Source: an uncultured Parcubacteria group bacterium
Lineage (GTDB): Bacteria > Patescibacteriota > Patescibacteriia > UBA9934 > CAMTUG01
Assembly: GCA_947084965.1 (NCBI GenBank)
Contig: CAMTUG010000001.1
Coordinates: forward strand, 211,914-275,913
DNA length: 64,000 bases
Direction: 5' to 3'
Shown: one piece after another, positions 1 through 64,000 of the stretch
Position numbering within the stretch: the first letter of the stretch is position 1
How the letters are laid out: each line of letters begins with the position of its first letter
Notes under the pieces: generated by a model
Databases searched by the model: none
Seen by the model: the letters and a program-made list of their open reading frames with translations, nothing else
What the model was told of the DNA's origin: nothing
Made by a program: the position numbers and the translations under genes

Positions 1-243
1 GCGGCGGGCGGCGGCCACCTTGCGCTTCTCGGCGGCGTTGGCGCGGCGGGCGGCGTAGCGGGCGGCGCGCTCCTCGCGGGCCTTCTTGTTCGCCGCGGTC
101 TTGGCCTCGCGCTCGGCCTTCGCCGTCGCCTTCGCCTCGGCCCGCATCTGCCGGACCACGGCTTCCTTCTCGGCCTCCGTGGTGTCGGGGTTGAGGTTCT
201 GGATGGCGGCCTTCTCGGCCGAGGTCAGGTTGCGGAAACGCAT
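1..243 (-). CDS. hypothetical Lys/Ala/Glu-rich protein, 3' end cut by window edge (ATG at 241-243 on minus strand)
   Basis: Open minus-strand frame from ATG(243) to position 1 with no stop (MRFRNLTSAEKAAIQNLNPDTTEAEKEAVVRQMRAEAKATAKAEREAK...). AGGAG SD 7 nt upstream. GC3-rich codons like neighbouring high-GC genes. Absent from the ORF track because no stop lies inside the window. Confidence 0.45.
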   Translation of the reverse strand, partial: MRFRNLTSAEKAAIQNLNPDTTEAEKEAVVRQMRAEAKATAKAEREAKTAANKKAREERAARYAARRANAAEKRKVAAARR

Positions 244-331
244 GGCAGACTCCTGTGGTTGGACGTGAATTGGGATTGTGAGACGTTCTCTGGGGAGAGA
301 ATTCGCGGGGGAGACTTTTTAAATCTCATTC

Positions 332-378
332 CCGCAACAGATGCCACGAGTTATCTCGCGATCTCTGTTGCGGAGGGG
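332..378 (-). promoter_or_regulatory. palindromic element A1 (CCGCAACAG-N24-CTGTTGCGG, with conserved CTCGTGGCATCTG core) upstream of gene 1..243
   Basis: Near-identical copy at 1480-1522. The 9-bp inverted repeat arms and the 19-nt core CCGCAACAGATGCCACGAG are read directly from the sequence. Confidence 0.5.
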
Positions 379-409
379 ACAAGCCGTAGTGCCTGTCCCA
401 CTCCATCGA

Positions 410-667
410 TCACTCGACACCGCTGTCGGTGTCGGCTGGTTGGCCGGTATCGACCTCGACATCGACCTCGTCGCTGTCGATCGAGAGTTCCTCGACCAGG
501 ACGACGTATCCGGTGTCCTGCTTTCTGCAGCCGACGTCGCTGGTTCTGCTGAGGACCCCGTCGACGACGATCAGGGCGCAGACGATTCCGATGAGGACGA
601 CGACGAGCGCCCCGATCGTGGCGCAGACGTCGTATGCCACTTCCCAGACCATATCGATGATTTTCAT
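410..667 (-). CDS. small hydrophobic membrane protein (85 aa)
   Basis: ATG at 667 (MKIIDMVWEVAYDVCATIGALVVVLIGIV...) preceded by a GGAGAC SD. One predicted TM helix and an acidic C-terminus. The 361-aa ORF 410..1495 listed in the track is a spurious 5' extension across two other genes. Confidence 0.5.
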   Translation of the reverse strand: MKIIDMVWEVAYDVCATIGALVVVLIGIVCALIVVDGVLSRTSDVGCRKQDTGYVVLVEELSIDSDEVDVEVDTGQPADTDSGVE

Positions 668-714
668 GGTGTCTCCATGTCGGCGTTGCCGACGCGTGTG
701 AACGGACAGTGTGT

Positions 715-788
715 GTCCGCGAAAGAGGTGGCGAGCGATGCTCGTAAGCTCTTTTGCGGAGAGGATCGACCGTAGTGTCGATCCTCTC
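715..788 (-). promoter_or_regulatory. conserved intergenic element B1: 12-bp-stem hairpin (GAGAGGATCGAC..GTCGATCCTCTC) plus conserved 45-nt CCGCAAAAGAGCTTACGAGCATCGCTCGC..CTCTTTCGCGGAC
   Basis: A second copy at 1907-1973 has an identical 45-nt core but a different-sequence hairpin (GGGAAGTG..CACTTCCC). It sits upstream of gene 410..667 and downstream of gene 829..1401. Confidence 0.5.
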
Positions 789-828
789 TCACGCTGCAGA
801 CAGTGCCGGGTCTGCGAGCCGGGGCTGG

Positions 829-1401
829 TCAGTCCGCCACGACCTGCCAGGCGTCCCAGTAGGCCACGACCTCGACGGCCCGGGCCCGGATCTCGTCGCC
901 GGTGAGCGCCAGCGCCTCGTTGTTGCCGCCGGCGAGGTTCTTCACGAACCGCTCGTACCCGACCGGCGCCTTCGGACCGGCGAAGGCGAGGACCGCCACA
1001 AGGACGTGGGTGCAGTCCCTCTCCGAGATGTGGTGGAACTTCTCGGGCGTGCGCATCACGTCGGGGTCGGCGAGGTAGGCCTCGCGGGTGTACACGATCG
1101 CGGCGCAGGACTCGGCCGGGGCGGCGCAGGTGCGCTTGAGGAACAGGGAGGCCTGGCCGCGGTGCATCCGCACCACGTAGTCCTCGGGGTTCTTCGTGGT
1201 GCGCCCGACGCCCGCGCTGACCGTCTCGAGCACCTCGCTCGGCAGCATGATGAAGTGCTGGCCGGTCTGGCGGTCGGTCGACGGGTCGTGGGCGGCGACG
1301 GCGGCCTTGAGGACCTCCATGAAACGGGTGGGGTTGGTGACCTTCGTGCCGATCGTCTCGGTGGCGAAGGCGGTGAGGATGGACGAGTGGGCGATACGCA
1401 T
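829..1401 (-). CDS. hypothetical protein (190 aa)
   Basis: ATG at 1401 (MRIAHSSILTAFATETIGTKV...) with a GGAGAA SD 7 nt upstream. Strong GC3 bias. Track ORF 829..1446 is the same frame with 15 extra residues. Confidence 0.55.
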   Translation of the reverse strand: MRIAHSSILTAFATETIGTKVTNPTRFMEVLKAAVAAHDPSTDRQTGQHFIMLPSEVLETVSAGVGRTTKNPEDYVVRMHRGQASLFLKRTCAAPAESCAAIVYTREAYLADPDVMRTPEKFHHISERDCTHVLVAVLAFAGPKAPVGYERFVKNLAGGNNEALALTGDEIRARAVEVVAYWDAWQVVAD

Positions 1402-1463
1402 CTGTTGTTCTCCGTTCGTGTTGACTGATGCCGGACCTTTGGCCACCGGCTTCCCCTAGGGAG

Positions 1464-1527
1464 CGTTGCGGAAGTTTTTCCGCAACAGATGCCACGAGCT
1501 TAGCTCATGAATTCTGTTGCGGCGGGG
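1464..1527 (-). promoter_or_regulatory. palindromic element A2 (copy of A1) with an extra TTGCGGAA/TTCCGCAA hairpin
   Basis: CCGCAACAG 1480-1488 and CTGTTGCGG 1514-1522. The shared 19-nt core CCGCAACAGATGCCACGAG is identical to 332-350. Lies 63 nt upstream of the start of gene 829..1401. Confidence 0.5.
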
Positions 1528-1580
1528 AACGATGTGTTGCTCCCCGTCCACGTGAGTTCTCCAGGGTGAAGGTGCGTTGC

Positions 1581-1856
1581 TCAGTTGAAGGTGATGGCCA
1601 CCTCCAGCTCGTTCGCCTGCGCCTCGAGGCTGCGGGCGACGGCCTCCGGGCTGAAGGCCTCCGGGTTGGTCGCGAGAAGCTCCGTGAGTTCCTCGATGAA
1701 GATCGCACTCACGCGGTTGAGTGCTTCAGGCCTCTTCCCTCCGAGGAGGAGGATGAACCAGTCCGGGCGCTTGCGCAGCAGCTCGGCCTGCGCGCGCAGG
1801 ACGCCGATCTGCTTCTTCACGAACGCGACTTGCGCGTCCAGTTCTTCTTCCTTCAT
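1581..1856 (-). CDS. hypothetical small helical protein (91 aa)
   Basis: ATG at 1856 (MKEEELDAQVAFVKKQIGVLRAQAELLRKRPDWFILLLGGK...) with an AGGAG SD. Track ORF 1581..2036 is the same frame extended. Confidence 0.5.
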   Translation of the reverse strand: MKEEELDAQVAFVKKQIGVLRAQAELLRKRPDWFILLLGGKRPEALNRVSAIFIEELTELLATNPEAFSPEAVARSLEAQANELEVAITFN

Positions 1857-1906
1857 GGGGGACTCCTGGTGGTTGTTGGGGGAGAGTTGCGGTTGCCGTG
1901 AAGGGC

Positions 1907-1973
1907 GTCCGCGAAAGAGACAGCGAGCGATGCTCGTAAGCTCTTTTGCGGAGGGAAGTGAGTGCACTTCCCG
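1907..1973 (-). promoter_or_regulatory. conserved intergenic element B2 (copy of B1)
   Basis: GTCCGCGAAAGAG...GCGAGCGATGCTCGTAAGCTCTTTTGCGGAG is shared with 715-760. It is followed by a compensatory hairpin GGGAAGTGagtgCACTTCCC. Confidence 0.5.
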
Positions 1974-2036
1974 CCTAGCGTCGTTAGCGCGAATGAACGA
2001 TTCAGTCCTCCTAGTTGGTTTGTTGTTGGTTGTCAT

Positions 2037-2666
2037 CTAGGCCGCCGCCTGCTTCTTGTTCGCCGCGTAGCACGTCTCGCAGAGGATCCCGCGGGCGGGG
2101 TCGAGCAGCTTGCTCTCCTTGCCCATGACCTTGGCGGTGACGAACCCGCCGCAGGTGGTGCAGGAGTAGTGGGCGTGCTTCTTCCCTTCCAGCTTGCAGT
2201 GGCAGGTCTTGTCCTCCGGCAAGATCACGGCGTTGAAGACGATCTTCGCCGGGGCCGCGGCGAGCTTGTGGGCACGGGCGGCGTCGCGGCGCTTCTTCTC
2301 GTCCCGCACGTAGCGCCACCAGGCGATCTCGTGCTGGTCCTGCACGTGCGGCGGCTCCTCGTCCTCGTCGACCATCTCCTCGTCCTCGTCGGCCTCGCTC
2401 TCGCTGCCGCCGATGAGGTCGACCCAGGACTCGACCCCCGGGCTGCGGTAGACGAGGTCGGCCGGGCCCCAGGCGCTGAAGCCCTCGAGGTCCGAGTCGT
2501 CCAGCCCCTGCTCCTGGGCCAGCGCGAGGATCTCGTCGAGCTGGTCCTGGTTGAAGGTGCGGGACTTGTTCCCGATCTCGTACATGTCGCGCTCGGTGGC
2601 GCGGTCGTTCATCTCGCCGGCGTAGCGGGCGGCGGCGAGGGCGACGACGTTCTGGGGCTTGGTCAT
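2037..2666 (-). CDS. hypothetical acidic protein with C-terminal Cys-rich zinc-ribbon-like motif (CHC..H..C..C...C..C)
   Basis: ATG at 2666 with an AAGGAG SD. Asp/Glu-rich middle (EADEDEEMVDEDEE). C-terminal KTCHCKLEGKKHAHYSCTTCGG...CETC. Confidence 0.55.
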   Translation of the reverse strand: MTKPQNVVALAAARYAGEMNDRATERDMYEIGNKSRTFNQDQLDEILALAQEQGLDDSDLEGFSAWGPADLVYRSPGVESWVDLIGGSESEADEDEEMVDEDEEPPHVQDQHEIAWWRYVRDEKKRRDAARAHKLAAAPAKIVFNAVILPEDKTCHCKLEGKKHAHYSCTTCGGFVTAKVMGKESKLLDPARGILCETCYAANKKQAAA

Positions 2667-2835
2667 GGGATGCTCCTTCGGCTCAGTACGAGCAGATGGT
2701 TGTCGGTGGTGTCAAAGAGACCGTTTGGTAGTGGTCAGCTATCCGCAGCAGGGGTTGCTTGCCGGAACTCAGGAGCGAATCAAGGATTCGCTTCTAGGTT
2801 CCGGGTAGGGTGCGAGTGCACACCCTCCCGAGAGA

Positions 2836-3057
2836 TCACTTGGCCGCGATCGAGTCGCGGACGTTGGTCATCGGGACGCCGCCGTGGCGCCAGACGATGA
2901 CCTTGGCCGCCAGCTGGGGGTTGCCGCCGTAGCTGACGCGGCTGGTCGTGGCCCAGCTCATGGCGATCATGGCGATGGCGAAGCCGATGGTGATGAGGGT
3001 GGCGATCTGGATGTTGTTGGGGTTCGAGGCGTACTCGATGATCTGGGTGATGTCCAT
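2836..3057 (-). CDS. small membrane protein (73 aa)
   Basis: ATG at 3057 with an ACGGAG SD. Nearly every codon ends in G/C. Hydrophobic core IATLITIGFAIAMIAMSW. Confidence 0.5.
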   Translation of the reverse strand: MDITQIIEYASNPNNIQIATLITIGFAIAMIAMSWATTSRVSYGGNPQLAAKVIVWRHGGVPMTNVRDSIAAK

Positions 3058-3205
3058 GTGGGCTCCGTGGAAGAGGCATGGTCGTGTGACCGCGCCGGGG
3101 TGGGTGTTCTGGGCGGTCGGTGCCCAGACCGGAGAGGAGAAGAGATTCTCCGCTTTGGTCTGGGCCGGGCGCGCGTAGTTCGCACCCGGTCCGGAGAAGT
3201 GCGGC

Positions 3206-3433
3206 CTAGGCGGCCGCGGTGGTGTAGATCTCGATGATGCAGGCGGCGGCGGCCTGCTCGTGGGTGTCGGCGTCGATCTCGCCGATCACATGGCGGAGCT
3301 CGAGCTCCTCGGCCGCCATCCACCCGGAGGTCTCGCCGTCGGTCGCCTCGTCGCAGGCCACGAGGTCGAGGTCGATCGCGGGGGTGGCGTGGCAAGTGCA
3401 CTTGGCGGGGAAACAGGGGATACAGAGATACAT
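3206..3433 (-). CDS. small Cys-rich hypothetical protein (75 aa)
   Basis: ATG at 3433 with an AAGGAAG SD. N-terminal CIPCFPAKCTCH cysteine cluster. Confidence 0.4.
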   Translation of the reverse strand: MYLCIPCFPAKCTCHATPAIDLDLVACDEATDGETSGWMAAEELELRHVIGEIDADTHEQAAAACIIEIYTTAAA

Positions 3434-3924
3434 GGGGGCTTCCTTGGGTGAGGGACACTGACTGGCCGTGTGGCCGACGATCTACTGAGCGACGTTTCGC
3501 CCATGAATCTGGAGGGTAGGGACGCAGTGACCTGCCAAAGGCTGGTGTGCGTCATGACCGTCGAGTCCGTAGCAAGTGAGCTTGCGCCCAGTCGCTACGT
3601 TCGCCGGTCGACCGACTCGGTTTCCCGAGGTACGGCTACTCTCTCCTCCAGGTTCATGAACAAAAACCGCTTGTCTGTCTTGATCCTTTGGAGATCAAGT
3701 CAAACAAGCGGTAACGAACCCACCTATTCCTGCGCCCTCGTAAGGCGCCCAAATAGGTAGTTCGCGTTGACTCTCTCCCCAGAGAATATATGAGTTGTGA
3801 ATCCTGGGCGGTGAGCTCGTGACTCATCGTTCCAGGAGACTATTTATATCACATTTTGACCCTTCTGTCAAGGGAGTCAGGTGGTATTTGGGCCTAAGTT
3901 AGCCAAAATATTATCGGTAAATTC

Positions 3925-4055
3925 GAAGCACGAAATCCGAAATTCAAAACAAATTCGAATCGGAAAGGAGGAAGTTTTTAAAACTTCACTTTTTCCGAAT
4001 TTCCCGATTGTTTCGTATTTCGATATTCGAATTCCGCATTTCACGTTATAATGTC
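3925..4055. repeat. AT-rich palindromic repeat R1 built from CGAAATACGAAA / TTCGTATTTCGAA units around a central AAGTTTTTAAAACTT palindrome
   Basis: Same unit family as 6050-6148 and 6508-6565. The right arm TTGTTTCGTATTTCGATATTCGAATT is the reverse complement of the left arm of R2. A TATAAT box at 4047-4052 lies just before the holB ATG. Confidence 0.6.
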
Positions 4056-4061
4056 TCCACT

Positions 4062-4925
4062 ATGGATCAGTTGATCGGACACAGCGTGGCAAAAGAACTC
4101 CTTTTGCGGATGGTCAAAAGCGGTCGTTTGGGATCGGGGCTGATTTTGGTCGGGGCAGAAGGGGTTGGGAAAAGGAAAATGGCTGATTGGTTGGTGGAGG
4201 GTGGTTGGAAAGAGGAAAGAGGTGAGAGCAAAGAAGAGATGCGAGCGGATCTGATGGTTATTGAACGTCAACGTAATGACAAGGGCGATCTCAAAAAGAA
4301 CATCAGCATTGAACAGATCCGAGATCTGATTCAACGCCTTTCCATGAGTTCGTTTTCTGGGGGCGCGAAGATCGGTTTGATTGATGGGGCGGAAACGCTT
4401 TCTCTTGATGCGGCCAATGCGCTCCTCAAAACGCTCGAAGACCCTTCGGGAAAAACACACGTGATATTACTTGCGACTTCGGTTGCAAATCTCCCAGCCA
4501 CGATCCTTTCGCGCTGCCAAGTGATTCATCTCGGTCTCGTGCCGCGATCAGAGATCACCACAGCACTTGTCGACCGCGGCGCACCTCGATCGCTGGCAGA
4601 AGAGATCGCCGGATTCGCCGCCGGTCGTCCCGGCATCGCTCTCACGCTTTTGAAGGATGCCGAAGCGCTGGAGTCCGCGGTCGCGAGCAAAGATCGTCTC
4701 CGCGAACTCCTCGCCGCTTCACTCAGTCGGCGATTCGGGATCATTCAGGAATCGGTCAAAGGTGAAGACAAACGCAAAGAGGAGATTTCGCAGATGCTGA
4801 ACGTCTGGGAAACGACGCTCCACGACCTTGGCGAAATCACTCTGCTCGCTCGATTGACCGAAGCCCGCCGCGCCATCGCCCAAAATGTCAGTCCGCAATT
4901 AGCCCTTGAACACGCGTTTCTTTAA
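4062..4925 (+). CDS. holB: DNA polymerase III delta-prime subunit (clamp-loader AAA+ protein), divergent
   Basis: GHSVAKELLLRMVKSGRLGSGLILVGAEGVGKRK Walker-A-like segment, SRCQ sensor motif, HolB-like C-terminal helical domain. The ATG at 4062 follows TATAAT at 4047-4052, suggesting a leaderless or short-leader transcript. The track ORF starts at a TTG inside the repeat. Confidence 0.65.
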   Translation: MDQLIGHSVAKELLLRMVKSGRLGSGLILVGAEGVGKRKMADWLVEGGWKEERGESKEEMRADLMVIERQRNDKGDLKKNISIEQIRDLIQRLSMSSFSGGAKIGLIDGAETLSLDAANALLKTLEDPSGKTHVILLATSVANLPATILSRCQVIHLGLVPRSEITTALVDRGAPRSLAEEIAGFAAGRPGIALTLLKDAEALESAVASKDRLRELLAASLSRRFGIIQESVKGEDKRKEEISQMLNVWETTLHDLGEITLLARLTEARRAIAQNVSPQLALEHAFL

Positions 4926-4982
4926 AACTCCAAATCTCAAATTCCAAGTAACAAATAATTTTCAAAAGATCAATATTCCAAT

Positions 4983-6041
4983 ATGAAAACGCGACTACCA
5001 TTTTTCCTTATCCTTACCGTGTTGCTTACCACTGGCGCGGGGTGTATTTCATTCAAAAGTTCGGAGGTTTCGGGTAACGGCGGTGTGTGGACAACGGCCG
5101 ACGCCGGGGCGACCTGGGTCGCGAGCAGTACCGTTCCGACGCCAGAAGGGACCTCGACGATCAGCGGCGGTAACGTCACTGCGCTCCACTTCGATCCTTC
5201 GGATCCAGATGCTGTTTACCTTGGCACACGCGAGAACGGACTTTTTTATTCCTACGACAACGGTGCAGGTTGGATGCGGGTAAAAGAAGAGGCGTTGCGT
5301 ACAGGGTGGATTCGGGCGGTGGCCGTTGATCCTTCAGACAAGTGTACGGTGTACGTAGCCAAAGGAAATAACGTCATGAAGTCCACGGACTGTGCTCGCA
5401 CCTGGGATCTGGAAACGTTTGTAGAAACGAACGGAAAGATTATTTTGTCCCTCAGTGTGGATTGGTTCAATCCTCAGATCGTCTGGATCGGTACCGAAGC
5501 GGGGGATGTGGTGAAATCCACGGACGGAGGAGCTACCTGGTCGACCCTTGCGCGGGTGAAAGATGAAGTCGTGCACCTGATGGTGAGTAATGCCGATTCG
5601 CGCATCGTGCTTGCCGCGACCGAAGGCAAGGGCCTTTGGCGGACAACGGACGGCGGAGCGACCTGGACGCGCCTGGAAGACGAGTTGAAGAGTTTCCAAG
5701 ACAGCGAAGATGGATACCTTTTGGCACAAGACAAGGCAGGAACGGTGATGTACTTCGCCAACAAGTATGGGTTGTTGAAGTCGGTCGATAGTGGCGCGAC
5801 CTGGGAAGGATTGACGCTCGTGACCAAGCCGCGCAGCGTGCATATTTACTCGTTGGCGGTGAATCCTGATGACGGCAACAATGTTTTTTACGGAACAGCG
5901 ACGACGTTCTACGCCTCGACCGACGGCGGCGCGAGTTGGTCCACCCGCGAATTGCCTTCGACCCGCTATGCAACGGCACTTGCGGTTGACCCGAATGCCG
6001 TTGGTACGGTGTTCCTGGGGTCCTCGACGATTGAGGAATAA
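4983..6041 (+). CDS. BNR/Asp-box repeat beta-propeller lipoprotein (Ycf48/sialidase-like)
   Basis: Signal peptide plus lipobox LLTTGAGC. Five S/T-x-D-G-G-x-T-W motifs (TADAGATW, STDGGATW, TTDGGATW, SVDSGATW, STDGGASW). Confidence 0.75.
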   Translation: MKTRLPFFLILTVLLTTGAGCISFKSSEVSGNGGVWTTADAGATWVASSTVPTPEGTSTISGGNVTALHFDPSDPDAVYLGTRENGLFYSYDNGAGWMRVKEEALRTGWIRAVAVDPSDKCTVYVAKGNNVMKSTDCARTWDLETFVETNGKIILSLSVDWFNPQIVWIGTEAGDVVKSTDGGATWSTLARVKDEVVHLMVSNADSRIVLAATEGKGLWRTTDGGATWTRLEDELKSFQDSEDGYLLAQDKAGTVMYFANKYGLLKSVDSGATWEGLTLVTKPRSVHIYSLAVNPDDGNNVFYGTATTFYASTDGGASWSTRELPSTRYATALAVDPNAVGTVFLGSSTIEE

Positions 6042-6049
6042 CTGAGATT

Positions 6050-6148
6050 AAATTCGAAATACGAAAAACGAAATTCGAAACAATCGGAAATCGAAAAGGG
6101 AAAGGTTTAAAACTGTCTATTCGAATTTCGTATTTCGAATTTTTTAAG
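6050..6148. repeat. AT-rich palindromic repeat R2 (17-bp stem AAATTCGAAATACGAAA / TTTCGTATTTCGAATTT around a TTTAAAAC centre)
   Basis: Arms are reverse-complementary as read. It sits between the BNR lipoprotein gene and the four-helix-bundle gene and may act as a bidirectional terminator. Confidence 0.6.
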
Positions 6149-6150
6149 AT

Positions 6151-6507
6151 ATGCCTCAGTATGATCTTGAGGGGCGGACCCTACAGTTTGCGATGGATGT
6201 CCGTAAGTTTGTGAAGTGTCTTCATCGATCTGTGGCAAATACAGAGGATACCAAACAGGTTATCAGATCATCTGGATCGATCGGAGCAAATTATATCGAA
6301 GCCAATGAATCTCTTGGAAAGAAAGATTTTTCCATGAGGATTCGGATCTCAAGGAAGGAATCGAAGGAGACGAGATTTTGGTTATTCCTGATTGACACAG
6401 GCGACAACCAGGAGCTGGAAGTCGAGCGCCATCGGCTCATTAAGGAATCGACAGAGCTTATGTTGATTTTCGGTTCAATTCTTCAGAAGAGTTTGCGCAT
6501 TTCCTGA
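6151..6507 (+). CDS. four-helix-bundle protein of the 23S rRNA intervening-sequence / Avd-like family
   Basis: 118 aa. Motifs ...RSSGSIGANYIEANES...KKDFSMRIRISRKESKETRFWLFL... are typical of the 'S23 ribosomal / four helix bundle' family, which also includes DGR Avd proteins. Confidence 0.75.
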   Translation: MPQYDLEGRTLQFAMDVRKFVKCLHRSVANTEDTKQVIRSSGSIGANYIEANESLGKKDFSMRIRISRKESKETRFWLFLIDTGDNQELEVERHRLIKESTELMLIFGSILQKSLRIS

Positions 6508-6565
6508 TTTTTCTATTCGAATTTGTTTCGTATTTCGATTTTCGTATTTCGGATTTCATGAATTG
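6508..6565. repeat. AT-rich repeat R3 (TTCGAATTTGTTTCGTATTTCGATTTTCGTATTTCGGATTTC)
   Basis: Third member of the CGAAATACGAAA unit family. It lies immediately 3' of the four-helix-bundle gene, so that gene is bracketed by R2 and R3. Confidence 0.55.
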
Positions 6566-6600
6566 CCAAAACCGATCAATTCAGCTAAGCTTCAGAAACT

Positions 6601-7158
6601 ATGGCATCAACATTTATTGCGAAACATAAACCGGATTTTGACAAAGTCATCGATCATTTGCAGGCCGAACTCAATGCGATTCGTACCGGACGCGCCAATT
6701 CGGCGATCTTGGATTCCGTTCAGGTGGAAGCCTACGGATCGATGATGGAATTAAAAGGGGTGGCGTCGATCAGTGTGCCGGACGCCAAGACGATCACCAT
6801 TGAGCCGTGGGACAAATCCGTTCTGCACGCGATTGAAACCGCCATTCAAAAGTCCGACATCGGGATCAATCCGGTCAACGATGGCAAACTGATCCGGTTG
6901 ACGATGCCGCAAATGACCGAGGAATCGCGTTTGCGTTTGGTGAAGGTGGTGAAAGAAAAGATCGAAGAAGGTCGCGTGGCCATGCGCCAAGTGCGCGAAA
7001 AGGTACGCGACGAAGTGATCGCCAAAGAAAAGGCGAAAGAGATCCCTGAAGATGAGCGCTTTAAGGTCCTCGAGGAATTGGACAAGTACGTCAAAGAATT
7101 GGGGGGCGAGATCGACGCGATCGGAGAGAAGAAGGAGGAAGAAATCATGACGGTGTAG
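6601..7158 (+). CDS. frr: ribosome recycling factor
   Basis: Full-length RRF-like sequence (LQAELNAIRTGRANSAILDSVQVEAYG...LIRLTMPQMTEESRLRLVKVVKEK...). Confidence 0.9.
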   Translation: MASTFIAKHKPDFDKVIDHLQAELNAIRTGRANSAILDSVQVEAYGSMMELKGVASISVPDAKTITIEPWDKSVLHAIETAIQKSDIGINPVNDGKLIRLTMPQMTEESRLRLVKVVKEKIEEGRVAMRQVREKVRDEVIAKEKAKEIPEDERFKVLEELDKYVKELGGEIDAIGEKKEEEIMTV

Positions 7159-7191
7159 GACGAAAGAGGTTAGAGGTTAGAAGAAAAAAGA

Positions 7192-8523
7192 ATGACTATG
7201 GCAGACGTAACGATGGAGAAATTGGTGAATTTGTGTAAGGCTCGGGGGTTCGTGTACCCGGGCTCTGACATTTATGGTGGGCTGGCCAACTCCTGGGACT
7301 ACGGTCCGCTGGGGGTGGAGTTGAAAAAGAATATTGTGGACGCCTGGTGGAAGCGCTTTGTGACGTCACGTCGCGATATGGTTGGGATCGATGCCGCCGT
7401 GATCATGAATCCGAAAGTGTGGGAGGCGTCGGGACACTTGGCCGAATTCACGGACCCGCTCGTTGAATGTAAAAAATGTCACACCCGTTATCGTGCTGAT
7501 CAGATCGATGTCTCTGCTGCTTGCACGCATTGCGGCACCAAAGGGGAATTCACCGACGCCAAGAATTTCAACTTGATGTTTAAGACGTTCCTCGGTTCAA
7601 CCGAAGACGCCGCTGGTGTTGCCTACTTGCGCGGGGAGTTGGCGCAGGGGATGTTCGTGGATTTTCCGATGGTTCAGCAATCATCGCGCAAGCGCGTGCC
7701 GTTCGGGATCGCCCAGGTCGGAAAGTGTTTCCGTAATGAAATCACTCCAGGCAATTTCATCTTCCGTACCCGCGAATTCAACTTGATGGAGTTTGAGTAC
7801 TTCATCCATCCGTCAGAATGGGAAAAGCATTTTGAGTATTGGCTTGGAGAAATGAAAGCCTGGCTGAAGTTTTTGGGTGTTGCGGACGATAAGCTCGTCT
7901 ATCACGACATCGAAGATGGAGAACGTGCCCACTATTCCAAGCGCACCGTTGATATTGAGTATCACTATCCGTTCGGCCAGAAGGAATTGTATGGTCTCGC
8001 GTATCGTACGGATTTTGACTTGAAGAATCACATGGAAAAGTCTGGCAAGGATCTGCGCTACACCGATCCGATGACCAATGAAAAGTATTTGCCGCACGTC
8101 ATCGAACCGACGTTTGGTATTGATCGTTCGCTTCTTGTAACCCTCCTCGAAGCGTACCGCGAAGAAGAAGCGCCAACGAGCGAAGAGGGGGAATCGGCGA
8201 CGCGTGTTGTCCTGAGGCTTCCAAAGTCACTCGCCCCGTACAAAGTGGCTGTGCTTCCATTATCCAAAAAAGACGAACTTTCGAGTGTCGCGTTGAAACT
8301 CGCCGATGATCTGCGCACCCAATTCGCCTGCGACTACGATGAAACGCAATCGATCGGCAAACGCTATCGCCGCCAAGACGAAATCGGCACGCCGTTCTGT
8401 GTGACCGTGGACTTTGACTCGCTCACCGATCAATCGGTCACGGTGCGGGATCGCGACACGATGGCCCAAGAACGGGTGAAGATCGCCGAACTCGCGGACT
8501 ATTTGAAAAACAAATTGGCATAG
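7192..8523 (+). CDS. glyQS: glycine--tRNA ligase, single-chain alpha2 type
   Basis: Class II GlyRS hallmarks (GFVYPGSDIYGGLANSWDYGPLG, FRNEITPGNFIFRTREF, C-terminal anticodon-binding domain). 443 aa. Confidence 0.9.
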   Translation: MTMADVTMEKLVNLCKARGFVYPGSDIYGGLANSWDYGPLGVELKKNIVDAWWKRFVTSRRDMVGIDAAVIMNPKVWEASGHLAEFTDPLVECKKCHTRYRADQIDVSAACTHCGTKGEFTDAKNFNLMFKTFLGSTEDAAGVAYLRGELAQGMFVDFPMVQQSSRKRVPFGIAQVGKCFRNEITPGNFIFRTREFNLMEFEYFIHPSEWEKHFEYWLGEMKAWLKFLGVADDKLVYHDIEDGERAHYSKRTVDIEYHYPFGQKELYGLAYRTDFDLKNHMEKSGKDLRYTDPMTNEKYLPHVIEPTFGIDRSLLVTLLEAYREEEAPTSEEGESATRVVLRLPKSLAPYKVAVLPLSKKDELSSVALKLADDLRTQFACDYDETQSIGKRYRRQDEIGTPFCVTVDFDSLTDQSVTVRDRDTMAQERVKIAELADYLKNKLA

Positions 8524-8528
8524 GCGAT

Positions 8529-9803
8529 ATGTTGAAAGGGAAAACGCTGAAGAACGGAACGCGCGTCCATCTAGTGCCAACAGAAGGAACAGAAGCGACA
8601 ACCTTACTTGTTCTTTTTAAAGTCGGTTCGCGCAACGAATCGCTGCCGGTGTGGGGCGGATCACACTTTGTCGAACACTTGATGTTTAAGGGAACAAAGA
8701 AGCGGGGGACCACGCTCGATATTTCACGCGAACTCGATCGCTACGGCGCTGAATACAACGCCTATACCGGAAAGGACTTAACCGGCTATTGGGTCAAAAT
8801 CGAAAGTGGCAAAATTGGTGTCGCGGTCGACTTGTTGCACGACATGCTGTTTCACTCGAAGTTCGATGCGACCGAAATGACGCGCGAGAAAAAGGTGATC
8901 ATTGAAGAGATCAAGATGTACGAAGAGAATCCGATCATGCACATCGAAGACTTGCTCGAAGAGGCGATGTTCGATGGTCACGTGCTCGGACGCAACATCG
9001 CTGGCACGGCCAAATCGATGATCGCCATGAAACGCAACGACGTCGTTACTTATCACAAAAATTACTACGTCCCGGAAAACATGGTAGTCGTGATGGCCGG
9101 AAGCGTGCCAAAGAATGCCTTGGCCATGATTCAAAAAACGTTCGGCGGTGTTTCGTCCAAAAAGATGAAACGGCTCGACGAGCCGTTTGCTGGAGTGCTG
9201 GCAGCCAAATCGATTCGTGCTCGCATTCAGACGAAGCCGGTTGAGCAGATTCAGTTGGCACTCGGATTTCCAACGGGCGGCCGGGCGCATAAAGATATGG
9301 ACGCGCTGAAACTCTTGGCTTCGATTTTAGGTGGAACGATGTCTTCGCGGTTATTTGTCGAAGTGCGCGAGAAACGCGGGTTGTGCTATACCGTGCGTGC
9401 TGGACTTGATGCTTATGATGACGTCGGTGTTTTCCAGATTCGCGCCGGGCTCGACGCCAAGCGATTGAAGGAGGCGATGAAGGTGATTATCGATGAAGTG
9501 AAGAAGGTGGTCAAAGATGGCGTCTCTGCGAAAGAATTACAGATGGCCAAGGATAATGTCCGCGGCGGTATGCTCCTCCAGCTCGAGGACTCATCCGCTA
9601 GCGCAGAATTTGTCGCCCGCCAAGAATTATTTTTGCGTGAAGTGCTGACGCCAGAAGAACGGATGAAGCGCTTCGATGCGGTGACGCGTGAAGACGTCCT
9701 TCGTGCCGCGCGAGAAGTTCTGGATTTTCGTCTGATGTCCGCGGCAGGGATCGGTCCATACAAAACGACAACGGAGTTTTTGAAACACTTTCCTAAACTA
9801 TGA
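8529..9803 (+). CDS. M16 family zinc metallopeptidase (insulinase/pitrilysin-like)
   Basis: Inverted zinc motif HFVEHLMFKGT (HxxEH), a downstream E in REKKVIIEEI, and a two-domain M16 length. Confidence 0.8.
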   Translation: MLKGKTLKNGTRVHLVPTEGTEATTLLVLFKVGSRNESLPVWGGSHFVEHLMFKGTKKRGTTLDISRELDRYGAEYNAYTGKDLTGYWVKIESGKIGVAVDLLHDMLFHSKFDATEMTREKKVIIEEIKMYEENPIMHIEDLLEEAMFDGHVLGRNIAGTAKSMIAMKRNDVVTYHKNYYVPENMVVVMAGSVPKNALAMIQKTFGGVSSKKMKRLDEPFAGVLAAKSIRARIQTKPVEQIQLALGFPTGGRAHKDMDALKLLASILGGTMSSRLFVEVREKRGLCYTVRAGLDAYDDVGVFQIRAGLDAKRLKEAMKVIIDEVKKVVKDGVSAKELQMAKDNVRGGMLLQLEDSSASAEFVARQELFLREVLTPEERMKRFDAVTREDVLRAAREVLDFRLMSAAGIGPYKTTTEFLKHFPKL

Positions 9804-10564
9804 AGACGCTCGTCGCCAACTGGAAGATGCACTTGACGGTGCGCCAGTCGGTCGCCTTGGCGAAGGTGTCCGTTGCTGCGTTGCGTGGTAAAACGGCGCT
9901 GCCTGAGGTTATTCTCGCTCCAAGTTTTCCAGCGCTCGAAGCGGTGCACCGGGTGATAGCGAAAAGTCGCCTTGGCCTCTGCGCTCAGGATGTTTCCTTT
10001 GAAGACGCCGGCGCCTTTACCGGCGAAGTTTCTCCGCGACAACTCAAAGATCTCGGAGTCACCCATGTGATCATCGGTCACAGTGAACGCCGAGCGATGG
10101 GGGAAACGGATGCGACGATTAACAAGAAGGTGATCGCTGTGCTGGCTGCCGGAATGACGCCGATTATCTGCGTTGGGGAAAGGAAAGAGGAAAGAGGAAA
10201 GAGGAAAGAGATCGTCACCCGTCAAGTTAAAGCCGCGCTGGCGACACTGAAGACCCGGGCCAAGGAACACCTTGTTTTCGCTTATGAACCGATTTGGGCG
10301 ATCGGCACGGGTGATGCGGCGACTCCAGAAGATGCGGTTGCCATGCATGCCTGCATCCGGGAAACGGCGCTTGGGGCCATTGACGGACTAAAAGAAAAAC
10401 AACTGCGTGTGCTGTATGGTGGAAGCGTCAACGGAAAAAATGCGCAGAGTTTCTTGTGTGAAGATCAGATTGACGGATTGCTCGTCGGCGGGGCCAGTTT
10501 GAAACCTGTCGAATGGAAGGCGATTATCACCGCTGCGATCAAGATTCAAAATGGGAAACGTTAA
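9800..10564 (+). CDS. tpiA: triose-phosphate isomerase
   Basis: NWKMH, IIGHSERR, ICVGE, AYEPIWAIGTG and YGGSV motifs. Start overlaps the M16 stop (ATGA). Contains an in-frame (AGGAAAG)4 tract at 10181-10210 encoding RKEERGKRKE. Confidence 0.9.
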   Translation: MKTLVANWKMHLTVRQSVALAKVSVAALRGKTALPEVILAPSFPALEAVHRVIAKSRLGLCAQDVSFEDAGAFTGEVSPRQLKDLGVTHVIIGHSERRAMGETDATINKKVIAVLAAGMTPIICVGERKEERGKRKEIVTRQVKAALATLKTRAKEHLVFAYEPIWAIGTGDAATPEDAVAMHACIRETALGAIDGLKEKQLRVLYGGSVNGKNAQSFLCEDQIDGLLVGGASLKPVEWKAIITAAIKIQNGKR

Positions 10565-10565
10565 T

Positions 10566-11351
10566 ATGCTCTCCCTCTGGATTCCGCTCGGTATCATCAT
10601 CCTGTCGGTCATCCTTCTGCTCGTCTTGGCGATCAGAAAGATTCCGTATTTGCGCGCGCTTGATGTCCTTTCTGCACCGGAGCAAAAGGCTAAAGAGTTG
10701 AAACGTGCGCTGATCGCCTCGCGCCTTTCGCGTGCTGGGGCAAAATACGGAGGACAGATGAAGAAGATTTTTTCGCCGATCGTTGGAGCCGCCAAGTCGA
10801 GCGGAAGAAAGGCGGCAGAAAAAGTTTCTGCCCTTGAAGAACGCTATCAAAAGCTTCGGCGGGAAGCGATGGGACCGCACGCTCTGACTCCAGCGATGAT
10901 TAAAGAGATGATCAGTAAAGCCGAAGCGTTCATTAAGGATGAGCGATACGGCGAAGCGGAAAAAGCGTTAATCGAAGTTCTCTCCCACGATGCCAAGAAC
11001 GCTGAGGCGTACGAAACGCTCGGTTATCTATTCATGCTTCAGAAGAATTACGATCAGGCAGAAGAGACGTATAACTTTATCTTGAAAATTCAGCCAGGAG
11101 ACGCCTCGGTCCTAACGTCATTAGGGGAAATTGAATTGGCTCGAAATAATCCGGAGAAGGCGAAACAGTACTTCGATAAGGCGGTGAAGAAGCGTCCGCA
11201 TAATCCGAAGTATCTCGATTTTCTGCTGGAAGCATCGATCCAGGCTAAGGATGCTTCCGCAGCTCGCTGGGCGCTCGAGCAACTTCGCGGGGCGAATCCA
11301 GAAAATAAGAAACTCGGCGAATTTGAAGAGCGCATTCAATCGATTTCATAG
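10566..11351 (+). CDS. TPR-repeat protein with N-terminal transmembrane anchor
   Basis: N-terminal TM helix (LSLWIPLGIIILSVILLLVLAI), then about three TPR-like helical repeats (AEAYETLGYLFMLQKNYDQAEETYNFILKIQPGD...). Confidence 0.6.
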   Translation: MLSLWIPLGIIILSVILLLVLAIRKIPYLRALDVLSAPEQKAKELKRALIASRLSRAGAKYGGQMKKIFSPIVGAAKSSGRKAAEKVSALEERYQKLRREAMGPHALTPAMIKEMISKAEAFIKDERYGEAEKALIEVLSHDAKNAEAYETLGYLFMLQKNYDQAEETYNFILKIQPGDASVLTSLGEIELARNNPEKAKQYFDKAVKKRPHNPKYLDFLLEASIQAKDASAARWALEQLRGANPENKKLGEFEERIQSIS

Positions 11352-11365
11352 CTCGCGCACGAGCG

Positions 11366-11400
11366 ACCCTTTACAAAAGGGTCGTTTGTGTATAAGCTTG
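11366..11400 (+). terminator. intrinsic terminator after TPR gene (CGACCCTTtacaaAAGGGTCG + T-run)
   Basis: Perfect 8-bp stem followed by TTTGTGT. Marks the left edge of the high-GC island. Confidence 0.55.
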
Positions 11401-11452
11401 GACATCCTGTCTACCCAAATCAGGATGCCCCTGAACCTTCCCGAGGTGCCCC

Positions 11453-12589
11453 ATGTTCATCGCGCCGTTCATCCTTTCGCTCTTCGCTCCGGCCTTCGCC
11501 GAGGAGCCCGTCCCCGTCGTCTCGCCGGTCGCCGCGCCCAAGACCTACATCCTCGTCGCCGGGACGAGCGAGTACCAGAACGCGCCGGACCTGCCGGGCG
11601 TCGAGGGGGCGACCAAGGACTGCCAGACGATCGGTGCTCGGCTGATCGAGGTCGGGTTCACCACCGAGCAGGTCACCGCGCTCTGCGGCGACAAGCTCAC
11701 CAAGCCGGCGGTCGTCGAGGCGGTCAACACCCTGGCGCCCCGACTTGTTGCCGGGGACACCTTCGTCGTCGTCTGGATCGGCCACGGCGGCCAGGACCCG
11801 AAGGACGAGACCAAGAAGTACTGGCAGGGCTACGACGGCAGCTTCGTCGTCGATCCGGCCGCCCCGACCAACTACTTCACGACCGGGATCACCCCGACGA
11901 TGCTCACGAAGGCGATCAAGAGCAAGACGCCGGCCGGGACCCCGATCGTCCTCATGACCGACACGTCGGACAGTGGGTCCTACAACGGGATCCCGCTCAG
12001 CGGGCCGGTCGCCGACACCTTCGAGAAGGAGGTCTACATGATCTCCCCGGGGATGGCGCTTGGCAAGTCCGGGGCGCTCACGAAGTCGTTCATCGGCTGT
12101 CTCGAGCCCCGCATGCGCTACGGCGTCGCCGAGGAGCACACCGCGATCGAGGTCCAGGCCTGCATGTCGAACGGTCTCAGGGCCAGCAACATCGAGTCGT
12201 GGCTTTCCAGCGCGGACTGGGATACGATCACCACGCTCATCTGGTTCCCGCCGCTTCCGCCCGCGCTTCCCAGGCCACTCCCTGAGCAGACGGCCAGGAA
12301 GCCGTCGACGGTGAAGCCGGCGATGCGCTGGGGCGGTGTCGCCCTCGCCGTCATCGGTGGCGGTGGAGCAGCCGCGTCGTACCTCCACGCGGACGGCATC
12401 GCGGGACAGATCGCTGACGAGAACGGCGTCGTCGATCCCCGGGACGCGGCCGCGCTCGAGGAGTACAACCTGTTCAAGACCCTGACCTACGTCGGCTACG
12501 GTGTCGTCGGCCTCGGTGCGATCAGCTTCGGCGGTTCGCTCGTCGTCGCTCCCGCCCCGACCGGTGTCACGGTCAGCGGAACGTTCTAA
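11453..12589 (+). CDS. caspase-fold (peptidase C14-like) domain protein with signal peptide and C-terminal TM segments; catalytic Cys position occupied by Ser
   Basis: YILVAGTSEY...DCQTIGARLIEVGF...VVVWIGHGG...PIVLMTDTSDSGS matches the caspase/metacaspase strand order with His retained. DTSDSG sits where D-A-C-H-S-G is expected. N-terminal MFIAPFILSLFAPAFA signal. Gly-rich hydrophobic C-terminus. About 68% GC. Confidence 0.55.
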   Translation: MFIAPFILSLFAPAFAEEPVPVVSPVAAPKTYILVAGTSEYQNAPDLPGVEGATKDCQTIGARLIEVGFTTEQVTALCGDKLTKPAVVEAVNTLAPRLVAGDTFVVVWIGHGGQDPKDETKKYWQGYDGSFVVDPAAPTNYFTTGITPTMLTKAIKSKTPAGTPIVLMTDTSDSGSYNGIPLSGPVADTFEKEVYMISPGMALGKSGALTKSFIGCLEPRMRYGVAEEHTAIEVQACMSNGLRASNIESWLSSADWDTITTLIWFPPLPPALPRPLPEQTARKPSTVKPAMRWGGVALAVIGGGGAAASYLHADGIAGQIADENGVVDPRDAAALEEYNLFKTLTYVGYGVVGLGAISFGGSLVVAPAPTGVTVSGTF

Positions 12590-12614
12590 CCGTTCCGACC
12601 TCTCTAACGTGAAG

Positions 12615-12650
12615 CCCCCGACTGCAGACGGCAGTCGGGGGTTCGCATTT
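12615..12650 (+). terminator. intrinsic terminator (CCCCCGACTGC agacg GCAGTCGGGGG + TTCGCATTTTGT)
   Basis: 11-bp perfect stem and a T-rich tail just 3' of the caspase-like gene. Confidence 0.6.
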
Positions 12651-12694
12651 TGTCCGAGGTCCGGAGAGCGAGTGGCGCGCTCCGGACCGTCTGA

Positions 12695-13528
12695 CTAGCG
12701 GAAGTAGAGGGTGTGGTTGGACGCCTTGGGGCGTTGGCCGGCCAGTCGGTCGAACTGGGTGGGGACGAATCCCCCCAGGTTGACCCCCTGGAGACGCAGG
12801 GCCGAGGTTGCGTCGACGTCGCCGACCAGCCAGGCGTTCCACAGCGACTCGGCGAAGTCGCCGCCGCGGGTGCGCAGGGCACTCTCGATCACGGGCCAGG
12901 CTTCGTCCGAGTGCCAGTGATCGAACGGCGTGTACTCCGGCGGGAAGGTTGCCGGGAACCCGAACAGGGCGCGGAACCAGTTGGGGATCGCGCGGCGGGT
13001 TGCGATCTCCTGGTTGCGGAGATCGACCTTGGTGCGGTTCTCGCTCCAGAAGTCGATCTCGATGAAGGGCGTGTCCGTATCGCCCCCCTTGCGAACCGGG
13101 CAGAAGAAGATGGAGAACCCCGCGCTCACCTTGGCGCCGCGAAGGATCAGGAGGTTGAGCAAGGGTTCGAGCCGGGCCTTCATGCCCTTCTCGTCTCGCA
13201 TCTTGTCCAGGATCTTCGGGTGCTTCGGTCCGGCGCTGATCACCCAGCTCCCGAGCGGCACGGGGCCGGTCGTCTTGAGATCTTCGAGCACCGCCCGGAC
13301 CTCGACGAGTGCCGGGACGGACACGGGCTTCTGCCGTTCGCGGAACGGGGTGAGGGTCACCCAGGGCAGGCTCGGGTCGACCTCGTCCTTGTCGATCACG
13401 CGGTCGGTGGGGAGACGCAGGACCCGGCTCTTGTTGTCCGGTCGGTCGATGTCCGGCGTCCGGATGAACGAACGCACTTCGGGTGCGCCCTTCTTGGGAA
13501 CGGCGAAGGGGAGAGATCTCTGGGCCAC
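12695..13528 (-). CDS. hypothetical protein (about 277 aa, high GC), likely GTG start
   Basis: Long GC3-rich frame. The first 35 residues of track ORF 12695..13633 lie in AT-rich promoter DNA. GTG at 13528 is preceded by GAGGT. No recognisable domain. Confidence 0.45.
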   Translation of the reverse strand: MAQRSLPFAVPKKGAPEVRSFIRTPDIDRPDNKSRVLRLPTDRVIDKDEVDPSLPWVTLTPFRERQKPVSVPALVEVRAVLEDLKTTGPVPLGSWVISAGPKHPKILDKMRDEKGMKARLEPLLNLLILRGAKVSAGFSIFFCPVRKGGDTDTPFIEIDFWSENRTKVDLRNQEIATRRAIPNWFRALFGFPATFPPEYTPFDHWHSDEAWPVIESALRTRGGDFAESLWNAWLVGDVDATSALRLQGVNLGGFVPTQFDRLAGQRPKASNHTLYFR

Positions 13529-13589
13529 GGCTACCTCGGGGTTAAGGGTTTGCACATGAAAGCATTTTTTCAAATGAACGTCAATGATT

Positions 13590-13647
13590 ATTGACAATTC
13601 GCTTATTTTCGTGTTAAAGAACCGTTGGCACATTCACGGAGGTCTAG
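13590..13647 (+). promoter_or_regulatory. AT-rich divergent promoter region with TTGACA box and GGAGGT SD for the kinase gene
   Basis: TTGACA at 13592-13597. GGAGGT sits 6 nt before the ATG at 13648. This is the only AT-rich stretch inside the high-GC island. Confidence 0.35.
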
Positions 13648-15366
13648 ATGCAAGAACACCCAACGTCGTTTGGCGAAGGACGCTACCGCGTCGAGCGGCT
13701 GATCGGCCAAGGAGGGATGGCCAGGGTGTACCTGGCCTACGACACCCGGAACCACCGACCGGTCGCGATCAAGGTTCCGAACCCCAACCTGCTCACCCCG
13801 GACAAGGTGGTGCACGTGCGGGCGCGGCACGACAACGAACGTGCGGTCCTCGGAATTCTGGTCCACCCGTTCGTTCCGGCGCTCTACGATCACGGTGAGG
13901 AGCCGTCGGGGAAGGAGAACAACCCGACCACCACGCCCTACATCGTCATGGAGTACGTGCCGGGACGCGACCTCGAAGAGTGTCGGACCGAGTTCGGCGC
14001 ACTGCCGCCTCGGGTCGTCTGTCACGCCATGCTCCAGGTCCTCTCGGTTCTGGCTCAGCTCCACGCCGACGTTCGCGGGATCGTCCACCGTGACGTCAAG
14101 CCGGCGAACATCCGTCTGCGTGCGGACAAGCTCGTCAAGCTGATGGACTACGGGATCGCCAAGGTGCATCGCACCAGGGGCTCTGCCGGCAAGACGATGT
14201 TCCAGCCCAACATGACCCGGAGCGATTCACCGATCGGCACCCGCGGGTTCATGGGGATCGCCCAGATCTCGATGGATGCGGACCTCGGACCGCGGGCGGA
14301 TCTCTACGGCGTCGTGGCCACGATGGTCGCGCTCCTCACCGGCAAGGACCGCGCACCTGATCTGTGGAACGTGAAGGGCGAAGTGCACACTGCGCTCACC
14401 GGTGTGCCGCGGATCCTGCGGCCGATCATCATCCGCTGTGCGAGCGAGGTGATCCCAGACAACCAGAAGGTCACCTCGGCCGAAGAGTGCGCGCGCCTGC
14501 TCGAGGCCCTGATCGCCAAGCTTCCGGAAGATGACAGCGATCGCTTCTGGAAGTGGTTCCGGAAAGAGGGGATGACGATCGTTCCAGACGTCCTCGTGCC
14601 GAGCTCCTGGCCCGGTGGCGACATCGATGAGCACCTGCGTGAACTCCCGTCGGTCGATCGCTTCGTCCCCGAACCCGCGGAAGCGGAAGGGGAACCGGCG
14701 GAGTTCGATGACGAGGGATCGGCCCCGGACGATGAGGAGTTCGTCCCGGCTCGTCGATCGCGAGTCCTGCCCTTCTTCGGAGGGGCGGCTCTGCTCGCGG
14801 CTCTCTTCGGACTCGGCGTCGTGTTCTGGGGTGACGAACCGAGCGTGGTGCAGGAAAGTCTCATGCCGGCTGTCGCGGCCCCATCGAGCGCGGCCGTCAT
14901 CGAGATCGATCGAAGGGATACCCAACCGTCCCTCACCAGGATCGCCACATCGGATCCTGCGCCTTCACCCCCGCCTGAATCGGTCGGCGGTGTCCCAGCG
15001 ATCAACACGCCGCCCACACCAGCCGAACAGACCGATCGTCCGAAGATCGATCGGCCGGTCCGCGATCGTGTCCCGGCAACCGTCACCCCTGCGCCGGTCG
15101 TCACCCCACCCCCTCCGATCCCGGCCCAGGCCCCTCCGGCTCCGGTCGAGGAAGAAGAGAAGGGCACGGTGCGTGTCACGGGCGGAGTTCCGGTGCGGCT
15201 CAAGAAGGGGGGAGCGATCTTCTCCGCCCCGGGCTCGGTCAAGCCGGGCACCTACACGGTCGAGGCACAGTTCGCCGACACCTACACCCCGCAGATGGAG
15301 ATCACCGTGAAGCCCGGGGAGACACGGACCGTCTCCTGCGACCGCGACTTCACGTCCTGCGAATAG
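13648..15366 (+). CDS. Hanks-type Ser/Thr protein kinase, single-pass membrane, with Pro-rich linker and C-terminal PEGA-like beta domain
   Basis: GQGGMARV (G-loop), VAIK, HRDVKPANIRL, DYG (DFG variant), one TM helix (VLPFFGGAALLAALFGLGVVFW), PAPxPPP-rich region, and a terminal KPGTYTVEAQF...TVKPGETRTV motif. Confidence 0.85.
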   Translation: MQEHPTSFGEGRYRVERLIGQGGMARVYLAYDTRNHRPVAIKVPNPNLLTPDKVVHVRARHDNERAVLGILVHPFVPALYDHGEEPSGKENNPTTTPYIVMEYVPGRDLEECRTEFGALPPRVVCHAMLQVLSVLAQLHADVRGIVHRDVKPANIRLRADKLVKLMDYGIAKVHRTRGSAGKTMFQPNMTRSDSPIGTRGFMGIAQISMDADLGPRADLYGVVATMVALLTGKDRAPDLWNVKGEVHTALTGVPRILRPIIIRCASEVIPDNQKVTSAEECARLLEALIAKLPEDDSDRFWKWFRKEGMTIVPDVLVPSSWPGGDIDEHLRELPSVDRFVPEPAEAEGEPAEFDDEGSAPDDEEFVPARRSRVLPFFGGAALLAALFGLGVVFWGDEPSVVQESLMPAVAAPSSAAVIEIDRRDTQPSLTRIATSDPAPSPPPESVGGVPAINTPPTPAEQTDRPKIDRPVRDRVPATVTPAPVVTPPPPIPAQAPPAPVEEEEKGTVRVTGGVPVRLKKGGAIFSAPGSVKPGTYTVEAQFADTYTPQMEITVKPGETRTVSCDRDFTSCE

Positions 15367-15373
15367 CTCAACG

Positions 15374-15400
15374 CCCTCCTCGGTACTCGAGGGGGGCGCT
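15374..15400 (+). terminator. GC-rich hairpin after kinase gene (GCCCTCCTCGgtacTCGAGGGGGGC)
   Basis: Read directly from the sequence. The T-run is weak. Confidence 0.4.
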
Positions 15401-15456
15401 GCATTTATACGCTTGTCATTCCAGGACCGTTCGGGTATATTGACGCGGCAATATTA

Positions 15457-15531
15457 GCCGCAGTAGCTCAGTGGTAGAGCACCTCCATGGTAAGGAGGGG
15501 GTCTCGGGTTCAAATCCCGACTGTGGCTCCA
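15457..15531 (+). tRNA. tRNA-Thr (anticodon GGT)
   Basis: Cloverleaf GCCGCAG/ta/GCTCagtggtAGAGC/a/CCTCCatGGTaaGGAGG/gggtc/TCGGGttcaaatCCCGA/CTGTGGC/t/CCA. CCA is encoded. Confidence 0.85.
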
Positions 15532-15532
15532 T

Positions 15533-15568
15533 GAAAATAGATCAGAAGTTTCTGATCTATTTTCATTT
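15533..15568 (+). terminator. intrinsic terminator after tRNA-Thr (GAAAATAGATCAG aagtttc CTGATCTATTTTC)
   Basis: Perfect 13-bp stem with a T-rich 3' side. Confidence 0.7.
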
Positions 15569-15666
15569 AAGGGTGGGGATTTGAACCGTGGGAAAGGGGT
15601 ACGGGGAAAACGAACACGAGGGAGACCTGTTTGTGTTACAATTAAACAAAGGATGCATGAATATTT

Positions 15667-16677
15667 ATGAAAAAATCGACGCTTACGTATCTTAGTTTGT
15701 TGATCGTTCTTGGCCTGGCGATGGTTACAGGATTTTCTGTGATCAAGGATCGTTTTTTCACATCAGACAATTTGATCGCGGATAACACGAATGAGAGGGT
15801 GTTGAATGCCTTTAGTTGTAATAGCAGTCAAATGTTCATACCCCCGACAAGCGGAGAAGACTTAACGGAGATTCAATTGTATACCGCGCGAAGTGATGAT
15901 GGTGTTACTTTTGCAGATGAACGGGAGTTTATAAAAGGTGCGGGCGTACCAAGTGTGACGCAAGGTGAGGACGGAACGCTCTTTGCTGTTTTCAATTGGT
16001 TCCCATCCTATGCAGAAAATCCAGATTGCTATAACAAAATCGCCATGATGACTTCGAACGACGCTGGTGTTACATGGGACGGTCCGTTCGGTTTATTTAT
16101 CGAAGAGTTCCCGGACGATTATCAACTGCCTTATGATCCTACGATTGCACGAGACGCTGAGGGGAAATTTAGGATGTTTTTCACGACACATAAATTAGGT
16201 ATGGACGAGCCGTTTATTTACGGGAGTGCAGTATCTGAAGACGGTCTTCACTTTACTTATGACGGTATCGTATTTGAAAGTAAAGGTAATCATGTTGTGG
16301 ATGGCTCAGAAATATATTTCAACGGCAAGTGGATTATGATTGCCCCGCTCGCTAAGCAAAACGGCGAGGCCCTTCAGGCGACTTCCATTGATGGACGTTT
16401 GTTTGAGGTGGTGAATAGTAATCGGCCAAAACGCAGTATGTATTGGGTAGGAAATATGGTCGCACTTGCTGACGAAGTCCGTTTTTATGGTTCGTGCGGT
16501 GAAGAAACGGATCTTCGTGGACTTTGTTATAGTGCGACAACGGATGGGAATGTTTGGGATGATCCGGTCCTTACAAACGGTTACGCCGGTGATCCGGGGG
16601 TTGTATATCTGGATGATGGACAGTTCGTCATTATTTATGCAGAGCCTCGTGCGCCTGTCGTACCAATAGAACGATAA
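15667..16677 (+). CDS. secreted BNR/Asp-box beta-propeller protein (sialidase / glycoside-hydrolase-like), low GC
   Basis: Signal/TM N-terminus. S-x-D-x-G-x-T-W/F motifs (SDDGVTF, SNDAGVTWDG, SEDGLHF, TTDGNVWD). About 42-45% GC versus about 50% for the backbone. Confidence 0.6.
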   Translation: MKKSTLTYLSLLIVLGLAMVTGFSVIKDRFFTSDNLIADNTNERVLNAFSCNSSQMFIPPTSGEDLTEIQLYTARSDDGVTFADEREFIKGAGVPSVTQGEDGTLFAVFNWFPSYAENPDCYNKIAMMTSNDAGVTWDGPFGLFIEEFPDDYQLPYDPTIARDAEGKFRMFFTTHKLGMDEPFIYGSAVSEDGLHFTYDGIVFESKGNHVVDGSEIYFNGKWIMIAPLAKQNGEALQATSIDGRLFEVVNSNRPKRSMYWVGNMVALADEVRFYGSCGEETDLRGLCYSATTDGNVWDDPVLTNGYAGDPGVVYLDDGQFVIIYAEPRAPVVPIER

Positions 16678-16803
16678 AAGTGAGCGTCCGACGATCAACT
16701 TTTTAAAACACTGTTGTTGAAGCTCTTTTAGCTTGCCTAGAATAGTCCCTCACCAGGCCTTGCTTTTTAGCTTCCGTTTGTATATCATGCTCACGCAAAA
16801 CAT

Positions 16804-16890
16804 GGGCAGGTACCGAAGTGGTCAAACGGGGGAGACTGTAAATCTCCTGGCTTTACGCCTTCGATGGTTCGAACCCATCCCTGCCCACCA
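16804..16890 (+). tRNA. tRNA-Tyr (anticodon GTA), long variable arm
   Basis: GGGCAGG acceptor pairs with CCTGCCC. Anticodon stem-loop GGAGA-CTGTAAA-TCTCC. Type II variable arm. T-arm GATGGttcgaacCCATC. CCA encoded. Confidence 0.8.
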
Positions 16891-16891
16891 G

Positions 16892-17017
16892 ACCGGTCCG
16901 CAGATTTTGGTCCAGGACTGTGTTGCGGGGCCCTGTCGTCTTGTCGCCGTACGTTTCAGTACGGCTCCTGCGCCGACGTCCCGCGCCTTGTCCTGAACAC
17001 AAAATCTGCAGACCGGC
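16892..17017. repeat. 18-bp inverted repeat (ACCGGTCCGCAGATTTTG / CAAAATCTGCAGACCGGC) enclosing a GC-rich 90-bp spacer between tRNA-Tyr and tRNA-Thr
   Basis: Arms match 16/18. The spacer GC is much higher than the flanks and contains a CCGTACGtttcaGTACGG hairpin. Confidence 0.5.
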
Positions 17018-17027
17018 GCTAAAACAG

Positions 17028-17101
17028 GCCGGCGTAGCTCAGTGGTAGAGCAACACTTTTGTAAAGTGAAGGTCGTCGGTTCAAATCCGACCGTCGGCTC
17101 C
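17028..17101 (+). tRNA. tRNA-Thr (anticodon TGT)
   Basis: GCCGGCG acceptor pairs with CGTCGGC. D-arm GCTCagtggtAGAGC. Anticodon loop tTTGTaa. T-arm GTCGGttcaaatCCGAC. CCA encoded. Confidence 0.8.
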
Positions 17102-17157
17102 AGAGTATTGACGAAATCAGCCCGTTTTGTTACTATCCCAGCACATAAATTTGCCAT

Positions 17158-17313
17158 ATGCCACAGGATCAACGCGCCAAAATGGAATGCACCGACTGCA
17201 AACACGTTGGCTATAACACCACTCGCAACAAAAAGACGCTTAAGGAACGCCTTCAGCTCTCCAAGTTCTGCAAGTGGTGCCGTCACCACACGACGCACAA
17301 AGAAACGAAATAA
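17158..17313 (+). CDS. rpmG: 50S ribosomal protein L33
   Basis: 51 aa, MPQDQRAKMECTDCKHVGYNTTRNKKTLKERLQLSKFCKWCRHHTTHKETK, with the L33 zinc-ribbon pattern C..C...C..C. Below the ORF-track length cutoff. Confidence 0.8.
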   Translation: MPQDQRAKMECTDCKHVGYNTTRNKKTLKERLQLSKFCKWCRHHTTHKETK

Positions 17314-17376
17314 TCAAAAGCCGCCTCCGGGCGGTTCTTGATTTTCCCCCAAGGAGTCGGTATAGTTCCGCCGCAT

Positions 17377-17451
17377 AGGGGTGTAGTGAAATGGTTATCA
17401 CTAGGGTCTCCAAAACCCTCATTCAGAGTTCGAATCTCTGCGCCCCTGCCA
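17377..17451 (+). tRNA. tRNA-Trp (anticodon CCA)
   Basis: AGGGGTG acceptor pairs with CGCCCCT. Anticodon stem-loop AGGGT-CTCCAAA-ACCCT. T-arm CAGAGttcgaatCTCTG. CCA encoded. Confidence 0.8.
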
Positions 17452-17602
17452 AAAATTCCGACGGCTTTTGCCGGCGGGATTTTTGATAAGGCAGAGATTC
17501 GAACGGAGGGATGGTAAGGGAGGATACTCCCTTACATGTCGGGGGTGACAGGAGCGAAGCGACGACCAGAGGGGCGGAAGCCCCTCTGGGTTCGGTGAGA
17601 TT

Positions 17603-17618
17603 CTCTGCGCCCCTGCCA
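17603..17618 (+). repeat. direct duplicate of the 3' end of tRNA-Trp (CTCTGCGCCCCTGCCA), about 150 bp downstream of the tRNA
   Basis: Exact 16-nt match to 17436-17451. An inverted tRNA-like fragment (GGCAGAGATTCGAAC, 17491-17505) and three perfect hairpins (17619-17640, 17641-17668, 17691-17717) lie around it. Confidence 0.6.
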
Positions 17619-17690
17619 CGTCGGTCGCGACCGACGTGGCCTGCCACTTGCGTTGGGTGGCAGGCCTCCGGGGTCGTGCCAACATGATTC

Positions 17691-17717
17691 AAAAGAACGC
17701 CGAAAGGCGTTCTTTTG
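17691..17717 (+). terminator. hairpin AAAAGAACGCCgaaaGGCGTTCTTTT
   Basis: Perfect 11-bp stem with a GAAA tetraloop and a U-tail. Confidence 0.6.
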
Positions 17718-17846
17718 TTATGGTAGAATAATGTTGGTATATGGTACTTCTACATCCTACAAAGCCAGAAGGATACGAACTACGATAGCCTGGCACCATA
17801 ATTTGAAATCCATTAGAAGACTCTGCGATACTATTTTCCTACCTGT

Positions 17847-18473
17847 ATGCCAAGACTTCTCGTTAGCGAACCGATGCCGTGGGCGATCATGGTCTTTGGA
17901 TTCCTGAGCATCATTCCGTTGTTGACTACAGCACTGTTCGGTTGGCGCACGTTCGATGCAGCATCAGCGATGCTCCGCGGAGAGGAGCGCTTGCAGACGA
18001 TCTGTCTCGACGTTGCCCCTCCGCCGATCTGTATGACCACTGAGGCCTATCCGGCATTCCTGCCAAGTGCGGTGGGGCTTGTGATAAGCATTCTCGGCCT
18101 CGTTGCTTGTTGGGTGTTGGCGGCTAGAAAGCGGGCTGTGTGGATGGATGGAGACGGAACGATGCGCGTGACGTGGGGCGACGGTCGTGGCCCTGTGGTG
18201 TTGCGTCGGTTTTTGCTTGAAGCGCTGAGTGACTTTTCTGTCACGCGCGAGCGGCGCGTAACCCTTTCACCTATTGTTGGCACGAGCGTCACGCGCGTGG
18301 GACGAGCACCAGATCGTTGGCGACTGCGTGCGACGTTCAAAGGCGGAACGGCAGACTTGGGGAGCTACCCGAGTGAGGAAGCGGCGAAGAAGATCGTCCG
18401 TCTGGTCACATCAGTGCGGAACAATGAGCAGGACGATGAAAGCGGCATCTGGTATTATGGTCGTTCAAATTGA
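17847..18473 (+). CDS. hypothetical membrane protein (two N-terminal TM helices plus soluble domain)
   Basis: TM helices WAIMVFGFLSIIPLLTTALFGW and AVGLVISILGLVACWVLAA. No recognised catalytic motif. Confidence 0.5.
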   Translation: MPRLLVSEPMPWAIMVFGFLSIIPLLTTALFGWRTFDAASAMLRGEERLQTICLDVAPPPICMTTEAYPAFLPSAVGLVISILGLVACWVLAARKRAVWMDGDGTMRVTWGDGRGPVVLRRFLLEALSDFSVTRERRVTLSPIVGTSVTRVGRAPDRWRLRATFKGGTADLGSYPSEEAAKKIVRLVTSVRNNEQDDESGIWYYGRSN

Positions 18474-18481
18474 AACGATGT

Positions 18482-18691
18482 ATGGAAACAGATCAACCAG
18501 CACAAACGATCGATGACCTGATGGACGCAGGGACGGGTTTGGTCATCGAGGTTAGTCGACTGGATGCGGCGCTCGCCAAGCGACTTGGGGAGCATCTGTT
18601 TGCCTGGCGCTCACTTGCTTGCCGCGGGTTCGGTGTTTCCGAAGATGGTTTAGATGTGTTACGTAGGCATTTCGATCGTAGGGGTGAATAA
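18482..18691 (+). CDS. small hypothetical protein (about 70 aa)
   Basis: Track ORF 18470..18691. A start at METDQ avoids overlap with the upstream gene. Support is weak. Confidence 0.3.
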   Translation: METDQPAQTIDDLMDAGTGLVIEVSRLDAALAKRLGEHLFAWRSLACRGFGVSEDGLDVLRRHFDRRGE

Positions 18692-18712
18692 AATAATTGT
18701 ACATCGAAACGT

Positions 18713-19180
18713 ATGCGCACGTTTACGCGTAAACCGTGGCTTGTGAAAACGGATCGACTGTTCTATGGACTTTTTCCTGCGTTCATCGGGATCGGGCTTA
18801 TCGCAGCTGCATGGGGGTTGCAGGGCACGGCCGGGGTGCCGGCGGTGGCCATTTGGCTCTGGGGTACGATGGGGATCTTATTGATCGGATTTGGAGGTTG
18901 GCTGTATAAGCGCGCTCCTGTCCCGACGCGGATCAGTATTGATGAAACTTCCGTACGCATTGAGTATGATCGTATGACACCTGTCATCATTCCGCGGAGC
19001 GCCGTGACCAATGTGAATATAGGAATGGTGCGCACCCAGTCTAGCAACAACCATATAACGTATCGTGAAAACGGGATCGTAAAGCACGCGATTCTCCTTA
19101 GTGGGTATCGTGACGACGAAGGGAAAAGATACAGTGGGCGGGCTCTTGTCAAAGAATTGCGCTCAATCCTCCTTTCATAA
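18713..19180 (+). CDS. hypothetical membrane protein (two TM helices plus PH-like soluble domain), architecture parallel to 17847..18473
   Basis: TM helices LFPAFIGIGLIAAAWGL and IWLWGTMGILLIGFGGWLY, followed by a beta-rich domain. Confidence 0.5.
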   Translation: MRTFTRKPWLVKTDRLFYGLFPAFIGIGLIAAAWGLQGTAGVPAVAIWLWGTMGILLIGFGGWLYKRAPVPTRISIDETSVRIEYDRMTPVIIPRSAVTNVNIGMVRTQSSNNHITYRENGIVKHAILLSGYRDDEGKRYSGRALVKELRSILLS

Positions 19181-19211
19181 AAAAGATCTCTCGGGTGAGA
19201 GATCTTTTTTA
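19179..19211. terminator. bidirectional intrinsic terminator AAAAAGATCTCTCgggtgAGAGATCTTTTTT
   Basis: Perfect 13-bp stem with A/T runs on both sides, between convergent genes. Confidence 0.7.
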
Positions 19212-19224
19212 TGATGGATGTTTG

Positions 19225-19773
19225 TTAGTCGATCTTGAGGGTGGGTGCCACGGCCGTGCGGATGACGTCGCAACCGTTTTCTTTGCCCGCTGAGTAACCG
19301 CTTCCACAGCTGCCGGCGAACAGGAGTGTTGATGCACTGACGGCGGTCGGATAGAGCGTCCCACCCGCGGCACAGATATCAAAGTCTTGTTTAAAACTCT
19401 CAAGGGTTCCGTAAGCCGGAACGTTCGGTGCGAGAGTGACGGTCCAGGTCGGCATTTCATAGTCGCCGGCGATCGTAAACGTGTATCGTTGTTGAGCTGT
19501 TCCAGCGAAGAGGCGTTCGAGGTCTAGATAATACGAAGCATCGCGGGCATAGCCACATTCTTCGGCTTGGGTATAGAGCGTTTCTGCATCGATCAATGAT
19601 GCATCGGTTCCATCTGGCAGGATCGTCTCTGTGGTCACGGAGATCTTCCCATCCGCCGGGAGAGTGTATTGGAGCGGAGAAAGACTCCAAGGCTCTGATG
19701 TTGGCGCCGACGATCCGGCACACCCCCCGCCGACCAAAAGGAGGGCGATGCTTAGGATAAGAAGATTGCGCAT
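19225..19773 (-). CDS. hypothetical lipoprotein
   Basis: Signal peptide with lipobox LLLVGGGC. Secreted-type composition. Six Cys. Confidence 0.55.
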   Translation of the reverse strand: MRNLLILSIALLLVGGGCAGSSAPTSEPWSLSPLQYTLPADGKISVTTETILPDGTDASLIDAETLYTQAEECGYARDASYYLDLERLFAGTAQQRYTFTIAGDYEMPTWTVTLAPNVPAYGTLESFKQDFDICAAGGTLYPTAVSASTLLFAGSCGSGYSAGKENGCDVIRTAVAPTLKID

Positions 19774-19899
19774 AGCAGACAGAATTTACATGACAATACC
19801 TTTAGGATACCCCAAAACGTGATGGGGGCAAAAGGTCCTTTTTCTAATGACAGGATAACGCGTTCCTAGTATACTTACGCTATTCTTTCTTTTGCCTTT

Positions 19900-22800
19900 A
19901 TGTTTAAGCGGTTCGTCTGTCTGCTCGGGGTCCTTTCAGCAGTTTTTATTTTTGCCGGGGCAGAACCGGTGCACGCCGCGGCCTACACCTGGGATGGCGG
20001 GGGATCGACGAATAATTGGAGCGATTGTTTGAACTGGTCGACTAATGTCTGTCCGGTCGGAGCTGATACCGTAACCTTTGATGCCACCAGCACCAAAAAC
20101 GCTTCGATCGATGCCTCATGGGGTGGTTCAATTACGGGAATCACGATCGCCTCGGGTTATTCAGGAACGGTCTCTGTTGATCGTTCATTGGCGGTTAGTG
20201 GCGCATTTAGCATTGCCGCTGGCGCCTTTAACGGCACATCACAAAGCATAGACTTCAACGGGTCAGTGACCATTTCCGGAGGAACATTCACGGCTTCTTC
20301 TGGCTCGATGACTATGGCCGGCGGGTTTACCCATACAGCCGGGGGAACGTTTGCTCACAATAACGGTTCCATCACCATGGACGGCAGTACAGCGTTCACA
20401 TGGAATGTCGCTGTCACCGAGGAACTCTATAATCTCACCATCAACAACACCAGTACATCGGCGATCACTGTTGCGAGCGGCGACACATTGAATGTTAATA
20501 ACACCTTGACCTTCACTGACGGCTCGATCGCGACGGGTACGATCGCCGGTAAAGGGGCGACGATCGTCGTCGACGCTGGATGGGGAACGGGTTCAAACTC
20601 GAGCGGGACGTTGCTTGTGAACGGTGGCGGTGCGCAAACAGTCACCATCGCCCCACAGTCGAACGCCTCATTTGAAGCCTTTGATCAGCTCACCTTGAAC
20701 AACGCCTTAGCATCGATCACAGGGACAGGCGGCGCGGGTGCCATCGGTCTGGATAAGATTACCCTGACCGCTGGAACATTGAACGTTACTGGGTACACCT
20801 TGATCGCCAACGAAACGATGACGATTAACGGCGGTACCTTGACGCTCGGCACGACGGGGACATCGACGATCGGTTCAACCTTCAATCTTTCTGCTGGCAT
20901 CTTCAACGGCGGTTCTGCGACCGTTGATTTTAATGGCACTGTGACGATCTCTGGCGGGACGTTCAACGCATCTTCCGGTTTGCAGACGATGGACAGTAAT
21001 TTCACCCATACTGCGGGCGGGACGTTCAATCATGGCAACGGCTCGATCACGATCGATGGGAGCACGGCCGTGACCTGGGACGTGTCGACCACGGAAAATC
21101 TGTATAATCTCACGATCAACAATACGAGTACGTCAGCGATGACGGTGGCAAGCGGGGATACTCTGAACGTCAACAATAACGCAACATTTACCGATGGTGG
21201 GATTATCACCGGAACGATCGCGGTCAAAGGGCCTGCCGTCTCGATCGGGACAAACTTCGGTTTTTCTGCTTTCTCCAACGGTACTTTGACGATCAACGGT
21301 TCCGGAGCGCAGACGGTGACGATGGCGGTGCTGGCGGGTGCGGGTTTTGAGCCGTTTGATCAGATTATCTTGAATAACGCTGCGGCCACCTTTGGCGGAA
21401 CAGGCGCGGCTGGCACATTAGCTTTCGATAAAGTGACGGTTACTGCCGGTGTCTTTGACATGACTGGCTACACATTTTCGGCCAACGAAGCGGTCGTGGT
21501 CAATGGGGGGACGATGACCATGGGAACGTCTGGAACAAACACGTTTAGCGGCACATTCAGTCTTTCTTCGGGGACGTTCAACGGTGGGTCCGGGAATGTG
21601 AATGACTTTAACAGCACCATCACGATTTCCGGTGGAACGTTCAACGCTTCATCGGCCACAACGACTGCGGCTGGTGACTACACTCACTCGGCAGGCGGAG
21701 TGTTCAATCACAACAATGGGTTGTTTACCATCGACGGATCCTCTGGCTCGACGATTGATATTGGTACCACCGAGACGTTTTACGACTTGACGATAAATAA
21801 CAGCGCCACGACGGCGTTAACGCTCACGAGCGGAACGACACTGAATGTCAATAATGCATTGACGCTGACGGATGGAGGTTGGCTCTCGGGTACGATCGCG
21901 GCTAAAGGGCCAACGACGACGATCGGGGCCGGCTTTGGTTTCGCGACGATCGCCGCTGGTACGCTGACCATTAATGGCGTCGGTGTCCAATCGGTGACGA
22001 TGGCCGCTCTTGCCGCCGGGTTTGAACCCGTTGATCAGCTGACGATCAACAACGCCTCAGCAACCTTGACGGGCACTGGGGCGTCCGGGGTGTTGGCTTT
22101 TGATAAGGTGACGGTCACAGCGGGTTTGTTTGACGCCACGGGATATACGGTTTCCATCAATGAACCGGTTATCATCAACGGCGGTACCATGACCATGGGT
22201 AACTCCGGCACGAATACGTTCAACGGTACCTTCGCTATTTCTTCCGGAACGTTCAACGGCTCTGCTGCGACTCTGGATTTCAACAGTACCGTTACTGTGT
22301 CTGGGGGTATCATGAATTTCTCCTCAACCGTGACGTCGCTGGCCGGGACGTACACCCACACTGCCGGCGGCACGGTCAACTATAACGGCACGACCTTGAC
22401 CATCGATGGGGGCAGCGGCTCAACGTGGGACGTCTCGACCAACGAGACGGTACCGGCTTTGACCGTGGCTAAAACAGGAAGCGCGACATGGACGATCGCG
22501 ACGGGTGACACGATGATCGTTACGGGCACAACGCTTCTTACGGACGGCGAACTTTCTACGGGTGCGATTTCCGCCCGTGGCGACGTAACCGTTTCTTCCA
22601 CCTGGGACGGTGGGGCGGGGACATCCGTTCTCAGCTTGGATGGCTCGGGCGTTGTTGTGATGACCCACACCAACGGCGGCAACAACACGGAGCCAGCAAA
22701 TACCTTGATCGTGAATAATGCCAACGCGACGGTCAACATGCCGGCGACAGGCGCTTCATTTGTCTGGGGGTTGGATATTCGTGCTGGTGTGGTCAATGTC

Positions 22801-25800
22801 AATGGTGGTGATCTGACTGTGGGGAGTACCTATACACAGTCCGGCGGGACATTCAACGGCGGAGCGGGGAGTGTGACTACTTCCACCACGTACACCCTTT
22901 CCGGCGGGACGTTCAATGCGCCAAGCGGCACCTTGAATCTTGTTGATGACTTCACCCATACCGCTGGTGGAACGTTCAATCATAACAACGGCTTGGTGAA
23001 GACGATCAATGCCGTGGATCTTACCTTTGACTTCAACGTCTCTGAGACGTTCTATAATTTTGAATCTTCAAAAACAACGAACTGGCAGACGATCATCACT
23101 TCTGGGGATTCGTTGATCGTCCTGAATACAGCGACCTTGACTGACGGTCGAATCATGACCGGAACACTTGAAATCAAAAATACGTTATCGATCGCATCGA
23201 CGTACGATTACGGCAATGCGAGCCTAACGTTTTCGGGAACGGTCGACCAAACATTCACACTTCCTTCAGGGCAATCTGCTTCCTGGGACATGCCGGCGCT
23301 TACGGTTAACAAGGCTTCAGGTACGCTGACGTTCGGTTCGGATGTGACGTTGGATTGCGGGGGCACGAGTTGCAACCTCGTTTTGCAACAAGGGGTGCTT
23401 TCTCTTAACGGGTTTGGCCTGCGAGTTAATGATTTCTCGATCAGTAATGGAACGTTTATTTCCGGAGCGAGCACGGTTGATATCGATGACGACTTGACGA
23501 TTACTGGCGGAACGTTTAACGCCACGACAGGGACGACCATCATCGGCGGGGATTTTACCCATACCGCCGGTGGGGTGTTCAATCATAATAACGGGACGGT
23601 GGAGTTCGATACGTCAAATGATCAGACCATTAACGTCAATGTTAACGAAACGTTTTATACGGTTCGCATCAGTAAAAACGGTTTTCAACAGACGATTACT
23701 GCGGGGGACACGATTACGGTTCTCGGCAACCTATTGTTGACGGACGGTCGTTTTGGAACAGGAACGATTGATATGCAAGGCGCGGCGACGACCATCGCTT
23801 CAACTTATGACCCCAGTGATGTCACATTGAAGTTCACCGGTACGGCAGCACAGACGCTTGACTTGACCGGAGCGGCCGCCGTATTTGATGGGCCAGTAAC
23901 GATCGATAAGCCTTCTGGCGAAGTTGCTTTGCTCTCTGCTCTGACGATGGACACAAGCAGTCGCACCTTGACGTTGCAATCCGGAACGCTGAATCGGAAC
24001 GGGTTCGCTTTGACTGTCCACCACTACACCCAGACAGGCGGGACGTTCTCAAGTAGTGCGGGCAACGTTGACGTGAACGGTACGTTTACGCTTTCTGGGG
24101 GTACGTTCTCTGCCTCATCTGGAACGACGTTTTTTGGCGGTGCTTATACCCATACCGCCGGTGGAACGTTCGATCACAATAACGGTCGGGTGGAATTTGA
24201 CACCGCGGTGGACATTACTGCAGACGTTATCGGATCGGAGACGTTTTATGATCTGGCCATTACCAAAGCTGGGAATCTGGTCACGTTGGGGGCGGGCGAC
24301 ACGTTGATCGCCACCGGCGATCTGTATCTCACAGATGGTCGTTTTGGTGGCGGCACGATCGAAGCACGCGGCAACGTGACCGTGGCCTCGACGTTTGATA
24401 TTGGTAATGCTGCCTACACGTTTACCGGGAGCGCTGTTCAGACCTTTACTCTCGGAGTTGCTGCCAACATCGACGGCGACGTCACTGTGAACAAGAGCGG
24501 CGGATCGGTGGTACAGGTCGGAACGCTTACCCTGAACGCCGCATCACAAGATCTGACGATCGTTTCCGGAACGTATGATTTGAACGGCTCCAATCTCACT
24601 GTGAACGGCAGTAGCGGTACGTTAGTTGTACAGAATGGGGGTGTGCTTCAGCTTCAAGGTGGAGAAGTGGTCACTCTGAATGTCAGTAACCCGACGTTCC
24701 AGGCCGGAAGTTTGGCTCGCTACACCGGAACGGTCGGCCCGTATACCCTCAAGAACTGGACGTACAGATCGATCACGGTCGACGGAGGGGCAGCATCTGT
24801 TTTTGCTCTGCCAGGGGCGCTTTCTCTCCCTGCAGATCTGACGATCACTTCTGGAATCGTAAGTTTGGGGGGCAATGCGTTGACCGTTTCAGGAACGTTC
24901 TCAAATGACGGCACATTACGATTACGCGGGAACGAAACGGTGACGCTCACCAACGATGCTGATTCTGGAACGGTGGAATATGTCGGCGACGGCGATGCTG
25001 CGGCCGATGCCTATGTTCTTCAGAACTGGCCGTACTACCATCTCACCTTGGCCTTTGTGGACGCCCTTGATTCCGCGTCAGCCGGTGGAACACCGCTCGA
25101 CATCAATGGATCGTTTACGCTCAGCGCGGGGACGTTTACCGCTCCAGCGACGATGACCGTAGCTGGAAATTTTGCCCATAGTGGTGGGGTGTTCACGCAT
25201 AACAACGGTACGGTGGTTCTTGATGGGTTGAATCAGACCGTCTCAGGGACAACGACCTTTAATCACTTCACAAAATCTGTTAGTTCAGCAGCGACCCTGA
25301 CTCTTCCGGCAACAGCGACCCAGACGTTTGTCGGGACGATGACGCTGACGGGTGCGAGCGGGCAGCGTCTTTCCTTGCGCAGTTCTACGCCGGGGGTGCA
25401 GGCGCTGATCGATCCACAAGGGACTCGGACCGTTTCCTATCTCGACGTCCAAGACAACAATAACGCCAATGCAACGATGATCGTCTGCTCGACGGGGTGT
25501 GTTGAAGGCACCAACGTGACAAATTGGTCGTTCACCACGCCAGGGATCACAGTCGGAGCCATCTCCGGTGACACCACTGAAGCGGGGGGTACCGCCACCT
25601 TCACCGTCGTTCTCGAATCTGAACCAACCGCAGACGTGACGATCGGCGTGAGTTCTTCGGACGTAACCGAAGGGACGGTTGATCCGGCCTCCCTCACCTT
25701 TACTTCGCTCAACTGGGATACTCCACAAACGGTCACGGTTACTGGCACCGATGACTTCGTGATTGATGGCAGTGTTGTCTTCTCGATCGTTCTTGAGCCA

Positions 25801-28557
25801 GCCGTCTCAGCCGATCTTGGTTACAACGGCCTTGATGCAGCAGACGTAAGTGTTACGAATGGAGACAATGATGTCGCTGGTGTGGTCGTGACCGAGTCTG
25901 CAGCGTCAACAGATGTGACCGAAGGCGGAGCGACAGATACGTACACCCTCGTCTTGACCGCAGAACCGACTGAGGATGTCACCATCACGATAACTGCAGA
26001 CGCCTTGATCACTACAGACCTGTCTGAGGTCGTGTTTACCGCGCTGAACTGGAGCACCCCACAGACAGTTACGGTAAGTGCGGTTGATGATGACATCGCG
26101 TCTGGGGCTCTGACGCCTTCGATCAGTCACACAACGGACAGCTTGGACGGAGATTTCTCCGGACTGGTTGTGGCGGATGTCGTTGTCAATCGAGCGGATG
26201 ACGACTCTGCTGGTATTACGGTCGGAGCCATCTCTGGCGACACCACTGAAGCGGGCGGTACCGCCACCTTCACCGTTGTTCTTACTTCTGAACCGACCGC
26301 AAACGTGACGATCGATGTGAGTTCATCAGATACAACAGAAGGAACGGTTCTTCCAGCAACGTTGACCTTCACAGCGCTTGACTGGGACACTCCGCAAACG
26401 GTGACCGCGACCGGCGTGGACGATGATCTCGTCGATGGTTCCGTTCCTTATACGATTCTCCTTGATGCCTCTGTTTCGGTCGATCCAAATTATTCCGGGA
26501 TCAATCCAACCGACGTCGATGTAAACAACACCGATGACGATTCCGCCGGTGTTCTTGTAACCTCTTCGGGCGGATTGACCGAGGTCAGTGAAGCGGGTGC
26601 AACGGATACCTACACGATCGTTTTGACGGCTGAACCAACGGCGGACGTTGTAGTCTCGGTCAGCCCGGAGAGTCCGGTCGAAACGGATCTAAGCGAAATT
26701 ACCTTTACGTCTGGGAACTGGAGCGTTGCACAGACGATCACCGTTTCTGCCGAGGATGATTTCATCGCTCAAGGAACGCACGTCCATCCTATCGTTCACG
26801 GAACGTCTTCTCTCGACCTGGTGTTTGATGGTCTCGTCGTTTCTGATGTCAACGTCAGTGTCCTGGATAATGATACGGCCGCGATTACGGTCGGCGCGAT
26901 TTCTGGCGACACCACTGAAGTCGGCGGTACCGCCACCTTCACCGTTGTTCTTACTTCTGAACCGACCGCCGACGTGACGATCGATGTGAGTTCATCAGAT
27001 ACAACAGAAGGAACGGTTCTTCCAGCAACGCTGACCTTCACAGCGCTCAACTGGAGCACCCCACAAACGGTGACCGCGACCGGCGTGAATGACGCCGTTG
27101 ACGATGGTGATGTTGCCTACACCCTTGTCCTTGCTCCATCTGTATCAGACGACACGTCGTATGACGCGATCAATCCAGCTGATGTTGCTGCGGTCAACGA
27201 CGATGATGATACGGTCGGTATCACCCTGGTCGAAAGTGATGGCGAGACGATCGTAACGGAAGGGGGAGCAAGTGATGCCTACACCGTTGTGTTGAACAGC
27301 GAGCCGACCGCGAACGTCAACGTCTTTTTCATCGGGGATGGAGACGTGACCACATCGACCGCACAGATGATTTTTACTTCCCTGAATTGGAGCACCCCGC
27401 AGGCCTTGGTCGTTTCGGCCGTAGACGATTCGGCTGTGGAAGATACGGAGATGCACTCGATCTTGCACGTCGTTACTTCAGCAGACCCACTTTATGGCGA
27501 CGTTGATCTTGATGGTGTTCCGGTAACGGTTATCGATGATGATGAGGAAGAGGCCGAAGAGGAAGAGAGTGGTGGAAGCAGTGGCCGTGGGGGATCTCCC
27601 GTGGGATCAAACAGACCGACCATCGATATTCGTCGTCCTGCGGACGGGACCACCTACGCTCTCGGTTCATTGGGTGTGTCATGGACGTGGACCGGGACGA
27701 TTCCGTCGGTGAACGTGTACCTTTCCTGGGATAGCGGAACGACTTGGGCGCTCCAGCGCTACTTCATCACCAACACAGGACAAACGACGATTGTCCTCGA
27801 TCGGGAATCAACGACGGCTCGTGTGCGTGTGGAGGGAACGGATTTTATCCGATCGCTCACGAACGACCAGACCGGAACCTTCTCCGTTTCTGCAGACGCA
27901 TCTCCGATCGTCAACGAGGCGGATAGCGTCAATCAGGGCGGACTGACAGAAGAAGAGCAGATCGCCGCCATTGCTGCTCGTGTCGCCGCTCTGCCTTCAG
28001 TGATGACACTGCACGGACTCGTTAAGCTCGCTGATGACGGCAATCCTGAAACGCATAACGATACGACGGTGTATTACGTCGGTGCTGACGGGTATCGCCA
28101 CCCATTCCCGAATAGCCACGTCTTTGGAAGTTGGTTCTGCGTCGCCCCTGAGCTGGTTTCCAGTCTTGGGACGGTCCTGGCCGATCAGGTGACAGAAGTG
28201 ACACCTTCGCAGCTGGCGTCCGTGCCCCTTGGGCCGAACGTCACGTATCGCCCGGGGTACAAGATGGTGAAGTTCATCACCGATCCGCGCGTCTACGCGG
28301 TCGATGCGGACGGAAGTTTGCGATGGGTGCTCTCAGAGACCGATGCCCAGACGATTTACGGCGAGGAATGGCGATTCGAGATTTACGATATCGCCGACGT
28401 GTTCTATCGCAACTATCGGTTCGGTGTGCCGCTGACCGACCTTACCTGGGATCCAGAAGTTGTCCGACGTCAGGTGCGTTATCCGAGTGATGTCATGAAA
28501 ATCCCCGGATACCTTGTTGAACTTGCCGCTGAAACAGACCTTTGCCCGACGATGTAG
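19900..28557 (+). CDS. giant secreted surface protein (2885 aa): signal peptide, about 12 tandem 170-190-aa beta-helix/PATR-like repeats, 6 Calx-beta/cadherin-like domains, poly-Glu linker, C-terminal domain
   Basis: N-terminal signal MFKRFVCLLGVLSAVFIFAGAEPVHA. Reiterated ...GGTFNASSG...FTHTAGGTFNHNNGSITIDGS...YNLTINNTSTSA...TLNVNN... units. C-terminal reiterated ...ISGDTTEAGGTATFTVVLTSEPTADVTIDVSSSDTTEGTV...LTFTALNW.TPQTVTATGVDDD... Then EEEAEEEESGGSSGRGG. Copies at 26221-26420 and 26886-27085 are near-identical at the DNA level. Confidence 0.8.
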   Translation: MFKRFVCLLGVLSAVFIFAGAEPVHAAAYTWDGGGSTNNWSDCLNWSTNVCPVGADTVTFDATSTKNASIDASWGGSITGITIASGYSGTVSVDRSLAVSGAFSIAAGAFNGTSQSIDFNGSVTISGGTFTASSGSMTMAGGFTHTAGGTFAHNNGSITMDGSTAFTWNVAVTEELYNLTINNTSTSAITVASGDTLNVNNTLTFTDGSIATGTIAGKGATIVVDAGWGTGSNSSGTLLVNGGGAQTVTIAPQSNASFEAFDQLTLNNALASITGTGGAGAIGLDKITLTAGTLNVTGYTLIANETMTINGGTLTLGTTGTSTIGSTFNLSAGIFNGGSATVDFNGTVTISGGTFNASSGLQTMDSNFTHTAGGTFNHGNGSITIDGSTAVTWDVSTTENLYNLTINNTSTSAMTVASGDTLNVNNNATFTDGGIITGTIAVKGPAVSIGTNFGFSAFSNGTLTINGSGAQTVTMAVLAGAGFEPFDQIILNNAAATFGGTGAAGTLAFDKVTVTAGVFDMTGYTFSANEAVVVNGGTMTMGTSGTNTFSGTFSLSSGTFNGGSGNVNDFNSTITISGGTFNASSATTTAAGDYTHSAGGVFNHNNGLFTIDGSSGSTIDIGTTETFYDLTINNSATTALTLTSGTTLNVNNALTLTDGGWLSGTIAAKGPTTTIGAGFGFATIAAGTLTINGVGVQSVTMAALAAGFEPVDQLTINNASATLTGTGASGVLAFDKVTVTAGLFDATGYTVSINEPVIINGGTMTMGNSGTNTFNGTFAISSGTFNGSAATLDFNSTVTVSGGIMNFSSTVTSLAGTYTHTAGGTVNYNGTTLTIDGGSGSTWDVSTNETVPALTVAKTGSATWTIATGDTMIVTGTTLLTDGELSTGAISARGDVTVSSTWDGGAGTSVLSLDGSGVVVMTHTNGGNNTEPANTLIVNNANATVNMPATGASFVWGLDIRAGVVNVNGGDLTVGSTYTQSGGTFNGGAGSVTTSTTYTLSGGTFNAPSGTLNLVDDFTHTAGGTFNHNNGLVKTINAVDLTFDFNVSETFYNFESSKTTNWQTIITSGDSLIVLNTATLTDGRIMTGTLEIKNTLSIASTYDYGNASLTFSGTVDQTFTLPSGQSASWDMPALTVNKASGTLTFGSDVTLDCGGTSCNLVLQQGVLSLNGFGLRVNDFSISNGTFISGASTVDIDDDLTITGGTFNATTGTTIIGGDFTHTAGGVFNHNNGTVEFDTSNDQTINVNVNETFYTVRISKNGFQQTITAGDTITVLGNLLLTDGRFGTGTIDMQGAATTIASTYDPSDVTLKFTGTAAQTLDLTGAAAVFDGPVTIDKPSGEVALLSALTMDTSSRTLTLQSGTLNRNGFALTVHHYTQTGGTFSSSAGNVDVNGTFTLSGGTFSASSGTTFFGGAYTHTAGGTFDHNNGRVEFDTAVDITADVIGSETFYDLAITKAGNLVTLGAGDTLIATGDLYLTDGRFGGGTIEARGNVTVASTFDIGNAAYTFTGSAVQTFTLGVAANIDGDVTVNKSGGSVVQVGTLTLNAASQDLTIVSGTYDLNGSNLTVNGSSGTLVVQNGGVLQLQGGEVVTLNVSNPTFQAGSLARYTGTVGPYTLKNWTYRSITVDGGAASVFALPGALSLPADLTITSGIVSLGGNALTVSGTFSNDGTLRLRGNETVTLTNDADSGTVEYVGDGDAAADAYVLQNWPYYHLTLAFVDALDSASAGGTPLDINGSFTLSAGTFTAPATMTVAGNFAHSGGVFTHNNGTVVLDGLNQTVSGTTTFNHFTKSVSSAATLTLPATATQTFVGTMTLTGASGQRLSLRSSTPGVQALIDPQGTRTVSYLDVQDNNNANATMIVCSTGCVEGTNVTNWSFTTPGITVGAISGDTTEAGGTATFTVVLESEPTADVTIGVSSSDVTEGTVDPASLTFTSLNWDTPQTVTVTGTDDFVIDGSVVFSIVLEPAVSADLGYNGLDAADVSVTNGDNDVAGVVVTESAASTDVTEGGATDTYTLVLTAEPTEDVTITITADALITTDLSEVVFTALNWSTPQTVTVSAVDDDIASGALTPSISHTTDSLDGDFSGLVVADVVVNRADDDSAGITVGAISGDTTEAGGTATFTVVLTSEPTANVTIDVSSSDTTEGTVLPATLTFTALDWDTPQTVTATGVDDDLVDGSVPYTILLDASVSVDPNYSGINPTDVDVNNTDDDSAGVLVTSSGGLTEVSEAGATDTYTIVLTAEPTADVVVSVSPESPVETDLSEITFTSGNWSVAQTITVSAEDDFIAQGTHVHPIVHGTSSLDLVFDGLVVSDVNVSVLDNDTAAITVGAISGDTTEVGGTATFTVVLTSEPTADVTIDVSSSDTTEGTVLPATLTFTALNWSTPQTVTATGVNDAVDDGDVAYTLVLAPSVSDDTSYDAINPADVAAVNDDDDTVGITLVESDGETIVTEGGASDAYTVVLNSEPTANVNVFFIGDGDVTTSTAQMIFTSLNWSTPQALVVSAVDDSAVEDTEMHSILHVVTSADPLYGDVDLDGVPVTVIDDDEEEAEEEESGGSSGRGGSPVGSNRPTIDIRRPADGTTYALGSLGVSWTWTGTIPSVNVYLSWDSGTTWALQRYFITNTGQTTIVLDRESTTARVRVEGTDFIRSLTNDQTGTFSVSADASPIVNEADSVNQGGLTEEEQIAAIAARVAALPSVMTLHGLVKLADDGNPETHNDTTVYYVGADGYRHPFPNSHVFGSWFCVAPELVSSLGTVLADQVTEVTPSQLASVPLGPNVTYRPGYKMVKFITDPRVYAVDADGSLRWVLSETDAQTIYGEEWRFEIYDIADVFYRNYRFGVPLTDLTWDPEVVRRQVRYPSDVMKIPGYLVELAAETDLCPTM

Positions 28558-28559
28558 TT

Positions 28560-29279
28560 ATGGGCATTGCTCTGAAGATCGATACTCTCCAGAAAACGTA
28601 CAAAACCGGGACGCAGGCGCTCAAAGGTGTGTCCTTTACAGTGCAAGCCGGGGAGATGTTCGCCCTGCTTGGGGCGAACGGGGCAGGGAAGACGACCTTG
28701 ATCGGCGTGCTGTGCGGGCTGGTTGCCAAAACAGGCGGCAAGGCCGAGGTATTCGGGATCGATATCGATGCGGAGCCGGAAGAGGCCCGCCGCCTGATCG
28801 GCGTTGTGCCGCAAGAATTCAACTTCAATATTTTTGAGCGGGTCATTGATATCGTTGTCGATGCTGCCGGGTATTACGGCGTGCCGCGTTCGGTCGCCAC
28901 TCCGCGAGCAGAGAAACTACTGAAAGATCTCGGGCTCTGGGAAAAGCGTCACGTTGCTTCGCGTACGCTCTCGGGGGGAATGAAGCGTCGATTGCTGATT
29001 GCACGTGCCTTGGTGCATCAACCGAAGTTGTTATTGCTCGACGAACCTTCCGCGGGTGTGGACGTGGAGTTGCGTCGTGGGATGTGGGAGTTCATCAGCA
29101 GCTTGAATGCGCAGGGGACGACGGTGATCCTTACGACGCATTATTTGGAAGAAGCAGAAAAGCTGTGCAAGCGCGTGGTGATTTTGAAGCAGGGTGTCGT
29201 TGCCAAGGAAGGGGAGATCGCTGCGCTTGTTGCCGCGTCCGGAGAAAAGAATCTTGAAGATTTCTATTTAAGCGTATGA
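28560..29279 (+). CDS. ABC transporter ATP-binding protein (ABC-2 exporter type)
   Basis: Walker A GANGAGKTT, signature LSGGMKRR, Walker B LLLDEPSAGVD. ATG at 28560 follows the giant gene's stop. The stop overlaps the permease start. Confidence 0.85.
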   Translation: MGIALKIDTLQKTYKTGTQALKGVSFTVQAGEMFALLGANGAGKTTLIGVLCGLVAKTGGKAEVFGIDIDAEPEEARRLIGVVPQEFNFNIFERVIDIVVDAAGYYGVPRSVATPRAEKLLKDLGLWEKRHVASRTLSGGMKRRLLIARALVHQPKLLLLDEPSAGVDVELRRGMWEFISSLNAQGTTVILTTHYLEEAEKLCKRVVILKQGVVAKEGEIAALVAASGEKNLEDFYLSV

Positions 29280-30046
29280 TCCGTCCTTCCTTGGTGGGTG
29301 CGGCGACGATCTTCCGCAAAGAAACGGTACGCGTGTTTCGTATTTGGACGCAGACGATTCTACCATCCGTTGTTTCTCAGACGCTCTACTTTGCGATCTT
29401 CGGCGGGATCATTGGTTCAAAGATCGGGGAAGTCGGCGGAGCAAGTTATGCCGCTTTTCTCGTTCCTGGTCTGATCATGATGTCATCGATCACCAACGCT
29501 TTTAGTAACGTCGCGAGTTCGTTTTTCGGTGCTAAGTTTCAACGCTCGATCGAGGAAATTCTCGTTTCGCCGATGAAGCCGTGGGCCGTGCTGGCAGGAT
29601 ACATCTCCGGTGGGGTCATGCGCGGCATGGTCGTCGCCTTGGCGGTTTTTCTCGTCTCGATCGCCTTTGTTCACCCTACAGTTGCTCACGCAGTTCCACT
29701 GATCTTCTTTATCTTCATTACCTGTCTCATCTTCTCTCTTCTCGGGTTTTTGAACGGGATGTTCGCGCGCAAGTTTGATGACGTGGGAATCGTCCCGGTT
29801 TTCGTGCTCACGCCGCTCACATATCTCGGCGGGGTATTTTACAGCTTGGATTCACTGCCGTCGTTCTGGCGCTCCCTGTCCTACGTCAATCCGATCGTCT
29901 ATATGATTGATGGGTTTCGTTACGGGTTCGGTGGTGTTGCCGCAACGTCGGTGCTTGCAAGCGCCGTTGTGCTGACTCTTGTCGCTGTCATTCTTGTCGT
30001 GATCAACCTTACATTGCTACGTCGCGGAATCGGCCTCAAATCATAA
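29276..30046 (+). CDS. ABC-2 family transporter permease
   Basis: Six predicted TM helices. Translationally coupled to the ATPase (ATGA overlap). Confidence 0.75.
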   Translation: MIRPSLVGAATIFRKETVRVFRIWTQTILPSVVSQTLYFAIFGGIIGSKIGEVGGASYAAFLVPGLIMMSSITNAFSNVASSFFGAKFQRSIEEILVSPMKPWAVLAGYISGGVMRGMVVALAVFLVSIAFVHPTVAHAVPLIFFIFITCLIFSLLGFLNGMFARKFDDVGIVPVFVLTPLTYLGGVFYSLDSLPSFWRSLSYVNPIVYMIDGFRYGFGGVAATSVLASAVVLTLVAVILVVINLTLLRRGIGLKS

Positions 30047-30097
30047 ATGTCTATTTTTGTGCTACACTGAGAGGAGTTTATTAACTAACTTCTTTTT

Positions 30098-30349
30098 ATG
30101 GGGATCATCCTTTGGATCATCTTCGGCGGGATCGTGGGCTGGATCGCTTCGATGCTCATGGGTACCAACGCGCAGATGGGACTGCTCATGAACGTGATCG
30201 TCGGTGTGATCGGGGCGATGCTCGGGGGCTGGATCTTTTCCATGCTCGGTGAAACGGGGGTCACAGGCTTCAACATTTGGAGTTTGATGGTCGCGGTGAT
30301 CGGTGCGGTCGTTTTGCTCGGGATCGTACGTTTGGTCCGAGGCAAATAA
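30098..30349 (+). CDS. GlsB/YeaQ/YmgE family (transglycosylase-associated) small membrane protein
   Basis: 83 aa with GGIVGWIASMLMG...GVIGAMLGGWIF...AVIGAVVLLGIV glycine-zipper TM repeats typical of this family. Confidence 0.7.
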   Translation: MGIILWIIFGGIVGWIASMLMGTNAQMGLLMNVIVGVIGAMLGGWIFSMLGETGVTGFNIWSLMVAVIGAVVLLGIVRLVRGK

Positions 30350-30367
30350 GGGACTTGCCCGTTTCTA

Positions 30368-30396
30368 CAAAACCTCCATTATTTTGGAGGTTTTGT
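30368..30396 (+). terminator. intrinsic terminator ACAAAACCTCCattattttGGAGGTTTTGT
   Basis: Perfect 11-bp stem with a U-rich 3' side. Confidence 0.65.
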
Positions 30397-30418
30397 GATA
30401 AGATGAGGGAATTCAATT

Positions 30419-32056
30419 ATGGCCAAAAAGTCTAGTACCAGTGCATTAACGGCGGAACAGCACGCGGCCCAGGACAAGCGCTATGCCGAAGGGCACGAGT
30501 ATGATTATGTGATTATCGGGACGGGAAGTGCGGCGTTAACGGTCGGATCCTTGCTTGCCCATGCCGGACACAAAGTCTGTCTGCTCGAAGCACATGATAT
30601 TCCGGGCGGGTACTGCCAAACGTTCCGCACCGGAGATTTTCACTTCTGTGCCCAGGTTCATTACATCTGGGGTTGTGCCCCGGGCGGCCGTATCTACGAG
30701 TTTTTGAAACACATCGGGTTAGAGAAGGAGATCACCTTCTCGCTCTTCGACAAAGAAGGATACGATCACATGGTCATGCCTGATGGCACCCGAGTGAAAA
30801 TTCCGTACGGATGGGACAAGCTCGTGGAAAGCATCTGTTCGCACTATCCGGATCAGCGTGCCCCCATGAAAAAGTTTGTGAACGTGATGAAAACGTTGCG
30901 CGCCGAGTTTCATCATCTGCCAGAAGGGGAACCAAAGTGGTGGCAGTACTTGCAGGCCTACAAAGTGCCGACGATTCTAAAGTACAAAATGTCGACCCTG
31001 CAGGATCTGTTTGATGAGTGCCGATTGAGCAAAGAGGCTCAAGCGGTTTTGTGCGCCCAGGCCGGGGACTTCATGGAACCGCCAGAGCGGTTGTCGCTTC
31101 TCATGTACGTGGCGCTCTTTGGTGGTTACAACACCGGTGCCTACGCTCCAACCAAACATTTCAAGTATTATGTCGACCGATTAGCACAATCGATTACAGA
31201 CCAGGCAGGCTGTCACATCTATTACGAAACAGAGGTGACCAAGGTGAACGTCGAAGGCGATCGGGTGGTCAGTGTCGGTACGGCCAACGGAAAGACGTTC
31301 ACGGCCAAGAATTTTATTTGTAACGCGGATCCGAAAAAGATGTCCGAGATTATCGGTCGGGAAAAGTTCCCGGCGGGCGAGCAGAAGAAACTCGATTACA
31401 CCTATTCTCCAGCCGGGGTGATGATCTACCTTGGGCTCAAAGATATCGACCTGCGCAAGTACGGATTCGGTTCGTTCAACATCTGGCATTTGGAGGACTG
31501 GGACATGAACAAGATGTGGAAAGAGATGGGGAAGGTCAATTTTGAAAAGCCGTGGATCTTTATGTCCACGCCAACGCTTCACTCAGAGGAAGGTGGGACA
31601 ACGCCCGGCCCGGATCATCAGATTTTGGAGATCGCCGCTTATACCGAATACAAACCGTTCAAAGATGCCCAGAATCGCAGTTACGCAGAGTACGCCAAGC
31701 TGAAGCAGAAGATCGCGGAGCGGATGATCGATATCGTCGAAGAAAAATATATCCCTGAGCTGCGCAAACACATCGTGGTCAAAACGGTTGGTACCTCCAC
31801 GACCAACGAGGATTTTATCTTGGCGCCGACAGGGAATGCGTATGGGGCGACGATGACCCCAGAGCAGGTGACCAAGGTGCGCTTAAAAGCAAAAACGCCG
31901 TTTGAAAATTTCTGGTGGTGTAATGCTTCGAGCGGCTGGGCCGGGATGTATGGCACGGTCACGACGGGGGTGCAGTTGTACGAAGATTTAACGGGAGACC
32001 GATTTTACGTTCACAAAAAGGCGAAGTCAGACGACGACATGATCGCCGCGCTTTAA
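30419..32056 (+). CDS. FAD/NAD(P)-binding oxidoreductase of the amine-oxidase / phytoene-desaturase (CrtI-like) superfamily
   Basis: YDYVIIGTGSAALTVGSLLAHAGHKVCLLEAHDIPGGY dinucleotide-binding motif. 545 aa. Specific substrate not inferable. Confidence 0.6.
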   Translation: MAKKSSTSALTAEQHAAQDKRYAEGHEYDYVIIGTGSAALTVGSLLAHAGHKVCLLEAHDIPGGYCQTFRTGDFHFCAQVHYIWGCAPGGRIYEFLKHIGLEKEITFSLFDKEGYDHMVMPDGTRVKIPYGWDKLVESICSHYPDQRAPMKKFVNVMKTLRAEFHHLPEGEPKWWQYLQAYKVPTILKYKMSTLQDLFDECRLSKEAQAVLCAQAGDFMEPPERLSLLMYVALFGGYNTGAYAPTKHFKYYVDRLAQSITDQAGCHIYYETEVTKVNVEGDRVVSVGTANGKTFTAKNFICNADPKKMSEIIGREKFPAGEQKKLDYTYSPAGVMIYLGLKDIDLRKYGFGSFNIWHLEDWDMNKMWKEMGKVNFEKPWIFMSTPTLHSEEGGTTPGPDHQILEIAAYTEYKPFKDAQNRSYAEYAKLKQKIAERMIDIVEEKYIPELRKHIVVKTVGTSTTNEDFILAPTGNAYGATMTPEQVTKVRLKAKTPFENFWWCNASSGWAGMYGTVTTGVQLYEDLTGDRFYVHKKAKSDDDMIAAL

Positions 32057-33327
32057 GATCTCTCGATACTCAAGCAAACTTGCTTGGCGACGCGCTGACC
32101 GCAACGGAGCGCTCCTTCGGTCCATGGGCTGTTCAAGTAATCGCCGCAGAGGAAGACGTGATTGGCGCCTTGGCCCGTGCTATCCATAAATGTTTTGACC
32201 CGAGTTAAATGACCGTGCGAGAACTTCGGCATCGCTTCCGGCCAGCGCTGGAGGTCAAATGACTCGAGATCTTGCGTTCCATCGAACCACGGGCAAACCC
32301 GGGTGAGTTCTTGTTTCACGGCGGCGAAAATCTCTTCGTCTGTTTTTTCCATCAGCGTCTTGGCAAATGCTTCGTGGAGCCAGGTGGAGATGAGTGACTT
32401 TCCGTCGTGTACCAACTCGTCGCCTTTCATCGCTTCGTTAACGTAGCCCGAGATTTGATTGCTCTCGACAAACGGCACCCAAACGATCGCCGTGTCTGGG
32501 AGCTTTTTGCGGTCAACGCGGAAGGCGACGCTGATCGTTGCGGCGTAGTGCGATTGATCGAGGAGGTCGCGTTGATGTTCGGTTGGATTTTTATAAAACG
32601 TTTTTGTTTGTGTGGCCTGGCTGGCGATGACTACCGCATCAAACGTTTCGCCATCAACGACAACCTGATTGCCTCCGATGACTTCTGCTACCGGATGATT
32701 CAATCGCACGTCGAGGTGTGAAGCAAAGGCATCAGGGAGTGCTTGCATGCCGCCCACGGTGCGATGTAAGTCCCATCGCGCCTGGTCTTGCCTGATCGAG
32801 CGCATAATGCCGAAGAGCGCCCCAACGGAAATCTCTTCCGCTCGGTGAAATTGATACGTTGAGGTAAAGGCATCAACAAAATAATCACTGACCTCTTTTC
32901 CTGCGCGTCGTTTCATGAACGCATAGGCGTTGTCTTTGTCATGATCAACAAAGTTATTGAGATCAAAAAAGTCATGCACATCCGGCGTCAGGAGATACTG
33001 CATCGCCATGCGCATCTTTGAAAACGTGCTGATCGCATCTTTCATCGCCAACACCTTGCCGCTGCGAAAAATACCGTACTTTAAAAAGCGCATCTTTTCC
33101 CAGGGGATGCCAAACTCTGTACAGTACGCTTTGATCGCGTCATAGAGGTCACACAGATGATCGGCGCCGATGTCAAAGATGAATCCGTCTTTAATCCGCG
33201 ACGCCATCCGTCCGCCGACATGGTCGTTCTTTTCAAAGACAACGACGGTATTCCCAGCGCGTTGAAGTTCGTAGGCACAGACGAGGCCACTGATTCCAGC
33301 TCCAATAACCGCGATCTTCTTGTTCAT
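32053..33327 (-). CDS. FAD-dependent amine-oxidase / protoporphyrinogen-oxidase-like oxidoreductase
   Basis: IAVIGAGISGLVCAYELQRAGNTVVVFEKNDHVGGR Rossmann motif. Convergent with the previous gene, with a 4-nt stop overlap. Confidence 0.6.
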   Translation of the reverse strand: MNKKIAVIGAGISGLVCAYELQRAGNTVVVFEKNDHVGGRMASRIKDGFIFDIGADHLCDLYDAIKAYCTEFGIPWEKMRFLKYGIFRSGKVLAMKDAISTFSKMRMAMQYLLTPDVHDFFDLNNFVDHDKDNAYAFMKRRAGKEVSDYFVDAFTSTYQFHRAEEISVGALFGIMRSIRQDQARWDLHRTVGGMQALPDAFASHLDVRLNHPVAEVIGGNQVVVDGETFDAVVIASQATQTKTFYKNPTEHQRDLLDQSHYAATISVAFRVDRKKLPDTAIVWVPFVESNQISGYVNEAMKGDELVHDGKSLISTWLHEAFAKTLMEKTDEEIFAAVKQELTRVCPWFDGTQDLESFDLQRWPEAMPKFSHGHLTRVKTFMDSTGQGANHVFLCGDYLNSPWTEGALRCGQRVAKQVCLSIERS

Positions 33328-33377
33328 ACCCGTACATCCTACAACTCTGACGGGTTTTCTGCTATAACACCTTCATT

Positions 33378-34385
33378 ATGCATGCGCTTTTACCCACACT
33401 CATCAAAAACCTTAAGGATACGCTTGATTTAGCGATCTGCCACACACCTGACCACCGAGCGCTGGTCGTCTACGACCGTCAGTCGCCACTGGCGGCATTG
33501 ATTACGGAAGGCTACAAAGCCGTACTCCCGAAGGCGACCTTTCTTGATTTTGAAGAAGCTGGGGCCGATGAAATCCGTGCTCTGATGAACACACTTGCTC
33601 CACGTGATCTGGTCGTTCTGATCCAATCGACTTCGTTTCGTCTGAATGACTTTCGTTTTCGTCTTGAACTGTTCAATCGCTCGCTCGCCGTGATCGAACA
33701 CCCACACCTCGGCCGCATGCCGGAAGGGGAGCATCAAACGTACGTTGACTCGCTAGCCTACGATATCAACTATTACCGCACCGTCGGCCCGAAGCTGAAG
33801 GCGATGATCGACATCGCCAAGCGCGTTGTTGTTTCTTGCGAAGGAACAGAGCTTGTCTATGACGGCCCGTTGGAGTCCGGCAAACTGAACACTGGCGACT
33901 ACACCGGGATGAAAAATATCGGTGGACAGTTTCCGATCGGGGAAGTCTTCACAGAATTGGTCGACCTGTCGCAGGTCAACGGGCAGGTGAAGATCTTTGC
34001 GTTCGCCAATCGCGAGTTCCGTGTGATCGTTCCGGAGATTCCGGTGCTGGCCACGATTGAAAAGGGGATCATCACCAAAACAGAAAACGCCACAGAGGAG
34101 TTTATCTCCATCCTCGATCAAATCCGCACCGATGAATTACTCACCATTCGCGAACTCGGCTTTGGGATGAATCGGGCGATGACCCGCAGGCGAACGCTGG
34201 CCGACATCGGGAGTTATGAACGGATGTGCGGCATTCATCTTTCGCTCGGAGCCAAGCATACGATTTACGCCAAACCAGGATTTTCCAAACGCCAAAGCCG
34301 TTACCATGTCGACGTCTTTGTGGACGTTACAACAGTCACGATCGACGGGATAACGGTCTTTAAAGACGGGGCGTACACGGTGTGA
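33378..34385 (+). CDS. hypothetical protein (335 aa)
   Basis: Long frame with normal codon usage. No motif recognised by eye. Confidence 0.5.
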   Translation: MHALLPTLIKNLKDTLDLAICHTPDHRALVVYDRQSPLAALITEGYKAVLPKATFLDFEEAGADEIRALMNTLAPRDLVVLIQSTSFRLNDFRFRLELFNRSLAVIEHPHLGRMPEGEHQTYVDSLAYDINYYRTVGPKLKAMIDIAKRVVVSCEGTELVYDGPLESGKLNTGDYTGMKNIGGQFPIGEVFTELVDLSQVNGQVKIFAFANREFRVIVPEIPVLATIEKGIITKTENATEEFISILDQIRTDELLTIRELGFGMNRAMTRRRTLADIGSYERMCGIHLSLGAKHTIYAKPGFSKRQSRYHVDVFVDVTTVTIDGITVFKDGAYTV

Positions 34386-34398
34386 TATTATAAATCAT

Positions 34399-34620
34399 AT
34401 GGCAGAACAAACGTTCGACCAGGAACGGGCAACTCGGACCAACCGCGAACTGATCGCCGAAGCGCAGCGTATCCGCGACCTTTTGAGTAAGGAAGTGATC
34501 GATTATTATTGGGAGGCACCAACATCCGAAGCAGAGGAGCGCGAATACCATGACGGTATGCGTAAGTTTTTGCGCCAGGCCGTTGAACGGATCGACGATC
34601 TTTTGCGCAGGCTTGCTTAA
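34399..34620 (+). CDS. small hypothetical helical protein (73 aa)
   Basis: Starts 14 nt after the upstream stop. Charged helical composition. Confidence 0.4.
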   Translation: MAEQTFDQERATRTNRELIAEAQRIRDLLSKEVIDYYWEAPTSEAEEREYHDGMRKFLRQAVERIDDLLRRLA

Positions 34621-34628
34621 CCCTTTTT

Positions 34629-35345
34629 ATGAAACATCATTGGCGCCTTCTGCTTCTCGTCGTCATCGTCGTCATTGCCGCGTCGCTGTATCGACAATCA
34701 TCCGAACTAGTAGATGTGTATGCTCCAACAATCAACCCAACGGAGTTTACCAAGGTGATTGATAATCCTTATTTAACGTTGATTCCCGGCTGGACCCGTG
34801 TGTTCGAAGCAGAAACGGAAGAAGGGAAAGAGCGGATTGAAGTGACAGTTACGTCTGATACAAAAGTCGTCATGGGGATCGAGGCGGTTGTGGTTCATGA
34901 TCGCGTTTGGTTGAACGACGTGTTGATTGAAGATACCTTTGATTGGTACGCACAAGATGCGGCGGGGAACGTTTGGTATTTGGGCGAGGCGACGATCGCT
35001 TATGCCGAGGACGGCACTACAAGCACCAAGGGATCCTGGGAGGCTGGGGTGAACGGCGCACAGCCGGGGGTGGTGATGTGGGCCGATCCGCAGGTCGGGC
35101 AGGTCTATCGCCAGGAGTACTTCGCCGGAGAGGCTGAGGATATGGGTGAGGTGATCGCTCTGGGGGAATCTGTGACTACCGCCCTAGGATCATACGAAGG
35201 ATGCGTCAAAACGCGTGACTACACGCCGCTCGAAGCGCAGGTTGATGAGTATAAGTGGTACTGTCCAGCAACGGGCGGGCTGACGCTTGAAGAAGGGATC
35301 TCCTCCGGGGAACGTGTGGAGTTAGTCCGTATTTATAAAGAGTAA
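34629..35345 (+). CDS. hypothetical membrane-anchored extracytoplasmic protein
   Basis: N-terminal TM helix (WRLLLLVVIVVIAASLY) followed by a beta-rich domain. Confidence 0.5.
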   Translation: MKHHWRLLLLVVIVVIAASLYRQSSELVDVYAPTINPTEFTKVIDNPYLTLIPGWTRVFEAETEEGKERIEVTVTSDTKVVMGIEAVVVHDRVWLNDVLIEDTFDWYAQDAAGNVWYLGEATIAYAEDGTTSTKGSWEAGVNGAQPGVVMWADPQVGQVYRQEYFAGEAEDMGEVIALGESVTTALGSYEGCVKTRDYTPLEAQVDEYKWYCPATGGLTLEEGISSGERVELVRIYKE

Positions 35346-35349
35346 TACT

Positions 35350-35736
35350 ATGATACAGAAATCAACGCTCGGATTGTTTGCGGTCGCTGGACTTGTTGTC
35401 ATCGGATTAGTCGGTCTTGCGGTGTATAAAAACGTCGCTCCGTCACCCTATGACGCATTTGCCCAATGCTTGTCCGATGAAGGCGTGACGATGTATGGAG
35501 CCTGGTGGTGCCCGCACTGTCAGAACCAGAAGGAACTTTTCGGCAATGCCTTCCGTAACATTAACTACGTGGAATGCTCTGCTCCGGGATCTCGTTCCAT
35601 GCTCCCGATCTGTAGCTCTGCGGGGATCACCGGTTATCCAACCTGGCGGTTTGCTGACGGGTCAGAACTGAACGGCGAAGCGCCGCTCGCGTCATTAGCA
35701 GAAAAAACGACCTGCCAGCTTCCAACGATTGAGTAA
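35350..35736 (+). CDS. membrane-anchored thioredoxin-fold protein (WCPHC active site), putative redox partner of VKOR
   Basis: N-terminal TM helix. GAWWCPHCQNQKELFG CxxC motif. Immediately upstream of the VKOR gene. Confidence 0.7.
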   Translation: MIQKSTLGLFAVAGLVVIGLVGLAVYKNVAPSPYDAFAQCLSDEGVTMYGAWWCPHCQNQKELFGNAFRNINYVECSAPGSRSMLPICSSAGITGYPTWRFADGSELNGEAPLASLAEKTTCQLPTIE

Positions 35737-35738
35737 GT

Positions 35739-36179
35739 ATGAAAAGGCGTTTGTTGATGGCGATGGTCGTCCTCTCTGCTTTTGGTGTGATTATTTCAGG
35801 GTATTCTTTGCTCCAAAAGCAAGGACTCGCCAGCGGATCGTTCTGTACGATTAACGCCACGTTTGATTGTGATGTCGTTAATAAGGGGCCGTATGGAAGT
35901 TTGTTCGGCGTTCCGGTGTCGCTGATCGGCGTCGTTGGTTATGGGTTGCTGCTCATCGGATCGGTGATGCACCTTCGTTCGTTGTCTGATCGTTTGCTCT
36001 CCGGTTTTCTTCTCGTAAGTTCTACGGGCGGCCTCGGGTTTGCGCTTTACCTTACCGGGATCGAAGCATTTGTGCTCGATACGTATTGTCTGCTCTGTCT
36101 AACCTCGCAGGCGTTGATCCTCGGACTTTTCACCCTTAGTGTTGCCGTTTTTAAACAAAAAGAGTCCGGCCCCGCGTAA
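35739..36179 (+). CDS. vitamin K epoxide reductase (VKOR) family protein
   Basis: Four TM helices. Loop Cys pair (SGSFCTINATFDCD). Active-site CxxC in a TM helix (TYCLLCLTSQ). Confidence 0.75.
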   Translation: MKRRLLMAMVVLSAFGVIISGYSLLQKQGLASGSFCTINATFDCDVVNKGPYGSLFGVPVSLIGVVGYGLLLIGSVMHLRSLSDRLLSGFLLVSSTGGLGFALYLTGIEAFVLDTYCLLCLTSQALILGLFTLSVAVFKQKESGPA

Positions 36180-36195
36180 GTCCAACGCGAGGCCG

Positions 36196-37071
36196 TCAGC
36201 CGGTGTGAGATGATCCTTCCTGCCGCAGATCGTGCAGGAAGTGATTTTTTGCGAGGAAGCTGTCGGCCAGGTACTGGCGACGGCCGATGAGGTCGAGGGG
36301 GATGAGCCCGGTTGCTTCCTGTCCGCGCAGGTGGAAGGTGCGGCCCACGATCCGGAACCGATCTGCGAACCAGCCGCTCGTGGTCACGTCGAACCCGCAG
36401 GTCAGGTCGAGGATCCGGTAGGGGAGATCGAGGTCCTGCATCGTCTCCATGATCTCGCCGACGCCACCGGCCCGCGGGGCGAGCGTCGTCCCGGGCCAAT
36501 CCGTGAATCCAGGGATCTTTGTCCCGAAGTTTTCGCGGTCTCGCGCGAGTTTCTGTTCTGACCAGCGGCTCTGATCGACGAAGATCACGAGCGTTGTCCC
36601 TGGGAGGAAGACGCGCGGGACTTCGGTCCGCAACGTACGCTTGGCGGACGCGGTGCTCGCACGGTTGATGAACATCCCCATCTTCGCCGCGGCGATCGCT
36701 GTGCCGAAGAACGGGATGAACTGGTAGAGCTTGCGGGCCACGAAGGCGAGGTGCGGCCGGGCGGCCCGCCGGGTCAGGGCGTGGATGAACGGAACGGTCT
36801 CGAGCGTTGCGGGGTGGTTGGCGATCGCCAGCACCCGGTCGTTCGGGGCGAACGTCGGCCAGGGGCCTGGGTCATCGATCGTGACTCCCATCGGGACGTA
36901 CAGCTCGTTCCACACCGCTCGCGCCCAGATTGCAGGCATCCGGCTTGCCTGCACCTTGCCCGTCGCTCCGTACCAGCCGAGCGCGTTCTGGTGGGTGCGC
37001 CAGCCGGCCGCCAGCGTCATCGAAATCCCCGGCCACAGTGGGTCGGGGACTGGCCGTTGCAGTGCGTTCAC
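36196..37071 (-). CDS. lysophospholipid (1-acylglycerol-3-phosphate) acyltransferase-family protein, high GC, GTG start
   Basis: NHPATLE (HxxxxE/D acyltransferase motif). GGAGGAGG SD 7 nt before the GTG at 37071, directly downstream of typA. About 66% GC versus about 52% for typA. Confidence 0.5.
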   Translation of the reverse strand: MNALQRPVPDPLWPGISMTLAAGWRTHQNALGWYGATGKVQASRMPAIWARAVWNELYVPMGVTIDDPGPWPTFAPNDRVLAIANHPATLETVPFIHALTRRAARPHLAFVARKLYQFIPFFGTAIAAAKMGMFINRASTASAKRTLRTEVPRVFLPGTTLVIFVDQSRWSEQKLARDRENFGTKIPGFTDWPGTTLAPRAGGVGEIMETMQDLDLPYRILDLTCGFDVTTSGWFADRFRIVGRTFHLRGQEATGLIPLDLIGRRQYLADSFLAKNHFLHDLRQEGSSHTG

Positions 37072-37087
37072 TGAACCTCCTCCGGCC

Positions 37088-38893
37088 TTAGCCGTTGTTG
37101 GATTTTTTGCGTTGCGTGGCGTCCAAAATTGCTTTACGAATGCGCAAAGATTTTGGTGTTACTTCAAGGAGCTCGTCTTCGCCCAAGTATTCGAGCGACG
37201 TTTCGAGCGTCATCTGGCGCGGGACATCAAGCCCGGCGGACGGGCCGTCACCCTTGGAGCGCATGTTGGAGAGTTTCTTTTCTTTGCACGGGTTGACTTC
37301 CAGGTCCTCGCCCTTGTTGTTTTCACCGATGACCATCCCAGCGTAGACCTCGGTACCAGGTCCGACGAACATCACCCCGCGTTCCTGCAGGTTGGCGAGG
37401 GAATAGCCCATCGTTTCTCCGTTTTCCATCGAAATCAAGGAACCGTGCGGGTTAGTGGCGATCTCCCCGATCTCTGGGCGGTAGCCCAACAGAAGGGTGT
37501 TCAAAATCCCTTGGCCTTTGGTGTCGGTCATAAACTCTGTGCGGTAGCCGATCAACCCACGGGTTGGAATGTCGAATTCCATGAAGGTCGTGCCGTTCTC
37601 AACTTTCATATCCTTCATTTCGCCTTTGCGGCGACCCATCTTTTCAATCACCACCCCACCGAATCCTTCTGGGCATTCAATCGAAACAGCTTCGAACGGT
37701 TCGTTTTCGACTCCGTCGATCGTGCGGTAGATGACTTTCGGACGCGAGACTTGGAATTCGTATCCTTCGCGGCGCATCTTTTCAATCAAAATGGCGAGGT
37801 GTAATTCACCGCGGCCGCTGACATGGAACGTCCCTTCGCCTTCGCCAGCGAGAATTTTCAAAGCGACGTCATTTTGGAGTTCACGTTCCAGACGTTCTTT
37901 GATGTTGCGGGCAGTAGAAAACTCACCTTCACGCCCAGCGAACGGGGAGGTGTTGACCGAGAAAGTCATTTTGACCGTCGGTTCTTCAATATGCATGACC
38001 GGAAGGGCGACGGGGTTGGCAGCATCCGCAATCGTTTCACCGATCGTCACATCTTCAATACCAGAAAGCAAAACAACTTCGCCCGCTTCGGCCGATGCGA
38101 CCTCCTTTTTATTCAATCCTTCAAAGACCTGAAGGGCGGTGATGCGGGCAGATTTCATCTTTCCGTCGCGGTCGATGTGCATCACGTTCATCCCGACTTT
38201 GGCCACGCCGTTGACCACGCGACCGATCGCCGAGCGGCCCTTGTAGTTATCATACAAGACGTTGATGACCGAAAACTGGAACGGCTTTGCGGCGTCGCCG
38301 GTCGGGAGCGGAATGTGTTCTACAACCGCGTCCAAGAGCGGGGCGATATCTTTCATTGATTCCATTTTCGGTTCTGGACCGGCCACACCGTTGATCGCCG
38401 AAGCGTAAACAACGGGGAAGTTCGCCTGCTCTTCGGACGCCCCGAGGTCAATAAAGAGATCGAATGTCTTGTTTAAAACCCAGTCCGGTCGAGCTGCCGG
38501 CTTGTCGATCTTGTTGATCACCAAAATGATTTTGTGTCCGGCTTCGATCGCCTTTTTGAGTACAAACTTGGTTTGCGGCATCGGCCCTTCCTTGGCGTCA
38601 ACCAACAGGAGACAGCCGTCAACCAAATTCATGATGCGTTCAACTTCGCCGCCGAAGTCGGCGTGGCCAGGGGTGTCGACGATGTTGATTTTGACGTTGT
38701 TCCAATTGATCGAACAGTTCTTGGCCAAAATGGTAATCCCGCGTTCGCGTTCCAGCTCGTTGCTGTCCATGATGGTGGTACCCATCGCGTCGGCGTTGCG
38801 GAAGGTGTTCGATTGTTTAAGCAAAGCATCCACGAGCGTCGTTTTGCCGTGGTCAACGTGAGCGATAATAGCGATATTGCGGATGTCTTGCAT
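37088..38893 (-). CDS. typA: translational GTPase TypA/BipA
   Basis: MQDIRNIAIIAHVDHGKTTLVDALL, DTPGHADFGGEVER, NKIDK. Collinear with E. coli BipA over the full length. Start at the ATG of MQDIRN (38893). Confidence 0.9.
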   Translation of the reverse strand: MQDIRNIAIIAHVDHGKTTLVDALLKQSNTFRNADAMGTTIMDSNELERERGITILAKNCSINWNNVKINIVDTPGHADFGGEVERIMNLVDGCLLLVDAKEGPMPQTKFVLKKAIEAGHKIILVINKIDKPAARPDWVLNKTFDLFIDLGASEEQANFPVVYASAINGVAGPEPKMESMKDIAPLLDAVVEHIPLPTGDAAKPFQFSVINVLYDNYKGRSAIGRVVNGVAKVGMNVMHIDRDGKMKSARITALQVFEGLNKKEVASAEAGEVVLLSGIEDVTIGETIADAANPVALPVMHIEEPTVKMTFSVNTSPFAGREGEFSTARNIKERLERELQNDVALKILAGEGEGTFHVSGRGELHLAILIEKMRREGYEFQVSRPKVIYRTIDGVENEPFEAVSIECPEGFGGVVIEKMGRRKGEMKDMKVENGTTFMEFDIPTRGLIGYRTEFMTDTKGQGILNTLLLGYRPEIGEIATNPHGSLISMENGETMGYSLANLQERGVMFVGPGTEVYAGMVIGENNKGEDLEVNPCKEKKLSNMRSKGDGPSAGLDVPRQMTLETSLEYLGEDELLEVTPKSLRIRKAILDATQRKKSNNG

Positions 38894-38968
38894 AAATCTG
38901 GGTAAACCTATTAACGGGCGGATTATGCCCCGAAAGTGGCGTCTTGTCAACGATTGGCCTAGAATAAA

Positions 38969-39493
38969 ATGATTATGGCTGATCTCTTGTCCCTCTTTCT
39001 GATCGTTTTGTTGGTTTCCCTAGCCGTTGCTGCTCTTTCTTTTGCGCCGTGGGTGCCGGTGCCGAAAAAGGAATTGCGGCGCATTCTCGGGCTTGCTGAG
39101 CTCAAGACAGGAGAGGTCTTTTATGATTTGGGATGCGGTGATGGGCGAGTCGTTTTTGCGGCGGCCGAGATCCCGGGAGTACAGGCGGTTGGTATTGAAC
39201 TCGCATTACCGATGTATCTTGTCTGTCGGATTAAACAGGTCGTTTGGCCTGAGGCACGACGGGCGAAGATCCGGTTAGCGAACTTTTTTCGTGTCGATCT
39301 TCAGCATGCGGACGTCATCTATCTGTTCGGTGTGCCGCGGACTTTGCGTACACGATTGACGAACAAGCTCAAAGCCGAGTGCAAGCCAGGGACCCGCGTC
39401 CTGTCTTATGCGTTTCCTGTTGACGGGTGGTCATCGATGGCTGAAGACGTTCATCCACAGAGCGGTGTAACGATTTATCGCTACGTGTTATGA
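38969..39493 (+). CDS. class I SAM-dependent methyltransferase with N-terminal TM helix
   Basis: Motif I VFYDLGCGDGRVVF. Alternative ATG at 38975. Confidence 0.6.
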   Translation: MIMADLLSLFLIVLLVSLAVAALSFAPWVPVPKKELRRILGLAELKTGEVFYDLGCGDGRVVFAAAEIPGVQAVGIELALPMYLVCRIKQVVWPEARRAKIRLANFFRVDLQHADVIYLFGVPRTLRTRLTNKLKAECKPGTRVLSYAFPVDGWSSMAEDVHPQSGVTIYRYVL

Positions 39494-39524
39494 TGAAACT
39501 ATTAACCCTTAATGTTCCTTCGTT

Positions 39525-39737
39525 ATGATGCATGAGAAGATGTGCGGCGTGCACAAGATCGGTGCCGCCCTTGTGGTTGTCGGTGCGATTAACTGGGGCC
39601 TGATCGGACTCCTTCAGTGGAATCTGGTCGAGGCAGTGCTCGGAACGGGGACCGTGACCCGCGTCGTGTACATCCTTGTCGGTTTGGCGGGCATCGCCAT
39701 GCTCGGGATGTGTAAGTGTTCGGGATGTAAAAAGTAA
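39525..39737 (+). CDS. DUF378-family small membrane protein
   Basis: 70 aa. KIGAALVVVGAINWGLIGLL...VVYILVGLAGIAML pattern typical of DUF378. Confidence 0.65.
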   Translation: MMHEKMCGVHKIGAALVVVGAINWGLIGLLQWNLVEAVLGTGTVTRVVYILVGLAGIAMLGMCKCSGCKK

Positions 39738-39740
39738 GGA

Positions 39741-39762
39741 AACGATCTTCGGATCGTTTTTT
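39741..39762 (+). terminator. intrinsic terminator AAACGATCttcgGATCGTTTTTT
   Basis: 8-bp stem, tetraloop, and a U6 tail. Confidence 0.7.
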
Positions 39763-39836
39763 GATAAAGGCGGGCTTTCGGGCTCGCTTTTGGTTTAACG
39801 GCAGCGCCCCCAGGGAGTGTCCCTGAGGGCGTGGCG

Positions 39837-40445
39837 TTAGCCGAGAGCGGAGAGGATGATCCAGCGGATGTCGTCCGCGGATTCGATCTCTCGTTCGGGA
39901 GGGCAGCGGAGTGTCAGAACGCGATCGTCGGGCGTGAAGAGTCGTCGGATCCCGCAGAGCTCGCGGCGGTCGAGCATCTCAGAGACGGGGTCTTCGACGA
40001 CCCCGCGCGTCTTGTTGCTGGCGTGGATCACCGTTCCTTCGCCGGTTGCGAAGACGACATGTCCGATCCCTTGGTTTGGGTCGGACTCGTAGCGGTTGAT
40101 CCATCCTTTGGTGAACAGAAGGTCGCCCATGATCGGCGGTTGATCTGGCTCGATCCCTTGGCCGAAGCGGAACTGCTGGATCGCTCGGCGCGGCAGATCG
40201 ATTCCGCGGTGACGGTAGAGCCACTTCATCAGGCTCGAGCAGTCGAAGACGCTCGGGGCCTCGCGAAGACGCGCGCCGCGGCGGTAGGTCGAGCCGATGG
40301 CGCTCCGTGCAGTGGCGAGGAGGTCGACGTCGATGACCTCGAAGCCACGTTCCGCGAGGATGTTGATCGCTTCGTCATCTGTCATCGGCAAGTGCATCTG
40401 TCGAACGCTCACCGCCTGGCGGTTGCCGTGTCCTCGAAAGTCCAT
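39837..40445 (-). CDS. NlpC/P60 (C40) family cell-wall peptidase, high GC
   Basis: FDCSSLMKWLY (catalytic Cys) and IGHVVFATGEGTVIHAS (His). GAGGT SD before MDFRG. About 66% GC. Own terminator hairpin at 39775-39833 on the minus strand. Confidence 0.65.
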   Translation of the reverse strand: MDFRGHGNRQAVSVRQMHLPMTDDEAINILAERGFEVIDVDLLATARSAIGSTYRRGARLREAPSVFDCSSLMKWLYRHRGIDLPRRAIQQFRFGQGIEPDQPPIMGDLLFTKGWINRYESDPNQGIGHVVFATGEGTVIHASNKTRGVVEDPVSEMLDRRELCGIRRLFTPDDRVLTLRCPPEREIESADDIRWIILSALG

Positions 40446-40531
40446 GTCATACCTCGGTGGGCGCATTCAAACATAGATGAACAGATAAATCCATGTGCAG
40501 GTTCAGGTCCCAAACCGTGTCTGCGGGACTA

Positions 40532-40639
40532 CTCAAAAAATAATTTCCGCAAAGTGGAAGTACACAGGGTTTATTTTATACTAAGCTTAGTAAAAATTGA
40601 GGTCTATGTACTTCCACTTTGCGGAAATCTATTTTTGAG
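40532..40639. repeat. MITE-like element: 33-bp terminal inverted repeats (CTCAAAAAATAATTTCCGCAAAGTGGAAGTACA / TGTACTTCCACTTTGCGGAAATCTATTTTTGAG) around a 42-bp AT-rich core
   Basis: Arms match 31/33. Outer flanks GTTCAGGT...ACCTGTCAAC are also partly complementary. Lies between two minus-strand genes. Confidence 0.55.
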
Positions 40640-40736
40640 TACCTGTCAACCTGACGAGCTTACCTTAAAGAAGACGCGAATCATCGACTCGCATGGTGAA
40701 GCATTCGGCTTCGATCAGGTCATTTACAGGACCTGA

Positions 40737-42758
40737 TTACCGGATAAACGTAAACACGGTTGTGGCGCCGTTTGAAAGAGAGATCCAGTGGTCGGCTTCG
40801 CGTTTAGCGTTTTCGATGACTTTGTCAGACATCCACCAATAGTCGTTGACGACGAAGTAGGCGGTGTCGACGTCGGCCAGATTCATCGCTGCTTCAGCGC
40901 GTTCTCGGGTCGGGCCAATGTTGACCATTTCGAGATACAGTTGATAGAGCGGTCCACCGGTCGGGATCGGGTAGTAAAAGATATCGCCCTCGGAATATTT
41001 TAAAAATCCATATTCTTGCACGGCCGCGGCACTCACGGCCTGGTTGGCAAGAACAACGTAGTCGATGGTACTCGTATCAGAGAGCCCATGAATGTAGCGC
41101 ACCGTTTCGAAATCAGATTGCCCGACGTTAAATCCACGGCTGATCTCGTAATTATCATGACGCGGGTAGGTCATGTACACACTAGCGGTCAGGATCATGG
41201 CGGTGAGAAGAGTGAAACCGAAGCGGAGCGGAGCTGGTTTTTCTTTCAGAACTTCGAAGATGCGTCCGACCACGATTCCCAGAATTGGCAAGAGCATGAA
41301 CTGCATCATCTCGAAGATGCGCGCGCTGTAATTGCTCCGTTCATAGTCGATCAAAAAGTCAAAACCGATCAGGGTGGAGAGAAGCAGATAGTTGATCAGC
41401 ATGATCGCTGGAGGAAAGAGGAAAGAGGAAAGAGGAAAGGCGGGGCCGCTGCGTCCCGCAATACGGCGAAGGATGATAATCCCAGCGATCGTGAGGGTGA
41501 GAAGAATCAAGATGCGATTCCATCCGAAGAGATATGCGGCATCAAGAAAGGGATGGAAGCGATTTTCGACAAAAAGGTGCAAGCCGAGGAGCTCCGTCCA
41601 TGGCGTGGTGAAGATATTTTTGAAAGAAAGGGTGACGTTGAGACCAGAGATCTTGGCGTTCAATAAAAAGATCGCAGGGAGTGAAATCGATCCGAGGCCA
41701 GCGGTCAGATAGCCCAGGCGTTTGTAATCGCGGGTGAACAGTTCAAGCAAAACGGCGTAGATGATGATTGGGATGCCAGCGAGTGGATGAGTAAAAACAG
41801 CGGCGACGGCGAAGATCCACAATGCGAGATGATCCTGGTTGGTGCGTTTTTCTTTTTTAAGCAGGGGGATCGAAACGAGAATGGCGGCGAGCGACCAGGT
41901 GTTGGCGAGAGCTTGCGGGGTGGTGGCGATGAACGACGAAAGGGGGAGGAGGAAGAGGACAAGAGCGCCGGATTTTAATGAGCGCCAAGCGAGGAGCGGA
42001 AGCAATAGCCCGGCGAGGAGGGGAACAAGGTAGCTGTCCGCCAGCGCCACCGGAATTGAAAATCCATGCGCGGCGATCAGGACAAGGGCGTATTGTCCGG
42101 CGTAGTAGAGCGGCTTGGGGGTAATGGTGCCGTGTTCGAGGATGTGTGATTCCGTCGCTTTATGGATGAAGGAATCAAATCCGTAGCCGAGCGGGTAGGA
42201 GAGAAGGGCGACCGAGATCGTAAGTAAGAAAAAGATGGTCAGGGTTAGGCGGGACGGTTTGCTTGCGAGCAAGAGGGCGAGGAAAAAGATTCCGATAAAA
42301 AAAGCTGTCGGAATGACGAGCCAGGGGGAGCGGACCGGTTCGATGATCTCCGTTCGTGTGAGGATGGAGGTGGTGGCAAGAATGATAAATAGGAAGAAAG
42401 TGGTAAGTGGTAAGTGGTAAGTGGAGGGGCGGGAGAGGAAAGAGGAAAGGCGGGGCCACCGTGTCCCGCCACTGGTCTGCATCGGTCGCCAGAAACAGAT
42501 GAGGGGGACAGCGATCACCACACCCGTTGCGAAGGGGAGAGTGAGCAGGTCGAGATAGTAAGCGATCCCTCCGAGAATGGAGAGGAGGGCGATCAGCTGT
42601 GCCGCACCGATAGGACTTCGGCCGTAAAACAGTAGCATCCCAGCAAGGAGCACGAGCCCCAACCACGTCGCCTGAAGAAAAAAGGCGTTGGCAACAAACA
42701 GGACTAGAAAAACAAGGGAAACGGTGATATATTTAAGAAGTGATCCTACCGATTGCAT
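40737..42758 (-). CDS. large polytopic membrane protein (>12 TM) with C-terminal extracytoplasmic domain, glycosyltransferase-like; start uncertain
   Basis: Long frame 40737..42812. Start chosen at MQSVGSLL to avoid overlapping the divergent gene. Carries two in-frame heptamer-repeat + GC-hairpin inserts (41409-41459, 42399-42470). Confidence 0.5.
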   Translation of the reverse strand: MQSVGSLLKYITVSLVFLVLFVANAFFLQATWLGLVLLAGMLLFYGRSPIGAAQLIALLSILGGIAYYLDLLTLPFATGVVIAVPLICFWRPMQTSGGTRWPRLSSFLSRPSTYHLPLTTFFLFIILATTSILTRTEIIEPVRSPWLVIPTAFFIGIFFLALLLASKPSRLTLTIFFLLTISVALLSYPLGYGFDSFIHKATESHILEHGTITPKPLYYAGQYALVLIAAHGFSIPVALADSYLVPLLAGLLLPLLAWRSLKSGALVLFLLPLSSFIATTPQALANTWSLAAILVSIPLLKKEKRTNQDHLALWIFAVAAVFTHPLAGIPIIIYAVLLELFTRDYKRLGYLTAGLGSISLPAIFLLNAKISGLNVTLSFKNIFTTPWTELLGLHLFVENRFHPFLDAAYLFGWNRILILLTLTIAGIIILRRIAGRSGPAFPLSSFLFPPAIMLINYLLLSTLIGFDFLIDYERSNYSARIFEMMQFMLLPILGIVVGRIFEVLKEKPAPLRFGFTLLTAMILTASVYMTYPRHDNYEISRGFNVGQSDFETVRYIHGLSDTSTIDYVVLANQAVSAAAVQEYGFLKYSEGDIFYYPIPTGGPLYQLYLEMVNIGPTRERAEAAMNLADVDTAYFVVNDYWWMSDKVIENAKREADHWISLSNGATTVFTFIR

Positions 42759-42779
42759 ACCGCCGTATTCTATCATGTT

Positions 42780-43355
42780 ATGGCTCGCGATCCATCGCTT
42801 CTCTACCCGCATGACCGTATTTTAGCGAAAACGGTTTTGCCACTCATCCCTCGCGTCGTGACACCGAATCATGTCACGATCTTTCGCTACGGCACGATCC
42901 CCTTCATCATCTATTTTTTGTTCAACGAGAATTATCTGATCGGATTGCCGCTCTTTGTTTTTTCTGCCTGCACGGACGCGATCGACGGCTCACTTGCACG
43001 TACGCGTAAAATGATCACTCGCTGGGGGACGTTTTATGACCCGGTCGCTGATAAACTGCTGATCATGAGCACGATCCTCCTCCTTGTGTTTCGTTTTCTC
43101 CCACCGTGGTTTGCGGCGGTGATCGTCCTGCTTGAATTGCTGATCGGCATTGGCGGTTATGTCTATCGTAAGGAAGGCAAGATGCAGAGCGCTAACGTCT
43201 TCGGGAAGTGGAAGATGTTCGCTCAGAGTACTGGCGTGACCCTTATTTTGGCGGCGGCGGCGTTTGGGGCGCCATGGCTCATTCCGTACGCCATGGTTAC
43301 CCTTTCCGTGGCTATCGTGCTCGCGGTTATCTCGCTCTATACCTACGGCTTGTGA
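42780..43355 (+). CDS. CDP-alcohol phosphatidyltransferase family protein
   Basis: D-x2-DG-x2-AR-x8-G-x3-D-x3-D motif (TDAIDGSLARTRKMITRWGTFYDPVADK). Multi-TM. Start could be 42753 or 42780. Confidence 0.7.
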   Translation: MARDPSLLYPHDRILAKTVLPLIPRVVTPNHVTIFRYGTIPFIIYFLFNENYLIGLPLFVFSACTDAIDGSLARTRKMITRWGTFYDPVADKLLIMSTILLLVFRFLPPWFAAVIVLLELLIGIGGYVYRKEGKMQSANVFGKWKMFAQSTGVTLILAAAAFGAPWLIPYAMVTLSVAIVLAVISLYTYGL

Positions 43356-44899
43356 TCAAACCTCGTGCAGACTTTTTGATCCTCACGTTCGCCGCGCTCT
43401 TCTTTTTTGTGTCGAGTGGTATTTTGGCGTTCAACATGCCGGCCGTCTATAACTCGCCGGATGAAAATGCCAACGCCGTTTTTACAGAGCAGGTACGCCT
43501 GACCGGCACGCCGGACATCTTCGATCCGTTTCTCGCGCTGAGCCCGCTTTTGCATCCCCGTAGTGTGATTAACACCGGGCTGCATGTACTCCCAGGGAGT
43601 TTTCTCGGTCTGCCGTTTTATTACGGCTATCTCGCGCGTGCTACCGATGTTGAACTTTTGCGTTATTTCACCCCCTTGCTCGCCGTACTGGCGATTTTTT
43701 GCTGGCGTCGCATTGTTGAAGAGGTTTTTCGTTCCCGTACGGTGGCATTGGTCGCCGCTCTCGGGCTGATGTTTCACCCGGCGTTTTGGTATTGGAGCGC
43801 CAGGTCGATGATGCATAACGTTCCGTTCATCGCGCTCATGATCATCGCCCTGTATGTCGCCGTGGTTCGGCCGCGTTTCCTCTGGCTTTCAGGTCTTCTC
43901 TTCGGCACTGCGATCATGTTCCGCTCGGTAGAACTTTTTTGGATCATCCCGATCGTGTTTCTCCTCCTCGTTCGTTTTCAGCGTGAGCTTGGACTCGGAC
44001 GGATTATCGGATTTATGATCGGGGTGGCGATCGCTATCGCCCCGATGCTGGTGTTGAATCAACAGCTCTACGGCAACATGTTTGAAACGGGGTATACCTA
44101 TCATCAAACTTCTGATGCAGCGATCACGGCGAGTACACTGCCTGTCCCGAATGCGTCCTTTTTGGAATTGGGAAAATCTATCTTGCGAAACAGTTGGCAC
44201 TATTCCGTCACATTGTTTCCGTGGCTTTCCTTTGCCGCTGCTCTCGGATTTCTGACGCGCATACAGGAACGCCGTGAACGTCTTTTCGCCGTCGTGGCGG
44301 TACTGACCACCGCATTATTGTGGATCTTTTATGGGTCCTACACCTTCCGTGATAACCCTGATACCGATCTCATCACCATCGGCACGTCCTACACGCGCTA
44401 CTGGTTGCCGATCTTCGCTTTGGCCAGTCCGTACGTCGCCTGGCTGATCGTTTGGTTGAGTGATCGGGTACGGGTGGTCACAGCCAGGAAGATCGTCCTG
44501 GTGGGATTAACCGTTTTGATGATCACCCTTTCCATCCGCCCGGTGTTTCTGGCTGAAGACGGGTTGATCGGCGTTCGCGCGGCGCTCTTGGGATCGTACG
44601 AAAAGCAACAGCGCGTGCTGGCGGTCACTGAAGAAGAAGCGGTCATTATCGTCGATCGTGCGGATAAGTTCCTCTGGCCCGATCGTCACGTCGTCTATCC
44701 GCTTCGTTCTGAAGAAACGTATGCGGCCATGCCCAAGCTCGCCGCCGGCGCTCCGCTTTATTATTTCGGCATCACTTTGCCAGAAGGGGACCTCGTCTAT
44801 TTGAATACGGAAAAGCTCCCGCCGCTCGGCCTGCAGATTGAACACGTCGTGACGGTTGAGGATGAATCGCTCTACCACATCTATGAAGCGCTTCGTTAA
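43352..44899 (+). CDS. polytopic membrane protein, GT-C-fold glycosyltransferase-like (ArnT/PMT-like), GTG start overlapping upstream stop
   Basis: More than 10 TM helices. DE motif in the first extracytoplasmic loop (NSPDENANAVF). GTGA overlap with the upstream stop at 43352-43355. Confidence 0.5.
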   Translation: MIKPRADFLILTFAALFFFVSSGILAFNMPAVYNSPDENANAVFTEQVRLTGTPDIFDPFLALSPLLHPRSVINTGLHVLPGSFLGLPFYYGYLARATDVELLRYFTPLLAVLAIFCWRRIVEEVFRSRTVALVAALGLMFHPAFWYWSARSMMHNVPFIALMIIALYVAVVRPRFLWLSGLLFGTAIMFRSVELFWIIPIVFLLLVRFQRELGLGRIIGFMIGVAIAIAPMLVLNQQLYGNMFETGYTYHQTSDAAITASTLPVPNASFLELGKSILRNSWHYSVTLFPWLSFAAALGFLTRIQERRERLFAVVAVLTTALLWIFYGSYTFRDNPDTDLITIGTSYTRYWLPIFALASPYVAWLIVWLSDRVRVVTARKIVLVGLTVLMITLSIRPVFLAEDGLIGVRAALLGSYEKQQRVLAVTEEEAVIIVDRADKFLWPDRHVVYPLRSEETYAAMPKLAAGAPLYYFGITLPEGDLVYLNTEKLPPLGLQIEHVVTVEDESLYHIYEALR

Positions 44900-46325
44900 G
44901 CTATTGGCCGCTGCCCTTATCATCACCGCACCGATCGCTCTTTTCGTTTGGCTCTTTTTGAAAGATCTCACTCCGAGCGGCGTCTTAACGATCAACCACT
45001 CCGTGACCGATGCATCGCCGTTCATCGATCGGTTTTTGCCGGACACGCGGGCGATCAACGGGGAGGTGATCGTCGACGAACCGGTGTACGCGGCGGTGCA
45101 TCTGCCCGGAGACTTTGAAACGGTGACGGTTGATCTGTTTTACGAAAACGCCTATCAGCCGATCGTTCAAGTCGGATTTTTAGCGAGCGAGGATCCGCTG
45201 CAATATGTGTTGGAGCCGTTACAAAACTTGTTGATCGACCGTTCAGAATGGGATCGAATCGACGCAGGGGGTCTCGTCCTTCTCCAGCGCTACAAAGTGT
45301 TCGAATCGATCGATACCTTTCTGGCCGACCCACCGTTGCGTGGCACGATCGCTACCTTTAACACCTCGCTTACGACCCCGTACCGTATCCCTGATTACTA
45401 CCCAACGAATACCTTGCAGACGATCGATACTTCACTGCGCGGGTATCATGAATTTTTGACCTACGTCAAAAACGAACCGCTTCTCGTTCAGGCCGAGTTC
45501 CAGGATATGAATCGCGATTTTGGCGAAGATCCAGTTGAACTTCTGGTCTTTAACGAGGAGAACGATCTCGTCGGGTCTCAGTCAACGTTGGATGATGGGG
45601 TCATCGAGGCAACCGCTAAGGGCAGCACATTACGCTCAACGACGGTCGTCTTGAATGATCTTCCGGAAGGGGTTTATAAAGTGATTCTCAAAGCTCCGCG
45701 AGATATTTTTTTTCGTAAGATCATGAGCCGTCAGCGTTACCTGACATTCGTCGGCCCGATCTTTTTCGGTGACGATGTCGGCTATCGCGATGATATTCGC
45801 CCGGTTGATTACTTCACCGATGCCAAGCACGTCAGTTTTTTCACCTATCATGCCGATGCTGCACAAAAGGTAACGATAGGTGCGTCTGAAGTGCGATTGC
45901 CGGAAGCGCAGGTACGGTATGATCACGACGTGACCGAGGCGGGGCTCGTTGCGGTGCACGCTCCGGCCTCTGACTTCACTTTTACCCATGACGGCAAGGT
46001 TGCCTTTCGGGCCGATCAGTTTTTCAACCCCGATCCGGTCAACCTGAGCTGGAACACTGATCTCGACGCGCTTGGTGTGAATTTTGTTCTGGCGGATTAC
46101 ACCTCGCCGCCCACCGAAGAGGGAATTGTTCATGCCCAGGCGACCTTTGATCTGCAGGAGGTGATGACCAAGGATGGGGAGGTAAAGCTCGTTCTTTCGG
46201 CGCCAGGGATCAGGTCCCTGCAGCAACAGCTGACCTTGCGTGATCTGCAATTAACGTTTGAACGACCTCAGATGTCTGGAGCTGACATCTGGAACAAGCT
46301 CAGAGAATTTCTCACCTTCTTATGA
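44883..46325 (+). CDS. hypothetical membrane-anchored extracytoplasmic protein (480 aa)
   Basis: N-terminal TM helix (LLAAALIITAPIALFVWLFL). Overlaps the upstream gene end. Confidence 0.5.
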   Translation: MKRFVKLLAAALIITAPIALFVWLFLKDLTPSGVLTINHSVTDASPFIDRFLPDTRAINGEVIVDEPVYAAVHLPGDFETVTVDLFYENAYQPIVQVGFLASEDPLQYVLEPLQNLLIDRSEWDRIDAGGLVLLQRYKVFESIDTFLADPPLRGTIATFNTSLTTPYRIPDYYPTNTLQTIDTSLRGYHEFLTYVKNEPLLVQAEFQDMNRDFGEDPVELLVFNEENDLVGSQSTLDDGVIEATAKGSTLRSTTVVLNDLPEGVYKVILKAPRDIFFRKIMSRQRYLTFVGPIFFGDDVGYRDDIRPVDYFTDAKHVSFFTYHADAAQKVTIGASEVRLPEAQVRYDHDVTEAGLVAVHAPASDFTFTHDGKVAFRADQFFNPDPVNLSWNTDLDALGVNFVLADYTSPPTEEGIVHAQATFDLQEVMTKDGEVKLVLSAPGIRSLQQQLTLRDLQLTFERPQMSGADIWNKLREFLTFL

Positions 46326-46642
46326 ATCTCGCGCGTCTCGGCTATTGCGTCTCGTTTTTCTCCTACCTGTTTTTTCTGATGCTTGAATATCTGCGTCCGG
46401 GTTTTGTTTCCAATTATCTTTCCGTGCACCTCTTTCTGATCCCCGCAATCATCTTCGGGATCCTTTGGGCGCGCAAAAGCCCATCCTATCCTTTTTCCTC
46501 TTTCCTTTTTCCTCTTTCCATTTCCATCCTCTTCTCCGTATTTACTTGGCGTGAAGGACGGGCTTTTGAGGATTATCGGGTGCTGATGACCTTGGTCGCC
46601 TTTTTCCTCCCGATGCTCGTCTGGAGACAAGTCCAGAAATGA
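46322..46642 (+). CDS. small membrane protein (106 aa) containing heptamer-repeat-encoded segment
   Basis: ATGA overlap with the upstream stop. 46467-46527 carries a GC hairpin + (CTTTCCT-like)n tract that encodes KSPSYPFSSFLFPLSIS. Confidence 0.45.
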   Translation: MNLARLGYCVSFFSYLFFLMLEYLRPGFVSNYLSVHLFLIPAIIFGILWARKSPSYPFSSFLFPLSISILFSVFTWREGRAFEDYRVLMTLVAFFLPMLVWRQVQK

Positions 46643-46726
46643 TTTGACAGGTCCTCAAGGACTGGTATCCTTAATGCGTTATGATGATGCATCGCACAAC
46701 AACGTCGACGACCACGACCCCTTAGC

Positions 46727-46772
46727 GCGAGGGCCATCTTGTTGTGTGGCGGCCCTCGGGGCCGTTTTTGTT
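46727..46772 (+). terminator. GC-rich hairpin(s) + T-run (GAGGGCC...GGCCCTC / GGCCCtcgGGGCC + GTTTTTG)
   Basis: Alternative overlapping stems also include CACAACAAC...GTTGTTGTG (46694-46747). Lies between the 46322 gene and the HAD gene. Confidence 0.45.
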
Positions 46773-46782
46773 TATCAAGCCT

Positions 46783-47430
46783 ATGACCAATTACAAACAG
46801 ATTTTCTTTGACTTTGACAGTACCCTCGTCCGTGTCGAGACTCTGGATCAACTCGCTTCTGATCCCGTGAAGCGAGCAGAGGTTGAAGCTCTGACCAACG
46901 CGAGCATGAACGGGGATCTCTCCTTTGCCGAGGTGTTTCCGAAGAAGATGGCGATTCTTGCTCCGTCGATCGGTGACTTAGAAGCGCTTGCTCAGCGTTG
47001 TATGGATGAGTGGCTTGTCGCTGGGGTACGCGAAGCGATTGAGCGCATTCAGGCGAACGGAGGGGAGGTCTGGATGATCACCGCCAATTTTCATCCGCTC
47101 GTTGATCCCGTTGCTGAGCATCTCGGCATCCCATCTGAACGCGTGCTGGCCAACACGATCTGCTTTGATGAAGAGGGGAACTATCTTCGTTGCGAAGCGT
47201 CGGTATTGATGGGCGATGGCGGAAAGGCGGTGGCGATGCGGCCGTGGGTTCGTAACCGTGAGGAGGCGGTGATGATCGGGGACAGTGTCAGTGATCTGGC
47301 GTGCGCAAGTGAGGTCGGACTTTTTGTCGGGTTCGGAGGCGTGGTTGTCCGGCCTGCGGTCCAACATGCGGCATCGGTTTTTGTTGAAGAACCCAACATG
47401 CTGGCCGTCCTTCGTCATCTTTATCCTTAA
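46783..47430 (+). CDS. HAD-superfamily hydrolase, phosphoserine-phosphatase-like (subfamily IB)
   Basis: FFDFDSTL (DxDxT), later MIGDSVSD. About 215 aa. Confidence 0.65.
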   Translation: MTNYKQIFFDFDSTLVRVETLDQLASDPVKRAEVEALTNASMNGDLSFAEVFPKKMAILAPSIGDLEALAQRCMDEWLVAGVREAIERIQANGGEVWMITANFHPLVDPVAEHLGIPSERVLANTICFDEEGNYLRCEASVLMGDGGKAVAMRPWVRNREEAVMIGDSVSDLACASEVGLFVGFGGVVVRPAVQHAASVFVEEPNMLAVLRHLYP

Positions 47431-47493
47431 GGGTTTTCCTCTGCCGTTGTCGTCCTGATGACGGTAGTCTGAACTCTTGAGGAGGAATGACCG

Positions 47494-48834
47494 ATGTCCG
47501 AAGCCATCGACTTTCACAGCCCGCTCCCGTACCGTCGCGCTGACATGAGCGCCTACTGCCGCCAGAAGGGGGTCACGCTCATCGAGCATCCGTCGGTCGA
47601 TTGTTCGGCTCTCGGTTCGAGCGATTCCGCTGTGCCGCGGGGGATCGATCCGTTCGCCTGGGCGCACTTCTGGTGGCCGCGGCTGCACGCCGCCGCTCTC
47701 GGGGATCTCGGAGCGCTCTGTGCCACGCGCTTCCCGGGGGAGATCCTTCCCGGACCGGGCGGCCACGGGGCGACCTGTGTCACGGAGCGCCTGGCCTACG
47801 GGCGGTACCAGAGCTTCCGGAGCGACCAGCGCCTGCTGCCATCCGTGCCGGCGTTCGCGCGCCGCAAGGTCGGCGCGATCGCCGACTGGCCCTGGGGAGA
47901 AATTCGGGAACCCCAGCTCGAAGAGGTCGTCTTCAATCTCGATCCATCGAACGCGACCGACAAGCCGTTCGACGTCGACGGGATCACCTGCGATCCCGAG
48001 GGGATCCGCGTGATCAGCCGTCTGTGGTGCCCGGGGAAGGAACATCTGTGGAGCCGGCAGGAAGAGACGATCGAGCGTTTCCTGAGCTTGCTTCCTGAGC
48101 CCGTCCGTCCGGCGGTCCTCGCCTTCGAAGTCGAAGAGTGCCTGGCGCACGCTTACGAAGCACGTGAGTGGAACGGCCACGGGCACGGGATGTGCAACGG
48201 GGTCTGGCTCGAAGTCGGCCTGGCAGCGATCGAGAAGATCCGCCCGACCGAGCTCGCCGTCACCGCGCGCATCGCGGCTGAACTCATCACCCTGACGGAG
48301 TCCGGGTTCGCCCCGATCGTGGTCAACGAGTGGGGGTGTGACACCGACGGCACCCACCGCCTGATGGCCGCCTGGATCTTCAACCTCTGCCGCGACCTCG
48401 ATCCGTCCGTTCTCGCGAACCTGGACGTCGGTTGTCGCTTGGTTCACGTGAAGGAGCGGCTTCGTCTCTGGCTCGACGCGCGGATCGCTCCGTTCGTCCG
48501 CCCGCGGCCGCTGATCGTCCGTGAAGCTCTGCGCTTCCTTGCCGAAGCGATCCGTGATCCCGACCTCCTCGCCACGCTGATCGAGGTCGTCCGTCGCGCC
48601 AAGCACGCTCCGCCCGTGGCTCGACTGCCTGTGACCTTCCTGCGTGAAGCAAGTTGGGGAACGGTGGTCAAAGGACCGTACGACAGCGGGGAAGCGATCA
48701 TCCGGGTCGATCCGCGGATCTACGCCGAACTGGCGGATCACCCGCATCTGGTCCTGCCGCCGCGCGGGCCTTACCACATGACCGACGAGCTCGAGATGCT
48801 CTGGTTCGACGTCTTGCGCATCAACGCGACCTAG
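47494..48834 (+). CDS. hypothetical protein (446 aa), high GC
   Basis: GGAGGA SD. About 67% GC. No recognisable motif. Own terminator. Confidence 0.5.
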   Translation: MSEAIDFHSPLPYRRADMSAYCRQKGVTLIEHPSVDCSALGSSDSAVPRGIDPFAWAHFWWPRLHAAALGDLGALCATRFPGEILPGPGGHGATCVTERLAYGRYQSFRSDQRLLPSVPAFARRKVGAIADWPWGEIREPQLEEVVFNLDPSNATDKPFDVDGITCDPEGIRVISRLWCPGKEHLWSRQEETIERFLSLLPEPVRPAVLAFEVEECLAHAYEAREWNGHGHGMCNGVWLEVGLAAIEKIRPTELAVTARIAAELITLTESGFAPIVVNEWGCDTDGTHRLMAAWIFNLCRDLDPSVLANLDVGCRLVHVKERLRLWLDARIAPFVRPRPLIVREALRFLAEAIRDPDLLATLIEVVRRAKHAPPVARLPVTFLREASWGTVVKGPYDSGEAIIRVDPRIYAELADHPHLVLPPRGPYHMTDELEMLWFDVLRINAT

Positions 48835-48859
48835 CCGCTCGTTCGCGTGACTTCTTGTC

Positions 48860-48897
48860 CGGCCCGCCAGTACGTGGCGGGCCGCTGACATTTTTTT
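48860..48897 (+). terminator. intrinsic terminator CGGCCCGCCAgtacgTGGCGGGCCG + T7
   Basis: 10-bp perfect stem. The CCAGTACGTGG core is shared with the hairpin at 50849-50871. Confidence 0.65.
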
Positions 48898-48951
48898 AAG
48901 GGATTGTTGTATACTAGTCGTGAGCATCATTGATTCATTACAGGAGATTCT

Positions 48952-49359
48952 ATGCCCGTCGATTGTCTGTTTTGTAAAATTATCGCCGGCGAGATCCCGT
49001 CGCACACGATTTACGAGGACGAAAAGACCGTGGCTTTTTTGGATATTCTCCCGGTAAGCGTCGGGCATACGCTCGTCGTTCCCAAAGCGCATAGCGAGAA
49101 TTTACTCGAAGCCGATCCAGAGGATGCTAACGCTGTCCTTGCCACTATGCAAAAAATTGCGCCCGTTCTTCGTGTGGCGCTTGAAGCAGATGGAATGAAC
49201 GTGGGGATCAATTGCGGCGAAGCGGCCGGACAGGTCGTCTTTCACACCCATGTCCACATGATGCCGCGTGTTGCTGGAACCCCGCGATCGTTTGAGCACA
49301 AGAGTGTCTCGCAGGAAGAATTAGCCGCGACTGCCGAAAAGATCCGCGCCAAGATGTAA
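48952..49359 (+). CDS. HIT-family (histidine triad) nucleotide hydrolase
   Basis: HTHVHMMPR histidine triad. AGGAGA SD. Confidence 0.8.
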   Translation: MPVDCLFCKIIAGEIPSHTIYEDEKTVAFLDILPVSVGHTLVVPKAHSENLLEADPEDANAVLATMQKIAPVLRVALEADGMNVGINCGEAAGQVVFHTHVHMMPRVAGTPRSFEHKSVSQEELAATAEKIRAKM

Positions 49360-49360
49360 T

Positions 49361-49903
49361 ATGGCACTCAAAGTAAAACGTTGGAAACAAGTTGCGGTCA
49401 AAACGCTCGGGAAGAACGCCTACTTTGATTATGTGTTGGAAACGTATCTGCTGCCGAATGGCAAGCTAGTGGAGTATTACGCCGTTCGCAAATCACATGC
49501 GGCTACCATGGTCGGGGTGCTTGATGACGGCCGGGTGATCCTCGTCAAACAGTATCGTGCCCTGTTCGATAAGGTCAGTTTAGAAATTCCGGGCGGTGGG
49601 GGCGGAAAACGCGAACGACCAAAGACGATCGCTCGCCGCGAATTTGAAGAAGAGACCGGATATTATGCCGGCTCGGTCCAAGAGATCGGCACCTGGGCCA
49701 CGGACAACAGTTTAATGGACGAGGTGATTCACACTTTTTTGCTGACCAATTTGAAAAAGGGGAAGAAGATGTACGATGGGGTAGAAGAGACCGATCTTGT
49801 CCTCATGACTCCCAAGGAGATCGACCGGGCTATCGCCAACGGTACCATCTGGCACGGCCAATCGATCGCGTCCTGGCACCTGGCCAAGCCGCATTTGTCT
49901 TAA
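49361..49903 (+). CDS. NUDIX hydrolase (ADP-ribose pyrophosphatase-like)
   Basis: Nudix box GGGGGKRERPKTIARREFEEETG. Confidence 0.8.
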   Translation: MALKVKRWKQVAVKTLGKNAYFDYVLETYLLPNGKLVEYYAVRKSHAATMVGVLDDGRVILVKQYRALFDKVSLEIPGGGGGKRERPKTIARREFEEETGYYAGSVQEIGTWATDNSLMDEVIHTFLLTNLKKGKKMYDGVEETDLVLMTPKEIDRAIANGTIWHGQSIASWHLAKPHLS

Positions 49904-50037
49904 ACAATCAGAAGGTCAGCCGATTGACAGGTCGGTTGATTTTTTGTATTGTCTTTTCTTCTTCGGCAGGAGCCGGAGGAGATTCAGGCACCGTACTTGG
50001 TGCATCACCACCCCGCAGGAGCGGGAACGGAGCAGAG

Positions 50038-50826
50038 ATGAACGGCAATCTGATGGTCGACAAAGGTCGTGAACGTGAAGACGGCATCCAGGACCGCGAA
50101 GAGCGGCTGGTCGCGGTCAACGCCCTGCTCGCAGAGCGGCACCTGAAGCCGCGCGGCAAGCTCGGGCTCGCCAGCGAGAACGAGCAGGAGATCCTCGGGA
50201 TCTACCACATCGACGACCGCACGCCGCAGTTCCACACCACCATCTACTACGCCGTCCTTCTGAAGGACGGCCGGGTGATCGAGCTCCCGGTGCGCTACAA
50301 CGCCAACGGGGACAAGTGCGACGGGGTCGTCTTCGTCATCCTCCTGAACGGCACGCACCTGGTGCTCGTCAAGGAGTGGCGTCACAGCCTCGCCGAGTGG
50401 GTGACTGGCATCCCGCGCGGCTTCACCGAGCTCGAGGACGTGATGCAGATGCCCCAGGGCGGCCCGATCGGCAACCCGGCCGACCTCAAGATCCCGGCGC
50501 TGCGCGTCCTCTTCCGTGAGCTCGGCGAGGAGGTCGGCGATCCCTCGACGCTCGCCCTGACGCAGATCGCCTTCCTCGGCAAGGTCTACCAGAACACCGG
50601 GACCGACTCGGCCGCCCCGGACTACGTCCTCCTCTCCCTCCGCGGCCCGACGAACTTCAAGTCGACGCCCAAGGACCCGGACCACAAGGTCCGCGTCTGG
50701 AGCGTGGAGCAGGTCCGCGAGGCGATCGGCGGGGAGCTGAACGACAGCCATACGCTCACCGCGCTGGTCCTCCTCGAGCGGTTCGCTCGTTCGCTCTCCG
50801 GAGCGCCTGCGGGCCGCTTCCTGTAG
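50038..50826 (+). CDS. NUDIX-like hydrolase, high GC
   Basis: GIPRGFTELEDVMQMPQGGPIGNPADLKIPALRVLFRELGEEVG (Nudix-box-like RELGEEVG). GGAGCAGAG SD. About 66% GC. Confidence 0.5.
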   Translation: MNGNLMVDKGREREDGIQDREERLVAVNALLAERHLKPRGKLGLASENEQEILGIYHIDDRTPQFHTTIYYAVLLKDGRVIELPVRYNANGDKCDGVVFVILLNGTHLVLVKEWRHSLAEWVTGIPRGFTELEDVMQMPQGGPIGNPADLKIPALRVLFRELGEEVGDPSTLALTQIAFLGKVYQNTGTDSAAPDYVLLSLRGPTNFKSTPKDPDHKVRVWSVEQVREAIGGELNDSHTLTALVLLERFARSLSGAPAGRFL

Positions 50827-50848
50827 GGTCCCCGACCCTGTCGCTTCC

Positions 50849-50885
50849 GCCGGTCCAGTACGTGGGCCGGCGTTGCGTTTTCTGC
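50849..50885 (+). terminator. terminator hairpin GCCGGTCCAgtacgTGGGCCGGC + T-rich tail
   Basis: Stem with one G-U pair. Shares the CCAGTACGTGG core with 48860-48884. Confidence 0.55.
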
Positions 50886-50940
50886 ACTGATAAACAAGGC
50901 GATTGACGGGGCAAAAGCTCCATACTAAGATGCCACTGCT

Positions 50941-51960
50941 ATGAAATTGCTGGTCACAGGTGGTTGCGGGTTTATTGGGTCGCATTTTATCCGGGTCGTT
51001 CTCACCGAACGCCCAGATTGGGATGTGATCAATTTGGATGCGTTGACCTACGCCGGCAATCTCACCACGACGATGGATATCCAAACCCATCCGCGGTATC
51101 GATTTGTTTACGGTTCGGTCACTAATCGTGAGTTAGTCGAAAAGTTAGTGGCTGAAGTTGATGCGGTTGTGCACATCGCTGCCGAAACACACGTTGATCG
51201 GTCGATCGTCGACGTGGAGCCGTTCATCATGACCAACATTTTAGGGACCCAGCGTTTGATCGATGCCTGCAGAAAACATGGCAAGCGCTTGCATCATGTT
51301 TCTACCGATGAAGTGTTTGGTTCGCTCGGTCCAAACGATCCAAAGTTTACCGAATCCACACCATACGATCCGCGCAATCCTTATTCCGCCACCAAGGCGG
51401 CGGCTGATCACTTGGTGCGTGCCGCGGTGCATACGCACGCCTGCAAAGCGACGATCAGTAACTGCACCAACAACTACGGACCGTTTTTGTATCCAGAAAA
51501 GTTTTTGTCTATTGCGATTACTAATATTCTCGAAGGCAAGCCGGTGGTGATTCACGGCGATGGCGCGCAGAAGCGCGACTGGATCCACGTGCAAGATCAT
51601 GCTCGTGGTATTTTGGCGATTCTCGAGCGCGGACGGATCGGCGAGACGTACATGATGGGCGGCGGAACAGATGTTTCTGTTGCGGAAACGGCGCGGCTTC
51701 TTTTGCTCGTGATGGGTCATCATGAAAACATGCTGGTCTATCTGCATGATCGTCAAGGACAAGATCGTCGCTATGCGATCGATCACAGCAAGATTGAGCG
51801 CGAGCTTGGTTGGCGTCCGAGCGTTACCTTAGAGCAAGGATTGAATGAGATGGTTGAGTGGTATCGCAAGAATCATGATTGGTGGAAGCCGATCAAGGAA
51901 AGCGCCGGGTATCGACAGTGGTACCAGCATCAGGTCGAGGGGGCGAAAAATCAACTCTAG
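50941..51960 (+). CDS. rfbB: dTDP-glucose 4,6-dehydratase
   Basis: MKLLVTGGCGFIGSHF, YAGN, DEVFG, YSATKAAADHL (YxxxK) motifs. 339 aa. Confidence 0.85.
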   Translation: MKLLVTGGCGFIGSHFIRVVLTERPDWDVINLDALTYAGNLTTTMDIQTHPRYRFVYGSVTNRELVEKLVAEVDAVVHIAAETHVDRSIVDVEPFIMTNILGTQRLIDACRKHGKRLHHVSTDEVFGSLGPNDPKFTESTPYDPRNPYSATKAAADHLVRAAVHTHACKATISNCTNNYGPFLYPEKFLSIAITNILEGKPVVIHGDGAQKRDWIHVQDHARGILAILERGRIGETYMMGGGTDVSVAETARLLLLVMGHHENMLVYLHDRQGQDRRYAIDHSKIERELGWRPSVTLEQGLNEMVEWYRKNHDWWKPIKESAGYRQWYQHQVEGAKNQL

Positions 51961-51967
51961 TGCGCGT

Positions 51968-52810
51968 ATGAAAATTTTGATCATCGGTCGCGGATACATG
52001 GGAGAGAGGATTCATGCCGCTTGGCCAGATTCGATTTTGTCAGATGCCATGATTGCGGATAAAGCATCGATGCTGGCGGAACTTCGTAAGCACGAGCCGG
52101 ATGTAGTCTTGAACGCCGCGGGGGTGCGCGGCCGCCCCAACGTGGATTGGTGCGATGACAATCAACTGGAGACGATTCGGGGAAACACCTTGCTCCCCAT
52201 CATCATGGCCGATGCTTGTGCGGAAGCCGGTGTCTATCTGCTGCACATGGGTTCAGGGTGCATTTTTTACGGTCCGTCTCAGCACCCAGATCACGCCTGG
52301 CGCGAAGAGGATTTTGGGAATCCCAAGCCGACCTATTCGCGTTCCAAGTACGCCGCTGACCTTGTCCTTTCAACCTTGCCTAACGTGGGGATCGCCCGCA
52401 TCCGTATGCCTATCGACCACATTCCTTCACCAGGGAATCTGATCGACAAGCTTTCTTCTTTTGCCAAAGTGGCCGATGTGGAAAACAGTGTGACGATCGT
52501 CGATGATATGATCGATGTTTTTCATCAACTGTTGGAAAAGCGTGCTCAAGGGATTTTTCATGTGGTCAATCCTGGGACGCTCAAGTTTCGTGATCTGATC
52601 GCGTTGTACGAAGAGTTGGTCGACCCAACACACACCTGCGAGTGGGTCAGTGACGACGCCTTAAACGCCGCAGGGATCAACAAAAAACCGCGCTCCAATA
52701 ATTTCCTTTCCTCGGAACGATTGAAAGAAGCGGGGATCACCGTTCGTCCGGTTGCTGTGGCTTTGCGCGACACGATGCAAAAGTACGCAGAAGCAAAAAA
52801 AAAGATGTGA
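51968..52810 (+). CDS. NAD-dependent sugar-nucleotide epimerase/reductase, RmlD (dTDP-4-dehydrorhamnose reductase)-like
   Basis: MKILIIGRGYMG N-terminus and YSRSKYAAD (YxxxK). About 280 aa. Confidence 0.55.
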   Translation: MKILIIGRGYMGERIHAAWPDSILSDAMIADKASMLAELRKHEPDVVLNAAGVRGRPNVDWCDDNQLETIRGNTLLPIIMADACAEAGVYLLHMGSGCIFYGPSQHPDHAWREEDFGNPKPTYSRSKYAADLVLSTLPNVGIARIRMPIDHIPSPGNLIDKLSSFAKVADVENSVTIVDDMIDVFHQLLEKRAQGIFHVVNPGTLKFRDLIALYEELVDPTHTCEWVSDDALNAAGINKKPRSNNFLSSERLKEAGITVRPVAVALRDTMQKYAEAKKKM

Positions 52811-53670
52811 ACGGACAAGCAAAGCCACAGATCAGCCTGATCATCGTGAGCTTGAACGTGCGTGATTTGCTCCGCAAGAATTTGGATTCTATTTTTTCTA
52901 CCGACTCCGCCTGCACGTTCGAAGTGATCGTGATCGATAATGGATCGGAAGACAAAACAGCCAGAATGGTCCGCGAGGATTTTCCTCAGGTACATCTGAT
53001 TCAGAACGACTACAATTCGGGGTTTGCCCACGCCTGTAACCAGGGTCTTGCCGTAGCCCAGGGCGATGTTCTTGTCTTGTATAATCCAGATATGCTTATG
53101 GGCGATGGGGTCCTTGATCACACCTGGAACACGCTTACGTCCCGATCAGAGATTGGTGTCCTCGGGGTGCAGTTGCGCAAAGAAGACGGATCGTTGGTGC
53201 GTTCCGTCCGGCGTGATCCGGGGCTTCAAGACCAGTTGGCGGTTTTGCTCAAGCTCCCGCATCTTTTTCCAAACGTCGTGAAGCAGTACCTGGCCGAAGA
53301 TATAGACCAGCGGGTGAGTCAAGAAGTCGAGCAGCTGCGTGGTTCGTATTTCGCTTTCCGTCGTGATGTCATGGAGAAGATCGGCGTGCTGGACGAAAAG
53401 AACTTTTTTGTCTGGTTTGAAGAAGTCGATTTTTGCAAACGTGTCCGTGCGGCTGGGTTGAAGGTTTGGTTTAGCGCCGAAGTTTTCTGCACCGACCTTG
53501 TTGGCCAGACGTTTAAAACGCAGCCCACGGCGTTAAAGCAAGCACGATTCTCAAAAAGTTTGGCCAATTATTTTAAAAAGTGGCATCCGCGCTGGCAGTC
53601 CGTCGTCATCACGATCCTTCGTCCGTTGGCGATTGCTGCTGGATACGCCCACGATCTATGGCGACGTTAG
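52807..53670 (+). CDS. family 2 glycosyltransferase
   Basis: ISLIIVSLNVRD...EVIVIDNGSEDKT... GT-A DxD-type N-terminus. Confidence 0.75.
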   Translation: MNGQAKPQISLIIVSLNVRDLLRKNLDSIFSTDSACTFEVIVIDNGSEDKTARMVREDFPQVHLIQNDYNSGFAHACNQGLAVAQGDVLVLYNPDMLMGDGVLDHTWNTLTSRSEIGVLGVQLRKEDGSLVRSVRRDPGLQDQLAVLLKLPHLFPNVVKQYLAEDIDQRVSQEVEQLRGSYFAFRRDVMEKIGVLDEKNFFVWFEEVDFCKRVRAAGLKVWFSAEVFCTDLVGQTFKTQPTALKQARFSKSLANYFKKWHPRWQSVVITILRPLAIAAGYAHDLWRR

Positions 53671-54521
53671 TCCTTCAACTCGGGACCCATCATCGCACGG
53701 AAACGCTTCCGGCGTTATTCGCGTCGCTTTCATCGCAGACAGACAAAGATTGGACTCTGTACTGGTGTGATGACGCTTCGACGCCAGAAGAACGGGCGAT
53801 GATGCGTCAGATTCTCGAGGAATCACATCCCAGTTACACCGTCGTGACAGCGGACAGCGATCTGAACATCGGTTTTTCTGGCGTGCACGAGCGATTATAC
53901 GAAATGCACGATGCGGATTACGTGATGCTCGTCAATGACGACGCGATTCTCGAGCCTGGTTATGTTGCCGGGCTTCGGGCCCATCTCGATACGCACCCGG
54001 ATGTTGCTTCTGTCAGCGGAAAGATTCTTCGTTATAACACGGATGCATCTGGCGCTATTGTGAAGACGGAGGTGATTGATTCGCTCGGCTTAGCACGAAC
54101 GCGCTATCACAAAGTGTATGATATCGGAGCGGGGGAGCGAGCGCCGGAGATGATAGGGCCGGTACAGGTTTTTGGTGTCTCTGGCTGTCTGCCGATGTAT
54201 CGTCGAAGCGCAATCGGCGATCAACTGTTTGATCCTTCATACTTCATGTATAAAGAAGATGTTGATGTCGCCTATCGTCTACAGGCCGCGGGGTTTGAGG
54301 CGGCGATCGTGCCGGAGGCCGTTGCGTATCACAAGCGTAGTTTTCGCAAGTCCGTATTGCACCTGGGCGTTTCTCGTAAATCACAATGGCTGTCGTATCG
54401 CAATCATTGGCGCAACTTGCGCAAGCATCTCACCTTGAAAGATTGGCTCTTAGATGGTTGGGCCATCCTTCCGTTTGAAGCGGCGAAGGCGATCTTTATG
54501 CTCGTTCGATCTGTTGTATGA
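53658..54521 (+). CDS. family 2 glycosyltransferase
   Basis: WTLYWCDDASTPEE, VMLVNDDAIL. Start MATLVLQL overlaps the upstream stop. Confidence 0.65.
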   Translation: MATLVLQLGTHHRTETLPALFASLSSQTDKDWTLYWCDDASTPEERAMMRQILEESHPSYTVVTADSDLNIGFSGVHERLYEMHDADYVMLVNDDAILEPGYVAGLRAHLDTHPDVASVSGKILRYNTDASGAIVKTEVIDSLGLARTRYHKVYDIGAGERAPEMIGPVQVFGVSGCLPMYRRSAIGDQLFDPSYFMYKEDVDVAYRLQAAGFEAAIVPEAVAYHKRSFRKSVLHLGVSRKSQWLSYRNHWRNLRKHLTLKDWLLDGWAILPFEAAKAIFMLVRSVV

Positions 54522-55318
54522 AATACGATATCGCTATTGTCACCGTTTCTACCAACATGCTCCATGAAGCCTGTCTGACTTCGGTTCGGCAGTTGATGGA
54601 TGCCACCCCGCTCAAGATCGCGTTTGTCCTCGTTGATAACGGTTCCACGAAATTTAATGCCCATGCGCTCGCCAAATCACACCTCAAAGAGGCACACGTT
54701 ATTTTGCGCAACGGCAATCATGGGTTTGGGCGCTCTAGCAATCGTGGCGCACGAGAGGTTGAAGCGGACTACTATTTCTTTTTAAATCCCGACACCTGCA
54801 TTAAAGATCTCACCCTGCTTTCACGACTGCATGACTTCATGAAGCAACATCCGAAGGTGGGGATCGCTGCGCCAAAGATTTTGTACATGGACGGCCGGGT
54901 GCAAGAAACGTGTCGTCGTTTTCCAAGCTGGTTTGCTCCGATCGCCCAGCGCACCAAGCTGTTACCGAAGAAATTAACCGAAGAGCATCGTAAGCGATTT
55001 TTGATGGAGGACTTTGGGCACAACAAGCGCCGGATGGTTGATTGGGTGCAAGGAAGTGCGTTCATGATTGAAGGCGAGTTGTTTCATCAGTTGGGCGGAT
55101 TTGATGATCGTTTTTGGATGTACTATGAGGACGTGGACTTGTGTCGCCGTTCTTGGAACGAAGGTCGACCGGTGTATTACCTGCCTGATGTGGAAATTTA
55201 TCACGCCTATGGCAAAGAGTCGGCCAAGGTGGAAGGGATCGTCAGCGGGATCGTCAAAAACAACAAAGCACGTCAGCATATTTTGAGCTGGATGAAGTAC
55301 ACCTTAAAGTGGCTATGA
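54518..55318 (+). CDS. family 2 glycosyltransferase
   Basis: IAIVTVSTN...FVLVDNGS...YFFLNPDT. Confidence 0.7.
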   Translation: MKYDIAIVTVSTNMLHEACLTSVRQLMDATPLKIAFVLVDNGSTKFNAHALAKSHLKEAHVILRNGNHGFGRSSNRGAREVEADYYFFLNPDTCIKDLTLLSRLHDFMKQHPKVGIAAPKILYMDGRVQETCRRFPSWFAPIAQRTKLLPKKLTEEHRKRFLMEDFGHNKRRMVDWVQGSAFMIEGELFHQLGGFDDRFWMYYEDVDLCRRSWNEGRPVYYLPDVEIYHAYGKESAKVEGIVSGIVKNNKARQHILSWMKYTLKWL

Positions 55319-56370
55319 ATCCATTAGTCGTAGTTCAAATTCTTCTGTACAACGAGCCGTTCGATGGGATCGATCGGTTGCTTGCTTCGCTTGAGGCAGT
55401 CGATTATCCGCTTGGTCGCTGGAAGGTGGTGATCGTCAATAATCAATGTGCGGGTTTTGATATTGCCGGACATTTTGAAAAGAAATGGCGGGCCAAGGTC
55501 GGCGTGTCGCTTCCGGAAACGGTTTTTCAGGTGCAGAAAAATAATGGGTTTGCCGGTGGACACAATTCTGCTCACGCGATCAGCAAAACGTTTCACCCGG
55601 AGTATATCTACTTGCTGAATGGGGATGCGCATGTAGACCATCAGTTTTTGTGGCGAGTGGTGCAGGCGGCGGAAGCACATCCGAACGCGGCACTCGTTCA
55701 GTCGCGCATCCTGTTAGATCAAGATCGCGAGAAGATTAACTCGATCGGCAATGCGTTGCATTTTCTCGGGTTTGGGTTTTCTAAGACGACCGATGAATCT
55801 TCTCTCCCGACCTTTTATGCTTCTGGTGCGGGGGTGTTGATTCGCACGGCGATGTTGCACGGACGGATGTTTGACGACGGGTATTTTATGTATCACGACG
55901 ACGTTGATCTTGGCTGGCGTGCTCGGCTGGCCGGTCACGATATTGTGATCGCCAATGATTCCGTGATTTATCATCACTACGAGTTTTCGCGCAGCATTAA
56001 AAAGTTTTATTGGATGGAACGCAATCGTCACCTGACCAATCTTGCCAATTATAAACTGGGCACGTTGATCTTGATCGCACCCGCGGCGATCATCATGGAG
56101 TTCGGGACACTGATTTTTGCGATCAAAGGTGGGTGGGCGAAAGAAAAAGTCCGCTCGTGGCTGCATTTCTTTAAACCGTCCACATGGAGATGGATTTTCC
56201 GTACCCGTTACGAAGTCGCTGGTTTGCGCAACGTGACCGATCGCGTGATTCTTTCAAAGATGGTTGGGGTAATCGAGAATCAGGAAACAAATAATCCATT
56301 CGTTCTCTATCTCGTTAATCCGCTGATGTCCTTGTATCTCGTCATCCTGCGCACCCTTGTCAGGTGGTAG
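55309..56370 (+). CDS. family 2 glycosyltransferase with C-terminal membrane segments
   Basis: VVVQILLYNE...VVIVNNQ...LLNGDAHV. C-terminal TM helices. Confidence 0.7.
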   Translation: MAMNPLVVVQILLYNEPFDGIDRLLASLEAVDYPLGRWKVVIVNNQCAGFDIAGHFEKKWRAKVGVSLPETVFQVQKNNGFAGGHNSAHAISKTFHPEYIYLLNGDAHVDHQFLWRVVQAAEAHPNAALVQSRILLDQDREKINSIGNALHFLGFGFSKTTDESSLPTFYASGAGVLIRTAMLHGRMFDDGYFMYHDDVDLGWRARLAGHDIVIANDSVIYHHYEFSRSIKKFYWMERNRHLTNLANYKLGTLILIAPAAIIMEFGTLIFAIKGGWAKEKVRSWLHFFKPSTWRWIFRTRYEVAGLRNVTDRVILSKMVGVIENQETNNPFVLYLVNPLMSLYLVILRTLVRW

Positions 56371-56408
56371 GGAACGTGATACGTTCACCCGTCCCAAGGA
56401 GGTCTTTC

Positions 56409-56846
56409 ATGCCGTTCCGCATCCTGTTCAAGCTCTTCGGTCTCTCTGCTCTCGCTGCCCGTTTCGGACGACGGCGGGGTGTCGAGACGATCGAGGTGGA
56501 CGATACTCCGCTTCCCCTCGACGTGCAGATGGAGCTGGCGCTCATGACGATCACGGCGTTCGTCGAGGTCGGCGCCTCGGACAGGTCGCTCGCGACGATG
56601 CGGATGCTGCAGCGGAACGCAACGTTCGCGATGTACGAACAGGCCAAGACCCGGCGCGAGCGGGCGGCGGTCGATCTCTTCGCCCTGGCGATCGACTTCT
56701 GCCTGAGGGACGTCACCGTCGAGGAGTTCTCCCGAGGGGTCCAGGTGCATACGCAGACGTCTCGGCCGCTCCTGCCGCAGGTCGGGCGCCTCATCGAGCT
56801 CTTCCCGTTCCTTCGGGAGAAGATCCCCATCAGCGTTTCCTGCTAG
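56409..56846 (+). CDS. hypothetical protein (145 aa), high GC
   Basis: GGAGG SD. About 66% GC. Followed by the hairpin CCGCGCTCC...GGAGCGCGG + CTTTCGTTTT. Confidence 0.45.
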   Translation: MPFRILFKLFGLSALAARFGRRRGVETIEVDDTPLPLDVQMELALMTITAFVEVGASDRSLATMRMLQRNATFAMYEQAKTRRERAAVDLFALAIDFCLRDVTVEEFSRGVQVHTQTSRPLLPQVGRLIELFPFLREKIPISVSC

Positions 56847-56907
56847 ACCGCGCTCCCGGCGCCCTTCGACACGAAGTCGCGCCACACTCTGGAGCGCGGC
56901 TTTCGTT

Positions 56908-58032
56908 TTAACGCGTCAGACCGATGCTATATATTCCCTCCGTACCCTGAACGCTCCCGACGAAGAAGCCGGTGCGGCCGCGGGTGTCGATCCAGAAGGT
57001 GTCGATCGCCTCTGCCGAAATGATGGGAACAAGAACGGGGCGCGCAGGATCAGAATAGTCCACAGCCGTCACCGCTGTTTCTGTGACAAGAAAGACCGTT
57101 GCGGTGGCGGGAAAGGGAACGGCGTCCTGTAAATAGACCCCGGAGCGTGTCAGGAGCGTATCGTTTCCCGTTGCTGGATCAAAGCGATGCACTTCGAATC
57201 CATCGCTGTAAAGCAGTCCTGTCGATTCCCAATGGAACGATTCCGCCCGAACGTTCAAGAGGATCGGCGGTCCTTCCGTTCTGATATCAACAAGGACGAG
57301 TCGTGCGGCGCGTTGATCGAAAAAAAGAAGGAGATTACCGCGCTGTTCTTCGATGGTGTACGTGCCGGATGGCAAGACAGCGATCGTGGCTTTGTCTATT
57401 GTTTCGATAAGCTGAATACCGTCCTCCGTTTCTTTCAATGCGTAGAGTTCTGTGGTCGATGGAGGGTGGGCCAGCTCGTGGATCATCGTGATGAGTTGAT
57501 CCGGGCTGACGGACGCGGCGCTTAACCGGTCGCGTAAGACGACTTCACCGGTTTCCACGTTTTCCGTCCACAGCTCAATCCAAGAGCCAACGATCGTGGC
57601 ATAGGCAACGCTCGGTCCATTGCCGGTCGCCGCGCTTGCCACCAGGTCGATGCTGCGTAAGAGCTTCGGTTCTGTTGCTAAGAAGAGGACGACATCTTCC
57701 ACATACGTTGTCTGTCGACTGCGCACCTCGATGTCGCGTTCCCATGTTTGATATCCTTCCTTTTTAAAACTGAGGTGATACGTTCCCGGCAACGTGCGTT
57801 TGACAATGGCTGGGGTCGTGTCCGAAAAAACGTTATGGTCGAGGGAGACCGTGGCCCCGCGTGGAACGGTCGAAAGGGAAAGGGCCCCCGTTTGCACGAG
57901 CGAGCGCGTGGTCAGATCCAGTCGAAATCCCATGGTGTACAAAACGACCGTCGGAGCGGCGATCAGAAAGAGGGTGATGTACAACCAGAAGAACGCTTTG
58001 CGAATCCGCAGTGACATAGTGGCCGTAAGCAT
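56908..58032 (-). CDS. PEGA-domain membrane-anchored protein
   Basis: N-terminal TM helix. LPGTYHLSFKKEGYQTWERDIEV matches the PEGA consensus. Alternative start at 58017. Confidence 0.55.
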   Translation of the reverse strand: MLTATMSLRIRKAFFWLYITLFLIAAPTVVLYTMGFRLDLTTRSLVQTGALSLSTVPRGATVSLDHNVFSDTTPAIVKRTLPGTYHLSFKKEGYQTWERDIEVRSRQTTYVEDVVLFLATEPKLLRSIDLVASAATGNGPSVAYATIVGSWIELWTENVETGEVVLRDRLSAASVSPDQLITMIHELAHPPSTTELYALKETEDGIQLIETIDKATIAVLPSGTYTIEEQRGNLLLFFDQRAARLVLVDIRTEGPPILLNVRAESFHWESTGLLYSDGFEVHRFDPATGNDTLLTRSGVYLQDAVPFPATATVFLVTETAVTAVDYSDPARPVLVPIISAEAIDTFWIDTRGRTGFFVGSVQGTEGIYSIGLTR

Positions 58033-58081
58033 AGTCGATTTTGCCCGCTGCGTCGAGGGGTGGTATGCTAATCGGCGTTTT

Positions 58082-59305
58082 ATGGCAACGTCAACGTTTC
58101 AACGTCCGTTTAAGATTCTGATCATCCTTTTGCTCGTCATCGGGACGTTCTCGATTGGGTTCGAATTGGGAAAAGGTGTTGGGGTTCGCTCCGTGGTGCC
58201 AGAAGGTGAAGGCAAGGTTTTGGGGCAAGGGGAGATCCCAGCCGGACTCGGCGAAGATGTCAATTTTTCGCTCTTTTGGGACGTCTGGGATTTTATCAAG
58301 GACGATTACGTGGATCAGCCAGTTTCGGAAAAGGATCTGTTTTACGGAGCGATGCAAGGACTCGTTTTCGGACTCGGGGATCCGCACAGTGTCTTTTTTA
58401 CCCCCGAAGATGCGGCAGAATTTCAGCAGGATTTGAGTGGGGAGTTTTCTGGGATCGGGGCGGAGATCGGTTTAAAGGATGATCAGCTGCAGATCGTCGC
58501 GCCGCTTCCGGGCACGCCCGCGCAACGTGCTGGGCTCCAGGCGGGGGATGGCATTTACGCGATCGACGGGGTCGACACGGCCGGGATGGCGGTCGATGAA
58601 GCGGTCAGTCGGATTCGTGGAGAAAAGGGAACCCCGGTCGTTTTGACGATCTCCCACAACGGCGTGGATACTCTGGAAGAGGTGACGATCATCCGCGACA
58701 CGATCACAGTGGAAAGTGTGAAGTTGACGATCCGCGAAGACGGGATTGCGGTGATCGATATCTATTTCTTCAACGAAGATACGACGGCGTTGTTTGATGC
58801 GGCTGTGCAAAAGATTCTGACGAGCGATGTCAGCGGGTTGGTCGTTGACTTGCGTAATGATCCTGGGGGGTATCTCACTTCCGCGATTGACGTAGCGAGC
58901 GCTTGGGCCGGGCGCGATGTGATTACGTATGAATCGCAAAAGGATCAAAAGCGTCCGCTGATCGGGACGGGTGAAGCTCTCCTTGCCGGGCTCCCGACCG
59001 TTGTTCTGGTAAACGGTGGGAGCGCTAGTGCATCAGAAATTGTTGCTGGAGCGCTTCAGGATTTTGATCTGGCGACGATCGTTGGCGAACAGACGTTCGG
59101 CAAAGGCTCTGTTCAGGATTATCGCGATTTACCAGACGGTTCAGCGATCAAAATCACGATCGCCAAATGGTTAACGCCAAAGGGGCGTTCGATCGATCAA
59201 CTCGGGATTACGCCAGATGTGATCGTTGAGTTTACGGAAGAGCAGTTTGTGGCCGGAATCGATCCGCAGATGGACAAGGCGATCGAGGTCTTGAATGCAG
59301 AATAG
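58082..59305 (+). CDS. ctpA: C-terminal processing peptidase (S41 family) with PDZ domain
   Basis: PDZ segment (GIGAEIGLKDDQLQIVAPLPGTPAQRAGLQAGDGIYAIDG), LVVDLRNDPGGYL, and the S41 Ser/Lys region. N-terminal TM helix. Confidence 0.85.
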   Translation: MATSTFQRPFKILIILLLVIGTFSIGFELGKGVGVRSVVPEGEGKVLGQGEIPAGLGEDVNFSLFWDVWDFIKDDYVDQPVSEKDLFYGAMQGLVFGLGDPHSVFFTPEDAAEFQQDLSGEFSGIGAEIGLKDDQLQIVAPLPGTPAQRAGLQAGDGIYAIDGVDTAGMAVDEAVSRIRGEKGTPVVLTISHNGVDTLEEVTIIRDTITVESVKLTIREDGIAVIDIYFFNEDTTALFDAAVQKILTSDVSGLVVDLRNDPGGYLTSAIDVASAWAGRDVITYESQKDQKRPLIGTGEALLAGLPTVVLVNGGSASASEIVAGALQDFDLATIVGEQTFGKGSVQDYRDLPDGSAIKITIAKWLTPKGRSIDQLGITPDVIVEFTEEQFVAGIDPQMDKAIEVLNAE

Positions 59306-59783
59306 TATGGGAGCAGACGTTGAAGTCATTGAAGAAAAAGCACGGCTGGAAGTTTCTGCTGGTGCGCTCACATTCAAGCGCGGCAAGGACGGCGTGTTTT
59401 TTGCGATGGTCATGGATTCCTACGGCAAGTGGACATTTCCCAAAGGTCATGTGCGTCGCGGGGAAACCCTTTCCGAAGCAGCGATGCGTGAGTGTATGGA
59501 AGAGACCGGGTTGCGCGGGATTCGCCTGAAGCGCAAGCTCGGTTCGATCGATATCTACTTTCGCGATCGCTTTGTCTTCAAAGGACGAATGATTCACAAG
59601 TTCATCCATTACTATCTGTTCGAGGCGTCGCCTCATGCCAAGGTGCGGGTGCCAAAACATTTGGAAGGGGAAAAGATTCAGGAAGTAGCGTGGATTCCGC
59701 GCGAAGTATTACTTGAACGTTCGGCGTATAAAGACATGAAAGAGATCGTCCAGCTGGCAATTTCCGCCACGGGGAGGGTGTGA
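59295..59783 (+). CDS. NUDIX hydrolase
   Basis: Nudix box GHVRRGETLSEAAMRECMEETG. Start may be 59307. Confidence 0.75.
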   Translation: MQNSMGADVEVIEEKARLEVSAGALTFKRGKDGVFFAMVMDSYGKWTFPKGHVRRGETLSEAAMRECMEETGLRGIRLKRKLGSIDIYFRDRFVFKGRMIHKFIHYYLFEASPHAKVRVPKHLEGEKIQEVAWIPREVLLERSAYKDMKEIVQLAISATGRV

Positions 59784-59798
59784 TATACTTGGCCTCGT

Positions 59799-60242
59799 AT
59801 GAAAGTTGTTCTTCTCAAAGATGTAAAGACCGTAGGAGCCGAAGGGTCGGTTGTCGAGGTATCTGAAGGATACGCTCGAAATTTTTTGTTCCCGCAAAAT
59901 TTGGCGGTGCAGGCAACACCTCAAGCGATCGCTGCGGCTACGGATAAGAAAAAGCGCATTGCCGGGAAAGAAAAAAAGGAATTGGCGACGGAGCGCAAGT
60001 TAGCTACGAAGCTCGACGGTCTGGAAGTGACGGTTAAGGTGAAGGTAAACGAAAAGGGGGTGCTTTTTGCCGCGGTTTCAGCCAAAGAAGTCGCGAAGGC
60101 GCTCAAAGGATTAAAGCTTGCTGTAGAACCGGATTGGATTATTTTTCAAAAACCGATTAAAGAGACGGGCACGCATCGCGTCACGGTGGACCTTCCGCAC
60201 GGACTTGAGGGGGAGATTCAACTGATCGTCGAGGCGGAGTAA
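59799..60242 (+). CDS. rplI: 50S ribosomal protein L9
   Basis: MKVVLLKDVKTVGAEGSVVEVSEGYARNFLFPQNLA N-domain plus C-domain. 147 aa. Confidence 0.9.
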   Translation: MKVVLLKDVKTVGAEGSVVEVSEGYARNFLFPQNLAVQATPQAIAAATDKKKRIAGKEKKELATERKLATKLDGLEVTVKVKVNEKGVLFAAVSAKEVAKALKGLKLAVEPDWIIFQKPIKETGTHRVTVDLPHGLEGEIQLIVEAE

Positions 60243-60249
60243 ATGAGGT

Positions 60250-61869
60250 ATGACCAAATACATTTTTATTTGTGGGGGTGTGATGTCTGGTATTGGAAAG
60301 GGGATTACAACGTCATCGATCGGACGGGTGTTGAAAGATGATGGTTTCTCAGTGACGGTGGCGAAGATTGATCCGTATTTTAATGTCGATGCGGGTACGC
60401 TCAATCCGATCGTTCACGGGGAGGTCTTTGTGACGGACGACGGCACGGAAGCGGATCAAGATTTGGGAAACTACGAACGTTTTCTTGAACAGGACATGGG
60501 CGCCCTGAACATCATGACCTCGGGTCTTGTGTATCGCTCGGTCATTGAACGCGAGCGCAATTTGGAATACGGCGGGAAGGACGTGCAGATGATGACAGAC
60601 ATCGTCGACGAAGTGATCCGCCGTCTGCACGCCCTTGCCAATGCTTCAAAAGCTGATTTTGTCCTTGTGGAAATCGGGGGCACGGCCGGTGACGTCGAAA
60701 ACCTGGTCTTCTTAGAAGCTGCCCGTGTGATGAAGCTCGCTCAACCAGAAGGCGTGCTTTTTGTTTTGGTCAGCTACTTGCCGGTGTTGAACAACACGGG
60801 AGAAATGAAATCAAAGCCAACACAGCACGCTGTGCGCGCCCTCAGCTCTGTCGGTATTCAAGCGGATATTATCATCGCCCGTTCGAGCGTGCCGATGGAT
60901 CAACCGCGCAAAGAAAAGATTTCACGTCTCTGCAACGTACAAGCTCAGGACATTATTTCGGCACCGGATGTGCCGAGTATTTACGAAGTGCCGCTTAACT
61001 TTGAACGCGACCAGATCGGTCGTCGCATTTTGGAAAAAGTGCACATGAAAGCAAAGAATCATAATAACGCTGTTTGGAAGAAACTTGTTGGTACTATTCA
61101 AAAAGCGAAGAAGCCAGTGAACATCGCTATTGTAGGGAAGTATTTCACCAGCGGGGATTTTTCGCTGACAGATTCTTATCTCTCTGTCATCGAAGCGATC
61201 AAGCACGCCTCGTGGTCCGTCGGTCGTAAGCCGGTGATTACTTGGCTTGGTGCGGAATCGTATGAAAAGGATCCAAAGAAACTAAAAGAACTGAGTGCCT
61301 TTGATGGTGTTGTCATTCCTGGTGGTTTTGGTGGGCGCGGGATCGAAGGCAAGATCGCGGCGATCAAGTATCTGCGCGAACACAATATTCCGTTCCTCGG
61401 ACTTTGTTATGGTTTGCAACTCGCTGTTGTGGAATATTCCCGCAACATCCTCGGACTCAAGAAGGCACATACAACCGAGATCGATCCCAAGACTCCGCAC
61501 CCTGTCATCGATACGTTGCCAGATCAGGTTGCCAAGATTATGGCTAAACAGCTTGGGGGGACGATGCGTCTCGGTGCCTACGATTGCAAATTAAAAGCGG
61601 GGAGTGTTGTTCGTAAGCTGTACGGGAAAGAATTGATTAGCGAGCGTCATCGTCATCGTTACGAAGTCAACAATGATTATAAGAAGCAGTTGGAAGATGC
61701 TGGGCTCGTGATTTCTGGTATCAATCCCAAAACTAACTTGGCCGAGATGATTGAACTTCCTGGACACAAGTTTTTCGTCGGAACGCAGGCGCATCCTGAA
61801 CTCAAGTCCCGTCCGCTCCACCCCCACCCGCTGTTTGTTGGGCTTATTAAGGCGGGGATCAAGAAGTAA
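60250..61869 (+). CDS. pyrG: CTP synthase
   Basis: KYIFICGGVMSGIGKG, DPYFNVDAGTLNP, glutamine amidotransferase domain with GLCYGLQ and H-x-E. 539 aa. Confidence 0.9.
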   Translation: MTKYIFICGGVMSGIGKGITTSSIGRVLKDDGFSVTVAKIDPYFNVDAGTLNPIVHGEVFVTDDGTEADQDLGNYERFLEQDMGALNIMTSGLVYRSVIERERNLEYGGKDVQMMTDIVDEVIRRLHALANASKADFVLVEIGGTAGDVENLVFLEAARVMKLAQPEGVLFVLVSYLPVLNNTGEMKSKPTQHAVRALSSVGIQADIIIARSSVPMDQPRKEKISRLCNVQAQDIISAPDVPSIYEVPLNFERDQIGRRILEKVHMKAKNHNNAVWKKLVGTIQKAKKPVNIAIVGKYFTSGDFSLTDSYLSVIEAIKHASWSVGRKPVITWLGAESYEKDPKKLKELSAFDGVVIPGGFGGRGIEGKIAAIKYLREHNIPFLGLCYGLQLAVVEYSRNILGLKKAHTTEIDPKTPHPVIDTLPDQVAKIMAKQLGGTMRLGAYDCKLKAGSVVRKLYGKELISERHRHRYEVNNDYKKQLEDAGLVISGINPKTNLAEMIELPGHKFFVGTQAHPELKSRPLHPHPLFVGLIKAGIKK

Positions 61870-61937
61870 GGCGGGCTCTTGACCAATTTGCAGGGATTAT
61901 CTATACTTCCCTCACAAATCTCAAGCAATAAGCCATT

Positions 61938-62225
61938 ATGGCACATAAGAAAGCCGCGGGTTCCACAAGTCTAGGCCGCGATAGCGCTGGAAAGCGCCTC
62001 GGGGTCAAAGTTCCAGACGGCGCCTTTGCTAAGGCCGGCGTCATTTTGGTCCGCCAGCGCGGCACCAAAATTCATCCTGGGAAGAACGTCGAACGGGGGT
62101 CAGATGACACCTTGTTCGCTAAAGTCGCTGGATTGGTGAAATTCACCAAAAAGCAGAAGGAAAACTTTCATGGTGCGCTTCAGTTGCGGACCTACGCACA
62201 CGTGGAACCGGTGAAATCGAAATAA
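61938..62225 (+). CDS. rpmA: 50S ribosomal protein L27
   Basis: [28 protein letters not shown]...[16 protein letters not shown]. Confidence 0.9.
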
Positions 62226-62252
62226 CAAGAAGCAGTAAGTGGTAATTGGTAA

Positions 62253-62288
62253 GTAGAGATGCTCAGTGAGCGTCTCTACTTTCTTTTT
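62253..62288 (+). terminator. intrinsic terminator GTAGAGAtgctcagtgagcgTCTCTAC + TTTCTTTTT
   Basis: 7-bp stem with a nested inner stem. Preceded by GGTAAGT-like heptamer repeats (62239-62256). Confidence 0.6.
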
Positions 62289-62338
62289 ACTGCTTACCAC
62301 TTTCCAAAGACCTTAGATTTTGATACGATCGTACCGAT

Positions 62339-62566
62339 ATGAAAGAGATGATTGAGCAACTTCTGAACGAAATGCGACCGGCGTTCGAACGCCATCGCGG
62401 CAACATCGAACTGGTCGATGTGAACGTGGAAACGGGCGTTGTTTCTGTACGGTTGCAGGGCGCCTGCAAACACTGTCCATTGTCCGAGATGACGTTGAAG
62501 GGCGCCGTTGAATCAACGCTCATGGCTGAAGTTCCTGGCGTGACCGAAGTAATCGCCGTGGCATAA
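62339..62566 (+). CDS. NifU-like (Nfu-type) Fe-S cluster assembly domain protein
   Basis: 75 aa with the GACKHCP CxxC motif of the NifU C-terminal domain. Confidence 0.7.
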   Translation: MKEMIEQLLNEMRPAFERHRGNIELVDVNVETGVVSVRLQGACKHCPLSEMTLKGAVESTLMAEVPGVTEVIAVA

Positions 62567-62568
62567 GT

Positions 62569-62949
62569 GTGATGCTGTTCAAAAAAACTCAACGTCCAAC
62601 GCTTGTTATCGCTCGAACACACCCGTTCGAGCGTGTGGTGATTAGCATTTCGCTGGTGCTGATCGTGCTATCGATCCTCCTCCCGCTCTGGAAGTTGATG
62701 CCCCTTGAAGATAAGTCTGCCATCCCGTTGCACTACAGCGTCATTTTTGGCGTTGATCTTCTAGGTCCGTGGTATCAGGTGTTTTATCTTCCGGCCCTCG
62801 GACTCGTTCTCCTCGGCGCAAATCACGCTTTTGGAAAGATGTTGACCGGGAATGAAAAAATTCTCAGTCGATTTTTTCAAGTGGCAACGTTGATCTGCGA
62901 AGTCGTTTTATTTGTGGCCGTTATCTTGATCGTTTTGCTTAATTTATAG
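62569..62949 (+). CDS. hypothetical membrane protein (126 aa)
   Basis: Three to four TM helices. Confidence 0.45.
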   Translation: MMLFKKTQRPTLVIARTHPFERVVISISLVLIVLSILLPLWKLMPLEDKSAIPLHYSVIFGVDLLGPWYQVFYLPALGLVLLGANHAFGKMLTGNEKILSRFFQVATLICEVVLFVAVILIVLLNL

Positions 62950-62951
62950 CT

Positions 62952-64000
62952 ATGTTGGAATCTGTTGCTGCCTTAAAGATTATTCTGTTAACGACGTTGT
63001 CGTTCGGTTTGGCAATGCTTTGGATGCCGATCCTCCTTCGGATTTTGCACAGATATAAATTAGGCAAGTCCATTCGCGATTCGTTGACCGCCCCGATTTA
63101 CGCCGCGCTTCACGCCAAAAAGTCTGGGACGCCGACCATGGGCGGGGTGCTCGTTTGGGGGACCGTTTTGATGCTGGCACTTATCGTCATGATCATTTCT
63201 CGCCTGGCTCCGGATACCTTTTTTGGTTCACTGAATTTCATCTCTCGCGAGCAAACCTTGTTGCCGTTTGGGGCGTTGATCGCTTCCGGTCTCATCGGGT
63301 TAATCGATGACTACATGAACGTGCGTCGCATCGGCCCCCATGGCGGCGGGGTGCGCTTCCGTCACCGGTTGATGATGTATGCCGCGATCGCCGCGGTTGG
63401 AGCCTGGTGGTTTTACGCCAAGCTCGATTGGGACTTGCTGCACGTGCCGTTTTTTGGTGACTTCGAACTCGGCTGGATCTATCCGATCTTCTTCCTGCTC
63501 GTTATCGTCAGTACGTCGTTTTCGGTTAATCAAACCGACGGCCTGGACGGGCTCGCGGGCGGATCGTTGTTGACGTCCCTCGGTGCTTTTGGAGCGATCG
63601 CTTTTTTGCAGGGGCGGTTCGATCTTACGGCACTCTGCGGTGTGGTCATCGGTGCCTTGCTCGCCTTCCTCTGGTGGAATATTCACCCAGCGAAATTTTT
63701 TATGGGCGACACAGGGGCAATGTCGCTTGGGGTTCTGCTCGGAATCGTGGCGATGCTTCTTAATCAGCCTTTGCTGCTCCCGATCGTCGGGATCGTTTTC
63801 GTGATTGAAGGGGTCAGTACCCTCGTGCAGATCTTTTGGAAAAAGGTGTACGGCAAAAAACTTCTCCTTTCCTCGCCCATCCACCATCATTTTGAGGCGC
63901 TCGGATGGGGAGAATGCACGATCGTAATGCGTTCCTGGGTGATCTCCATCGTCGCAGCGGCTCTCGGTGTCGTCCTGGCGCTGGTCGATATGGCGCGGTA
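62952..64000 (+). CDS. mraY: phospho-N-acetylmuramoyl-pentapeptide transferase, 3'-truncated by window edge
   Basis: ATG at 62952, then MLESVAALKIILLTT... with MraY motifs (DDYMNVR, NQTDGLDGLAGG, HHHFE). Runs to the window end with no stop. Confidence 0.85.
   Translation, partial: MLESVAALKIILLTTLSFGLAMLWMPILLRILHRYKLGKSIRDSLTAPIYAALHAKKSGTPTMGGVLVWGTVLMLALIVMIISRLAPDTFFGSLNFISREQTLLPFGALIASGLIGLIDDYMNVRRIGPHGGGVRFRHRLMMYAAIAAVGAWWFYAKLDWDLLHVPFFGDFELGWIYPIFFLLVIVSTSFSVNQTDGLDGLAGGSLLTSLGAFGAIAFLQGRFDLTALCGVVIGALLAFLWWNIHPAKFFMGDTGAMSLGVLLGIVAMLLNQPLLLPIVGIVFVIEGVSTLVQIFWKKVYGKKLLLSSPIHHHFEALGWGECTIVMRSWVISIVAAALGVVLALVDMAR

Follow-up and report, generated by a model that had tools for sequence, protein, structure and literature searches.

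The gene at positions 11453–12589 of the window (the whole 64,000-nucleotide stretch of DNA that was analysed) encodes a protein with a caspase/metacaspase fold, in which the catalytic His column is occupied by His111 and the catalytic Cys column by Ser172. The reading that we favour, and consider probable rather than secure, is that the protein has a catalytically dead version of the clan CD, family C14 fold, functions as a surface-anchored binding module and, in this sub-clade, has a probable kinase partner. The gene and the parts of its product are located as follows.

11453–12589, forward strand: pseudo-caspase gene, 378 aa plus stop codon (ORF translation, Pfam Peptidase_C14, and 16 full-length homologues with the same architecture)
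11453–11500, forward strand: putative signal peptide, residues 1–16, MFIAPFILSLFAPAFA, followed by EE; a hydrophobic core, then A-x-A
11540–12247, forward strand: caspase-fold domain, residues about 30–265 (AlphaFold2, Foldseek and profile matches)
11618–11620, forward strand: Asp56, the first S1-pocket Asp, equivalent to Asp95 of TbMCA2 (residue role according to PMC6426788)
11783–11785, forward strand: His111, codon CAC, in the catalytic His column (pairwise alignments)
11960–11962, forward strand: Asp170, the second S1-pocket Asp, equivalent to Asp211 of TbMCA2, two residues before the Cys column (alignments)
11966–11968, forward strand: Ser172, codon TCG, in the catalytic Cys column (alignments)
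12248–12325, forward strand: Pro-rich linker, residues about 266–291, FPPLPPALPRPLPEQTARKPSTVKPA (read from the sequence)
12326–12586, forward strand: C-terminal anchor module of about 95 aa (AlphaFold helices, hydropathy and homology across the family)
12613–12653, forward strand: intrinsic-terminator-like hairpin past the stop codon, 13 pairs of which 9 are G-C, then a T-rich tail (consensus scan and sequence)

The open reading frame is a real gene. Its ATG is the earliest possible start after an in-frame TGA, and GAGG is found 8 nt upstream. The four motifs that the initial annotation had quoted are all present in the translation, i.e., YILVAGTSEY (residues 32–41), DCQTIGARLIEVGF (56–69), VVVWIGHGG (105–113) and PIVLMTDTSDSGS (164–176).

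The assignment of the fold is far beyond chance. Pfam PF00656 (Peptidase_C14) matches residues 34–173 (E=1.1e-7), scoring 32.2 bits where the gathering cut-off is 21.4, and phmmer finds GSU0716 (PDB code 3bij) in the PDB with E=7.6e-4. In the AlphaFold2 model (mean pLDDT 79), the caspase-fold domain consists of alternating strands and helices predicted with high confidence, with pLDDT of at least 87 over most of residues 31–170. A Foldseek search of the PDB with this model returned MALT1 as the top match, together with 3bij, a Candida metacaspase (PDB code 7qp0) and caspase-6 and caspase-9, the best E-value being 8e-8 and the probability 1.00 for all 50 among the matches listed. A profile built from a mixed alignment (A2) that includes the query retrieved Yca1 at 1.7e-29 and 3bij at 3e-25, and in addition AtMC4/9, TbMCA2 and MALT1. 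The mixed composition was needed for these profile matches; the family-only profile had no match in the PDB, and neither had the canonical caspase-homologue match P0034. The NCBIfam model caspase_w_EACC1 gave 21 bits against a cut-off of 140, which is too weak to use. The fold is thus that of peptidase family C14 in clan CD (caspase-hemoglobinase fold), as first proposed from the motifs, and not a generic Rossmann-like fold.

Residues were assigned to active-site columns from pairwise phmmer alignments to 150 distant matches. His111 is opposite His in 144 non-family stretches, and its column is invariant in alignment A2. Ser172 is opposite Cys in 32 of the approximately 47 non-family stretches that reach that column. 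Both acidic residues of the S1 pocket are in place: Asp56 is opposite Asp in 151 non-family caspase matches and Asp170 in 44 non-family matches. Of 15 family members, 10 have Asp at position 56 and 14 at position 170, and the column of Asp170 is invariant in A2. In the A2 profile, the D-x-C-H-S-G column faces DSCHSG of yeast Yca1 (PDB code 4f6o), and DSAHSG in a second Yca1 entry with Ala in that position (PDB code 4f6p), which we take to be the catalytic-Cys mutant. It follows that the query sequence D170-T-S172-D-S-G175 has Ser in the Cys column, and no alignment places a Cys from elsewhere in the protein at the catalytic position. The initial annotation had read the dyad in the same way, with His retained and Ser at the nucleophile position. 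Family C14 is characterised by a catalytic His after strand β3 (G-H-G), which is present in the query as His111, and a catalytic Cys after strand β4 (D-x-C-H-S-G or Q-A-C-R-G), where the query has Ser172. For lack of a Cys in this column, the protein is a structural homologue rather than a catalytically competent member of C14. Some residual activity might nevertheless be retained by the query itself, where His and a potential Ser nucleophile are both present.

The family was defined by an exhaustive HMMER scan, which found 16 full-length homologues at 22–38% identity. Other searches recovered little of it: a word-indexed protein search returned only the query itself when run with the whole protein and only two relatives with the family alignment, the single protein found no relative among genome contigs, and the closest pseudo-caspases found nothing among metagenome contigs. 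Of the members scanned, most (P0002, P0005, P0014 and P0020) reached no Pfam model. The dyad is not conserved in the family. Among the 15 relatives that reach the Cys column, the residue is Ala in ten, Arg in two (probably an alignment shift), and Val, Ile and Met in one each; Cys and Ser do not occur, so that Ser is found in the query alone. The catalytic His is kept in 7 of 16 relatives, including the whole of the closest sub-clade (P0002, P0003, P0004 and P0011), and the other nine have Thr, Ala, Gly, Gln, Tyr, Pro or Arg instead. Because the Cys column never holds Cys or Ser in the relatives, and because His is lost in more than half of them, the family is best described as one of pseudo-caspases. 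Of the two alternatives left standing by the initial annotation, a pseudo-caspase that serves for binding or as a scaffold is therefore favoured over the rare Ser-His variant of clan CD.

What the family does conserve is an architecture and a set of residues outside the dyad, which indicates that it remains under selection. Signal peptide, caspase-fold domain, linker and anchor are common to the 16 full-length homologues, and the conserved features comprise Asp56, Asp170, a G-P-x-A motif at residues 184–187, and Cys57, Cys78, Cys216 and Cys237. Cys57 and Cys78 are present in every member, whereas non-family caspase homologues have Ala or Val at position 57 and Leu, Thr, Ile or Val at position 78. 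Cys216 and Cys237 are both absent from P0003. The four family-specific cysteines probably form two disulfides (57/78 and 216/237), as judged from their occurrence in pairs in a protein that is predicted to be exported.

The N-termini of the homologues display a basic residue, a hydrophobic stretch, A-x-A, and then an acidic residue or Gln; the query conforms to this pattern except for the basic residue, which is absent, and the segment has low pLDDT in the AlphaFold2 model. The Pro-rich linker varies in length in the family alignment, and its residues 275–285 have pLDDT below 50. In the anchor module, an RW-G motif is followed by hydrophobic helix 1, a loop (about 30 aa) containing the invariant Tyr338, hydrophobic helix 2, and a tail with the pattern P-x-G-V-x-V-x-G-x-F at the C-terminus. 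The Gly-rich hydrophobic segments span residues of about 293–313 and 343–364, and AlphaFold models long helices at 287–322 and 329–360. Segment 2 is above a Kyte-Doolittle threshold, and segment 1 is borderline by hand calculation (about 1.27). Homologous copies of the module are found in all family members, and in P0036 it is joined to an unrelated N-terminal region; a Pfam scan of the module gave no match, and a word-indexed protein search with its alignment found nothing. The features are in line with the export and anchoring that had been proposed earlier, and both are predicted here. We considered whether the terminal G-x-F could be an outer-membrane β-signal, which is unlikely since the preceding segments model as helices and cells of Patescibacteria, to which the host belongs as judged by BipA similarity, probably lack an outer membrane.

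The gene is the first of three in a compositionally distinct segment of the window.

11400–15400, no strand assigned: GC-rich island with exactly three genes (the pseudo-caspase, a protein of about 300 aa, and a kinase), 62–68% GC, GC3 0.80–0.91
12695–13633, reverse strand: conserved middle (partner) gene, about 275–312 aa, with no recognisable domain (no Pfam or PADLOC match)
13648–15366, forward strand: Hanks-type Ser/Thr kinase, 572 aa (Pfam Pkinase E=1.8e-28, and hydropathy)

The boundaries of the island are sharp, with GC3 of about 0.42–0.66 in the neighbouring genes, and its end adjoins a tRNA-Thr; no direct repeats were found flanking it. A Logan contig of the same sequence covers positions 10181–15493 with 0 mismatches. 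The start of the middle gene is probably internal, as the orthologues lack its first approximately 35 codons, which are AT-rich. A single-sequence model of its product has a pLDDT of 32.6 and is unusable, and an alignment of the protein found nothing among metagenome contigs. The kinase has a kinase domain, one transmembrane helix (residues about 373–392), a Pro-rich stretch, and a C-terminal β-rich domain (about 70 aa) in which two Cys are conserved. Two further contigs (L087 and L088) carry the same trio, in an order and orientation identical to those in the window, with 24–35% pairwise identity for all three proteins; kinase linkage thus comprises three loci. In these contigs, the middle-gene orthologues are found in the same position with 29% (E=3e-29) and 28% (E=7e-14) identity, and the kinase orthologues are full-length, with 571 aa. 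The GC3 of these genes is consistently high compared with that of the host genomes, which may reflect repeated lateral transfer. More distant family members are located between ftsA and ftsZ, or near ychF, and have no adjacent kinase. Since they sit in other contexts, the kinase cannot be essential to the core function of the family. A second caspase-domain gene, as a possible partner protease, was not detected in the window by six-frame hmmsearch.

Taken together, the favoured reading would operate as follows. The protein would be exported through Sec, and the signal peptide removed after AFA. It would then be anchored at the external side of the cytoplasmic membrane, in a cell that probably has no outer membrane (CPR/Patescibacteria), by the C-terminal two-helix hairpin, with the Pro-rich segment as a stalk. 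The ectodomain would keep the caspase fold and the acidic S1 pocket formed by Asp56 and Asp170, in this sub-clade also His111, and probably two disulfides, while the nucleophile is missing (Ser172 in the query, Ala in most relatives). The protein would thus bind a ligand without cleaving it, the most plausible one being a stretch of peptide or protein that presents a basic side chain. In this sub-clade, the protein would probably work jointly with the single-pass receptor Ser/Thr kinase and the middle, cytoplasmic protein in surface sensing or signalling. A bolder proposal, which we put forward tentatively, is that the pseudo-caspase, the protein of about 300 aa and the single-pass Hanks kinase make up an undescribed transmembrane signalling module, where the dead caspase-fold ectodomain is a basic-peptide receptor or co-receptor controlling the kinase, and which is passed between genomes as a GC-rich cassette that enters the ultra-small CPR bacteria, possibly to sense a host.

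The dead fold could also serve without the kinase, as a surface adhesin or envelope scaffold, e.g., in the attachment of CPR bacteria to host cells or in binding of cell-wall peptides, with the kinase adjacency a lineage-specific accident of co-transfer. The distant members without adjacent kinase are in agreement with this, as are the terminator of the pseudo-caspase gene itself and its convergent orientation relative to the middle gene, the joining of the anchor module to an unrelated N-terminal domain in P0036, and the host, since many Patescibacteria live attached to host cells. Conservation of order and orientation of the trio at three loci, at the level of divergence noted above, is however hard to explain without functional coupling, and we consider this alternative unlikely.

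An active protease with a Ser172–His111 dyad on the clan CD scaffold is improbable. Both residues are in the catalytic columns, the S1-pocket Asp56 and Asp170 are intact, and His is kept in all four members of the closest sub-clade. Yet these closest His-keeping relatives have Ala where the query has Ser, which argues against any selection for a nucleophile at position 172, and Ser is conserved in none of the 15 relatives that reach the column. The Ser codon, TCG, is one base from the Ala codon GCG, and the loss of His in nine relatives speaks against a functional dyad. Caspases with a Cys-to-Ser mutation are, moreover, used as catalytically dead controls.

We assign a similarly low probability to the trio being an anti-phage or conflict system, kinase-based and with a caspase-like component, on a mobile island. 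The island is foreign in composition and ends beside the tRNA-Thr, the kinase matches PADLOC models of PD-T4-6 (up to E=4.8e-52), and the pseudo-caspase matches the PADLOC 'caspase' model, at 17.8 bits too weakly to be of use. The PD-T4-6 matches are however confined to kinase residues of about 6–234, a generic domain in which every Hanks-type kinase would give a match. The pseudo-caspase lacks a nucleophile and is predicted to be exported, unlike cytoplasmic defence effector proteases, and neither an integrase, flanking direct repeats nor other defence genes were found among the neighbours scanned.

It is highly improbable that the protein is an active cysteine protease in which the nucleophile has moved to another conserved Cys, such as Cys57. 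The presence of Cys57 and Cys78 in every member but not in ordinary caspase homologues, and the position of Cys57 directly after the pocket Asp56, could be taken to suggest this. Cys57 and Cys78 always occur together, however, and P0003 has lost both Cys216 and Cys237, a paired occurrence that in an exported protein indicates disulfides; 9 of 16 relatives no longer have the His that would be required as partner, and no alignment has a Cys in the catalytic column. A decaying relic without function is hardly credible, for although both catalytic positions vary across the family and P0011 is apparently frameshifted, the architecture, the four Cys, G-P-x-A, the pocket Asp, the invariant anchor Tyr and the terminal Phe are kept at 22–38% identity (n=16), and the query has an uninterrupted ORF, preceded by a Shine-Dalgarno sequence and followed by a terminator.

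Among solved structures, GSU0716 of Geobacter sulfurreducens (3bij) is nearest to the query in sequence, and it is also among the nearest in fold, together with metacaspases of fungi, plants and trypanosomes (4f6o, 7qp0, 6w8s and 4afr); the GHG and D-x-C-H-S-G positions are common to them and the query. Metacaspases are cytoplasmic, Ca-regulated enzymes. Yca1 and AtMC4 have Cys in the catalytic column, whereas the query has Ser and is predicted to be exported; the alignment to 3bij stops before this column. For the paracaspase MALT1, the likeness to the query is limited to the fold, with 13–15% identity. In MALT1 and in animal pseudo-caspases such as cFLIP, caspase-fold domains act as scaffolds or regulators in signalling complexes, but these proteins are eukaryotic and cytoplasmic and have other partner domains.

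Passages of a survey of prokaryotic metacaspase homologues (Asplund-Samuelsson et al. 2012, PMC3501461) report transmembrane helices in 15% of them, in many cases at the N-terminus as a probable signal peptide, and the lack of an intact dyad in 16%. A two-helix C-terminal module ending in G-x-F and a trio with a kinase are absent from the passages of that survey matched by terms. In bacterial pseudo-orthocaspases, the dyad is lost while the acidic pocket and fold are kept (Klemencic et al. 2019, PMC6426788). They are presumed to be non-proteolytic binding proteins, and Ser at the Cys position is known among them, as the YS variant (PMC6426788; PMC7889975). As for these proteins, including SyOC of Synechocystis (PMC7889975), the query has a p20-type fold, a substituted dyad and the two pocket Asp, and by the definition of PMC6426788 it is a pseudo-orthocaspase, i.e., a prokaryotic p20-type domain with Cys replaced by Ser, here with Asp56 and Asp170 retained. 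It falls outside the described clades, which are mostly Tyr-Ser or Tyr-Asn in cyanobacteria with other types in alphaproteobacteria (PMC6426788), by its host and by its dyad type, which is His/Ser in the query and His/Ala in the family, with His itself variable; the separation is one of description. The family further differs in the four extra Cys, the Pro-rich stalk, the two-helix C-terminal anchor and the Patescibacteria host. The word 'Patescibacteria' does not occur in PMC6426788, and a literature search for caspase homologues in this group yielded nothing but gut-microbiome papers on other subjects.

Bacterial homologues of caspases with a deficient dyad are already well documented, and the reuse of dead proteases as binding modules is a recurring theme, so the principal observation is not new in kind. 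What is added here is a small and very divergent family, mostly missed by standard profiles, with a predicted extracellular location on a distinctive and unannotated two-helix anchor, in a genome of Patescibacteria, a group in which surface proteins are believed to play a central part in the attached lifestyle. A further addition is the gene arrangement of one sub-clade, which includes a receptor Ser/Thr kinase and persists at about 30% identity. Should the kinase link prove functional, a bacterial pseudo-caspase would have a specific role open to testing, that of capturing a ligand for a kinase.

The pseudo-caspase has a caspase-fold domain without a nucleophile and, in its sub-clade, is linked to a receptor kinase; we favour, with some reserve, a role as a non-catalytic exported binding module. 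From the ORF listing and translation, the gene is:
11453-12589, forward strand: pseudo-caspase, 378 aa
Its ATG is the earliest possible start downstream of an in-frame TGA, with GAGG 8 nt on the 5' side, and a hairpin resembling an intrinsic terminator (13 pairs, then a T-rich tail) lies 24 nt 3' of the stop codon. The four motifs quoted in the initial annotation are located at residues 32–41, 56–69, 105–113 and 164–176. Because the local DNA is 66–68% GC, long spurious ORFs occur in other frames, but at the level of sequence the frame is confirmed as genuine by its score against Pfam Peptidase_C14 (32.2 bits, gathering cut-off 21.4, E=1.1e-7) and by the existence of homologues. An AlphaFold2 model built from a 17-sequence family alignment has a mean pLDDT of 79, and at least 87 over most of residues 31–170. 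Its top Foldseek matches in the PDB are all caspase-fold proteins, i.e., MALT1 paracaspase, GSU0716 (3bij), Candida metacaspase (7qp0), and caspase-6, -9, -3 and -7, with a best E of 8e-8 and a probability of 1.00 throughout the 50 matches listed. The caspase/metacaspase fold proposed initially is borne out by the model and these matches, and a Rossmann-like non-caspase fold was not seen in either.

HMMER, run exhaustively over 1.84 billion representatives, yielded 166 matches at E<=1e-3, and the dyad columns were read from a phmmer re-alignment to the query of the 150 matches listed. Among these 150, His111 is opposite His in 144 non-family stretches, while Ser172 is opposite Cys in 32 of the ~47 non-family stretches reaching the column, always within D-[AST]-C-[HY]-S-G. 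The dyad columns come out the same in a MAFFT alignment that combines the query domain with 11 canonical and four non-canonical matches, and in which Asp56, Asp102, His111, Gly112 and Asp170 are invariant. The profile of this alignment matches yeast Yca1 (4f6o) at 1.7e-29 and GSU0716 at 3e-25, and also AtMC4, Candida metacaspase, AtMC9, TbMCA2 and MALT1; its D-a-C-h-s-G column falls on DSCHSG in 4f6o; in 4f6p, another entry for Yca1, it falls on DSAHSG, with Ala there. Because of these column pairings, D170-T-S172-D-S-G175 is, as aligned, the DxCHSG motif with Cys replaced by Ser, which upholds the earlier reading of a retained dyad His and a Ser at the nucleophile position.

The family comprises 16 full-length relatives among the scan matches (P0002–P0015, P0020 and P0021; P0010 and P0011 truncated) that match end to end at 22–38% identity and share one plan, in which a hydrophobic N-terminus ending A-x-A is followed by a caspase-like domain and then by a Pro-rich linker that leads to a hydrophobic C-terminal module. 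The query N-terminus, MFIAPFILSLFAPAFA followed by EE, is like a Sec signal peptide. In the relatives, an extra basic residue precedes the hydrophobic core, and A-x-A is kept, followed by Glu, Asp or Gln. Residues 266–291 are Pro-rich and of low confidence in the AlphaFold2 model. They precede an anchor module, delineated from the model, hydropathy and the family alignment:
Residues 292-378, forward strand: anchor module, ~95 aa
Part 1: R-W-x-G motif
Part 2: hydrophobic helix, Gly/Ala-rich
Part 3: ~30-aa loop with invariant Tyr338
Part 4: second helix, clearly hydrophobic
Part 5: tail P-x-G-V-x-V-x-G-x-F, the last residues of the protein in nearly all members
The signal peptide and two C-terminal hydrophobic segments described initially correspond to the Sec-like N-terminus and the two modelled helices, and export is predicted. 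The most economical topology would have the ectodomain outside, a membrane-embedded helical hairpin with a short cytoplasmic loop, and a short tail outside. Since P0036 carries the module on an unrelated N-terminal region, the module is an independent unit; neither Pfam nor a database search with the module alignment gave a match to it. The module looks like a portable membrane anchor that has no annotation as yet. A ~95-aa two-helix C-terminal module ending G-x-F/W recurs in P0036, P0016, P0026, P0049 and P0147. For P0049 and P0147, with pseudo-caspase domains reading D-A-[VA]-H, the C-terminus looks similar by eye, and neither was recovered by a local module search.

The gene is part of a block with sharp boundaries (~11,400–15,400) and 62–68% GC, against 43–55% in the flanks:
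11453-12589, forward strand: pseudo-caspase, GC3 0.91
12695-13633, reverse strand: middle protein, at most 312 aa, GC3 0.85
13648-15366, forward strand: Hanks-type Ser/Thr kinase, 572 aa, GC3 0.80
The remaining measured genes in the window have GC3 of 0.42–0.68. The middle protein has no Pfam or PADLOC match. In the kinase, a single transmembrane helix and a Pro-rich stretch precede a ~70-aa C-terminal β-rich domain with two conserved Cys. As annotated, the middle gene (13633, reverse strand) begins just 14 nt away from the kinase gene (13648, forward strand). The first ~35 codons of the middle gene are AT-rich and have no counterpart in the orthologues; translation probably starts further inside the ORF, in which case ~100 nt would be available as a divergent promoter region, as in contigs L087 and L088. 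An assembly chimera is argued against because a separately assembled Logan contig, identical over 10181–15493, spans the left junction fully and the right junction up to the tRNA. The right end of the island is just 5' of tRNA-Thr(GGT) at 15457–15531, and no direct repeats flanking the island were found. Immediately 3' of this tRNA are a perfect 17-nt palindrome (15531–15566) and then the tRNA T-arm repeated in inverted orientation (15573–15587 versus 15507–15521), which could be a terminator and what is left of a tRNA at the edge of the island. Four tRNA genes (Thr-GGT, Tyr-GTA, Thr-TGT and Trp-CCA) cluster at 15457–17451, with a 336-aa ORF without Pfam match (15667–16677, GC3 0.42) between the first two. 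Further along are a single 2885-aa ORF (19900–28557, forward strand) and an ABC transporter ATPase and permease pair (28542–30046). A second GC-rich patch occurs at the window start (829–2666, reverse strand), where longer ORFs in other frames look spurious and none of the following has a significant Pfam match:
829-1446, reverse strand: patch ORF, GC3 0.94
1581-2036, reverse strand: patch ORF, GC3 0.77
2037-2666, reverse strand: patch ORF, GC3 0.99
The host is evidently a CPR bacterium, because the window BipA is 66–77% identical to BipA of MAGs, several labelled Patescibacteria group, and 57–60% identical to that of Candidatus Andersenbacteria, and because many window ORFs are without Pfam match. 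The Gammaproteobacteria label on the two best BipA matches is taken to be a mislabel.

Synteny was checked at the loci of P0003 (L087) and P0004 (L088), close homologues on contigs long enough to include neighbours. Both have the order and orientation of the window: pseudo-caspase (+), a gene of ~270–300 aa (−), and a 571-aa kinase (+). Across the three loci, pairwise identity is 32–35% for the pseudo-caspase, 24–29% for the middle protein (E 3e-12 to 3e-29) and 28–33% for the kinase, which aligns at full length with the C-terminal Cys pair included. The persistence of synteny at such low identity suggests that the genes are functionally coupled. This kinase coupling is specific to the sub-clade of the query. 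P0006 and P0009 are neighbours of ftsZ and nrdR and are encoded on the other strand; on contig L086 the family gene, which has a much higher GC3 and the opposite orientation, is flanked by ftsZ and a gene that, from its translation, looks like ftsA; on L089 it adjoins ftsZ and nrdR at the contig end. L086 6432–10237 and L089 3225–6530 look like insertions into the division cluster. P0020 and P0012 are near ychF, and P0005 is in another context. The GC3 of three family genes is 0.77–0.81, against 0.36–0.59 in their housekeeping neighbours:
L082 8001-9098: family gene, GC3 outlier
L086 8001-9233: family gene, GC3 outlier
L089 5316-6530: family gene, GC3 outlier
For these genes and the three island genes alike, the high GC3 could stem from lateral transfer, on repeated occasions, out of high-GC donors, or from some other bias.

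The metacaspase S1 pocket, which binds basic residues, is formed by two Asp, Asp95 and Asp211 in TbMCA2 (PMC6426788). The query equivalents are Asp56 and Asp170, with Asp in 10 and 14 of 15 relatives, respectively. Directly C-terminal of the pseudo-active-site hairpin is a near-invariant G-P-x-A motif (residues 184–187), common also to the wider non-canonical set P0049, P0075, P0147 and P0151, which read D-A-[VSA]-H. Four Cys (57, 78, 216 and 237) are family-specific; in ordinary homologues, position 57 is Ala or Val and position 78 is aliphatic or Thr. Cys57 and Cys78 are always paired, even in the distant P0016 and P0026, and Cys216 and Cys237 are both missing in P0003. Because these pairs co-occur in a protein predicted to be exported, two disulfides, Cys57/78 and Cys216/237, are suggested. 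The pseudo-caspase may be displayed on the cell surface, where it would bind, and not cleave, a ligand bearing a basic side chain. It might form a sensing unit with the extracellular domain of the kinase, the middle protein acting at the cytoplasmic side. We regard this kinase-coupled signalling version as tentative. A kinase-independent adhesin or scaffold, which would suit the family loci of other contexts, is slightly less probable still. That the trio is a defence cassette is improbable.

At the Cys column, the relatives have Ala (10), Arg (two, probably an alignment shift), or else Met, Ile or Val, and none has Cys or Ser; at the His column, seven of 16 have His, and the others Thr, Pro, Ala, Gly, Gln, Tyr or Arg. 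Loss is tolerated at both dyad positions, and the family therefore appears not to depend on catalysis. The nearest relatives (P0002, P0003, P0004 and P0011) all have His, with Ala in the three that reach the Cys column, and the Ser172 codon, TCG, is one base away from the Ala codon GCG; Ser172 is most readily explained as a neutral replacement for Ala. Of the two alternatives first offered, a pseudo-caspase used for binding or as a scaffold is favoured by this variation, whereas a rare Ser–His variant of clan CD is argued against by the absence of Ser from the Cys column of the relatives and the loss of His in nine of 16. An active Ser–His protease, for which the query itself retains both residues, is accordingly an improbable reading of this one protein. 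A cysteine protease with a relocated nucleophile is less credible again, since no phmmer, MAFFT or profile alignment has a Cys in the catalytic column of the query or places one elsewhere at the catalytic position. A functionless relic is just as implausible; selection in this family maintains the architecture, the pocket residues and the Cys pairs.

Dyad-deficient bacterial caspase homologues are already well documented. A survey of prokaryotic homologues gives 16% without the dyad and 15% with transmembrane helices (PMC3501461). In another survey, of bacterial orthocaspases, 8.6% are pseudo-variants in which the acidic pocket and the fold persist, and the common YS pseudo-type carries Ser at the Cys position (PMC6426788). 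Because of these precedents, Cys-to-Ser replacement in a bacterial caspase fold will not surprise a specialist. The present family differs from the known dyad-deficient homologues in its His/Ala(Ser) dyad type, the extra Cys pairs, the C-terminal anchor module, the CPR host, the kinase trio, and its poor detectability: of the five members scanned, one of them the query, four (P0002, P0005, P0014 and P0020) miss Pfam.

Follow-up and report, generated by a model that had tools for sequence, protein, structure and literature searches.

The 178-bp repeats in the distal part of Escherichia coli tyrT and the RtT RNA were described by Bosl & Kersten (1991, as cited in PMC4986893). RtT is described as being released from tRNA operon transcripts, with a connection to the stringent response and to limitation of amino acids (PMC4986893; bioRxiv 10.1101/2024.07.17.603846). 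In the tyrT locus of NZ_AP018488.1, the three sRNAs annotated as RtT recur with a 178-bp period and score 121-134 bits against RF00391, and the 3' end of each is precisely the last 19 nt of tRNA-Tyr, CCA included. In the RtT closing helix an upstream GGGGAAGGAU pairs with the copied AUCCUUCCCC, and the acceptor/CCA tail is left free. Quasi-palindrome or template-switch duplication at hairpins is an established mutational mechanism. Integration is a well-documented way in which a complete tRNA and a partial copy of it come to flank a kilobase-scale element (9-23 kb in the cases described; PMC9897764).

The locus analysed here lies in a 64-kb stretch of DNA (the window, meaning the whole stretch at its full length) from an uncultured lineage that its gene content suggests is probably Patescibacteria-like. 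It consists of a tRNA-Trp gene followed by an inverted and a direct copy of parts of its own 3' end, set among hairpins (Table 1). Tentatively, and with somewhat less than an even chance of being right, positions 17452-17720 are interpreted as a locally generated, tRNA-derived, hairpin-rich non-coding trailer with an RtT-like architecture.

Organization of the tRNA-Trp locus

The tRNA-Trp gene is represented twice in what follows it. Copy 1 of the direct repeat is formed by the last 17-20 nt of the gene (17432-17451), and the inverted piece, referred to as the anti-T piece, has its template at positions 17428-17441 of the same gene. TAAGG precedes the anti-T piece at 17491 (the order of the parts being T1, ATAAG and the anti-T piece). 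T1, which is placed between the tRNA and the trailer, looks like an efficient terminator. T2 has the same format of A-tract, stem and T-tract as the other terminators in the window. Between T1 and T2, a consensus scan found no promoter-like sites.

Table 1. Positions of the features at the tRNA-Trp and tRNA-Thr(GGU) loci and in the downstream ORF block.
Feature	Position	Strand	Description
tRNA-Thr(GGU)	15457-15531		
tRNA-Thr(GGU) terminator hairpin	15531-15566	+	Perfect, 17 bp; then TAAGG
Inverted T-loop piece	15576-15587	+	12 nt, GGGATTTGAACC; after TAAGG
Promoter-like site	17338-17366	+	TTGATT-17-TATAGT; predicted by consensus scan; directly 5' of tRNA-Trp
tRNA-Trp(CCA)	17377-17451	+	CCA encoded; ARAGORN; Rfam tRNA 60.8 bits
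T1, bidirectional terminator-like hairpin	17450-17485	.	A-tract, 14/16-bp stem, TTTT loop, T-tract; directly after CCA
Anti-T piece	17491-17504	+	GCAGAGATTCGAAC; exact reverse complement of the T-loop and 3' T-stem strand of tRNA-Trp
Hairpin 1	17514-17535	+	Perfect, 9 bp; GTAAGGGAG gata CTCCCTTAC
G-rich stretch	17539-17565	+	Includes GGGGGTG at 17541-17547
Hairpin 2	17566-17589	+	Perfect, 10 bp, GGAA loop; CCAGAGGGGC ggaa GCCCCTCTGG
Copy 2 of the tRNA-Trp 3' end	17599-17618	+	19/20; 17602-17618 exact
Palindrome	17615-17640	.	Perfect, 26 bp (13+13), loop-free; overlaps GCCA of copy 2
Sequence directly after copy 2	17619 onward		CGTCGGTCGCG...
Long hairpin	17628-17676	+	Core 10-bp perfect stem at 17638-17666
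T2, terminator-like hairpin	17690-17717	.	Perfect, 12 bp; CAAAAGAACGCC gaaa GGCGTTCTTTTG; then TTGTT
Promoter-like site of the ORF block	17803-17832		Predicted by consensus scan
Three ORFs	17847-19180	+	208/199 aa, 69 aa and 155 aa; no known family
Terminator of the ORF block	19175-19214		

The trailer is densely packed with hairpins. The window has 17 perfect hairpins with stems of 9 bp or longer, and five of them fall within the 204 nt of 17514-17717, compared with a shuffle expectation of 2.3 per whole window. A preliminary description of this DNA had listed three perfect hairpins; these were confirmed, and two more (17514-17535 and 17566-17589), together with T1, had been overlooked. The left arm of the long hairpin repeats CCTGCCAC of the tRNA 3' end, and a GTTCG motif lies 5 nt upstream of copy 2 (GTTCG-gtgag, followed by copy 2). 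The GGGGGTG of the G-rich stretch is able to pair with the copied acceptor strand CGCCCCT, with a chance probability of ~0.04-0.2.

Searches of the trailer for known RNA families gave no assignment. ARAGORN and Rfam called only the four true tRNAs and no tRNA-like domain in the trailer, and ARAGORN with relaxed settings returned only implausible intron-containing calls, with no tmRNA and no second tRNA. Rfam searches at E<=10, over 5 kb and over 291 nt, matched the trailer to no family, including tmRNA, T-box and RtT. An exact-protein look-up of a 58-aa ORF over the trailer returned no record.

Direct and inverted copies of the tRNA 3' end

The 16-mer CTCTGCGCCCCTGCCA occurs at exactly two sites in the window, 17436-17451 and 17603-17618, and such a match arose in none of 100 shuffles. 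This recurrence of the last 16 nt of tRNA-Trp, pointed out in the preliminary description, is confirmed and is even longer than described. The exact repeat covers 17 nt (17435-17451 = 17602-17618) and extends to 19 of 20 nt over 17432-17451 and 17599-17618, with the identity ending exactly at the CCA. The copies have a period of 167 bp and are separated by a gap of 151 bp. A third copy is absent from the 64 kb, even as a 12-mer with one mismatch, and neither the further 16-mers nor the second att-like repeat envisaged earlier are present in the window.

The inverted tRNA-like piece reported between the direct copies also holds, as 17491-17504 is the reverse complement of 17428-17441 at 14 of 14 positions. 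The direct 17-nt and the inverted 14-nt copies have tRNA positions 52-76 as their only source. The T1 hairpin separates the inverted copy from its template, the two lying roughly symmetrically on either side of it with spacers of 8 and 5 nt. The stretch that separates the inverted from the direct copy was not copied from any local sequence.

Predicted folding of the trailer

Folding of 17377-17725 gave a z of -11.9 against shuffles, and the predicted fold is dominated by a perfect 14-bp duplex between the anti-T piece and the T-arm of the tRNA. The part from the anti-T region to the end of copy 2 (17486-17618) folds with -69.1 kcal/mol (z -5.8), and the part after copy 2 (17619-17725) has a z of -7.1. 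A helix between 17491-17497 and 17602-17608 (7 bp with an extension) would close the unit at -63.9 kcal/mol, compared with -69.1 kcal/mol for the minimum free energy (MFE) structure, and so is not the MFE fold. The nearby spacer between tRNA-Tyr and tRNA-Thr is also one long hairpin (z -6.6), and structured tRNA flanks are therefore a habit of this genome.

A second inverted piece after tRNA-Thr(GGU)

An inverted T-loop piece also follows the terminator of tRNA-Thr(GGU). It lies 45 nt past the tRNA, compared with 40 nt at tRNA-Trp. In ~90 control tRNAs from other loci, inverted matches downstream of the tRNA reach at most 9 nt, compared with 12 and 14 nt here. The two segments that follow the terminators align weakly, with 14 of 500 shuffles scoring equally well. 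The piece at tRNA-Thr consists mostly of the generic GGTTCAAATCC motif, and it fits the two Thr tRNAs equally well. The gene that follows this site has a foreign GC3 of 0.42 and is missing between the same tRNAs in L012, a relative.

Relatives and the position of secE-nusG

Relatives of the locus were sought in two collections. A scan of genome contigs with a 25-nt T-arm/acceptor pattern yielded three loci, one in the relative L012 and two in more distant genomes (L010 and L011). A scan of metagenomes with GAWTCTCTGCGCCCCTGCC yielded 20 loci, in which the GATTC-type matches were other tRNAs or chance; a second copy of the tRNA end was found in none of the 20. Three loci (L030, L025 and L027) have the tRNA-Trp 3' end in common with the window, and L030 is 74% identical to the window over 17025-17453, which spans tRNA-Thr, rpmG and tRNA-Trp. 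In all three, a terminator hairpin of the T1 format stands directly after the CCA, and this T1-like hairpin shows compensatory differences between L030 and L027.

The trailer itself is not conserved in the available relatives. They contain no second copy of the tRNA end, no anti-T piece and no similarity to 17452-17725 (trailer alignments z <= 0.8). Nothing like 17619-17720 was seen in them either, at the distance of 74% identity. A homologue of the trailer was found in no relative and no collection searched.

The preliminary description had expected secE-nusG at this locus and had taken the arrangement as consistent with an old mobile-element insertion or deletion. In L027, the 7.6 kb past tRNA-Trp contain a likely HicB-like ORF (no Pfam match), HicA, an HAD hydrolase, an AAA ATPase and PPDK, with neither secE nor nusG. 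In L012, the same set of tRNAs is rearranged, and tRNA-Trp is followed by a different hairpin cluster and a GIY-YIG-like gene (recognized from its translation), with no secE. None of L030, L025, L027 and L012 has secE-nusG after tRNA-Trp. The linkage is missing across the clade, which indicates that its absence is ancestral rather than the result of an insertion at this site. That part of the earlier claim is thereby refuted, and nothing points to a displacement of secE-nusG from this locus. The ~50 ORFs of the window scanned with Pfam include neither secE nor nusG. Where a whole clade is without this linkage, the missing secE-nusG is no evidence of insertion. The 3' flank of tRNA-Trp is thus a variable site, occupied in relatives by HicA/HicB-like or GIY-YIG genes, and nothing ties this flank to an integrase.

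Comparison with RtT

The trailer and the tyrT/RtT units share several features. The trailer is likewise located downstream of a tRNA in the same orientation, with no integrase. Its unit is ~130 nt long, with a period of 167 bp in the window and 178 bp in E. coli, and its last 17-19 nt repeat the tRNA 3' end exactly, CCA included. In both, a 5' segment is complementary to the T-stem/acceptor part of the copy and could close the structure, with the NCCA tail left single-stranded; in the trailer this closing helix is possible but is not the MFE fold. However, the trailer has no match to RF00391 at E<=10 (the family threshold is 45 bits). It also differs from RtT in being a single unit, in belonging to tRNA-Trp and to another lineage, in having T1 between it and the tRNA, and in its perfect stems.

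The G-rich stretch at 17539-17565 resembles part of E. coli RtT copy 1, with 21 of 23 aligned positions identical (~23/27 when extended by eye). The match has a z of 4.8 and was reached in 0 of 300 shuffles and in 2 of ~4,350 unrelated segments (p ~5e-4 per segment). It is suggestive only, because a second weak match does not lie collinear with it and the covariance model gives no match, and the short similarity may be a coincidence.

If the RtT-like reading is true, trailer RNAs with a copy of the tRNA 3' end would also exist outside enterobacteria and at other tRNAs, built independently, and the locus would provide a second system for asking what such RNAs do, RtT included. If the trailer is only a relic, it would be an ordinary case of tRNA gene ends being copied and scrambled.

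Possible origin and expression of the trailer

According to the interpretation as a local trailer, the sequence would have been assembled in part from the 3' third of tRNA-Trp itself. The probable route is a partial duplication of the tRNA 3' end, or a template switch there, at DNA that forms hairpins, which would be the same kind of event as built the distal repeats of E. coli tyrT and not the work of an integrase with its att sites. The layout is T1, the inverted copy of the T-loop and T-stem, two hairpins, the direct copy through the CCA, two further hairpins and T2. Read-through of T1 would give a transcript that contains an RtT-like RNA of ~130 nt, whose 5' anti-T segment may find its partner in the copied T-stem strand or in the tRNA itself. 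This RNA would have the ...CUCUGCGCCCCUGCCA of the tRNA as its 3' end, where the enzymes that process tRNA 3' ends could cut it, and transcription of the unit would stop at T2.

The geometry agrees in part with a template switch. The inverted copy is nearly symmetric about T1, the same geometry is found at the second tRNA terminator, and perfect palindromes are dense. However, the T1 spacers (8 vs. 5 nt) are non-complementary, and the direct copy at 151 bp and the unique intervening sequence need extra steps. A simple version of the template switch does not explain the non-copied sequence between the inverted and the direct copies.

Several observations weigh against the local-trailer interpretation. 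The strong T1 stands before the trailer, and the interval from T1 to T2 contains no promoter-like site, so that transcription is doubtful. The RF00391 model gives no match. The perfect stems suggest a young or DNA-level origin of the trailer. The trailer has no homologues among the sequences searched, and hence no covariation or conservation support. The identity that ends exactly at the CCA is att-site behaviour too. Against a functional role stand the strong T1, the missing internal promoter, the perfectly paired stems and the fact that the trailer is not conserved.

It is quite unlikely, although conceivable, that anti-T-arm trailers past tRNA terminators form a class of their own in this uncultured lineage, as an RtT analogue of independent origin. 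Such a class would comprise an anti-T segment at tRNA-Trp and at tRNA-Thr, with a full RtT-like RNA at tRNA-Trp alone. Its members might pair with the T-arm of read-through precursors and thus act in cis, or tRNA-processing enzymes might release them as small RNAs.

Integration as a possible alternative source of the repeat

The preliminary description had explained the repeat as an integration/excision scar. In its explicit form, this explanation states that an element targeting tRNA-Trp recombined in the segment from the T-loop to the CCA, leaving attL inside the tRNA and attR at 17599-17618, and that nearly all of the element was deleted later, so that ~151 bp are left, like a minimal cis-mobilizable remnant. 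Such a history is somewhat less likely than the local trailer but a serious rival to it. What stands of the earlier claim is a tRNA-derived repeat far beyond chance, running from the T-loop to the CCA, at a variable flank. A repeat from the T-loop to the 3' end is a typical integrase crossover segment, and a complete tRNA with a partial direct 3' copy and variable downstream sequence is also what att sites and orphan tRNA fragments present (PMC9897764). Toxin-antitoxin or GIY-YIG genes occupy the flank in relatives. In L035, the pair of 208-aa and 69-aa ORFs adjoins a RhuM/Fic-like gene (named by sequence motifs rather than by a family scan), and the gene of foreign GC3 after the tRNA-Thr site, absent in L012, points in the same direction.

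However, the machinery and the dimensions of an integrated element are missing. Pfam scans of ~50 ORFs across the 64 kb (leaving out ORFs of <70 aa and a few short ones) detected no integrase, recombinase or transposase. The copies enclose 151 bp, compared with the 9-23 kb of the described cases, with no third copy and no compositional signal, the downstream genes being native in composition. Viral collections provided no attP: the 16-mer occurs in eight viral contigs, none of them in a tRNA context and in a number of the order of magnitude that chance would give, scans for sequences specific to the trailer (hairpin 2, the palindrome and the two anti-T pieces) returned nothing, and blastn against phages gave no match.

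A canonical integration event would put the ancestral flank after the distal copy, whereas a terminator of the T1 format follows the intact tRNA in the relatives too, which weakly suggests that T1 is the ancestral flank. The inverted pieces at tRNA-Trp and tRNA-Thr are neither of them expected from a simple att scar, and the occurrence of a second one after the tRNA-Thr terminator favors a local process or function over one integration event. A direct repeat of a tRNA 3' end alone is no evidence of an integrase event, and overall the integrase-scar reading is weakly supported.

A possible structured RNA or cis-element acting on tRNA-Trp

An unlikely alternative is that the segment functions as a structured RNA or cis-element peculiar to this lineage, with tRNA-Trp as its target. 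In read-through precursors, pairing of the anti-T piece with the T-arm might serve processing or quality control by an RNase specific for double strands. Another possibility is that a tRNA-like minihelix at 17541-17618 (78 nt, with a 7-bp acceptor-like stem followed by G and CCA) serves as a decoy. The very stable predicted structure with its 14-bp duplex of anti-T piece and T-arm, the boundaries formed by two terminators, the second anti-T piece after tRNA-Thr and the presence of the 78-nt acceptor-closed shape are consistent with such a role. However, the segment is not conserved in L030, L027 or L012, it matches no Rfam family, relaxed ARAGORN detects no second tRNA in it, and no promoter was found. 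The generic character of the tRNA-Thr piece and its equal match to both Thr tRNAs also speak against this role. The minihelix was rejected as a separate candidate: acceptor-like closure (GGGGGTG/CGCCCCT) is obtained in 4-20% of shuffles (3.7% at a tRNA-like distance and 20% anywhere), and a second candidate 7-mer exists.

A possible assembly artefact, and rejected candidates

A chimeric or fold-back join in this repeat-rich, palindromic region of a metagenome-assembled contig is very improbable: palindromes and inverted copies are typical of amplification chimeras, and of the two Logan contigs retrieved from the same organism (L001 and L033) one begins at 17556, mid-trailer, with none retrieved over 17065-17555. 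Against an artefact, positions 17556-26283 recur without a single difference (100% identity) in the Logan assembly of run ERR3478686, so that copy 2 and everything to its right were independently assembled. The break is not at the repeat, and the other Logan contig ends fall inside tRNA genes (15474 and 17064), which makes such breaks ordinary.

Several candidates were rejected. A T-box gave no match at E<=10, and the 7-mers at 17570, 17640 and 17658 that copy or complement the tRNA 3' end are within chance, as is the 7-mer of the UGGC-containing arm at 17657-17664. A minus-strand tRNA or pseudo-tRNA built from the anti-T pieces was discarded on inspection, as the would-be T-stems do not pair. 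A REP or MITE element is not indicated, since no hairpin recurs in the 64 kb, the possible 17-nt inverted arms match at only 13 of 17 positions and there is no flanking duplication.

The downstream ORF block

The three ORFs that follow T2 have a promoter-like site and a terminator of their own (Table 1). They are neighbours and not demonstrably part of the trailer feature. Pfam, PHROG and PADLOC searches of the three ORFs gave no match, and exact-protein look-ups of the 208-aa ORF and of rpmG (two starts) returned no record. The composition of 17847-19180, which the preliminary description had proposed to check, is native: the GC content of 0.547 equals the window mean, and the tetranucleotide distance lies at the 31st percentile. 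Homologues of the 208-aa ORF, with identities of 63-42%, are found in unrelated contexts without a tRNA.

Structure of the tRNA cluster and similarity of the trailer to RtT RNA

The perfect hairpin, the TAAGG motif and the inverted T-loop piece behind tRNA-Thr(GGU) follow one another in the same order as the parts around the anti-T piece, the 14-nt inverted copy of the tRNA-Trp T-loop/T-stem strand that lies past the terminator 3' of that gene. Inverted downstream matches reach at most 9 nt in the control tRNAs, compared with 12 nt for the tRNA-Thr(GGU) piece.

Comparison of the element, the hairpin-dense non-coding trailer of tRNA-Trp(CCA), with the E. coli tyrT locus (L038) showed that window 17539-17565 and L038 1424-1445, within RtT copy 1, are alike at 21 of 23 nt around the core GGAGCGAAGCGACGA, or at about 23 of 27 nt after extension by eye. 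The similarity is unusual (z 4.8), yet it is short and lies within a repetitive context of the GCGAAG type. In the relative's locus L012, perfect or near zero-loop palindromes (GCCAACGCTAAGCGTTGGC, GGCCAGCTAAGCTGGCC) likewise lie clustered between tRNA-Trp and a terminator; these palindromes are unrelated in sequence to the hairpins of the window.

The ORF that separates tRNA-Thr(GGU) from tRNA-Tyr probably entered the tRNA cluster by insertion, because the same two tRNAs are immediate neighbours in L012 with no ORF between them. On visual inspection its product probably carries a signal peptide; the BNR match of the product is weak and lies below threshold. The entire 137-nt spacer between tRNA-Tyr and tRNA-Thr(UGU) (16891-17027) is predicted to form a single long, irregular hairpin with a folding energy of -71.5 kcal/mol (z -6.6), which may serve as a processing stem.

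The contig L033 of an independent Logan assembly (run ERR3478686) starts within the element, at window 17556, and this start could reflect a graph branch or a strain variant at the site. Other Logan contig ends lie inside tRNA genes, at 15474 and 17064.

Features of the tRNA cluster and its surroundings (window positions unless stated)
Feature	Position	Remarks
Three-gene block	11453-15366	caspase-like peptidase C14; uncharacterised protein, minus strand; Ser/Thr kinase
Perfect 17-bp terminator hairpin, TAAGG, 12-nt inverted T-loop piece GGGATTTGAACC	15531-15587	3' of tRNA-Thr(GGU)
ORF between tRNA-Thr(GGU) and tRNA-Tyr	15667-16677	GC3 0.42 (low)
17-nt inverted repeats closing the tRNA-Tyr/tRNA-Thr(UGU) spacer hairpin	16893-16909 and 17000-17016	
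208-aa membrane-type ORF and next 69-aa ORF	17847-18691	
Counterpart pair	L035 1142-1937	first ORF 193 aa
2885-aa highly repetitive protein	19900-28557	internal repeats about 130-200 aa
ABC-2 transporter pair	28542-30046	adjoins the 2885-aa protein gene

Flanking genes and high-GC blocks

The two ORFs downstream of the element are kept as a pair in the window and in L035 (63% and 69% identity), a locus without the tRNA context, where the pair adjoins a RhuM/Fic-like gene named by sequence motifs rather than by a family scan. The 2885-aa protein farther downstream is probably secreted or surface-located.

The three-gene block just upstream of tRNA-Thr(GGU) has a GC3 of 0.80-0.91, compared with about 0.6 elsewhere, and its Ser/Thr kinase gave PD-T4-6-like PADLOC matches. 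A search for direct repeats flanking the block found none. Further high-GC patches (0.62-0.66) at 1-3300, 36200-37100, 47000-49100 and 50000-51100 may represent foreign DNA or mis-called frames; their longest ORFs mostly have no Pfam match, and the ORF at 36196-37071 matches an acyltransferase.

Follow-up and report, generated by a model that had tools for sequence, protein, structure and literature searches.

Isolated GC-rich genes in a Patescibacteria chromosome appear to form a long-standing compositional mosaic

Five single genes in the window (the whole 64,000-nt stretch of DNA analysed here, from a Patescibacteria/CPR bacterium) are far richer in GC than the genes around them, and at least one of them appears to have been inherited vertically in this state. 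Relative to a reference set of 45 backbone genes (GC 0.523 ± 0.027, range 0.45–0.58; GC3 0.591 ± 0.043, range 0.42–0.66), the five reach GC 0.63–0.67 and GC3 0.78–0.93, with z-scores of 3.9–5.4 for GC and 4.3–7.8 for GC3, and all are outliers in the per-gene GC3 table. They comprise an acyltransferase (36196–37071, − strand; GC 0.660, GC3 0.84), an NlpC/P60 peptidase (39837–40445, −; 0.629, 0.78), the 446-aa gene X (47494–48834, +; 0.665, 0.82), the Nudix gene Nudix2 (50038–50826, +; 0.670, 0.93) and a 145-aa gene (56409–56846, +; 0.648, 0.87). The first-pass annotation had described five isolated genes of 65–68% GC in a backbone of about 50% GC; the isolation and the elevation are confirmed, while the range is corrected to 63–67%. 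Composition along the window shows gene-sized bumps at these coordinates, in line with separate single-gene units rather than one island. GC1 and GC2 are also raised, and residue usage is shifted towards Pro, Arg and Ala and away from Lys, Asn, Ser and Tyr. In all, 15.6% of the window consists of high-GC genes. Two larger islands proposed earlier are likewise real: one of small genes (829–3433, −; GC3 0.77–0.99) with strongly C-rich third positions, and one of three genes (11453–15366; GC3 0.80–0.91) encoding a caspase-like protease, a 312-aa protein and a Ser/Thr kinase, which stops about 90 nt before tRNA-Thr(GGT). Repeats of 47 nt were seen between the genes of the former.

All five genes truly belong to the chromosome. 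A second assembly supplies Logan contig ERR3478686_2327 (21.7 kb), which matches window positions 38952–59359 (20,408 bp) at 100% identity and covers four of the five; this rules out a chimera co-assembled from two organisms of 52% and 67% GC, an explanation whose sole support is the composition itself and whose probability is now negligible. Moreover, L081, a close relative that was assembled independently and is a different organism, is collinear over both junctions of X, and a like mosaic is present in L081, L084, L085, L086, L005 and L013, all from unrelated samples. The junctions lie within intact intergenic regions bearing Shine–Dalgarno motifs and terminators, and a chimeric assembly is effectively refuted. 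A Shine–Dalgarno motif precedes each of the five genes. The GC-rich terminator ascribed to every gene was found as a canonical hairpin with T-run for the acyltransferase, X and Nudix2; the hairpin of the NlpC/P60 gene lacks a T-tract, and the 145-aa gene is followed by a long-range stem and then a T-run.

The acyltransferase (291 aa) is LPAAT-like according to its Pfam (PF01553) and NCBIfam matches. Its annotated GTG start behind GGAGGAGG holds, lying 6 nt past this motif and 16 nt past the typA stop codon, with no terminator in the gap between the two genes; downstream, a hairpin with an 11-bp stem and T-run (36167–36195, −) separates convergent genes. Among 5.8 billion proteins its only homologue is itself, and none stands beside typA in 13 relatives. 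The NlpC/P60 peptidase (202 aa, PF00877) is a member of a widespread family of proteins about 205 aa long: 4182 cluster representatives were retrieved at E ≤ 1e-3, with a best identity of 51%, and its start codon at 40445 is supported by homologues that all open with M.YRAVGNRCAV. In 45 metagenome loci that had sufficient flanking genes, GC3 of the NlpC/P60 gene follows that of its flanks with a slope of 0.66, and the window copy lies about 0.21 above this line. The 145-aa gene, with an AAGGAGG Shine–Dalgarno motif, follows a run of four GT2 glycosyltransferase genes; its product has no family in Pfam, NCBIfam or PHROGs.

The earlier reading implied acquisition from distant high-GC phyla, e.g. 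the actinobacterial host of an episymbiont. NlpC/P60 proteins and Ser/Thr kinases are common in Actinobacteria, GC3 values of 0.8–0.99 are typical for such donors, and in dinucleotide signature the kinase island is as close to a Rhodococcus plasmid (delta* 82) as to the patescibacterial genome L004 (91). Such an origin is nevertheless very improbable, considering that all eight X homologues with examined contigs reside in the genomic context of this clade and that the NlpC/P60 family occurs on groundwater and lake contigs of 32–63% GC, putatively Patescibacteria-like, at identities of at most 53%. The acyltransferase has no match in 72,556 plasmids, and the search for a donor beyond Patescibacteria gave no donor-like match for any gene.

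Gene X is specific to the clade, with ten homologues among 5.8 billion proteins and no family in Pfam, NCBIfam or PHROG. A predicted structure (AF2 pLDDT 81, pTM 0.87) gave a sole match in the fold search, weak and local, to free serine kinase / SbnI / ParB-N. Directly upstream lies a SerB-like HAD-IB phosphatase gene of backbone composition (HAD, 46744–47430, +), a conserved operon partner found in this position in 8/8 genomes for which the upstream side was recovered. Pairwise identities of X and HAD are tightly correlated (r = 0.96, 28 genome pairs), and between the window and L081 the X proteins are 78% identical, those of the flanks 64–87%. The X terminator hairpin TTGTCCGGCCCGCCAGTACGTGGCGGGCCGCTGAC (48856–48890, +) is 100% conserved in L081; its loop motif CCAGTACGTGG was seen again 3′ of Nudix2. 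Judging from gene order and co-divergence, X has in all probability been inherited vertically together with HAD throughout the clade and is no recent insert.

Composition and context of X were compared in nine genomes. In five of six low- or mid-GC genomes X exceeds HAD and its other neighbours by 13–18 GC points (GC3 +0.22 to +0.35): GC3 of X and backbone is 0.46 and 0.20 in L084, 0.61 and 0.30–0.34 in L085, 0.65 and 0.30 in L086, 0.86 and 0.58 in L081, and 0.82 and 0.59 in the window. Relatives with the same gene and the same deviation, anticipated earlier as a sign of an ancestral quirk, thus exist for X, with GC 0.68 vs 0.52 for the backbone in L081. The elevation spans genomes of 31–52% GC and corresponds, by arithmetic on the GC3 values, to a near-constant logit(GC3) shift of 1.07–1.5 in five genomes. 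The offset is gone in the GC-rich L082, L083 and L088 (GC3 of X 0.84–0.88, backbone 0.86–0.91), and in the low-GC L087 X is at backbone composition. The switch falls exactly at the HAD/X boundary: HAD stays at the backbone GC3 level up to its stop codon, with GC3 of 0.04–0.48 in its final 25 codons vs 0.32–0.84 in the initial 25 of X. L084 and L086 are saturated at four-fold sites (identity 0.30 vs 0.25 for random), and since X is high in both, a single decaying import cannot account for the pattern.

These data also bear on another scenario, in which the ancestor was GC-rich, the lineage drifted down from some 70% GC to some 52%, and the GC-rich genes are relics lagging behind. In the window and L081, X indeed has the same GC3 (0.82–0.86) as in the GC-rich relatives (0.84–0.88), and GC is very labile across the clade. 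Still, this explanation is improbable, as X diverges at synonymous sites by only about one third less than the backbone does (four-fold identity 0.58 vs 0.22–0.55), adjoining cistrons of one operon should decay jointly, X remains elevated over saturated divergences, and the Andersenbacteria-like outgroup relatives have 45–49% GC.

The main competitor, less probable than the reading favoured below, is serial import from GC-rich Patescibacteria of the same clade (68–72% GC), in which genes arrived singly at various times and then ameliorated slowly; X would then have been replaced in situ by an ortholog not long before the window/L081 split. GC-rich relatives carrying X exist (L082, L083 and L088, GC 0.66–0.69), as does L004 (GC 0.68), four-fold site usage of the high-GC genes is that of the GC-rich genomes (C 0.49 and G 0.37 vs C 0.48–0.51 and G 0.40–0.45), and their dinucleotide signature is nearest to L004 (delta* 47–91 vs 131–161 to the own backbone). 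An unrelated Rhodococcus plasmid is nearly as close (82–113), so that the signature identifies no donor. The order of GC3 fits age, with Nudix2 (0.93) absent in L081 and X (0.82) shared, and indels with flanking repeats are found. At the four-fold sites of X, A/T states in the window and L081 are statistically independent (both A/T at 5 of 199 sites, 4.6 expected); this count is equally predicted by decay from an almost all-G/C ancestor, and by F81-type arithmetic the pattern could result from decay that began at a GC4 near 0.96. Conversely, X would have had to be replaced independently at least four times (in the ancestor of window and L081, in L084, in L086 and in L085), each time with gene precision, from a richer donor, at the same site and with X distances kept proportional to those of HAD. 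The 3′ end of HAD has no donor-like tail, and once L081 is set aside, the nearest X in a set of 5.8 billion proteins shares only about 50% identity. The tree congruence of X and HAD may still allow a replacement from an unsampled sister lineage.

Nudix2 (262 aa, weak PF00293 match, start codon at 50038 confirmed) behaves differently from X in being polymorphic. Its site is empty in L081, where the adjacent NUDIX gene is followed by 188 bp and then the epimerase gene. The upstream edge of the insert carries the direct repeat CGATTGACAGG (49921–49931, +), a −35-like element within a promoter-like TTGACA-17-TATTGT, and the right repeat CGATTGACGGG (50900–50910, +) is the −35 of the epimerase promoter and homologous to the single copy in L081. 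The consensus CGATTGACRGG has only two copies in 64 kb (0.15 expected), both bracketing Nudix2. A 14-nt version of this repeat was also noted, and a terminator hairpin (50848–50872, +; 10-bp stem, loop GTACG) lies 3′ of the gene. Comparison of the two genes led us to reject Nudix2 as a recent duplicate of the adjacent NUDIX. The same promoter-duplication pattern occurs in L005 and L013, the unit in L005 being a lipoprotein gene. Nudix2 and this lipoprotein gene thus appear to come and go one gene at a time, each lying between duplicate copies of the downstream gene's promoter. Repeated acquisition from high-GC donors, as first proposed, therefore fails as a general account, given that X follows HAD and co-diverges with it, whereas gain or loss of single genes stands for Nudix2.

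We tentatively favour, at slightly less than even confidence, a clade-wide heritable class of GC-rich genes whose composition is maintained for each gene separately and whose membership changes through insertions and deletions flanked by promoter sequences. Genomic GC in the clade spans about 31–72%, single GC-rich genes are found repeatedly among members of low and mid GC, and a survey of 61 CPR loci with a crude ORF caller gave 37 high vs 10 low GC3 outlier genes. The GC-rich state would be maintained by a GC-favouring fixation bias worth about +1.1 to +1.5 logit(GC3) units, acting on all three codon positions as if the gene resided in a genome some 15 GC points richer. Such a bias might arise from selection acting on the coding unit, or from GC-biased repair when relatives exchange alleles, and turnover could proceed by recombination at stereotyped promoter sequences. 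The dedicated cassette-delivery mechanism considered earlier was not borne out: no integrase or transposase gene was found in the 50 window ORFs scanned, and no attC-like consensus was seen. This absence of mobility genes, and of phage or plasmid links in our searches, is consistent with a heritable class. Several points count against it. Vertical inheritance is documented for X only, with the acyltransferase an orphan; Nudix2 has the top GC3 of the five (0.93 vs 0.82 for X) and fits a younger, less ameliorated import; and X in L087 is at backbone composition. We also know of no mechanism that raises GC in one operon cistron but not in its neighbour.

Known systems match in part. Genomic islets formed by transfer and amelioration (the Lawrence and Ochman model) share the gene-sized deviations in GC, GC3 and residue usage among housekeeping genes. 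One block here is missing in a close relative and flanked by short direct repeats, and the graded GC3 is compatible with differing ages. Unlike such islets, the outliers are GC-richer than their genome, whereas atypical bacterial genes are usually AT-richer; mobility genes are lacking, and X is co-inherited with a normal operon partner, its offset kept across saturated divergences. Phage morons and integron cassettes resemble the units described here in being single genes of a composition unlike that of their neighbours, with short repeats around the inserts; some of the units also have a promoter-like site and a terminator of their own. However, the context is a housekeeping chromosome without prophage, neither an IntI integrase nor an attC-type site is present, the hairpins at the 3′ ends are normal terminators of 25–35 nt, and the repeat at the flanks is the promoter of the neighbouring gene. 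A further parallel is bacterial GC-biased gene conversion (Lassalle et al. 2015, PMC4450053), in that GC3 goes up in particular genes while their phylogeny stays as it was. Here, the near-constant logit shift resembles a fixation bias, and the effect is lost where the whole genome is already GC-rich. The GC3 shift of +0.22 to +0.35 differs from the few points reportedly seen in that work, and the effect ends exactly at cistron boundaries; the sharp HAD/X boundary argues against ordinary conversion tracts. For the Mannheimia leukotoxin operon, gene order and phylogeny reportedly indicate vertical descent in spite of atypical composition (PMC2228313). X is likewise atypical and apparently vertically descended; as a difference, its offset recurs in genomes of 31%–52% GC and is confined to one cistron of an operon.

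As X appears to be vertically inherited and is GC-rich beside an ordinary neighbour clade-wide, the mosaic would be a long-standing feature of this lineage and not simply fresh foreign DNA, with at least one gene that has passed down vertically and is still GC-rich.

Composition profiles at 500 bp and 200 bp reveal gene-sized steps from ~0.50–0.55 to 0.63–0.72 GC at five single genes, namely an acyltransferase (36196–37071, minus strand), an NlpC/P60 peptidase (39837–40445, minus strand), gene X encoding a 446-aa protein (47494–48834, plus strand), a second Nudix gene, Nudix2 (50038–50826, plus strand), and a gene for a 145-aa protein (56409–56846, plus strand). Relative to a reference set of 45 curated backbone genes (GC 0.523 ± 0.027, GC3 0.591 ± 0.043), the five genes show GC values of 0.629–0.670 and GC3 values of 0.78–0.93, corresponding to z-scores of 3.9–5.4 and 4.3–7.8, respectively. 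The first-pass annotation had described single-gene high-GC units in a backbone of ~50% GC, and the profiles and the per-gene table bear this out. Deviant composition with deviant codon usage, as is typical of genomic islands, was found for all five. The dinucleotide distance (delta*) of the GC-rich genes to the backbone is 131–161 vs. 46 ± 17 among backbone subsets, GC1 and GC2 are raised as well, and the encoded proteins are enriched in Pro, Arg and Ala and depleted in Lys, Asn, Ser and Tyr. Including two larger islands (829–3433 and 11453–15366), high-GC coding sequence makes up 15.6% of the window. The backbone consists of housekeeping genes (TypA, RRF, TIM, an aminoacyl-tRNA synthetase, pol III delta', L9, CTP synthase, an ABC transporter and GT2 glycosyltransferases); a single ORF of 2885 codons (19900–28557) has backbone composition.

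Domain scans agreed with the earlier assignments, with PF01553 for the acyltransferase, PF00877 for NlpC/P60, a weak NUDIX match for Nudix2 and no family match for X and the 145-aa protein. The accompanying claim that each gene carries a Shine–Dalgarno motif and its own GC-rich terminator hairpin held in part. The former precedes all five genes, and a GC-rich hairpin with T-run follows the acyltransferase, X and Nudix2, but the hairpin of NlpC/P60 lacks a T-tract and the 145-aa gene is followed by a long-range stem and then a T-run. The hairpins of X and Nudix2 share the stem-top/loop motif CCA-GTACG-TGG (48867–48877 and 50855–50865), and the 35-nt X hairpin is 100% conserved in the relative L081, where the surrounding DNA is ~75–87% identical. 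In island 1 (829–3433), ~47-nt intergenic repeats lie between small minus-strand genes (329–379, 715–765, 1478–1528 and 1907–1957; two copies 94% identical). Its genes reach GC3 values of 0.99 with 60–80% C and almost no A/T at 4-fold sites, a codon usage distinct even from that of the remaining high-GC genes.

The GC mosaic is not an assembly artefact. A 21.7-kb Logan contig from run ERR3478686 is 100% identical to window positions 38952–59359, covering NlpC/P60, X, Nudix2 and the 145-aa gene, and L081, assembled independently from another organism (run SRR6488953), is collinear across both X junctions; the possibility of a chimeric contig, raised in the first pass, is thereby dismissed. In this genome, GC-rich genes are easily annotated on the wrong strand. 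On the Logan contig, the automatic call (L173 880–1785, equivalent to window 39831–40736, plus strand) favoured a 301-aa shadow ORF over the minus-strand NlpC/P60 gene (39837–40445), which has thousands of homologues. The nearest TypA relatives (57–77% identity) are MAGs of Patescibacteria and “Andersenbacteria”, several of the closest being mislabelled as Gammaproteobacteria; exact-protein look-ups gave no match for TypA, X or a VKOR-like neighbour. The typA loci of these relatives have 0.45–0.68 GC, with gene-sized GC bumps of their own in several low- and mid-GC loci, and the X-bearing loci extend the range to about 0.31–0.72, so that the GC content of the clade is unusually labile. RNase III, 60–65% identical between L085 (113–1656, backbone ~40% GC) and two GC-rich relatives (L003 4892–6389 and L004 3237–4770, 61–68% GC), indicates that base composition has moved by 20–28 points over modest protein divergence.

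Signs of mobility were scarce. Integrase or transposase domains were absent from the 50 ORFs scanned, a set that excludes the 2885-aa ORF and small ORFs, and neither the mobility genes nor the tRNA target expected of genomic islands accompany the GC-rich genes. Proximity to tRNA genes is limited to the 11453–15366 island, at which no tRNA-derived repeat was found. This caspase-like/unknown/Ser-Thr-kinase island stops ~90 nt ahead of the first gene of a cluster of four tRNAs at 15457–17451 (Thr-GGT, Tyr-GTA, Thr-TGT and Trp-CCA). The unusual cassette delivery considered in the first pass found no support. Integron cassettes carry attC at their 3′ end and depend on IntI and attI, whereas the elements seen here are 25–35-nt GC-rich hairpins with T-runs; the only motif common among them, CCAGTACGTGG, occurs in two, and neither attC-like sites nor an integrase were found. 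Phage morons sit in prophages, in contrast to the housekeeping neighbours observed here. In PHROGs, matches were confined to NlpC/P60, a domain similar to phage tail lysins. Nudix2, the acyltransferase and a protein from island 1 had no match in IMG/VR, and PHROGs, plasmid tblastn and IMG/VR together yielded no phage or plasmid link.

The search for a high-GC donor phylum came up empty outside Patescibacteria, as no homologue from other phyla turned up for any searchable gene. At third codon positions, the GC-rich genes have the same base usage as the clade's GC-rich genomes, and their dinucleotide signature is closest to that of L004 (delta* 47–91 vs. 131–161 to their own backbone). An L004-like donor was nevertheless dropped, because a control plasmid from Rhodococcus comes almost as near (delta* 82–113) and the signature therefore names no donor; phiC31, pSymB and Thermus are farther. 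For the acyltransferase, a word-indexed search detected no homologue beyond itself, and plasmid tblastn and IMG/VR returned no plasmid or viral relative; synteny around typA is not conserved among 13 clade relatives. NlpC/P60 matches PF00877 with 53 bits (cut-off 23) and has the Cys/His catalytic core, C69 and H129 being invariant in the family alignment. The family, ~205 aa in length, comprises 89 cluster representatives at E ≤ 1e-30 with a best identity of 51%; its metagenome loci have no neighbours in common with the window. Across the 45 of 80 metagenome loci with enough flanking genes, GC3 of NlpC/P60 follows that of the flanks with a slope of 0.66, and the window copy lies ~0.21 above the line. 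An AT-rich palindrome (40530–40641, perfect centre, 56-nt arms, 82% complementary) separates the stop of a 691-aa gene from the NlpC/P60 start; its length, well beyond that of a terminator, suggests a possible operator or recombination site.

Gene X allowed the most detailed comparison. Among 5.8 billion proteins only ten homologues were found, and genomic context was recovered for nine genomes including the window. In all eight genomes with the upstream side present, X lies directly 3′ of a SerB-like HAD-IB phosphatase gene (HAD; 46744–47430 in the window) on the same strand at a distance of 17–138 nt. X is present in 8/8 other genomes examined, L081 among them, unlike an island absent from relatives. 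Phylogenetic incongruence was likewise not observed, as X and HAD identities, compared pair by pair among eight genomes, correlate with r = 0.96 and give an identical grouping: (window, L081), (L082, (L083, L088)) and a deep group of L084, L085 and L087. No HAD is present on the contig of L086, which X alone places in the deep group. The window and L081 copies of X are 78% identical, compared with 64–87% for the flanks.

The elevated GC content accompanies X through most of this phylogeny. GC/GC3 of X vs. its neighbours is 0.67/0.82 vs. 0.52/0.59 in the window, 0.68/0.86 vs. 0.52/0.58 in L081, 0.57/0.61 vs. ~0.40/~0.30–0.34 in L085, 0.56/0.65 vs. 0.38/~0.30 in L086 and 0.46/0.46 vs. 0.27–0.34/~0.20 in L084. 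Expressed in logit units, GC3 is shifted by 1.07–1.5 in these five mosaic genomes, by our own arithmetic. In the GC-rich L082, L083 and L088, X (0.71–0.72) equals its neighbours, and in L087 it is not elevated (0.41 vs. 0.35–0.41). The transition is abrupt: GC3 of the last 25 HAD codons is 0.48, 0.44, 0.04 and 0.32 in the window, L081, L084 and L085, and that of the first 25 X codons is 0.84, 0.84, 0.32 and 0.52, confining the jump to the 17–68-nt HAD–X spacer. These comparisons show X to be a vertically inherited, persistently GC-rich gene with a heritable and cistron-precise GC offset. The first-pass annotation had read the GC-rich set as repeated acquisitions unless relatives carried the same genes with the same composition, which is the case for X. 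The gene just 3′ of X in L082 (11412–12581) and L083 (4457–5674) is an orthologous low-GC outlier (52% identical; GC 0.62 and 0.57, respectively, vs. ~0.70), so that gene-specific GC offsets run both ways. The antisense ORF overlapping X was dismissed as a conserved feature, since only GC-rich versions of X have it at length and L084 lacks it. Repeats flanking X (TTGTCCGGCCYGC), with only two copies in the window, were treated as chance because the upstream copy is inside the preceding gene and missing in L081.

A single old import followed by decay only just fits X of the window and L081 taken alone, an F81-type calculation requiring GC4 of ~0.96 at their split. At 4-fold sites, the A/T states of the two copies are independent (shared A/T at 5 of 199 sites vs. 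4.6 expected). Decay from an all-G/C ancestor, initially favoured on this ground, was dropped as a preference, since treating transitions and transversions separately lets stationarity fit equally well, with independence predicted under either model. The deeper pair decides against one import. X of L084 and L086 is 59–61% identical with a 4-fold identity of 0.30 vs. 0.25 for random sequence, i.e. saturated, yet far above the backbone in both genomes. A decaying remnant cannot outlast such divergence, and import would require four or more independent replacements, all gene-precise, all at one and the same site and all drawn from a richer donor, without disturbing the proportionality of X and HAD distances. 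Maintenance in situ is thus the more parsimonious explanation, though one that we infer rather than observe, as X may have been replaced by a copy from an unsampled sister lineage. Expression-linked causes (transcription-associated deamination, nucleotide-cost selection) were rejected as unlikely, because HAD and X are co-oriented, 17–138 nt apart and probably co-transcribed.

HAD and X form a conserved two-gene operon (46744–48834), found also in L081–L085, L087 and L088. The AF2 model of X is of high confidence (pLDDT 81, pTM 0.87) and has no significant structural neighbour in Foldseek, and a PDB profile search gave nothing relevant. The best Foldseek match, to free serine kinase/SbnI/ParB-N, is weak and local (E = 0.44, 61 aligned columns, TM 0.12) and does not place X in the free serine kinase/SbnI (ParB/Srx-like) family. 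Still, the adjacent SerB-like phosphatase makes a serine kinase a lead, and X may represent a new enzyme family predicted to act on phosphoserine.

Nudix2 behaves differently from X, as it is missing from the corresponding site in L081, where the NUDIX gene is followed by 188 bp and then the epimerase. It is bracketed by CGATTGACAGG and CGATTGACGGG, a repeat of 11–14 nt and the sole matches to CGATTGACRGG in 64 kb (0.15 expected). The right copy forms the -35 element of the epimerase promoter, and L081 has one copy. Nudix2 is too dissimilar to NUDIX (29% identity over 56 aa, E = 0.08) to be accepted as its tandem duplicate. In the relative L005, a GC-rich gene for a 529-aa lipoprotein (GC3 0.86 vs. 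a median of 0.53) has the typA terminator on one side and the next gene's promoter on the other; it is lacking in the sister L013. L005 has two copies of a 30-nt promoter motif, one at either side of the gene, and L013 has one. By these comparisons, both single-gene indels are bounded by promoter duplicates. The slot after typA further holds small GC-rich membrane-protein genes diverged beyond recognition between the two (L005 11860–14260 vs. L013 5530–6260, 46–49% GC), and the GC-rich acyltransferase in the window. Repeats around the 145-aa gene (ACGAAGTCGC; only two copies in the window) were treated as chance because the upstream copy is inside the preceding gene. Of the proposed single-gene acquisition, two elements stand, the existence of single-gene units and of one or more real indels; a succession of recent acquisitions does not describe the set.

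The pattern is an intragenomic compositional heterogeneity of a new form, and our literature search found no description of such a GC pattern in CPR bacteria. In a survey of 61 Patescibacteria-like loci (735 ORFs from a crude caller), 37 genes lie more than 0.18 above the locus median GC3 and 10 lie as far below; the densest loci are the window (9/59) and L085 (5/18). Atypical bacterial genes are usually AT-rich, and the excess of GC-rich outliers runs counter to this. Conserved low-GC outliers are present in GC-rich relatives, too. A gBGC hot region resembles X in raising GC3 on a vertical phylogeny, but it is expected to produce a regional gradient across gene boundaries, in contrast to the sharp step of X. 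Ordinary biased gene conversion (PMC4450053) is the nearest known process and fits the X boundary poorly. We tentatively propose, as less likely than not, a gene-autonomous heritable GC-raising process in this Patescibacteria clade. It would hold a defined gene class including X at about +1.1 to +1.5 logit(GC3) above the genome at genomic GC of 31–52%, shift codon positions 1 and 2 alike and end at cistron boundaries even within an operon, the whole genome of GC-rich lineages behaving like the class. A fixation bias favouring GC might act on the class, with an effect like that of residence in a genome ~15 GC points richer, and class members may turn over by recombination at stereotyped promoters.

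Atypical GC content is a standard quick test for foreign genes and MAG contamination. Here, an outlier of 5 standard deviations proves to be vertically inherited, with the offset kept across a clade spanning ~31% to ~72% GC. If the gene-autonomous process is real, compositional outliers would be no reliable sign of foreign origin in these bacteria, and base composition would be set gene by gene by some mechanism. If general, composition-based HGT detection and MAG decontamination would wrongly strip native Patescibacteria genes. The clade would offer a natural system for what sets bacterial GC content, with neighbouring cistrons in a single operon at distinct equilibria, where selection, biased conversion and mutation become directly testable through population data on such cistrons. 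The promoter-flanked single-gene indels, in turn, would suggest a simple route of gene gain and loss for reduced genomes without mobile elements.
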